Source of the DNA: Ilumatobacteraceae bacterium
GTDB taxonomy: Bacteria; Actinomycetota; Acidimicrobiia; Acidimicrobiales; Ilumatobacteraceae
Direction of reading: 5' to 3'
DNA length: 29,486 bases
Assembly: GCA_964228515.1 (NCBI GenBank)
Contig: CAXRBC010000053.1
Coordinates: 1 to 29,486 of the forward strand
In this document: positions 1 to 29,486 of the stretch, piece after piece
Layout: each line of letters opens with the position of its first letter
Numbering within the stretch: the first letter of the stretch is position 1
Made by a program: the position numbers and the translations under genes
Notes under the pieces: model-generated
The model's input: only the letters and a program-made list of their open reading frames with translations
Databases searched by the model: none
Told to the model about the DNA's origin: nothing

Positions 1-339
1 TGGATTGCGCGCGTGCAGCGTGAACTCACTCGGCGCGGTCTTGATGGTCTCCATCACGACCTCGGGATCGAAGCGCACTCGAGCATCGGTGATCTTCACG
101 CCATCTGCGGGGAACAACTTGCGTGCGTCGGGCTCGAGGAAGTCGATGCCGTGGTCCTGGAGCACCTTGAGGGAGGCGAGGTGGATGGCCTCGACCTCGT
201 CCTCGGAGAGCACCTTGGTCGGCCCGTAGGTCATCTTCGGCTGGGCGAAGGGCTTCTGCTCCGGCAACTTGGAGCGTCCGGCTGCGGCCTGGCGATCCCG
301 TCCGCGCCGACGTCCGCCTGTGGTTTCGATCTCTGTCAC
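1..339 (-). CDS. mttB: Trimethylamine methyltransferase (MttB/MtgB) family protein, N-terminal 113 codons; runs off the window edge
   Basis: Manual translation from GTG at 339 (SD-like GAGGGG upstream): MTEIETTGGRRRGRDRQ...TKVLSEDEVEAIHLASLKVLQDHGIDF...RVRFDPEVVMETIKTAPSEFTLHARNP. Matches the MttB N-terminus and aligns with 19166..20704 (LVSDEVL..ILEEVGV..RVRFP..ARNP). Absent from the ORF track. Confidence 0.88.
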   Translation of the reverse strand, partial: MTEIETTGGRRRGRDRQAAAGRSKLPEQKPFAQPKMTYGPTKVLSEDEVEAIHLASLKVLQDHGIDFLEPDARKLFPADGVKITDARVRFDPEVVMETIKTAPSEFTLHARNP

Positions 340-396
340 GTGTCCCCTCGAGTGGTCAACCCCGATGCGGGGCACAACGTCTAGAGGCTAGTTGCC

Positions 397-443
397 GACC
401 GCCGAATCGGTCATGTCGACACCGCCCGAATCGGGTGCGGTGT
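397..443. terminator. Two tandem GC-rich hairpins just downstream of the etfA stop; possible terminator or RNA-processing element
   Basis: GACCG-CCGAAT-CGGTC (397-412) and ACACCG-CCCG-AAT-CGGG-TG-CGGTGT (419-443). No U-tract, so function is uncertain. Confidence 0.4.
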
Positions 444-445
444 GA

Positions 446-1432
446 CTACTGCCCGCGGCGGCGGCGGATCTCGGCCGAGATCGCCGGGACGACCTTGTGC
501 AGGTCTCCGATGACCGCGTATCCGGCCTTCGTCACGATGTTGGCTTCCTTGTCGGTGTTGATGGCGAGAATGTTCTTCGACGCCATCGCACCCACCCAGT
601 GCTGGATGGCGCCCGAGATGCCGCAGGCGAAGTACACGTCGGGCGCGATGCGGGTGCCCGTCTGGCCGACCTGGTCGGCGTGGTTGCGCCACCCGTTGTT
701 GGTCACCGCGCGCGAGCATCCGACGACGCCGCCCAGCAGTTCGGCGAGTTCCTGCAGCGGTGCAAATCCGTCGGCCGATCCGACCCCCCGGCCGCCGCCG
801 ACGACCACGGGCGCGGTCGACAGCGTGACGCCCGCGGCGCGTTCGGTGCGGCCGCGCACGACGCTGCGCGCGAGCGACGCATCGAGCGTCACCGTGAGCT
901 CCGCGGCCGCCCCCGCGCCGGGCGCCACCGGCGCGGCCGCGTCGTACGCGTGGTGGGCGACCGTGAGCAGCATGGTGGGCGCGGAGGCCGTGGCGTCCTC
1001 GAGCAGCGAGCCGCCCCAGCGCGTGCGCGTGACCGCGACCGCGGTCACGCCATGGCGCGACGGATCGACCGACCCGCAGATGGCCACCATCGGGAGATCG
1101 AGGCGGGCGGCCGCCTGGGCGAGCACTTCGTTGCCCCTGCCCGTGCCGCACGCGACCACGGCGGCGGGCGCGCGTGCCCGCACGGCCTGGGCGCGCACCT
1201 CGCCCCAGGCCTCGGGCCCGTAGTCGGTGAGGATCGCGTGGCGCGCGTGGTGGACGCGCGCGGCGCCGTGGGCCGCGAGCACGCCGCCGAGGCCGTCGGC
1301 CTGCGCGGAGATGCACAGCGCCTCGACGGGCGCCCCGAGCGTCGAGGCCATCGCCCGCGCCGCGGCCATCGCCTCGAGCGTGGCGTCCGCGAGCACGCCG
1401 CGGTCGTGCTCGACGAGGACGAGGACGCTCAC
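446..1432 (-). CDS. etfA: Electron transfer flavoprotein alpha subunit
   Basis: C-terminal motifs VVVGGGRG, GCSRAV, QVGQTG..IAPDVYFACGISGAIQHWVG, AINTDKEANI. Start taken at GTG 1432 (VSVLVLVEH), overlapping the etfB stop (GTGA). The track's 2077 start is an upstream in-frame extension. Confidence 0.95.
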   Translation of the reverse strand: MSVLVLVEHDRGVLADATLEAMAAARAMASTLGAPVEALCISAQADGLGGVLAAHGAARVHHARHAILTDYGPEAWGEVRAQAVRARAPAAVVACGTGRGNEVLAQAAARLDLPMVAICGSVDPSRHGVTAVAVTRTRWGGSLLEDATASAPTMLLTVAHHAYDAAAPVAPGAGAAAELTVTLDASLARSVVRGRTERAAGVTLSTAPVVVGGGRGVGSADGFAPLQELAELLGGVVGCSRAVTNNGWRNHADQVGQTGTRIAPDVYFACGISGAIQHWVGAMASKNILAINTDKEANIVTKAGYAVIGDLHKVVPAISAEIRRRRGQ

Positions 1433-2196
1433 CGCAGCACCCCCAGCTCCTGCAGCAAGTCGACCACCGCGGGCGCGGCCTCGGGGCCCTGGCCGAGCAT
1501 GACGGTCGTGCTCGAGCGCTCCTCGGGGCGCCGCAGGCGGGTCAGGCGCTGCGCGCCCTCGTCTCCCTCCGCGGCGACGACCTGCACCGCGGCCTTCTTG
1601 GACGCGAGGCGCCCCTTCATCGTCGGGTACCGGGGCAGGTTGATCCCCTCGCGGATCCCCACCGCGGCGGGCAGCGGGAGCTCGTACGTCTCGCGACCGC
1701 CGTCGACCTCGCGCTGCACGTGTGCGACGCCGTCGCGCACCTCGAGTCCCTTGGCGCCGTTGACCATCGGGCGGCCGAGGGCGTGCGCGACGCGCACGCC
1801 GACCTGGTAGTTGCAGCCGTCGGCCGACTCGTTGCCGAAGAGCACGAGGTCGAAGGCGCCGTCGCGCGCCTCGATCGCACGGATGGCGGCCGCGATGGCG
1901 CGCGCCGTGCGCTGCGGATCCCACTCCGTCTCGGCGATCGAGAGGAGGACGCCGTCGGTCATGCCGACGCTCGCCGCGTAGCGCAGCTGCTCCTCGGCCT
2001 CGGCGGGGCCGAGCGTCAGGACGGTCGCGGTGCCCCCGTGGGCCTCGACCAGCTGCACGGCCGACTCGACCGCGCACTCCTCGTGGGGGCTGGTGGTGAA
2101 GCCGAGGTGCGCCGTGTCGACGGCGAGCCCATCGTCCGTGACGTTGATGCGCGCGCCCGGCGCGGGCACGCGCTTGACGCAGACGCAGATGCGCAT
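1429..2196 (-). CDS. etfB: Electron transfer flavoprotein beta subunit
   Basis: MRICVCVKRVP, ECAVESAVQL, LVLFGNESAD..YQVG, INLPRYP motifs; adjacent to etfA. Confidence 0.95.
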   Translation of the reverse strand: MRICVCVKRVPAPGARINVTDDGLAVDTAHLGFTTSPHEECAVESAVQLVEAHGGTATVLTLGPAEAEEQLRYAASVGMTDGVLLSIAETEWDPQRTARAIAAAIRAIEARDGAFDLVLFGNESADGCNYQVGVRVAHALGRPMVNGAKGLEVRDGVAHVQREVDGGRETYELPLPAAVGIREGINLPRYPTMKGRLASKKAAVQVVAAEGDEGAQRLTRLRRPEERSSTTVMLGQGPEAAPAVVDLLQELGVLR

Positions 2197-2209
2197 GGGG
2201 CGCGGCGCG

Positions 2210-4738
2210 TCAGGACTTCATGCGGGCGTCGTCGGGGTCGAAGAGCGGCTTCGACCCGACGCGCGCCACGCGCACGGGGTACGTCTCGTTCATGTACATG
2301 ACCTTGAGCTCGTTGCCCTCGACCGCGTGCTCCGGTGGCAGGTACGCCATGAGGAGGTACGTGCCGAGCGACGGAGCCGCGCCGGCCGTGGTCACTCGCG
2401 AGACGCGACCCTTGGCGTCGACGATGCGCGCGCCGTCCTTGGTGAGGATCGGCTCGTTGCCGCCGGTCGGGTATCGGTCGATCCCCTCCGCGCTGCGGTG
2501 GCTCAGCATCTCGAGCGTGCACATCGTCGTGACCTGAGGCTCCCCGCGGGCCTCGAGGTAGGCGGCCTTGCCGATGAAGTCGGCCGACTTGACCTTGGGA
2601 CGCGCGAGCCCGGCCTCGACGGGGGTGTACTCGCTCTCGAGCTCCGAGCCCATGAGGCGGTAGCCCTTCTCGATGCGGCCCGTGAGGCCGTACACGCCGA
2701 TGCCGACGGGCACGATGCCGTACTCCTTGCCCGCCTCCGCGATGGCGTCCCACAGCCGCAGGCCGTGCTCCATCTTGGTGTAGACCTCCCATCCGTTCTC
2801 GCCGACGTACGAGATGCGGAACATGGTGCACGGCGCGCCGTCGATGAGCACGTCGCGCACGGAGCCGTAGGGGAACGCGGCCTGCGAGACGTCGAGCGAC
2901 TTGTGGTCGCCCGTGACGATCTTGGCCATCGTCCGCTCGGCGTTGGGGCCCCAGACGCCGATCGTGCAGAGGCCGGCCGACATGTCGGTGAACGTCACGG
3001 AGCCGTCGGTCGGCATGTGCCGGCGGAACCAGTGCTTGTCCCGCCCGCCGTCGAACGCGCCGGTGATCACGCGGAAGTGCTCGGCGCCGAGGCGCATGAT
3101 CGTGAGGTCGGCGCGGAAGCCCCCGTGCGGGGTCAGCAGCGGTGTGTAGACCGAGCGACCCACGGGGACGTCCACGTTGTTGACGCACATCCACTGCAGG
3201 AACGCGAGGGCGCCGGGGCCGGTGAAGTCGAACTCGTTGAACGCGGTGAGGTCCACCATGCCGACCGACTCGCGCATCGCGAGGTGCTCTGCGTTGATGA
3301 TCGGCGACCACCAGCGCGCGTCCCACTCGTGCGCGCGGGGCTCGCACTTGCCGGCGTACTTCGTGAGGAGGCGGGCGTTGGACTCGTACCACTGCGGCCG
3401 CTCCCAGCCGCGGGCGTCGAAGAACACGGCGCCGAGCGCCTCCTCGCGGGCGTAGAAGGGGCTCCGGCGCATGCCGCGCTGCGAGGCCCACTGCTCGCGG
3501 GGGTGGACGATGCCGTAGGTCTTGTTGAAGTGCTCGGCGCATCGGGCGTAGATGTGGTGCTCGGTCTTCTCGTGCGCGTAGAAGCGGCTGATGTCCGACG
3601 TGTGCGGGTCGCAGAGGTGCGGGTAGCCGTAGGTCATCCACTCGGCGACGAGCTGGGCGATGCCCGGACCCTCCTTGATCCAGACCGCGGCGGCCGACCA
3701 GAGGTTCTTGACCTCCGGGGTCTCGCCGAGCACGGGCATGCCGTCCGGCGTGAGCGAGAGCAGCCCGTTGATCGCGTACTTGATCTCGGCGTCGCCGAGC
3801 ATCTCCATGAGGTCGATGGCCTGCTCCAGCTGCGGGTCGAAATCGTCCGCCGTGAAGGGCATCTCGGTGGGGGAGAGCGCCGCCTCCTCGTTGGACGGGA
3901 TCTCGTCCGGGTGGTGGAAGATCGGGCGGTGCGCGTACGAGCCCACCTCCATGCTGCCGGCCGTCTGGCGCTCGTAGCAGAACGTGTCCATGTCGCGCAC
4001 GATCGGGTATGCGACCTCCTTGTTGGACTGCTGCAGCACGTCGATCGGGCCGACGTCGGCCATCTGGTGCACGGCGGGCGTGAGGGGGATCTCGGCGCCC
4101 GCCATCTTGGCGATGCGCGGGCTCCAGCAGCCGCAGGCGATGACGACGTGCTCGGCCTCGATGCGGCCCTTGTCGGTCACGACGGCCTTGATCGTGCCGT
4201 CGGCGGTCTCGAGCGCGGTGACCTCGGTGTTCGGGAACACCTTGAGGCCCGCCTCCTTGACCGCGTACTCGCGCATGAGGGTGCCCGTCTGGAGGGAGTC
4301 GACGACCGACACGCTCGGCGTGTAGTAGCCGCCGAGGAGGATCTTCTCGTTGATGAACGGCACGAGCTCCTTGATCTCCGCCGGCGACACGAGGCGCGCG
4401 TCGATGCCCCACGACTTCGCCGACGTCATGCGGCGCTTGAACTCCTCGAGGCGCTGCGGCTCGCGGGCGACCTCGATGCCGCCGCACGTGGAGTTCATCC
4501 CGTGCTCGACGTACTGGCGCTGACTCTCGAGGGTGAGGAACGCCATCTCCTTGTTGTGGTCGGTGGGGAAGATGAAGTTGGACGCGTGGCCGGTGGAGCC
4601 GCCCGGGTTGGGCAGCGGGCCCTTGTCGAGCAGCACCATGTCGCGCCAGCCGAGCTTCGCGAGGTGCCCGACCAGGCAGTTGCCGACGATGCCTGCGCCG
4701 ATCACGACGACCTTCGCGCGAGACGGAACCTGACTCAT
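2210..4738 (-). CDS. Dimethylglycine/sarcosine dehydrogenase-type FAD enzyme with C-terminal GcvT-like folate-binding domain (842 aa)
   Basis: Rossmann VVVIGAGIVG; GGSTGHAS (His at the covalent-flavin position of DMG oxidase/dehydrogenase); FYAREEALGAVF..ARGWERP, VGMVDLTAF, RISYVGENGWEV. SD AAGGGGG upstream. Exact substrate is inferred. Confidence 0.88.
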   Translation of the reverse strand: MSQVPSRAKVVVIGAGIVGNCLVGHLAKLGWRDMVLLDKGPLPNPGGSTGHASNFIFPTDHNKEMAFLTLESQRQYVEHGMNSTCGGIEVAREPQRLEEFKRRMTSAKSWGIDARLVSPAEIKELVPFINEKILLGGYYTPSVSVVDSLQTGTLMREYAVKEAGLKVFPNTEVTALETADGTIKAVVTDKGRIEAEHVVIACGCWSPRIAKMAGAEIPLTPAVHQMADVGPIDVLQQSNKEVAYPIVRDMDTFCYERQTAGSMEVGSYAHRPIFHHPDEIPSNEEAALSPTEMPFTADDFDPQLEQAIDLMEMLGDAEIKYAINGLLSLTPDGMPVLGETPEVKNLWSAAAVWIKEGPGIAQLVAEWMTYGYPHLCDPHTSDISRFYAHEKTEHHIYARCAEHFNKTYGIVHPREQWASQRGMRRSPFYAREEALGAVFFDARGWERPQWYESNARLLTKYAGKCEPRAHEWDARWWSPIINAEHLAMRESVGMVDLTAFNEFDFTGPGALAFLQWMCVNNVDVPVGRSVYTPLLTPHGGFRADLTIMRLGAEHFRVITGAFDGGRDKHWFRRHMPTDGSVTFTDMSAGLCTIGVWGPNAERTMAKIVTGDHKSLDVSQAAFPYGSVRDVLIDGAPCTMFRISYVGENGWEVYTKMEHGLRLWDAIAEAGKEYGIVPVGIGVYGLTGRIEKGYRLMGSELESEYTPVEAGLARPKVKSADFIGKAAYLEARGEPQVTTMCTLEMLSHRSAEGIDRYPTGGNEPILTKDGARIVDAKGRVSRVTTAGAAPSLGTYLLMAYLPPEHAVEGNELKVMYMNETYPVRVARVGSKPLFDPDDARMKS

Positions 4739-4754
4739 GGATGCCCCCTTACCG

Positions 4755-4777
4755 CTGGTATATCAGTACCATATCAG
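4755..4777. promoter_or_regulatory. Candidate GntR operator overlapping divergent -10 boxes
   Basis: CTGGTATATCAG near-palindrome (4755-4766) inside TGGTA-N6-TACCA; ATATCAG repeated (4760-4766, 4771-4777); TACCAT (+, 4767-4772) and TATGGT (-, 4768-4773). Confidence 0.65.
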
Positions 4778-4778
4778 C

Positions 4779-5456
4779 ATGAGCGACGCCCGCGAAACCC
4801 TGAGCGGGCGCGCCTACGACGCGATCCGTCGCAAGATCGTGCGGCTCGAGCTCGCGCCGGGCGACGTGGTCTCCGAGTCGGACCTGCAGCGAGAGCTCGG
4901 CATCGGTCGCACGCCGATCCGCGAGGCGCTCCAGCGCCTGGCGCGCGACCAGTTCATCGTCGTCATGCCTCGGCGCGGGATGATCGTCTCGGGCGTCGAC
5001 GTGTCGGAGCTGGCGATGCTCTACGAGACGCGCGCGATCCTCGAGCCATACGCGGTGCGCCTCGCGGCCGAGCGCGGCCGCGAGGAGGACTGGGACGAGA
5101 TGGCGGCCGTGCTCGCCGGCGGCGCGTCGCACGCGCCCGCCGACCTCATCGAGGTGGACCGGCGCTGCCACGAGATCGTCTGGCGGGCGGCGGGCAATCG
5201 CTTCCTCGTCGACACCCTCGACATGTTGTACGCGCAGAGCGACCGACTCTGGCACATGTACCTCGCCGACGTCGCCGACATGGGTGAGGCGGTGGACGAG
5301 CACCGCGAGATCCTCGGCGCGCTGCGCGCGGCCGACGGCACCCGGGCCGCGTCGCTCGCGGAGGCCCACGTCCGTTCGTTCGACGCGCGGATCCGCGACG
5401 CCGTGTCGCGTCGCCTCAGTCGTTCTGCACGTGCTGGAAGCCGAAGCGCCCCTTGA
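4779..5456 (+). CDS. GntR/FCD-family transcriptional regulator
   Basis: wHTH RAYDAIRRKIVRLELAPG..SESDLQRELGIGRTPIREALQRLARDQFIVVMPRRG plus FCD domain (DRRCH..IVWRAAGN..L, EHREIL.AL). Start at ATG 4779 preferred because the 4737 start collides with the divergent gene's start codon. Confidence 0.93.
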   Translation: MSDARETLSGRAYDAIRRKIVRLELAPGDVVSESDLQRELGIGRTPIREALQRLARDQFIVVMPRRGMIVSGVDVSELAMLYETRAILEPYAVRLAAERGREEDWDEMAAVLAGGASHAPADLIEVDRRCHEIVWRAAGNRFLVDTLDMLYAQSDRLWHMYLADVADMGEAVDEHREILGALRAADGTRAASLAEAHVRSFDARIRDAVSRRLSRSARAGSRSAP

Positions 5457-6269
5457 TGCACAGGTTGCCGTGCGTGACCGAGTGGTCCGACGGCGAGGTG
5501 ACCTTGACGATCCGGTCGTCCTGGACGTGCAGGGTGAGGGCACACCCGACCCCGCAGTAGGGGCAGATCGTGTCGGTGCGGCTCTGGCGGGACTCGTCCC
5601 ACGTGCCGGCTGCGCGCATGTCGTGCTCGCTCGTGAACATGAGGGCGCCCGTCGGGCACACCTGGATGCAGTTGCCGCAGTAGACGCACGCCGAATCGGG
5701 CAGCGGCGTCTCGTACTCGGTCGCGATGTGCGCCCCGAAGCCGCGGCCGGCCGTGGCGATCGCGAAGGTCTGCTGCCACTGCTCGCCGCAGGCGTCGACG
5801 CACTGGTAGCACAGGATGCACTTGGCGTAGTCGCGCACGTACAGCGCGTTGTCGCGCTTCACCGGCTGGGCGACCGTCGCCGCGTCCGGTCCGAAGCGGG
5901 CGGGGTCGGCGCCGTACGCCTCGTTCCATCGCGCCACGTTGGCGGTGAGCGACAGGTCGACCGAGGACCCGAGGAGCTCGAGTACGAGGCGGCGGCTGTG
6001 TCGCGTCCGCTCGGTGTCCGTGCGGACCTTCATGCCCGGCTCGGCCTTGCGCGAGCACGACGGCACGAGCGTCCGCGAGCCCTCCACCTCGACCATGCAC
6101 ACGCGGCAGGCGTTCTTGGGGGTGATCGTGTCGCCGTAGCAGAGGGTCGGCACCTCGGTGCCGCGCGAGCGGCAGGCCTGCAGGAGCGTCGTGCCCTCCG
6201 GGACCGTGACCGGCGCTCCGTCGATCGTGAGCTCGACCGACCGTCGCACGGTGAGCCCGGTCGTCTCGG

Positions 6270-6273
<4 letters not shown>
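5416..6273 (-). CDS. Formate dehydrogenase iron-sulfur subunit (FdsA/NuoG N-terminal part: 2Fe-2S, 2x4Fe-4S and the Mo-proximal 4Fe-4S motif)
   Basis: From ATG 6273 (ATGA overlap): PTLC..NACRVCMVEV..PSC; CILCYQCVDAC; CVYCGNCIQVCPTGAL; TICPYCGVGC..GNLCIKG. Confidence 0.9.
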
Positions 6274-8068
<1,795 letters not shown>

Positions 8069-8078
<10 letters not shown>

Positions 8079-9994
8079 GCGGGTACGGGCAGCCGCTCGA
8101 TGCGCACCGCCGCGGCCTTGAACTCGGCGGTTCCTGACTTCGGGTCGGTCGCGTCGATGGTCAGGCGGTTGACGTCCACCTCGTCCGGGAAGTGCATCGT
8201 CATGAACACGAGCCCCGGCCGCAGTCCCTCGTCGACGCGCACCGGCGCGGTGACCTCGCCGCGGCGCGACACGATGCGCACGGTCTCGCCGTCCGCGACG
8301 CCGAGCGACGCGGCATCCTCCGGCGACACGTCGACGGTCTCGCCCGTGCGCAAGGGGCTGTCGAATCCGCGGGACTGCACGCCCGTGTTGTACGAGTCGA
8401 GCCGGCGGCCCGTCGTCAGGCGCAGCGGGTACTGCGCGTCGGTCGCCTCGACGGGAGGCTCGTCGCGCACGACGCTGAAGGGCGCGAGGCGCCCGCGCGA
8501 GGCCGGGTCGTCCGCCCAGAGCCGTCCATGGAGGTACGGGGGCTCGAGCGTGTCCTCGGAGAAGCACGGCCACTGGATGCCGCCGAGCGCCTCGAGCCGG
8601 GCGTACGACATGCCGGCGTGCATGGGGGACAGCGAGCGCAGCTCATCCCAGACGTGCTCCATCGTGGGATACGACCAGTCGCGGCCCATGCGCCGCGCCA
8701 ACTCGACGATGATCGCGCAGTCGTCGCGGGCGTCACCGGGCGGGTTGAGGGCCTTGCGCACGCGCTGCACGCGCCGCTCGCTGTTGGTCACGGTGCCCTC
8801 GCCCTCGCACCACGAGGCCGAGCCCGGCAGCACGACGTCCGCGAGGCCCGCGGTCTTGGTGAGGAAGATGTCCTGGACGACGAGGAAGTCGAGGCTCCCG
8901 AGGAGGTGCTCGGCGTGCGCGCCGTCGGCCTCGGACTGGGCCGGGTTCTCGCCGATCACGTAGAGCGTCCGCAGATCGCCGCGGCCCATCGCCTCGAACA
9001 TCTGGGTGAGGTTCCACCCGTTGCGCGGCGGGACGGGCGTGCCCCAGACGGCGTCGAACTTGGCGCGGGCGACGTCGTCCTCGACGTCCTGGAAGCCCGG
9101 GAGCTTGTTGGGCAGCGCGCCCATGTCGCCGCCGCCCTGCACGTTGTTCTGCCCGCGCAGCGGATTGAGCCCCGACCCGGGTCGGCCGACGTGACCGCAG
9201 AGCAGCGCCAGGTTGATGAGCGCCAGGACGTTGTCGACGCCGTTGTGGTGCTCGGTGATCCCGAGGGTCCAGCACATCTGGGCGCGCGGGGCGCGGGCGT
9301 AGGCGTGCGCCAACTCGCGGATCGCGTCGGCCGGGACCCCCGTGACGGCACTGCCGCGCTCCAGGGTCCACTCCTCGACCGAGGCGGCGTACTCGGCGAA
9401 GCCGCTGGTCGCGCGCTCGACGAAGTCGCGGCGCACGAGGCCGGCGTGGATGATCTCACGGGCGACGGTGTGCGCGAGCGCGATGTCGGTGCCGACGTCG
9501 AGGCCCAGCCACAGGTCCGCCCACTGCGCCGACTCGGTGCGCCGGGGGTCGACCACGTAGAGCTTGGCGCCGTTGCGCACCCCCTGGAGCACGTGGTGGA
9601 AGAAGATGGGGTGCGCGCTGCGGGCGTTGGAGCCCCACAGCACGATCACGTCGGTCTGTTCGATGTCCGCGTAGGAGGAGGTCCCGCCCCCCGCTCCGAA
9701 GACGGTGGCCAGACCGACCACCGATGGCGCGTGTCAAGTTCGATTGCAGGAATCGATGTTGTTGGTGCCGATCGCCGTGCGCGCGAACTTCTGCGCCAGG
9801 AAGTTCATCTCGTTGGTGGACTTGGAGCAGGAGAAGAACCCGACGCTCGACGGCCCGCGCTCGTCGCGGCCCCGCGCGAGCCCCGCCGCCGCGCGGTCGA
9901 GCGCCTCGTCCCAGGTCGCGGGGCGCAGCGCGCCGCCGTCGCGGACCATCGGCGTCGTGAGCCGGGCGTATGGGTCGTAGCGGTGCGCGGCCAT
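8069..9994 (-). CDS. fdhF: Formate dehydrogenase catalytic Mo/W-bisPGD subunit, selenocysteine-containing (UGA at 9734-9736 read as Sec), about 641 aa
   Basis: Track ORFs 9734..10003 and 8069..9721 are in frame and join as NNIDSCNRT-UGA-HAPSVVGLATVFG, matching FdhF NNVDCCARV-U-HGPSV. Also LRGQNNVQG and TTGRRLDSYNTG motifs; SECIS directly 3'. Start at ATG 9994 (TACCGT 7 nt upstream); GTG 10003 is the alternative. Confidence 0.92.
9704..9733 (-). promoter_or_regulatory. Bacterial SECIS element
   Basis: mRNA reads UGA-CACGCGCCAUC (11 nt)-GGUGGUC-GGUCU-GGCCACC: a 7-bp stem (one G-U) with a GU-containing loop at the same 11-nt spacing as E. coli fdhF. Confidence 0.85.
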
Positions 9995-10091
9995 CGGCGC
10001 CACGGTACCAGTCGGTCGCGGATGGGTAGAGTGCGGAGGTTCGTTTCACCGCTCGGGCGACGTCGCCCGGCCGACGACGCAGGGGTGCACC

Positions 10092-11789
10092 ATGGCGTTT
10101 CCTTCCGACCTCGAGATCGCGCGCAAGGGCACGCCCCTCCCGCTCACCGACATCGCCTCGCAGATGGGCATCGGCGCCGAGCACATCGAGCCCTACGGCA
10201 AGAGCCTCGCGAAGATCAGCCTCGACGCGATCGACGCGCTGAAGTCGCGCCCGCGCGCGAAGTACGTGGTGGTGACGGCGATCACCCCGACCCCCCTCGG
10301 CGAGGGCAAGACCACGACGACCGTCGGACTCGGTCAGGCCATGAAGCACATCGGCAAGCGCTCGACGATCGCGCTTCGCCAGCCCAGCATGGGGCCGACC
10401 TTCGGCATCAAGGGCGGCGCCGCCGGCGGCGGGTACAGCCAGGTCATCCCGATGGAGCTGCTCAACCTGCACCTCACCGGCGACTTCCACGCCGTGACGG
10501 CGGCGCACAACCTCCTGTCGGCGATGGTGGACAACCACCTGCACCAGGGCAACGAGCTGCGCCTCGACCTGCACAACATCACCTGGCGCCGCGTCCTCGA
10601 CGTCAACGACCGCGCGCTGCGCAACGTGGTGATCGGCATGGGCACCAAGGAGGACGGCGTGGTGCGCCAGACGGGCTTCGACATCACCGCGGCCTCCGAG
10701 GTGATGGCGATCCTGGCGCTCGCGACCGGCATGGACGACCTGCGGGCGCGCCTCGGGCGCATCGTCGTGGGCTACGACGAGGACGGCAGGCCCGTGACGG
10801 CCGAGCAGCTGCAGGGCGCCGGCTCGATGGCGGTCATCATGCGCGAGGCGATCAAGCCCAACCTCCTGCAGACGCTCGAGAACACCCCGGTGATCGTGCA
10901 CGCCGGCCCGTTCGGCAACATCGCGCACGGCAACTCCTCGATCGTCGCCGACCTGATCGGCATCCACACCGCGGACTACCTCATCACCGAGGCGGGCTTC
11001 GGGGCCGACATGGGGGCCGAGCGCTTCTTCAACATCAAGTGCCGCAACTCGGGCCTGCGCCCCGACGCCGCCGTGCTCGTGGCGACCGTGCGGGCCCTCA
11101 AGGCGCACTCGGGCAAGTACAAGATCGTCGCCGGCAAGCCCCTGCCCGAGGACCTGCTCAAGGAGAACCCGGGCGACGTCGAGGCCGGCGCGGCCAACCT
11201 CGTCAAGCAGATCGAGAACGTCAAGGCGCACGGCGTGTCGCCCGTCGTGGCGATCAACGCCTTCCCGACCGACCACGCCTCGGAGCACGAGGCGATCCGC
11301 CGCGTCGCCGAGTCGGCCGGCGCGCGCGTCGCCGTGTGCACGCACTTCGCCGACGGCGGCAAGGGCGCGACCGACCTGGCCCGCGCCGTGGTGGAGGCCT
11401 GCAACGAGCCGAGCGGGTTCCACTTCCTCTACCCGGACGAGGCGCCGCTGAAGGAGAAGATCGAGAAGGTCGCGACGACGATCTACGGCGCCGCCAAGGT
11501 CGAGTACACCTCGACGGCCAACAAGCAGTTGAAGACCTACACCGACAACGGGTTCGCCCGCCTGCCCGTGTGCATCGCCAAGACGCACCTGTCCATCTCG
11601 GGCGACCCGTCGCTGCGCGGCGCGCCGACGGGCCACACGCTCACGGTGCGCGAGGTGCGCGCGTCGGTCGGCGCGGGCTTCGTGTACCCGATCTGCGGCG
11701 ACATGCGCACGATGCCGGGCCTCGGCACCAAGCCCGCGGCGCAGATCATCGACTTCGACGAGCGCGGCGAGATCGTCGGGCTCTCCTAG
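10092..11789 (+). CDS. fhs: Formate-tetrahydrofolate ligase
   Basis: VTAITPTPLGEGKTTTTVGL, RQPSMGPTFGIKGGAAGGGYSQ, HAGPFGNIAHG, EAGFGADMGAERF, CIAKTHLS, MPGLG. Confidence 0.98.
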   Translation: MAFPSDLEIARKGTPLPLTDIASQMGIGAEHIEPYGKSLAKISLDAIDALKSRPRAKYVVVTAITPTPLGEGKTTTTVGLGQAMKHIGKRSTIALRQPSMGPTFGIKGGAAGGGYSQVIPMELLNLHLTGDFHAVTAAHNLLSAMVDNHLHQGNELRLDLHNITWRRVLDVNDRALRNVVIGMGTKEDGVVRQTGFDITAASEVMAILALATGMDDLRARLGRIVVGYDEDGRPVTAEQLQGAGSMAVIMREAIKPNLLQTLENTPVIVHAGPFGNIAHGNSSIVADLIGIHTADYLITEAGFGADMGAERFFNIKCRNSGLRPDAAVLVATVRALKAHSGKYKIVAGKPLPEDLLKENPGDVEAGAANLVKQIENVKAHGVSPVVAINAFPTDHASEHEAIRRVAESAGARVAVCTHFADGGKGATDLARAVVEACNEPSGFHFLYPDEAPLKEKIEKVATTIYGAAKVEYTSTANKQLKTYTDNGFARLPVCIAKTHLSISGDPSLRGAPTGHTLTVREVRASVGAGFVYPICGDMRTMPGLGTKPAAQIIDFDERGEIVGLS

Positions 11790-11799
11790 CCTCGCGGCG

Positions 11800-12690
11800 A
11801 TGACCGGCGACCTCGCGCGCACCCGCACGCCCGGCGGCGCACTGCTGCTGGACGGCGTCGCGCTGCGCGACGCCACGGTGGCGCGGCTGCGACGCGAGGT
11901 CGAGGCGGCGGGTTCGCCCCCCGTGTGCCTCGCCACCGTGCTCGTCGGCGACGACGCCCCGAGCAGGATCTACGTGGCGAGCAAGCACAAGAAGGCCCAG
12001 GAGGCCGGCATGGTCTCGCGCGGCGTCGAGCTGCCGGGCTCGGCCTCGCAGTCGCAGGTGCACGATGCGGTCGGCGCGCTCGTGGCGGACCCCGGCGTGC
12101 ACGGCATCCTCGTGCAGCTGCCGCTGCCGAAGCACGTCGACGCCGAGGACGTGCTGGGCCTGCTCCCGATGGAGAAGGACGTCGACGGCCTCACCGAGCG
12201 CTCGCTCGGTCGGCTCGTGCGCGGCCTCCCGGGACACGTGCCCTGCACCCCGCTCGGAGTGATCCGCCTGCTCGAGGCCTACGGGATCGCGACCGAGGGC
12301 CGCCGCGCCGTCGTGATCGGCCGATCCGCGCTCGTGGGGCTGCCGCAGATGCTGCTGCTCGGCCGACGCGGGGTCGACGCCACGGTGACGCTCGCCCACA
12401 AGTTCACCGGCGACATGGAGGCCATCTGCCGCGAGGCCGACATCGTCGTGGCCGCCGCGGGCGCGGCGCGGCTCGTGGGCGCCCGCCACGTGAAGCCGGG
12501 TGCGACGGTGATCGACGTCGGCGTCACGCGAGTCGACGGGAAGATCGTGGGTGACGTCGACTTCGACGCCGTCCAGGCGGTGGCGGGGGCGATCACGCCG
12601 ATGCCGGGCGGGACCGGTCCGATGACCATCGCGTGCCTGCTGGAGAACACGCTGGCCGCGGCGCGGATGCTCGGCGCGTTCCCCGCGTGA
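11800..12690 (+). CDS. folD: Methylene-THF dehydrogenase / methenyl-THF cyclohydrolase
   Basis: [53 protein letters not shown]. Confidence 0.97.
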
Positions 12691-12721
12691 GCGACGCCCG
12701 GCCGGTCGTGCGCGACGGCCG

Positions 12722-14371
12722 ATGAGCGACGACGTCGACTTCCTCATCGTCGGCGGTGGGTCGGCCGGCTGCGCCCTGGCCAATCGCCTGAGCGCCGATC
12801 CGTCGACGCGCGTCGTCGTGCTCGAGGCCGGCCGGCGCGACTGGAAGTGGGACGTGTTCATCCACATGCCGGCCGCGCTGACCTTCCCCATCGGCAGCCG
12901 CCTCTACGACTGGATGTACGTGACCGAGCCCGAGCCCCACATGCACGGCCGGCGCATCACGCAGGGGCGCGGCAAGGTGCTCGGCGGCTCCTCGAGCATC
13001 AACGGGATGATCTTCCAGCGGGGCAACCCCATGGACTACGAGCGCTGGGCCGCCGACCCGGGCATGGAGACGTGGGACTACGCCCACTGCCTCCCGTACT
13101 TCAAGCGCATGGAGGACTGCCTCGCCGCGGACCCCGACGATCCGTACCGCGGCAAGGGTGGTCCGCTCGCCATGGAGCGCGGGCCGGTCACCAACCCGCT
13201 GTTCGACGCGTTCTTCGAGGCCGTGCAGCAGGCGGGGCATCCGCTGACCGACGACGTCAACGGTCATCGGCAGGAGGGCTTCGCCGCCTTCGATCGCAAC
13301 CTGCGCCGCGGGCGCCGGCTGAGCGCGGCGCGCGCGTACCTGCACCCCGTGCTGCACCGGCCCAACCTCGAGGTGCGCACGCTCGCCCTCGTCACGCAGC
13401 TCATCGTGGAGGGCGGGCGCGTCGTCGGCGCGCACTACGACCAGCCGGGGCGCCGCCGCCGCACGGTGCGCGCGCGGGAGGTGGTGCTCTGCGGCGGCGC
13501 ATTCAACAGCCCGCAGCTGCTGCAGGTCTCGGGCATCGGCAACGAGGCGTGGCTCCGCGACGCCGGCATCCCGGTGCGCCACCACCTGCCCGCCGTCGGC
13601 GCGCACCTGCAGGACCACCTCGAGGTCTACGTGCAGCACGCGTGCACGCAGCCCGTGTCGCTCAACCCGATGCTCAAGTGGCGGTACCGCCCGTGGATCG
13701 GTCTGCAGTGGCTCGCGCGGCGCGGCCCAGGCGCCTCCAACCACTTCGAGGGCGGCGGCTTCATCCGCAGCAACGACGAGGTGCGCTACCCCAACCTCAT
13801 GTTCCACTTCCTCCCGATCGCGGTGCGCTACGACGGCACCGCGCCGGCCGGCGGCCACGGCTACCAGGTGCACATCGGGCCGATGTACTCCAACTCCCGC
13901 GGCACCGTGCGCGTGGCGTCGCCCGACGTGCGCGTGAAGCCACGGATCTCGATGAACTACCTCTCGACCGAGGAGGACCGGCGGGAGTGGGTGGAGGCGA
14001 TCGCGGCGGCGCGCACGATCCTGGCCCAGCCCGCGTTCGCCCCCTTCGACGGCGGCGAGATCTCGCCCGGGCCCGCGGTGCGCAGCGATGCGGACGTGCT
14101 CGAGTGGGTGCGTCGCGACGGCGAGACCGCCTACCACCCCTCGTGCACGTGCCGCATGGGCACCGACGCCGACTCGGTCGTCGACCCCCGCACCATGCGG
14201 GTGCACGGTCTGGAGGGCCTGCGCGTCGTCGACGCCTCGGCGATGCGCTATGTCACGAACGGCAACATCTACGCCCCGGTGATGATGATGGCCGAGAAGG
14301 CCGCCGACCTGATCCTCGGCAACACCCCGCTCGCGCCCGAGACCGTGCCGTGGTACCGGCGCGGCCACTGA
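12722..14371 (+). CDS. betA: Choline dehydrogenase (GMC oxidoreductase)
   Basis: [81 protein letters not shown]; BetA-typical C-terminus. Confidence 0.93.
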
Positions 14372-14385
14372 TAGCGTCTCGCGCC

Positions 14386-15105
14386 GTGTCCGACGCAGGC
14401 GGCGAGCTCGATCTCGCGACGCTCGGCGACGAGGACCTCGTCGCCCAGATGCACGACGATCTCTACGACGGCCTGGGGCCCGAGATCGTCGAGGGCACGA
14501 CCATCCTGCTCGACCGTGGCTGGTCCGCGGACAAGGTGCTGCAGGAGGCCCTCGTCGAGGGCATGCGCATCGTCGGCATCGACTTCCGCGACGGCATCCT
14601 CTTCGTGCCGGAGGTGCTGCTGTCCGCCAACGCGATGAAGGCCGGGATGGAGCTCCTCCGGCCGCTGCTCGCCGAGACCGGCGCCGAGCCGATCGGCAAG
14701 GTCGTGATCGGCACCGTCAAGGGCGACATCCACGACATCGGCAAGAACCTGGTGGCGATGATGCTCGAGGGTGCGGGCTTCGAGGTCGTCGACCTCGGCA
14801 TCAACACCGACGTCACCAAGTACCTCGAGGCGCTCGAACAGCACAAGCCCGACATCCTCGGGATGTCCGCGCTGCTCACCACGACGATGCCGTACATGAA
14901 GGTCGTCATCGACACGATGAAGGAGAAGGGCCTGCGCGACAAGTACATCGTGCTCGTCGGCGGCGCGCCGCTCAACGAGGAGTTCGGTCAGGCGGTCGGC
15001 GCCGACGCGTACTGTCGCGATGCCGCGATCGCCGCCGAGACGGCCAAGCGTCTCGTCGCCGCCAAGCGCGGCAAGGCCGAGCCGCCCGGCCCCTCCGTCG
15101 CCTGA
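14386..15105 (+). CDS. Stand-alone corrinoid (B12-binding) protein, cap plus Rossmann domains (MtgC / MetH B12 module)
   Basis: From GTG 14386: FRDGILFVPEVLLSANAM cap; GTVKGDIHDIGKNLV (DxHxxG base-off motif); MSALLTTT; LVGGAP. Confidence 0.93.
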   Translation: MSDAGGELDLATLGDEDLVAQMHDDLYDGLGPEIVEGTTILLDRGWSADKVLQEALVEGMRIVGIDFRDGILFVPEVLLSANAMKAGMELLRPLLAETGAEPIGKVVIGTVKGDIHDIGKNLVAMMLEGAGFEVVDLGINTDVTKYLEALEQHKPDILGMSALLTTTMPYMKVVIDTMKEKGLRDKYIVLVGGAPLNEEFGQAVGADAYCRDAAIAAETAKRLVAAKRGKAEPPGPSVA

Positions 15106-15130
15106 CCCCCAGGGTCCCCGCGGACCCCGC

Positions 15131-15733
15131 ATGTCGCCAGACCGTCGTCCGCTCGTCATCGCCTGCGGCGCGCTCGTCTCGGAGTTGCGCGCGGTCCTCG
15201 GGCGTGCCGCGGAGGACGCGATGGAGATCGTGTGGCTGCCGGCCAACCTGCACAACAGGCCAGAGCGCATCGCGCCCGAGGTCGACGCCGTGCTCTCGCG
15301 CCGCGGCGACCGACCGACGTTCGTCGCGTACGCCGACTGCGGCACCGGCGGCGCCCTCGACGCGGTGATCGCGCGACACGAGGGCGTGCGACGCCTGCCG
15401 GGCGCCCACTGCTACGAGTTCTTCGCCGGCCCCGCGGTCTTCGCGCGCCTGCACGAGGAGGAGCTCGGCACCTTCTACCTCACCGACTTCCTCGCCAAGC
15501 ACTTCGACGCGCTCGTCTGGCAGGGACTCGGGCTCGACGAGCACCCCGCCCTGAGGGAGCAGTACTTCGGCAACTATCGTCGCGTCGTGCTGCTGAGCCA
15601 GTCAGAGGATCGGCACGTCGTCGACGCGGCGCGCGCGGCCGCCGCGAGGCTCGGCCTCGAGTTCGTGCACGTGCACACGGGGCTCGGCGAGTTCGCCGAG
15701 GCCGTGCCCGTCGCGCTGCGGGCGCGCGGCTAG
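15131..15733 (+). CDS. DUF1638-family protein
   Basis: VIACGAL, LPANLHNRPERI, YADCGTGG, GAHCYEFFAG, GTFYLTDFL, YFGNY recognised as DUF1638; start at ATG 15131. Confidence 0.75.
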   Translation: MSPDRRPLVIACGALVSELRAVLGRAAEDAMEIVWLPANLHNRPERIAPEVDAVLSRRGDRPTFVAYADCGTGGALDAVIARHEGVRRLPGAHCYEFFAGPAVFARLHEEELGTFYLTDFLAKHFDALVWQGLGLDEHPALREQYFGNYRRVVLLSQSEDRHVVDAARAAAARLGLEFVHVHTGLGEFAEAVPVALRARG

Positions 15734-15748
15734 GCGCGCCCGGACCCC

Positions 15749-16144
15749 ATGCCGCGCAACGCGAGCGAGGTCGTGGTCATCTATTGGCGCGACATCCCGG
15801 CGCAGGTCAACGCGCAGCAGGGCCGCGACCGTCGTCAGGTCGTGTTGGGCGCCAAGTTCGCGCGTGCGATCGACCGCGCGAAGCGCAAGGCGCACATCGA
15901 CACCGCGCACGAGGACGTGGCGCAGTGGCGCCGGGTGAGCGTGCCGCTCGAGGGCTCGCTCGACGACGCCGCGCACCGCGAGGCCGCCCGCCTGGAGGTG
16001 GACTACCCTCGGGAACGCCTCGGCAAGCTCGCCTACGCGGGCGGCTGGGAGAAGGACGTGGAGGACGGGCCGGTCGACGCCGCCGAGCTCGCGGCCCTCG
16101 AAGAGTTGGACGACACCGAAGACGACAGCGAAAGGGACGAGTGA
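15749..16144 (+). CDS. Small PF13769 ('virulence factor' family)-like protein with acidic C-terminal tail
   Basis: VIYWRDIPAQV, FARAIDRA, QWRR motifs recognised from memory; 131 aa. Confidence 0.65.
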   Translation: MPRNASEVVVIYWRDIPAQVNAQQGRDRRQVVLGAKFARAIDRAKRKAHIDTAHEDVAQWRRVSVPLEGSLDDAAHREAARLEVDYPRERLGKLAYAGGWEKDVEDGPVDAAELAALEELDDTEDDSERDE

Positions 16145-16151
16145 CCGCGCC

Positions 16152-17072
16152 ATGACCGAGACCCTGGTGTCCTCCGCGACGCGCGAGGTGGTGATCGGCT
16201 TCGACCGACCGTTCGTGATGATCGGCGAGCGCATCAACCCGACGGGCCGCAAGCTGCTCGCCGAGGAGATGAAGAACGGCGACTTCTCGCGCGTCGAGGC
16301 CGACGCCCGCGCGCAGGTGGAGGCCGGCGCCCACATGCTGGACGTCAACGCGGGCATCCCGCTCGCCGACGAGCCCGCCCTGCTGGCGCGGGCGGTCGAG
16401 CTCGTGCAGTCCGTGACCGACGTCCCCCTGTCGATCGACTCGTCGATCGTGGCGGCGCTCGAGGCCGGGCTCCGGGTCTACAAGGGCAAGGCGCTGCTCA
16501 ACTCGGTGACGGGGGAGGAGGAGCGCCTCGAGGCCGTGCTGCCGCTCGTCAAGAAGTACGGCGCGGCGGTGGTCGCGATCTCCAACGACGAGACCGGCAT
16601 CAGCATGGACCCCGACGTCCGCTTCGCGGTGGCCAAGAAGATCGTGGAGCGCGCGGCCGACCACGGCATCCCGTCCAGCGACGTGGTGGTGGACCCGCTC
16701 GTGATGCCGATCGGCGCGCTCGGCGACGCGGGACGCAGCGCGTTCCGCCTCATCAGGCGCCTGCGCGAGGAGCTGCGGGTCAACACGACCTGCGGGGCGT
16801 CCAACGTGAGTTTCGGCATCCCGGGCCGCAACCAGATCACCGGGACGTTCCTCGCGATGGCGGCCGGTGCCGGCATGACGTCCGCGATCATGAACCCCCT
16901 GCACCCCGAGGTGAAGACCATGGTGATGGCCGCAGACGTGCTGACGGGCAACGACAAGGACTGCATGGCGTGGATCCGCGCGAACCGCGACCCCAACGAG
17001 CCCGCGGGTGCGCGCGGCGGTCGCGAGGGTCGCGAGGGGCGCCGCCGCGCCCGACAGGCGCCGCAGGGCTGA
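16152..17072 (+). CDS. Methyltetrahydrofolate:corrinoid methyltransferase (pterin-binding, AcsE/MtgA/MetH folate domain)
   Basis: MIGERINPTGRK, QVEAGAHMLDVNAG, PLSIDSS, LLNSVTGE, VVDPLVMPI, CGASNVSFG, AIMNP. Confidence 0.92.
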   Translation: MTETLVSSATREVVIGFDRPFVMIGERINPTGRKLLAEEMKNGDFSRVEADARAQVEAGAHMLDVNAGIPLADEPALLARAVELVQSVTDVPLSIDSSIVAALEAGLRVYKGKALLNSVTGEEERLEAVLPLVKKYGAAVVAISNDETGISMDPDVRFAVAKKIVERAADHGIPSSDVVVDPLVMPIGALGDAGRSAFRLIRRLREELRVNTTCGASNVSFGIPGRNQITGTFLAMAAGAGMTSAIMNPLHPEVKTMVMAADVLTGNDKDCMAWIRANRDPNEPAGARGGREGREGRRRARQAPQG

Positions 17073-17114
17073 GCCCGACGCCGCGCCGGCGCGCGCGGCG
17101 AGAATGAGGGGACC

Positions 17115-19142
17115 ATGACCCACCGCGTCGTCTTCACGCCGTCGGGTCTCGACGCCCGGGTCGAGTCGGGCACCACCGTCCTCGACGCCGCGCGCAGGCT
17201 CGGCGTCGACGTCGACTCGGTCTGCGGCGGCCGCGGCATCTGCGGCCGGTGCCAGATCACGCCCAGCGTCGGGGCGTTCGCCAAGTGGGGGATCACCGCG
17301 TCCCCCGACGCGCTGAGCGCGCCGGGGGAGACCGAGACGGCCTACCGCGGCAAGCGCCCGCTCGCGCCGGGCAACCGGCTCGGCTGCGCCGCGCGCATCC
17401 AGGGCGACTGCGTCATCGACGTGCCGGCCTCGAGCCAGGTGCACCGTCAGGTGGTGCGCAAGGACCTGGACCTCGCGTCGTTCGCCGTCGACCCGCTCCA
17501 CTCGCTGCTGTACGTGACGGTGCCCGCGGCGCAACTCGGCGACGGCACGACCGCTGCCGACGCGCTGCGCCGGGCCGTGGCCACCCAGCACGCACGACCC
17601 GAGCCCCTCGTGTCGCGGCGCGCGCTGCGCGTGGTGCACGAGGCGCTCACCCGCGGGGAGGGCGAGGCGACGGTCGCGCTGCGGCACGGGCACTCCGCGC
17701 GGGGCGGCGGCGACGAGATCGTGGCGGCGTGGCCCGGCTTCGTGGACCGCGCGTACGGCATCGCGGTCGACGTGGGCTCCACCACGGTGGCGGGGCACCT
17801 CTGCGAGCTCTTCACGGGCGAGGTGGTCGCGAGCGGCGGCGTGATGAACCCGCAGATCCGATTCGGCGAGGACCTGATGAGCCGCGTGTCGTACGTGATG
17901 ATGAACCCGGGCGGCGCCGAGGAGCTCACGCGCGCCATCCGCGGCGCGCTCGACGGGCTGGTCGGCGACCTGTGCGCCCGCGCCGACGTGCCGCGGGATC
18001 GAGTGCTCGACGTCTCGATCGTGGGCAACCCGATCATGCACCACGTCGTGCTCGGCATCGACCCGACGCCGCTCGGCCAGGCGCCGTTCGTCCTCGCCAC
18101 CGACGAGTCGGTGACGGGATGGGCCTCCGAGGTGGGCATCGACCTGCCCTTTGCGCACGTGTACCTCGGGCCGTGCATCGCGGGGCACGTCGGGGCCGAC
18201 ACGACCGCGGCGATGCTCGCCGAGGGGCCGCACCGCGGCGAGGCGATGCAGCTGCTCGTCGACGTGGGGACCAACGCCGAGATCGTCCTCGGCGATGCGC
18301 GGCGGCAGTTCGCGGCGTCGTCGCCGACGGGGCCGGCCTTCGAGGGCGCGCAGATCTCGGCCGGCCAGCGCGCGACGGCGGGCGCCATCGAGCACGTGCG
18401 CATCGACCGCGCCACCCTCGAGCCGCGGGTCAAGGTCATCGGCGCGCCGATGTGGAGCGACGAGCCGGGCTTCGACGAGGCCGTCGCGCGCACCGGAGTG
18501 ACGGGCATCTGCGGCTCGGGCATCATCGAGGTCGTCGCCGAGATGTACCTCTCGGGCGTCATCGGCGCGGACGGCGTGGTGGACGGCTCCCTCGCCTCGC
18601 GCTCGGCGCGCGTCGTGGCCGAGGACCGCACGTACTCCTACGTGCTCTGGGATCGCGGCGGCGTGCGCCTCGCCGTGACGCAGAACGACGTGCGTGCGAT
18701 CCAGCTCGCCAAGGCCGCGCTGCGCGCCGGCATCGACCTACTCGTCGAGCACGCCGGCTCGCCGCCGCTGTCCGACATCCGACTCGCCGGCGCGTTCGGC
18801 GCGCACATCGATCCCGTCTACGCGATGGTGCTGGGTCTCGTGCCCGACTGCCCCGTCGCGGGCGTGCGCAGCGTGGGCAACGCCGCCGGCGCCGGCGCGG
18901 TGCAGGCCCTGCTGTCGCGGGAGCGCCGGCGGGAGCTCGAGTCGCTCGCGCGGGCGGTGACCAAGATCGAGACCGCGACCGAACCGCGCTTCCAGGAGTT
19001 GTTCGTCGCCGCGATGGCCTTCCCCCACGCGAGCGCGCCGACCCCGCACCTCGCGGCCGCGATCGACCTCCCCGCGCGCGTCGAGCACGCCGACGGTCGA
19101 TCGGCCGACGCGGGTCGAGGCCGGCGCCGGCGCGCCCGGTAG
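17115..19142 (+). CDS. RACo/RamA-type ATP-dependent corrinoid reductive activator (2Fe-2S plus ASKHA/DUF4445)
   Basis: N-terminal ferredoxin VCGGRGICGRC..RLGC; AVDVGSTT, FGEDLMSRV, HVGAD, LVDVGTNAEIVLG, GPAFEG, GICGSG, LAGAFG, GNAAGAG. Confidence 0.92.
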   Translation: MTHRVVFTPSGLDARVESGTTVLDAARRLGVDVDSVCGGRGICGRCQITPSVGAFAKWGITASPDALSAPGETETAYRGKRPLAPGNRLGCAARIQGDCVIDVPASSQVHRQVVRKDLDLASFAVDPLHSLLYVTVPAAQLGDGTTAADALRRAVATQHARPEPLVSRRALRVVHEALTRGEGEATVALRHGHSARGGGDEIVAAWPGFVDRAYGIAVDVGSTTVAGHLCELFTGEVVASGGVMNPQIRFGEDLMSRVSYVMMNPGGAEELTRAIRGALDGLVGDLCARADVPRDRVLDVSIVGNPIMHHVVLGIDPTPLGQAPFVLATDESVTGWASEVGIDLPFAHVYLGPCIAGHVGADTTAAMLAEGPHRGEAMQLLVDVGTNAEIVLGDARRQFAASSPTGPAFEGAQISAGQRATAGAIEHVRIDRATLEPRVKVIGAPMWSDEPGFDEAVARTGVTGICGSGIIEVVAEMYLSGVIGADGVVDGSLASRSARVVAEDRTYSYVLWDRGGVRLAVTQNDVRAIQLAKAALRAGIDLLVEHAGSPPLSDIRLAGAFGAHIDPVYAMVLGLVPDCPVAGVRSVGNAAGAGAVQALLSRERRRELESLARAVTKIETATEPRFQELFVAAMAFPHASAPTPHLAAAIDLPARVEHADGRSADAGRGRRRRAR

Positions 19143-19165
19143 GCGATGGGTAGCGTGATCCGTCG

Positions 19166-20704
19166 ATGAGCGACGGGACCCGCACGCGCCGGTCGGGTGG
19201 GCGCGCCGGACGCCAGCAGGCGAGGGCGTCGCACGCCGTCGAGCGACCGCCGTACATCACGCGGGCCTTCACGCCCGTGGAGCTCGTGAGCGACGAGGTC
19301 CTGTCGCTGCTCGAGGACAACGCGGATGCGATCCTCGAGGAGGTCGGCGTCGAGATCCGCGGGTACCCGTCGGCGATCGCGCGCTTCAAGGACGCGGGGG
19401 CCGACGTGGACGGCGACCGCGTGCGGTTCCCCCGCGGCATGTGTCGCGCCATCGTGCGGGCCTCCGCCCCCGCCACCTACGTGCAGTCGGCGCGCAACCC
19501 GGCGCACGACGTGCTGATCGGCGGCAACGCCACCGTCTTCGCGCCCAACTACGGCTCTCCCTTCGTGCGCGACATCGATCGCGGCCGCCGCTACGCGACG
19601 CTCGAGGACTTCCAGAACATCGTGAAGCTCACCTACCAGTCGCCCCACCTGCACCACTCCGGCGGCACGGTCTGCGAGCCGGTGGACGTGCCCGTGAGCA
19701 AGCGGCACCTCGACATGATCTACGCCCACCTGCGCTACAGCGACAAGCCCTTCATGGGGTCGGTCACGGCGGGGGAGCGAGCCCAGGACAGCGTCGACAT
19801 GGCGCGCATCGCCTTCGGCGGGGACCTGCGGGACCGCACGGTCATGACCAGCCTGATCAACGCCTCGTCGCCGCTGGTGTGGGACTCGACCATGCTCGCC
19901 GCCGCCGAGGTCTATGCGACGCACAACCAGGCGACGATCATCACCCCGTTCATCCTCGCCGGGGCGATGGCGCCCTCGACCTCCGCCGGCGTCGCGGCCC
20001 AGACGCTCGCCGAGTCGCTCGTCGGGATGGCCTTCACCCAGCTCGTGCGCCCGGGCGCCCCGGTGATCTTCGGATCGTTCGCCTCCTCGATGTCGATGCA
20101 GACCGGCGCGCCGACCTTCGGCACGCCCGAGCCGGCGCTCGTGCTCTACACGATCGCCGCGCTGGCCCGCCGGCTCGGCGTGCCGTTCCGCTCCGGGGGC
20201 TCGCTGACGGCGTCCAAGATCGCCGATGCCCAGGCCGCCTACGAGAGCGCGGCGACGCTGATCCCGACGATCATGGCGGGCACCAACTTCGTGCTCCACG
20301 CCGCGGGATGGCTCGAGGGCGGCCTCGCCTTCGGCTACGAGAAGTTCATCCTCGACGAGGACCAGTGCGGGATGATGGCCACCTTCGCCCGCGGACTCGA
20401 CGCGTCCCCCAACGGTCAGGCCCTGGACGCGATCAGGGGCAACCAGCCGGGCGTCCACTTCCTCGGGACCGCCCACACCCTGGCCAACTTCGAGACGGCG
20501 TTCTACCGCTCCAACACGGCGGACAACGAGAGCTTCGAGAAGTGGCTCGAGGACGGGAGCCTCGACGCGCAGACACGAGCGAACAAGATCGTGAAGGAGC
20601 GCCTCGCGTCGTACGTGCCGCCGCCGATGGACGACGCCATCGACGCCCAGCTGCTGGAGTTCGTCGCGCGGCGCAAGGCCGAACTGCCCGACGCGTTCGC
20701 CTGA
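19166..20704 (+). CDS. mttB: Non-pyrrolysine trimethylamine-methyltransferase family protein (glycine betaine:corrinoid methyltransferase-like)
   Basis: ARNP, FAPNYGSPF, CEPVDVP, SDKPFMG, INASSPL, TPFILAGAMAP, GAPTFGTPE, GGSLTASKIADAQAAYES, HAAGWLEGG; no in-frame TAG. Confidence 0.93.
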   Translation: MSDGTRTRRSGGRAGRQQARASHAVERPPYITRAFTPVELVSDEVLSLLEDNADAILEEVGVEIRGYPSAIARFKDAGADVDGDRVRFPRGMCRAIVRASAPATYVQSARNPAHDVLIGGNATVFAPNYGSPFVRDIDRGRRYATLEDFQNIVKLTYQSPHLHHSGGTVCEPVDVPVSKRHLDMIYAHLRYSDKPFMGSVTAGERAQDSVDMARIAFGGDLRDRTVMTSLINASSPLVWDSTMLAAAEVYATHNQATIITPFILAGAMAPSTSAGVAAQTLAESLVGMAFTQLVRPGAPVIFGSFASSMSMQTGAPTFGTPEPALVLYTIAALARRLGVPFRSGGSLTASKIADAQAAYESAATLIPTIMAGTNFVLHAAGWLEGGLAFGYEKFILDEDQCGMMATFARGLDASPNGQALDAIRGNQPGVHFLGTAHTLANFETAFYRSNTADNESFEKWLEDGSLDAQTRANKIVKERLASYVPPPMDDAIDAQLLEFVARRKAELPDAFA

Positions 20705-20758
20705 GGCGCCGCCCGCTCGACGCGCGCCGCCCCCGCTCCGCCCCGTAGCATCGCCGCG

Positions 20759-21631
20759 ATGAGGATCCCGTTCCTGCGCCGCGGCGCGACGTCCGCCGTC
20801 ACCCCCGCCGCCCGCGCACTCGTGCGCGCGATGCGCTACGAGATCATCCCGATGAAGAGCATCGAGCAGGCGATCGCCGACCTGCCCGCCGGGGCGCCGG
20901 TCTCGGTGACGTGCTCGCCGGCCAAGGGCATCGCCGCCACGCAGGAGTACGCCGCCCGCCTGATCGCCGCCGGCCACGACGTGGTGCCGCACTTCGCGGG
21001 CCGCCTCGTCGAGTCGCGGGAGCACGTGCGCGAGCTGGCGCGGTGGGCCCGCGAGCACGCGGTGCGCGAGGTCTTCCTGATCGCGGGCGACGCCGAGGCG
21101 CCCAAGGGGCCGTACGCCGACTCGCTCGGCTTCCTCCGCGACTTCCTCGACTCCGACAGCGGCGTCACGCGCATCGGTTTCGGGTCGTACCCCGACGGGC
21201 ACGCCTTCATCGACCGCGACTCGCTCTCCCGTGCGCTGCACGACAAGCAGAAGTTGCTCGACGACGCCGGCGTGCAGGGACTCGCGTCGACACAGATGTG
21301 CTTCGACGTCGAGGGCATCCGCGCCTGGCTCCGCGAGGAGCGCGACCGCGGATTCCGCATGCCGATCCAGCTCGGCGTGCCGGGTGTCGTGGACCGCACC
21401 CGTCTCATGACCCTCGGCGTGCGCGTGGGCGTCGGTGCCTCGATGCGCTACCTGGCCAAGAACAAGTCCTCGGTCATGAAGATGCTCTCGCCCGGCGGGT
21501 ACGACCCGACCGAGATGGTGGCGGGCCTCGCGGCCGACGCCGAGCGGCTCGGGATCGTGGGGCTGCACTCCTTCACGTTCAACAGCGTCGCCGACACCGC
21601 GGCCTGGGCGCGCGAGATCCTCGCGGCCTGA
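20759..21631 (+). CDS. metF: Methylenetetrahydrofolate reductase-like protein (short, atypical subfamily)
   Basis: YEIIP, VSVTCSP, VVPHFAGRLV, VFLIAGD..PKGPYAD, YPDGH, ALHDK, TQMCFD, VGVG.S, LHSFTFN; MTHFR-type TIM-barrel motifs. Confidence 0.85.
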   Translation: MRIPFLRRGATSAVTPAARALVRAMRYEIIPMKSIEQAIADLPAGAPVSVTCSPAKGIAATQEYAARLIAAGHDVVPHFAGRLVESREHVRELARWAREHAVREVFLIAGDAEAPKGPYADSLGFLRDFLDSDSGVTRIGFGSYPDGHAFIDRDSLSRALHDKQKLLDDAGVQGLASTQMCFDVEGIRAWLREERDRGFRMPIQLGVPGVVDRTRLMTLGVRVGVGASMRYLAKNKSSVMKMLSPGGYDPTEMVAGLAADAERLGIVGLHSFTFNSVADTAAWAREILAA

Positions 21632-21654
21632 GCGGCGCCACCCGGAGCCTGATC

Positions 21655-22956
21655 GTGGGTCGCACCGCGGACGTCGTCGTCGTGGGCGGCGGCGTGATGG
21701 GCGCGTCGATCGCGCTCGAGCTGTCGCGCCACGGCCGCTCGGTGGTGGTGATCGACAAGGGTGGTGCGCCCGGCGCCGGCTCGACGAGCGCGTCGTCCGC
21801 GATCATCCGCTTCACCTACTCCAACTTCAACACGATCCTGATGGCGTGGGAGGCCGCGCAGTACTGGTACGAGTGGCCCGCGTTCGTCGGCGTCGAGGAC
21901 CCGGACGGCATGGCCAAGTTCGTGAAGACCGGCTACCTCGTCTTCCTCACCGAGGGCTACGACGGCGCGCGCCAGCGCGAACTGTGGGACCAGTTCGGCA
22001 TCCCGTACGAGCTGCTGAGCCCCGAGGAGGTGCGCCGGCGCTGGCCGGCCTTCGAGACCGGCAAGTTCTACCCCCCGAAGTCGATCGACGATCCCGCCTT
22101 CGCGGACGACCCCTCCGACCAGCTCTGGGCCCTGTTCGATCCGCTCAGCGGTTTCATGGACGACCCGATGCTCGCGGCGCACAACCTCGCGCACGCCGCC
22201 AAGGCCCACGGCGCGGACTTCCGCTTCCACCAGGAGGTCGTCGAGGTGCGCCGCGAGGGCGGTGCGGTGCGCGGCGTCACGCTCGCCTCGGGCGAGCGCA
22301 TCGATGCGCCGATCGTCGTCAACGCCGCGGGCCCCCACGCCGCGAAGGTCAACCGCATGGCCGGCGTGTACGACGAGATGAAGGTCAAGCACCAGCCCCT
22401 GCGCCAGGAGGTCTTCTCCCCGCCGGCGCCCGTCGGCTTCCGCCTCGAGGACTCGGCCCCCATCGTCGCCGACCTCGACCTCGGGCAGTACTTCCGCCCG
22501 CACATGGGCGACCTGCTCAACGTCGGGACCACCGAGCCGGCGTGCGACCCCCTGCACTTCATCGACGATGCCGACGACTGGAACCAGTCGGTGACCGTCG
22601 AGTTCTTCGAGCGCGTCATGCTGCGCCTCGCGCGTCGCCTGCCCGACTTCGGCATCCCGCACAAGCCGCTCGGCATCGGCGCGCTCTACGACGTGACCGA
22701 CGACTGGATCCCGCTCTACGACAAGTCGAGCCTCGACGGCTTCTTCATGGCGTGCGGCACCAGCGGCAACCAGTTCAAGAACTCGCCGCTGGTCGGCAAG
22801 TTCATGCGCGTGCTCATCGAGGCCGCCGAGCGCGGCGTCGACCACGACGTCACCCCGCTGACCTGGACGGGCGAGCACACGGGCAAGGAGATCAACCTGT
22901 CGGCCTTCTCGCGCCTGCGGACGCAGGCCGTGACCGCCGGCAACGTGATGGGCTGA
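21655..22956 (+). CDS. FAD-dependent amine oxidoreductase (DAO / sarcosine oxidase beta-like), no folate domain
   Basis: From GTG 21655: VVVVGGGVMGASIA..VIDKG..GSTSASSAIIRFTY, IVVNAAGP, LYDVTDDWIP..FFMACGTSGNQFKNSP.VG. Confidence 0.85.
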   Translation: MGRTADVVVVGGGVMGASIALELSRHGRSVVVIDKGGAPGAGSTSASSAIIRFTYSNFNTILMAWEAAQYWYEWPAFVGVEDPDGMAKFVKTGYLVFLTEGYDGARQRELWDQFGIPYELLSPEEVRRRWPAFETGKFYPPKSIDDPAFADDPSDQLWALFDPLSGFMDDPMLAAHNLAHAAKAHGADFRFHQEVVEVRREGGAVRGVTLASGERIDAPIVVNAAGPHAAKVNRMAGVYDEMKVKHQPLRQEVFSPPAPVGFRLEDSAPIVADLDLGQYFRPHMGDLLNVGTTEPACDPLHFIDDADDWNQSVTVEFFERVMLRLARRLPDFGIPHKPLGIGALYDVTDDWIPLYDKSSLDGFFMACGTSGNQFKNSPLVGKFMRVLIEAAERGVDHDVTPLTWTGEHTGKEINLSAFSRLRTQAVTAGNVMG

Positions 22957-22991
22957 CGCGCGGCCCGCCCGGGCCATGCGAGACTCGCCGC

Positions 22992-24020
22992 GTGCGCGCA
23001 CGGCTCGAGGAACTGTTGGCCTCGGGCCGGACGGTCCTCGCCGACGGCGCGACCGGGACCAACCTCTTCGCCGAGGGCCTCACGTCGGGCGAGCCGCCCG
23101 AGTTCTGGCTCGAGACGCACCCCGACCGGGTGCGACGGCTGCACCGCCGCTTCGTCGACGCGGGTGCCGACGTCATCCTCACCGACTCCTTCGGGGCCAA
23201 TGCGCGGCGCCTCGCGCTGCACGGCGCCGCGCACCGCGCGTACGAGCTCTCGCGGCTCGCCGCGGCGACGGCCCGGGAGGTGGCGGACGCGGCGCCGCGG
23301 CCCGTGGTCGTCGCGGGCTCCGTCGGCCCGACGGGCGAACTCTTCGCCCCGCTCGGCGCGCTGACGCACGACGACGCGGTCGCGACGTTCACCGACCAGA
23401 TCCGCGGCCTGCGCGACGGCGGCGCGGACGTCGCGTGGATCGAGACGATGTCGGCGCCCGAGGAGGTGCGCGCCGCGGCGGAGGCGGCGATCGCCTGCGG
23501 CATGCCGTACGTCGCGACCTGCAGCTTCGACACCGCGGGCCGCACGATGATGGGGCTCGCCCCCGCGACGCTGGCCGGGGTGTTCGACGGCCTCGCGGTC
23601 GCGCCGCTCGCGATGGGGGCCAACTGCGGGGTCGGCGCCTCCGACCTGCTCGTGTCGGTGCTCGAGATCTCGCGCGGCGCCGGCACGCTGCCCGTGGTGG
23701 CCAAGGGCAACTGCGGGATCCCGCGCTTCGTCGGCACCGAGATCTCCTACTCGGGCACGCCCGAACTGATGGCGCGCTACGCCGTGATGGCGATCGACGC
23801 GGGCGCGCGCATCGTCGGGGGCTGCTGCGGCACGACGCCGGAGCACCTCGCGGCCATGCGCCGCGCGGTCGACGCGCACGCGCGTGGCGCGGCTCCGAGC
23901 GTCGAGGACGTCGTGCGTGAGATCGGGCCGCTGACCAATTCGGCGCCGAGCGTCAGCGAGCCGCGACCAGCGAGCGAAGGCGCTCGTCGGGGGCGGGCCG
24001 GGCGCCGAGGTGACCGATGA
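22992..24020 (+). CDS. Homocysteine S-methyltransferase domain protein (MetH Hcy-binding module / Bmt-like)
   Basis: From GTG 22992: LADGATGTNL, FVDAGADVILTDSFG, AGSVGPTG, IETM, GANCG and IVGGCCGTTPEH (Zn-binding cysteines). Confidence 0.9.
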   Translation: MRARLEELLASGRTVLADGATGTNLFAEGLTSGEPPEFWLETHPDRVRRLHRRFVDAGADVILTDSFGANARRLALHGAAHRAYELSRLAAATAREVADAAPRPVVVAGSVGPTGELFAPLGALTHDDAVATFTDQIRGLRDGGADVAWIETMSAPEEVRAAAEAAIACGMPYVATCSFDTAGRTMMGLAPATLAGVFDGLAVAPLAMGANCGVGASDLLVSVLEISRGAGTLPVVAKGNCGIPRFVGTEISYSGTPELMARYAVMAIDAGARIVGGCCGTTPEHLAAMRRAVDAHARGAAPSVEDVVREIGPLTNSAPSVSEPRPASEGARRGRAGRRGDR

Positions 24021-24879
24021 CCCACGCGGCGATCCGCGTCGCGTAGCGCGCCGACTCCACCGCGCCGTCGCCCGCGAGCCAGCGGGCCAGGAACGCGCCG
24101 GCGAATGAGTCGCCGGCGCCCGTCGCGTCGAGCACCGTGTGCGTGGCGGGCGGGATCTCGGTCGCCACCCCACCCTCCAGCACCAGCGCGCCGTGCGCGT
24201 CGAGCTTGAGCACGATCAGCGCGTCGGGGAACGTCCGCGCGAGCGAGGCCGCGATCTCGCGCGGGTCGTCGAGCCCCGTGAGGACGCGACCCTCCTCGTG
24301 GTTGGGCAGGAAGACCGAGACGCCGAGGTCGCGGACCCACGACAGGAACTGCGCCACCCCCATCTCGTCGATCATCTGGAAGGACGCGGGGTCGAGCGAG
24401 ATCGTGGCCCCACCCTCGCGGGCCAGCTGGGCCGCGGTCCGGGCGGCCGAGCGGGGCGGGTCGGTGAAGAACGACCAGCCGGTGAGGTGCAGGTGGCGCG
24501 AGCCGGCGATCGCGCGCTTCGGCAGCTCGGACGGGATCAGGAAGAAGTCGGCGCCTCGTCCGGAGACCATGCTGCGTTCTCCGGTGGTGTCGACGAACAC
24601 GGCGACGCTGCCGGTGAGGTGCGCGTCGGTCTCGACGAGGTGATGCGCGACGCCCTCGCGGTCGAGGTCCTCGCGCGCGAGCAGGCCGAAGCGGTCGCGA
24701 CCGACCTTGCCGACGAAGCTGACCTCGGTGCCGCAGCGGCGCGCCCAGACCGCGACGTTGGCAGCGCTGCCGCCCGGCATGAGCGTCACCTCGCCGAACG
24801 AGTCTCCGCCCTTGAGGAGGTCGTTGTTGGTCCGGATGAGCACGTCCCAGGCGAAGTCGCCCACGACGCACAGGCTCAC
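23953..24879 (-). CDS. PfkB/ribokinase-family carbohydrate kinase
   Basis: GGSAANVA, FVGKVGRDRFG, FLPNHEE, VLDATGAGDSFAGAF signatures. Confidence 0.92.
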   Translation of the reverse strand: MSLCVVGDFAWDVLIRTNNDLLKGGDSFGEVTLMPGGSAANVAVWARRCGTEVSFVGKVGRDRFGLLAREDLDREGVAHHLVETDAHLTGSVAVFVDTTGERSMVSGRGADFFLIPSELPKRAIAGSRHLHLTGWSFFTDPPRSAARTAAQLAREGGATISLDPASFQMIDEMGVAQFLSWVRDLGVSVFLPNHEEGRVLTGLDDPREIAASLARTFPDALIVLKLDAHGALVLEGGVATEIPPATHTVLDATGAGDSFAGAFLARWLAGDGAVESARYATRIAAWVIGHLGARPAPDERLRSLVAAR

Positions 24880-24902
24880 GCGATCACGCTATCGTCGCCC
24901 CG
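24880..24902. promoter_or_regulatory. Bidirectional leaderless promoter (two -10 boxes sharing a TA)
   Basis: TAGCGT on minus (24886-24891), 6 nt before GTG 24879; TATCGT on plus (24890-24895), 7 nt before ATG 24903. Confidence 0.6.
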
Positions 24903-26051
24903 ATGCGCGGCGCCCTCGACGGCATGCGCGTCGTCGACATGGCGACGGTGATCGCCGGTCCCGGCGCCGCGCGTCATCTCGCCGACTTCGGCGCCGACGT
25001 GATCAAGGTCGAGCCGCCGGCGCTCGACTCGCTGCGGCGCATGGGATGGACGCCGCCCGAGGGCGGCGACTCCTACTTCTGGCGCATCGCGGGGCGCGGC
25101 AAGCGGTGCATCACGCTCGACCTCGCGAGGGAGGCCGACCTCGCGGTGGCGCGCGCGCTGCTGCGCGAGGCCGACGTGATGGTGGAGAACATGCGACCCG
25201 GCAAGATCGAGCGGCTCGGCCTCGACCCCGTCGACCTGCTCGCGGCGAACCCTCGTCTCGTGATCGTGCGCGTCACCGGTTTCGGCCAGCACGGCCCGTA
25301 CGCGCAGCGCCCGGGCTTCGCCTCCATCGCCGAGGCGATGAGCGGCTTCGCCGCCCTGCTCGGCGACGAGGGGAGCGCGCCGCTCCTCCCGCCGGTCGCG
25401 CTGACCGACGAGATCACCGCGCTGGCGGGGGCGTTCGCCGCGCTGGTGGCGGTGCGGCACGCCGACCGCACGGGCAGGGGTCAGATCGTGGACGTCAACC
25501 TCCTCGAGTCGATGCTGCAGGTGCTCGGGCCGCTGCCGTCGGCGTGCGCCCACCTCGACTACGAGCAGCCGCGCATGGGCTCGCGCCTGCCCTACACCGT
25601 GCCGCGCGGGACGTACCGCTGTGCCGACGGGCGGTGGATGGCGGTGTCGGCGTCGTCCGACACGGTGGCCGCGCGGTTCGTCGAGATGCTGGGCCTCCGC
25701 GACGGCGGGCGGTTCGCGACCTTCCCCGACCGGGTCGCGCACCGCGACGAGCTGGAGGAGGCCATGACGCGGTGGGCCGCGGCGCGCACGCGCGACGAGG
25801 CCCTCGCGGAGTGCGCGCGGATGGACGCGGCGGCGGCCCCGGTGGCGACGATGCGCGAGGTGCTGGCCGACCCGCACGTGCGCGAGGTGGGCGCGATCGT
25901 CGAGGTGGACGGGGTGCGGATGCAGGGCCCGATCGCGAGGCTCTCGGAGACGCCGGGGGAGGTCCGCGGCCAGGGCCCCGCGCCCGACGCGCACGCCGCA
26001 GAGATCCGCCGGGCGGCGGCGGCCGGCAGTTGGCCCTCCCGCGACGCCTGA
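24903..26051 (+). CDS. CaiB/BaiF (family III) CoA-transferase
   Basis: LDGMRVVD..IAGP..LADFGADVIKVEPP, RGKRCITLDL, ENMRPG, VTGFGQHGPY..RPGF, P.ALTD. Confidence 0.93.
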   Translation: MRGALDGMRVVDMATVIAGPGAARHLADFGADVIKVEPPALDSLRRMGWTPPEGGDSYFWRIAGRGKRCITLDLAREADLAVARALLREADVMVENMRPGKIERLGLDPVDLLAANPRLVIVRVTGFGQHGPYAQRPGFASIAEAMSGFAALLGDEGSAPLLPPVALTDEITALAGAFAALVAVRHADRTGRGQIVDVNLLESMLQVLGPLPSACAHLDYEQPRMGSRLPYTVPRGTYRCADGRWMAVSASSDTVAARFVEMLGLRDGGRFATFPDRVAHRDELEEAMTRWAAARTRDEALAECARMDAAAAPVATMREVLADPHVREVGAIVEVDGVRMQGPIARLSETPGEVRGQGPAPDAHAAEIRRAAAAGSWPSRDA

Positions 26052-26054
26052 CTC

Positions 26055-26990
26055 CTACTGGGCGGTGACGGCGAGGGACGCGCGGTTCTCCGCCAGCGCG
26101 AGGATCACGACGGCCGCGATCACGAGCGCCGCGCCCACGAGTCGGAGTGCCGTGACCGTCTCGCCGAGGATCGCGAAGCCGAAGACGATCGTGCTCACCG
26201 GCTCGACGGCCCCGACCACCGATGCCTTGCCCGCGCCGATGCGCCGCAGCCCCTCGAACATCAGCACGGTCGGGATCACCGTCGCGACGACGGCGAACCC
26301 CAGGATCGCGAGCCAGCCCGACGCTCCCTCGGGGCCCGCGAAGTCGCCGACACCCGCGACCCACAGCGCGGTGAGCGAGCAGGTGGCACCGAGGAAGACG
26401 ATGCCCGTGGCCGACACGAGGTCGGTGCGGTGCAGGACGCCCTCCCCGGTGAGCGTGTAGAAGACGTACGCGACCGAGGAGCCGAGCACGTACAGCACCG
26501 CGACGGCGTCGGCGTCGCCGAGCTGACCGGCCGCGATGCCCACGCCCGCAACCGACAGCGCGACGCACAGCACCAGCACGCGGCCGGGGCGCACGCCGCG
26601 GAGCGCCCACGCGGCGAGCACGACGAGCACGGGATTGCAGTACCAGATGACGATCGCGAGGCTGCTGTCCATCGTGCGCAGCGCGGTGAAGAACAGGGTC
26701 GCGGCGAGGAAGTAGCCGATCGCGCCCATGGCGAAGAGCCGCGCGAGCACGCCGCCGCGCGGGAGCCGACTCCCGCGCGCGAGCACCGGCCGCAGCACGA
26801 ACATCAGCAGCGTCGAGATCGCGAAGCGCCGCAGCAGCGCACCCAGCGAGCCGGCGCCGTCGTCGCGCGCGAGGCTGGAGAACGTCGGCGCGAGCGCGAA
26901 GCCGATGCTGCTCGCGAGCAGCAGCAGGACGCCGGTCGACGCGCGCGTGCCGGCCGCCGATCGCGTCTCGCTCGACGGCCCGGTCGACAT
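26055..26990 (-). CDS. DMT/EamA-family transporter
   Basis: About 10 hydrophobic segments in two EamA repeats; C-terminal GLRRIGAGKASVVGAVEPV..GFAILGE. Start at ATG 26990 (TACCGT 7 nt upstream). Confidence 0.9.
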   Translation of the reverse strand: MSTGPSSETRSAAGTRASTGVLLLLASSIGFALAPTFSSLARDDGAGSLGALLRRFAISTLLMFVLRPVLARGSRLPRGGVLARLFAMGAIGYFLAATLFFTALRTMDSSLAIVIWYCNPVLVVLAAWALRGVRPGRVLVLCVALSVAGVGIAAGQLGDADAVAVLYVLGSSVAYVFYTLTGEGVLHRTDLVSATGIVFLGATCSLTALWVAGVGDFAGPEGASGWLAILGFAVVATVIPTVLMFEGLRRIGAGKASVVGAVEPVSTIVFGFAILGETVTALRLVGAALVIAAVVILALAENRASLAVTAQ

Positions 26991-27028
26991 CGCGGCGACG
27001 GTAGCACCGCGCCATCTAGCGTGTCCGC

Positions 27029-28243
27029 GTGCACGCGCACGGACCGTGGTCGCCGCTCGCCGTGCGCGCATTTCGCGCACTGTGGATCGCGTCGCTCGTC
27101 TCCAACCTCGGCACGTTCATGCACGCCGCGGCCGCGGGCTGGACGATGACGACGCTCACGGACTCGGCGGCCCTCGTCGGGCTGGTGCAGACCGCGTGGG
27201 GGTCGCCGGGGTTCCTGCTCGCGCTGCCCGCGGGCGCGCTGGCCGACCTCGTGGACCGGCGGCGACTCATCGCGGCGAGCTCGGCCGTCGCGCTCGGCGT
27301 GGCCGCGGTGCTCGCGGCGCTCACGGGCTCGGGGCGCCTCGGGCCCGCCGTGCTGCTGGTCGGGACCTTCGTGCTGTCGTCGGCGCTCACCTGCGGCGCT
27401 CCGGCGTTCCTCGCCCTCACCCCCACGCTGGTCGATGCCGCGCGCCTCCCGCAGGCCATCGGCCTCGACGCGGTCTCGCGCAACGTCGCGCAGTCCGTCG
27501 GCCCCGCGATCGCCGGGGCGGTGATCGCAGCGTCGGGGCCGGGCGCGGTGTTCGCCGTCAACGCGACGACGTTCCTCGGCATCATCGTCGTCGCGCTGCG
27601 GCTGCCGCCGGCCGCCGCGGGCGTCGGGGGGCGCGGCGCGCCGTTCGTGCGTGCGATGGGGGAGGGCGTGCGACACGTGGTGCGCGAGCGCGAGCTGCGC
27701 CACCTCGCCCTGCGCATCGCGACGCTGCTGGCGTCCACCTCGTCGGTCGTCGCGCTGCTGCCGCTGGTGGCGCGCGAGCGCATCGGGCTCGAGGCGGGCG
27801 GCTTCGGCCTGCTCGCGGGGGCCCTCGGTTTCGGTGCCGTGGCGATCGTGCCGGCGCTGCCGCGCCTGCGCCGCCGCGTGCCGCTCGAGCGCCTCGCCCT
27901 GCTGGCCGCGGCCGCGTGGTGCACGTCGGTGGTGGCGCTCGCGTCGGCGACGGCGCTGGCCGCGGCCGCGGCGGCCGTGGCCGTCGGGGCGGCCGCGACG
28001 ATGGCGTCGCTCAACGGGCAGTTCTCGGCGTTCATCGTGCAGCTGCCCGACGCGCTGCGCGGCCGCGGCTCGTCGCTCGCGATGCTGGTGGTCTGGCTCG
28101 GCGCATCGGTCGGTGCGTCGATCTGGGGCGCGGCGGCCGGTGCCGCGGGCGTGCGCGGGGCCCTGCTCGCGGCGGCGGCGACCCACGGGGTCGCCGCATT
28201 GACCGCGCGCGTCGCGCTCCCCGTCGGGCGGGCGGGCAACTAA
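27029..28243 (+). CDS. MFS transporter (MFS_3/DUF894-like)
   Basis: FRALWIASLVSNLGTFM..GW, LALPAGALADLVDRRRL (MFS motif A), VGPAIAG; about 12 hydrophobic segments. Confidence 0.9.
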   Translation: MHAHGPWSPLAVRAFRALWIASLVSNLGTFMHAAAAGWTMTTLTDSAALVGLVQTAWGSPGFLLALPAGALADLVDRRRLIAASSAVALGVAAVLAALTGSGRLGPAVLLVGTFVLSSALTCGAPAFLALTPTLVDAARLPQAIGLDAVSRNVAQSVGPAIAGAVIAASGPGAVFAVNATTFLGIIVVALRLPPAAAGVGGRGAPFVRAMGEGVRHVVRERELRHLALRIATLLASTSSVVALLPLVARERIGLEAGGFGLLAGALGFGAVAIVPALPRLRRRVPLERLALLAAAAWCTSVVALASATALAAAAAAVAVGAAATMASLNGQFSAFIVQLPDALRGRGSSLAMLVVWLGASVGASIWGAAAGAAGVRGALLAAAATHGVAALTARVALPVGRAGN

Positions 28244-28254
28244 TCTCGCCGACG

Positions 28255-29142
28255 ATGCACGCCGAACAGTTGGCGCGGATGCGCTCCGGCAAGGGCTTCA
28301 TCGCCGCGCTCGACCAGAGCGGAGGGAGCACCCCGAAGGCGCTGAAGCTGTACGGGATCGGGGAGGGCGAGTACTCGGGCGAGGCCCAGATGTTCGATCT
28401 CATCCACGCGATGCGGTCGCGGATGGTCCGCAGCCGCGCCTTCGACGGTCGGCGCGTGCTCGGGGCGATCCTCTTCGAGGGCACGATGGACCGCGAGATC
28501 GACGGCGTCGGGTCGGCGGAGTACCTGTGGTCGCGCAAGCAGGTGGTGCCGTTCCTCAAGGTCGACAAGGGGCTCGCCGACCAGCGCGACGGCGTGCAGG
28601 TGATGAAGCCGATGCCGGAGCTCGACGCGCTGCTCGCGCGCGCGACGGCCAAGGGGATCTTCGGCACCAAGATGCGTTCGGTGATCGCGCTCGCCAACGA
28701 GGGCGGCGTGCGCGAGGTGGTGGCGCAGCAGTTCGAGATCGGGCGGAGGATCCTCGCCGCGGGACTCGTGCCGATCATCGAGCCCGAGGTCGACATCAAG
28801 AGCCCGGAGAAGGCCGACGCGGAGCGACTGCTCAAGGCCGCGCTGCTCGCCGAGCTCTCGGCGCAGCCGGCCGACCGACCGGTGATGCTCAAGCTGACGC
28901 TGCCGAGCACCGCGGGCTTCTACGACGAGCTCGTGGCGCACCCGAGCGTGCTGCGCGTCGTCGCGCTCTCGGGCGGCTACTCGCGCGAGGAGGCAAATCG
29001 CCGCCTCGCCGAGAACCGCGGCGTCATCGCGAGCTTCTCGCGCGCGCTGACCGAGGGGCTCTCGGCGCGGCAGAGCGACGAGGAGTTCGACGCCGCGCTC
29101 GACGCGGCGATCCAGTCGATCTACGACGCCTCGATCACCTGA
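28255..29142 (+). CDS. fda: Class I fructose-bisphosphate aldolase (bacterial Fda type)
   Basis: GKGFIAALDQSGGSTPKAL..YG, GAILFEGTM, VVPFLKVDKG, FGTKMRS, PIIEPEV, VMLKL, VALSGGY, ASFSRAL. Confidence 0.95.
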   Translation: MHAEQLARMRSGKGFIAALDQSGGSTPKALKLYGIGEGEYSGEAQMFDLIHAMRSRMVRSRAFDGRRVLGAILFEGTMDREIDGVGSAEYLWSRKQVVPFLKVDKGLADQRDGVQVMKPMPELDALLARATAKGIFGTKMRSVIALANEGGVREVVAQQFEIGRRILAAGLVPIIEPEVDIKSPEKADAERLLKAALLAELSAQPADRPVMLKLTLPSTAGFYDELVAHPSVLRVVALSGGYSREEANRRLAENRGVIASFSRALTEGLSARQSDEEFDAALDAAIQSIYDASIT

Positions 29143-29180
29143 GGCCCGCCGCGCCGTGGGCGCGCCCGGCGACTGATCGG

Positions 29181-29251
29181 AGCGGGCGGCGGGAATCGAA
29201 CCCGCGCAATCAGCTTGGAAGGCTGATGCACTACCACTATGCAACGCCCGC
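29181..29251 (-). tRNA. tRNA-Gly(TCC)
   Basis: Cloverleaf: acceptor GCGGGCG/CGCCCGC; D arm GCAT-AGTGGTA-GTGC; anticodon arm TCAGC-CT-TCC-AA-GCTGA; T arm GCGGG-TTCGATT-CCCGC; discriminator U; CCA not encoded. Confidence 0.97.
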
Positions 29252-29350
29252 GTGGCGACACCCAGCGTAGGGCGGGCGTCGCGCGAAGACGGGCGCCGCG
29301 GCGTTGCGCCGCACAGCGACGGGCGCGCGCAGCGCCCTTAGCCTGAACGC

Positions 29351-29486
29351 GTGACGACGGACATCCTCGACGTCGACCTGATCGCCTTCGAGCGCGGTGG
29401 CGCGGACCGGCGCCGGGCCGTCGTCGACGGCGTGATGCGCAGCCTCGCGACCGGCTTCGTCTACACGAGCCACGACCTCTCCGAGG
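29351..29486 (+). CDS. 2-oxoglutarate/Fe(II) oxygenase, isopenicillin-N-synthase family, N-terminal fragment (truncated by window)
   Basis: MTTDILDVDLIAFE..RAVVDGVMRSLATGFVYTSHDL resembles the DIOX_N pattern (IPxIDL..GFFYxxNH); TAGCCT 6 nt upstream of GTG. Only 45 codons visible. Confidence 0.6.
   Translation, partial: MTTDILDVDLIAFERGGADRRRAVVDGVMRSLATGFVYTSHDLSE

Follow-up and report, generated by a model that had tools for sequence, protein, structure and literature searches.

The gene cluster described here, a complete and well-conserved set, probably represents the form that the aerobic, cobalamin-dependent MtgBCDE system takes in Acidimicrobiia, which lies beside the remainder of a betaine-to-CO2 route, as suggested by homology and gene context for all its steps, and would also make methionine. 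The host is an uncultured freshwater actinobacterium of the class Acidimicrobiia (Ilumatobacteraceae-like) that respires oxygen; its metagenome-assembled genome (MAG) has a size of 1.5 Mb and a completeness of 91%, and encodes a heme-copper oxidase. Genes of the cluster, which spans 24 kb of the stretch of 29,486 nucleotides (the window), were called by GC3 frame analysis combined with Pfam/NCBIfam scans (Table 1), and neighbourhood counts were drawn from 80 related species loci. The long plus-strand operon is compact, its genes being separated by 7-54 nt, and some genes of the window overlap by ATGA or GTGA.

An earlier note on this DNA had claimed betA, two MttB-family genes, a corrinoid protein, a RACo activator, a pterin methyltransferase, FolD, Fhs, a selenocysteine formate dehydrogenase, a DMGDH-type enzyme and ETF, all of which were located. 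Five genes of the same stretch were missing from that list, namely those encoding MtgE, the DUF1638 protein, the PF13769 protein, the DAO-family oxidoreductase and the GntR regulator. Taken as a whole, the earlier interpretation is partly supported. One freshwater metatranscriptome contained partial matches, at an identity of at least 99%, to fdhA, fhs, mtgD, mtgB and the MTHFR gene, in reads which may represent carried-over DNA and provide weak evidence.

Table 1. Predicted features of the cluster, with positions in the window and supporting matches.
Positions	Strand	Predicted feature	Support
1-375	-	second MttB-family (non-Pyl) paralogue, N-terminal 125 aa only, runs off window	PF06253 E 1.9e-23
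446-1432	-	etfA, electron transfer flavoprotein alpha subunit	ETF + ETF_alpha domains
1429-2196	-	etfB, electron transfer flavoprotein beta subunit	PF01012 E 4e-28
2210-4738	-	DMGDH/SARDH-type enzyme, FAD amine dehydrogenase fused to folate-binding GcvT-like domain	DAO, FAO_M, GCV_T, GCV_T_C
4737-5456	+	GntR/FCD-family transcription regulator	GntR + FCD domains
5416-10003	-	formate dehydrogenase (FDH), three genes, alpha subunit split	domain scans
5416-6273	-	FDH Fe-S subunit, NuoG-N-terminus-like (2Fe-2S, 4Fe-4S)	Fer2_4, Fer4_7; Molybdop_Fe4S4 at residues 241-293 of 294
6270-8078	-	FDH NuoE-NuoF fusion, FMN/NAD(H)-binding diaphorase module	2Fe-2S_thioredx, Complex1_51K, SLBB, NADH_4Fe-4S; nuoF_fam 429 bits
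8069-10003	-	FDH catalytic Mo/W-bisPGD subunit	Molybdopterin + Molydop_binding; Fdh-alpha 560 bits for part past UGA
9704-9736 (UGA 9734-9736)	-	in-frame TGA/UGA + SECIS-like element in FDH catalytic gene	translation, motif SCNRT-U-HAPSV
10092-11789	+	fhs, formate-tetrahydrofolate ligase, first gene of plus-strand operon	PF01268 848 bits, full length
11800-12690	+	folD, bifunctional methylene-THF dehydrogenase/methenyl-THF cyclohydrolase	THF_DHG_CYH + THF_DHG_CYH_C
12722-14371	+	betA, choline dehydrogenase (GMC flavoprotein)	TIGR01810 800 bits (cut-off 732); NF002550 832 (605)
14386-15105	+	MtgC, stand-alone corrinoid (B12-binding) protein	B12-binding_2 + B12-binding domains
15131-15733	+	DUF1638 protein	PF07796 E 1.9e-23
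15749-16144	+	PF13769 ('Virulence_fact') small protein	PF13769 E 4.5e-16
16152-17072	+	MtgD, methyl-THF:corrinoid methyltransferase (pterin-binding)	Pterin_bind; NF005719 361 bits (cut-off 259)
17115-19142	+	RamA-like/RACo ATP-dependent reductive activase of corrinoid proteins	Fer2 (N-terminal 2Fe-2S ferredoxin), RACo_linker, Raco_middle, RACo_C_ter
19166-20704	+	MtgB-like MttB-superfamily methyltransferase, non-pyrrolysine	PF06253 720 bits; full length, no internal stop
20759-21631	+	divergent methylene-THF reductase (MTHFR) homologue	PDB 7xg9 E 2e-30
21655-22956	+	DAO-family FAD amine oxidoreductase (sarcosine-oxidase-beta/proline-dehydrogenase-like)	PF01266 E 4.6e-56
22992-24020	+	MtgE, homocysteine-binding S-methyltransferase module, split methionine synthase	PF02574 E 2.9e-62; NF005718 492 bits (cut-off 338)

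In the proposed route choline would be converted to glycine betaine by BetA, and MtgB would transfer one betaine methyl group to the Co(I) of MtgC leaving dimethylglycine. The methyl group would then pass to THF via MtgD or to homocysteine via MtgE yielding methionine, while inactive Co(II) would be returned to Co(I) by the RamA-like activase together with the DUF1638 protein and probably the small PF13769 protein. The cluster's MTHFR homologue would convert CH3-THF to CH2-THF, from which FolD and Fhs would form formate with a yield of one ATP, and the selenocysteine-containing, NAD-linked formate dehydrogenase would release CO2. DMGDH-type flavoenzymes would demethylate dimethylglycine and sarcosine, loading CH2-THF and delivering electrons via ETF to the respiratory chain. 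The MtgC/MtgD/MtgE set would double as the only methionine synthase of this streamlined lineage. The gene content fits the hybrid route put forward in the earlier note, in which MttB and the corrinoid protein take off the first methyl group and DMGDH/ETF the later ones before oxidation to CO2, and an experimentally supported pathway matches it.

The gene-neighbourhood comparison across genomes, which had been suggested along with that route, revealed that over 50 of the 80 related species loci carry the core mtgC-DUF1638-PF13769-mtgD-ramA-mtgB-MTHFR with its genes in identical order, an arrangement that is not due to chance. The core is often accompanied by etfAB-dmgdh-gntR (29 loci) or by fhs-folD-betA; dmgdh and etfAB adjoin it in 28-29 of the 80 loci with identities of 65-83%. 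The GTG start of etfA overlaps the etfB stop. A gntR gene, divergent from dmgdh-etfBA and kept beside dmgdh in 13 loci, encodes a candidate local regulator. The DAO-family oxidoreductase gene holds the same position in 13 of 80 loci, and its product, with 1y56_B (“sarcosine oxidase”, E 8e-19) as top PDB match, is a candidate oxidoreductase of sarcosine or another N-methyl amino acid. An ETF-QO domain was not found in the genome.

MtgC, which carries a DIHDIG His-on motif (DxHxxG type), is the hub of the methyl transfers. MtgC, MtgD and RamA are each encoded by one gene copy in the genome as opposed to four MttB and four DMGDH-like paralogues, and several MttB paralogues are probably served by the one MtgC. 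Since no cobQ was found in the genome, B12 must be imported. The DUF1638 protein has been linked genetically to B12 reactivation and methionine synthesis in Phaeobacter (PMC5764234). The PF13769 gene is a conserved, unstudied member of the cluster, being present in 62 of the 80 loci and at the identical position in the clusters of Sinorhizobium and Azoarcus; its product contains an invariant WRDIPxQxN motif and is predicted to dock on MtgC (complex model score of 0.82 versus 0.00 for the best control).

The full-length MttB is a candidate glycine betaine:corrinoid methyltransferase. Of the residues that make up the betaine-binding signature in Desulfitobacterium MtgB, only three-quarters are retained (Y129, R342 and H378), with Gly386 at the position of F356, the second aromatic residue of the betaine cage, whose exchange in DhMtgB (F356L) raises the Km several hundred-fold. 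Due to this Gly386 the substrate could be another quaternary amine, so that the pathway would run as described while the main MttB used proline betaine, carnitine, gamma-butyrobetaine or a choline derivative, and glycine betaine was left to another paralogue or to none. MttB-superfamily members of differing substrates retain R312/H348 and not the aromatic pair. Furthermore, the genome encodes another three MttB paralogues, of which two lie next to DMGDH-like genes; the truncated one in the window shares 61% identity with the paralogue on contig C236. However, we consider a different substrate unlikely, given the three retained residues, the sharing of an operon with betA, the maker of glycine betaine, in 18 of 80 loci and the 60% identity to the Sinorhizobium MttB encoded beside mtgC. 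The motif HAAGWLEGG is common to the host protein and PDB 4yyc, and its Trp might serve as the second aromatic residue. Moreover, the orthologous proteobacterial system is betaine-induced and needed for growth on betaine. Among betaine/choline uptake proteins no BCCT or OpuAC type was found in the genome, where a ProW-like fused permease is the sole candidate; a BetB equivalog was not found there either.

A full-length MetH, MetE or canonical MetF was not found in this genome, nor was MetH or canonical MetF found in the closest complete relative (G008, 100% complete) or in G301 of the same genus; the operon then carries the genome's only methionine synthase and only MTHFR. The cluster encodes all three MetH-like modules (MtgC, MtgD and MtgE, the latter with the Zn-ligand motifs GANCG and GGCCG), and hence has methionine synthesis built in as a second function. 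The earlier note had held a module serving only methionine synthesis to speak against its reading; the methionine role is indeed built in, but it would stand beside demethylation. An essentially anabolic split methionine synthase formed by MtgC, MtgD, MtgE, the activase and the sole MTHFR, to which MttB merely feeds betaine-type methyls for methionine and SAM while the nearby C1 and DMGDH genes belong to general folate metabolism instead of energy-yielding methyl oxidation, would agree with the location of mtgE and the only MTHFR gene within the operon and with the requirement of the Phaeobacter homologues for methionine synthesis. It appears quite improbable, however, as betA, the selenocysteine formate dehydrogenase genes, fhs and dmgdh-etfAB are recurrently co-located with the core across species, and four MttB and four DMGDH-like paralogues in a 1.5-Mb genome go well beyond the needs of methionine supply. 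In addition, Ruegeria mtgC and mtgD mutants on betaine were not rescued by methionine, so both roles coexist.

For the terminal step of the demethylating route, the formate dehydrogenase is encoded with a split alpha subunit. The C-terminus of the Fe-S subunit is a Molybdop_Fe4S4 domain, which usually forms the start of the alpha subunit, and the catalytic subunit begins directly past this domain boundary (..RLTTPMVR..). The Fe-S subunit gene shows an ATGA overlap with the preceding gene, and the gene order is the same in the related locus L040. According to the sequence context the in-frame UGA of the catalytic gene is read as selenocysteine: a hairpin (GGUGGUC-GGUCU-GGCCACC) lies 11 nt past it and is present in the minimum-energy fold, and all eight relatives with the gene (8/8) show an unchanged TGA and stretch TCGGTGGTCGGTCTGGCC despite variation at adjacent wobble positions. 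SelD is encoded in the genome; tRNA-Sec and SelB were not found in the 91%-complete MAG, and among 30 relatives tRNA-Sec was detected in 16, with the same genus represented.

The gene termed MetF in the earlier note is present as an MTHFR-like gene, but its product falls short of the canonical MetF models (PF02219 E 1.7e-3; TIGR00676 28 bits, cut-off 294) and is, by these comparisons, of a divergent lineage. Among solved structures it is closest to PDB 7xg9, the CH3-THF-oxidising S6MTHFR of Sphingobium (PMC11868366). Within the class, the homologue is accompanied by MttB in 50 of 55 genomes (both in 50, MttB only in 14, MTHFR only in 5, neither in 231). Of the signature residues by which type 4 enforces oxidation, most are absent (L48S, F215L, C219V, P268T, G270N, G271S), and the oxidative direction of flux through this homologue and the C1 genes is one that we infer. 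The choice of Fhs over PurU, as claimed before, holds at the gene level, with no PurU homologue found in the genome and fhs adjoining the mtg cluster in 16 relatives. A reductive, acetogen-like direction from CO2 via formate and formyl-THF to CH3-THF, feeding the corrinoid system for methionine synthesis or assimilation, is highly implausible, for although Fhs, FolD, MTHFR and the NAD-linked formate dehydrogenase are all reversible in principle and the MTHFR homologue has Thr and Asn like E. coli MetF at two sites occupied by Pro and Gly in the oxidative type 4, the organism possesses a heme-copper oxidase, the cluster contains no CO dehydrogenase/acetyl-CoA synthase genes and encodes the methyl-releasing MttB, DMGDH and BetA, whose products need disposal, and the characterised homologous systems of aerobes oxidise methyl groups.

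By descent the cluster is nearest to aerobic proteobacterial systems and not “acetogen-style” as had been supposed: MttB reached 652 bits to PDB 4yyc versus 387 bits to MtgB of Desulfitobacterium (D. hafniense), and the clusters of Sinorhizobium and Azoarcus have the same gene order, with MtgC 77-80%, MtgD 67-72% and MtgB 60% identical to those of the host. The surroundings of the Azoarcus cluster comprise genes for ProVWX betaine transport, for ETF and for an FAD oxidoreductase. In the aerobic Ruegeria pomeroyi, proteomics and knock-outs have demonstrated MtgB, MtgC, MtgD, a RamA-like protein, DUF1638 and MetF2 together with DMGDH/ETF and THF-linked C1 oxidation (2025; PMC12478193); betaine, choline and carnitine induce the first six, and knock-outs of mtgC and mtgD lost both betaine growth and methionine prototrophy (PMC12478193). 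For Phaeobacter inhibens a methionine-synthase role was reported in 2018, with fitness data connecting the RamA-like and DUF1638 genes with the three pieces of MetH (PMC5764234). The route, which the earlier note did not know to be characterised in Actinobacteria, is not an uncharacterised one: the same modules have been shown in Ruegeria and Phaeobacter, and 5% of ocean mtgC reads were assigned to Actinomycetota (in one of PMC12478193 and PMC5764234). No description of MtgBCDE in Acidimicrobiia was found in the literature searched. What is new is thus the host and some of the parts, whereas the pathway itself is known from aerobic marine bacteria through experiments published between 2018 and 2025.

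The reading frames of the window were picked by their third-position G+C content and then named with Pfam and NCBIfam, since at the high G+C content of this DNA (70-76%) false frames swamp raw ORF lists. The metagenome-assembled genome (MAG) G000, in which the window represents contig C53, comprises 1.51 Mb on 253 contigs, with a completeness of 91% and a contamination of 5%. The genes named in an earlier note made from the sequence alone were all confirmed in this way, while those encoding the homocysteine-binding module MtgE, the DUF1638 protein, the small PF13769 protein, the DAO-family oxidoreductase and the regulator had been omitted there. BetA matches the equivalog-level choline dehydrogenase model TIGR01810 with 800 bits (cut-off 732). 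The Rfam search of the window revealed a single family, the tRNA, and no cobalamin riboswitch. The genes of the PfkB kinase and the EamA transporter adjoin the cluster also in the closest relatives.

Predicted genes and features of the window (positions in nucleotides)
Feature	Position	Strand	Remark
MttB-family paralogue	1-375	-	start of the gene only; grouped with dmgdh, etfB and etfA
dmgdh, then etfB, etfA	2210-4738 (dmgdh)	-	
GntR/FCD regulator	4737-5456	+	between the dmgdh-etf group and the formate dehydrogenase group
Formate dehydrogenase (FDH), three genes	5416-10003	-	
In-frame TGA of the FDH catalytic gene	9734-9736		at the metal-ligand position, before His
Tight operon	10092-24020	+	divergent from FDH; gaps of 7-54 nt; order fhs, folD, betA, mtgC, DUF1638, PF13769, mtgD, RamA-like activase, mtgB, MTHFR homologue, DAO-family oxidoreductase, mtgE
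PF13769 protein	15749-16144	+	
MTHFR homologue	20759-21631	+	290 aa
Region 3' of the cluster	23953-29486		unrelated: PfkB kinase (-), family III CoA-transferase, EamA transporter (-), MFS_3 transporter, class-I aldolase-like protein
tRNA	29181-29251	-	

In the aerobic Ruegeria pomeroyi betaine, choline and carnitine induce the methyltransferase MtgB (PF06253), the corrinoid protein MtgC, the pterin-binding methyltransferase MtgD, a RamA-like activase, a DUF1638 protein and MetF2, and knock-outs of mtgC and mtgD are unable to grow on betaine and auxotrophic for methionine (Mausz et al. PNAS 2025, PMC12478193). The homocysteine module of this system is MtgE; about 70% of the carriers are devoid of MetH, and 5% of the mtgC reads from the ocean were attributed to Actinomycetota (PMC12478193). 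In Phaeobacter inhibens methionine synthesis needs three MetH pieces, a RamA-like protein and DUF1638 (Price et al. PLoS Genet 2018, PMC5764234).

All sequence-level features of this aerobic MtgBCDE system, or split methionine synthase, were detected in the putative gene products of the window. The predicted MtgB matches PF06253 over its full length (720 bits) without an internal stop, and MtgC is a stand-alone corrinoid protein composed of PF02607 and PF02310 with a DIHDIG (DxHxxG) motif. MtgD scores 361 bits against NF005719 (cut-off 259) and MtgE 492 bits against NF005718 (cut-off 338), the latter with the Zn-binding motifs GANCG and GGCCG. The activase, consisting of Fer2 and RACo domains, and the DUF1638 protein (PF07796) stand in for the AdoMet reactivation domain of MetH.

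Furthermore, clusters with the order corrinoid protein, DUF1638, PF13769, MetV, MetF, pterin methyltransferase and ASKHA activase were found in Sinorhizobium meliloti and Azoarcus sp. KH32C, with genes for MttB, ETF, an FAD oxidoreductase, ProVWX and PurU nearby. The identity to the proteins of these two clusters amounts to 77-80% for MtgC, 67-72% for MtgD, 60% for MtgB, 54-57% for RamA, 46-52% for DUF1638 and 38-41% for PF13769, and to merely 31-36% for ETF and DMGDH. The S. meliloti sequence (CP090106.1) is entitled "Sinorhizobium meliloti strain Ak57 plasmid pSymB" in PLSDB; this replicon label is probably wrong, as its 3.72 Mb presumably correspond to the size of the chromosome in this species.

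Judged by these similarities, the genes of the window are close relatives of the aerobic proteobacterial system and not of the systems of anaerobes. The similarity of MtgC and MtgD across phyla is unusual and suggests that the corrinoid core was either transferred laterally or kept under a very strong constraint. The earlier note had read the cluster as an acetogen-style, B12-dependent demethylation coupled to oxidative betaine catabolism and, to its knowledge, uncharacterised in Actinobacteria. The pathway as such was largely read correctly. Its novelty does not hold, as studies of 2018-2025 had already characterised the system in aerobic Proteobacteria (PMC5764234, PMC12478193), and an acetogen-style origin is contradicted by the nearest relatives, which are the aerobic proteobacterial clusters. 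To go by the citation in PMC11868366, the aerobic logic of corrinoid protein, MetF and FolD can be traced to the Methylobacterium chloromethane pathway. Our literature search yielded nothing specific on MttB in Acidimicrobiia, and a preprint on Rhizobiaceae does not treat the mtg genes.

Among the anaerobes, Desulfitobacterium hafniense possesses the glycine betaine:THF methyltransferase system MtgB-MtgC-MtgA and Eubacterium limosum enzymes of the MttB superfamily (Ticak 2014; Picking et al. JBC 2026, PMC13080624). The betaine cage of the D. hafniense MtgB is formed by Y97 and F356 (cation-pi) and by R312 and H348 (carboxylate) (PMC13080624). These residues, with the roles assigned in that study, were mapped via a phmmer alignment to the structure 2qne. 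In the MtgB of the window Y129, R342 and H378 match Y97, R312 and H348, while F356 aligns with G386 and W382 is located nearby. This Trp, four residues upstream of Gly386 and present in 4yyc too, may replace F356. Among the solved structures 4yyc is matched with 652 bits and the Desulfitobacterium MtgB with 387 bits. The pyrrolysine-containing trimethylamine methyltransferase MttB was rejected as an identity, there being no internal stop, a TIGR02369 score of 254 (cut-off 525) and merely 101 bits against 7xcl.

Besides the full-length MtgB of the window, G000 encodes three more MttB paralogues. In its 1.5 Mb, four MttB-family and four DMGDH-like paralogues stand beside a single MtgC, MtgD and RamA. 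One MttB paralogue is located on contig C57 together with selD, which is cut by the contig end, and two divergent DMGDH-like genes; another is found on contig C236 with an ABC permease, a PhyH-family dioxygenase and a DMGDH-like gene.

With respect to methionine synthesis, the MetH model is matched in G000 by the three modules of the operon only, none extending beyond model position ~850 anywhere in the genome, and MetE was sought in G000 and not found. Full-length MetH is missing in eight of 15 cluster-bearing relatives, among them G301 of the same genus, with a completeness of 99%, and G008, which is 100% complete on two contigs, and present in eight of nine cluster-less genomes. A module serving only methionine synthesis had been named in the earlier note as an outcome that would speak against betaine catabolism. 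Since no MetH-model match outside the operon and no MetE were detected and relatives are devoid of MetH, a role in methionine synthesis does not count against it; methionine synthesis would, by analogy to Ruegeria, constitute half of the function of the module. In G000, G301 and the complete G008, which represent a streamlined freshwater lineage, the operon appears to encode the only methionine synthase and the only MTHFR of the cell.

This MTHFR homologue is not a canonical MetF, as it remains far below the cut-offs of TIGR00676 (28 versus 294 bits) and below that of PF02219 (17 versus 24 bits). Its nearest solved relative is PDB 7xg9 (E 2e-30). The structures 7xg9 and 7xlf represent S6MTHFR of Sphingobium lignivorans SYK-6 (Yu et al. 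Commun Biol 2025, PMC11868366), a "type 4" FAD enzyme which oxidises CH3-THF and barely binds NAD(H) (PMC11868366). Enzymes of this type pair with THF-dependent demethylases, including the corrinoid-dependent CmuAB chloromethane (cmu) pathway of Methylorubrum extorquens CM4 (PMC11868366). The flavin-independent Mfr of mycobacteria was rejected as well, given that 7xg9 is S6MTHFR and no PDB match to Mfr was obtained at E values up to 1.

The signature of type 4 consists of the loop b2-a3 (L48 and P49, with R78), the helix a8 (F215, C219) and the loop b8-a11 (P268-F269-G-G-L272) (PMC11868366). According to the alignment to 7xg9 the MTHFR homologue of the window retains the context of the catalytic Glu ("YEIIP") and carries S-P, one Arg, L and V, and T-F-N-S-V at the signature positions. 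P49, F269 and the one Arg are kept, whereas L48S, F215L, C219V, P268T, G270N and G271S are changed. As most of the signature residues are changed, the homologue does not appear to be a strict member of type 4.

In 300 sampled genomes of Acidimicrobiia the MTHFR homologue and MttB were found together in 50, MttB only in 14, the MTHFR homologue only in five and neither in 231, an association which the p-value overstates because these genomes are related. The gene of the homologue usually adjoins mttB. It encodes the sole MTHFR in nine of 15 cluster-bearing genomes, and canonical MetF is present in all nine cluster-less ones. Taking into account this absence of any other MTHFR and the co-occurrence with MttB, the homologue seems to stand in for the MetF2 or MetVF found in proteobacterial clusters and to replace MetF too in the streamlined lineage.

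The catalytic gene of the formate dehydrogenase appears to encode a selenocysteine at its in-frame TGA. Eleven nucleotides 3' of the TGA lies the hairpin GGUGGUC-GGUCU-GGCCACC with a GGUCU loop, which closely resembles the SECIS element of the Escherichia coli fdhF. The fold energy of the hairpin is not significant on its own in such GC-rich sequence (z -0.9), and the argument for a SECIS element therefore rests on conservation: the nucleotides of TGA and hairpin are invariant in all eight relatives with the FDH gene, while other wobble positions drift. SelD is encoded on contig C57 (252 bits, cut-off 125), and tRNA-Sec was identified in 16 of 30 relatives, the same genus included. In the 91% complete G000 tRNA-Sec was not found by ARAGORN and Rfam, nor was SelB, the best match in G000 being EF-Tu. 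Since SelD is present and relatives possess tRNA-Sec, both are most likely missing through the incompleteness of the MAG.

The alpha subunit of the FDH is split at the boundary of the Fe4S4 and Mo domains, its halves flanking a NuoE-NuoF fusion gene. The genes are transcribed in the order catalytic half, NuoE-NuoF fusion and Fe-S half with overlapping stop and start codons. The same order was observed in one related locus (L040) and part of it in another (L017).

A tblastn search with Azoarcus proteins did not detect PurU in G000. Given this result, a cleavage of formyl-THF by Fhs with a gain of ATP would be the simplest final step before formate, which agrees with the suggestion in the earlier note that the use of Fhs instead of PurU could yield ATP.

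The PF13769 protein is encoded at the same position in actinobacterial and proteobacterial clusters and contains an invariant WRDIPxQxN motif; no paper on this family was found in our literature search. Its structural neighbours in the ESM Atlas include a Verrucomicrobiota cluster in which, according to automatic annotation, PF13769 is fused to B12-binding domains, a fusion which we regard as a lead only. A complex of MtgC, encoded at 14386-15105 on the plus strand, and PF13769 was predicted with a score of 0.82, compared to 0.00 for the best control, with MtgC contributing its DxHxxG loop and cap helix to the predicted interface. In the calibration this score was attained by 58 of the 80 solved complexes and by 2 of the 110 mismatched pairs, numbers which are only rough as our own alignments were used for the prediction. 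The structural model supports a binding of PF13769 to MtgC. A more far-reaching scenario appears doubtful, and we would give it only a small chance in its entirety: the MTHFR would be biased towards oxidation like S6MTHFR, the methyl group of methionine would be derived mainly from environmental quaternary amines (MttB to MtgC to MtgE), so that the methionine supply would hinge on betaine-type donors and on the import of B12, and PF13769 would be an unrecognised subunit that binds MtgC at its His-loop and cap.

Several genes expected for the pathway were not found in G000, namely those for BCCT and OpuAC uptake proteins, the ETF-QO domain and the BetB equivalog, as well as MetV, MetF and ProX (the latter three searched by tblastn with Azoarcus proteins). 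The same applies to cobQ, and the organism is therefore probably a B12 auxotroph. At 91% completeness these are gaps and not refutations. A fused double ProW-like ABC permease is encoded on contig C234 (3.9 kb) of G000.

Lakes and rivers commonly harbour Acidimicrobiia of the Ilumatobacteraceae type. The best 80 MttB orthologues share 73-82% identity and stem nearly all from Acidimicrobiia, namely Ilumatobacteraceae or "Acidimicrobiaceae" MAGs from lakes, rivers and soils, and G000 encodes a heme-copper oxidase. For window positions 14386-20704, 87-93% of the sampled 31-mers recurred in at least 20 metagenome runs of at least nine studies (2021-2025), the near-identical operon sequence originating from freshwater, lake, reservoir and estuary. 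The organism is thus widespread, and these observations bear out the assignment to an actinobacterial-type genome in the earlier note, more precisely to oxygen-respiring planktonic Acidimicrobiia. For this uncultured organism the sole hint of expression comes from short near-identical contigs detected in one freshwater RNA library, which may be due to DNA carry-over.

The comparison of gene neighbourhoods, which had been proposed along with that assignment, was carried out by tblastn with the window proteins against 80 related loci. The order of the core mtgC-DUF1638-PF13769-mtgD-ramA-mtgB-MTHFR is kept in most of the loci of sufficient length. The genes of the core were found in 80 (mtgB), 71 (ramA), 62 (PF13769), 58 (mtgC), 57 (MTHFR), 55 (DUF1638) and 54 (mtgD) of the loci. 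The genes etfAB-dmgdh(-gntR) lie beside the core in 28-29 of the 80 loci; betA was detected in 18 and fhs in 16 of them, and 13-18 carry the DAO gene and mtgE. An MttB-family gene is present in 65 of 301 sampled Acidimicrobiia genomes and in 17 of 31 within the same family.

The window leaves the understanding of the pathway's mechanism unchanged. It adds a freshwater host among the Acidimicrobiia, a whole route at one locus, a distinct MTHFR lineage, a split selenocysteine-type FDH and a further candidate subunit. Should the cluster work as proposed, B12-dependent betaine demethylation would extend from marine Proteobacteria to freshwater Actinomycetota, methionine supply and the dependence on B12 and selenium would be tied to the use of algal osmolytes, and mtgB and mtgC of this lineage could serve as additional markers for betaine turnover in inland waters. 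The MTHFR lineage replacing MetF and the conserved PF13769 protein, predicted to bind the corrinoid hub, represent leads for biochemical work.

With the systems of Desulfitobacterium and Eubacterium the window shares an MttB-fold TIM-barrel methyltransferase without pyrrolysine, a separate corrinoid protein, a methyl-THF methyltransferase and a RamA-type activation. It differs from Desulfitobacterium in the Gly at the cage position of F356, in an MtgB more distant from that enzyme than from the 4yyc type, and in an MtgC below the NCBIfam MtgC cut-offs (212 versus 370). Unlike the anaerobes, the host respires oxygen, and the methyl group would be oxidised instead of entering the Wood-Ljungdahl pathway.

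The cluster presumably follows the same logic as the type 4 and cmu systems, in that a demethylase of an aerobe forms CH3-THF, which is oxidised by a dedicated MTHFR paralogue, followed by FolD and the oxidation of formate; the genomic coupling of demethylase and MTHFR is likewise tight. However, the residues said to exclude NADH in S6MTHFR are mostly changed in the homologue of the window, which may be the only MTHFR of the cell. Similar to FDHs of the FdsABG and FdhF types, the FDH of the window possesses a Mo/W-bisPGD domain with a (U/C)-H motif, NuoE/NuoF/NuoG-like modules and a UGA with a hairpin, but its alpha subunit is split and, in an aerobic host, a Sec active site occurs together with an FdsABG-like NAD module.

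The systems of Ruegeria and Phaeobacter have in common with the cluster the same predicted modules (MtgB, MtgC, MtgD, MtgE, the Fer2+RACo activase and DUF1638), an aerobic host, the lack of MetH in many carriers and a link to DMGDH/ETF and to THF-dependent C1 oxidation. The sequence of corrinoid protein, DUF1638 and PF13769 followed by pterin methyltransferase and activase is shared with Sinorhizobium and Azoarcus. In contrast to the proteobacterial systems, the cluster belongs to freshwater Actinomycetota of the class Acidimicrobiia, unites mtgE, betA, fhs and folD in one operon beside the FDH, contains Fhs with no PurU found in G000 and a selenocysteine FDH with a split alpha subunit, and employs an MTHFR of a divergent S6MTHFR-like lineage in place of MetF2 or MetV-MetF.
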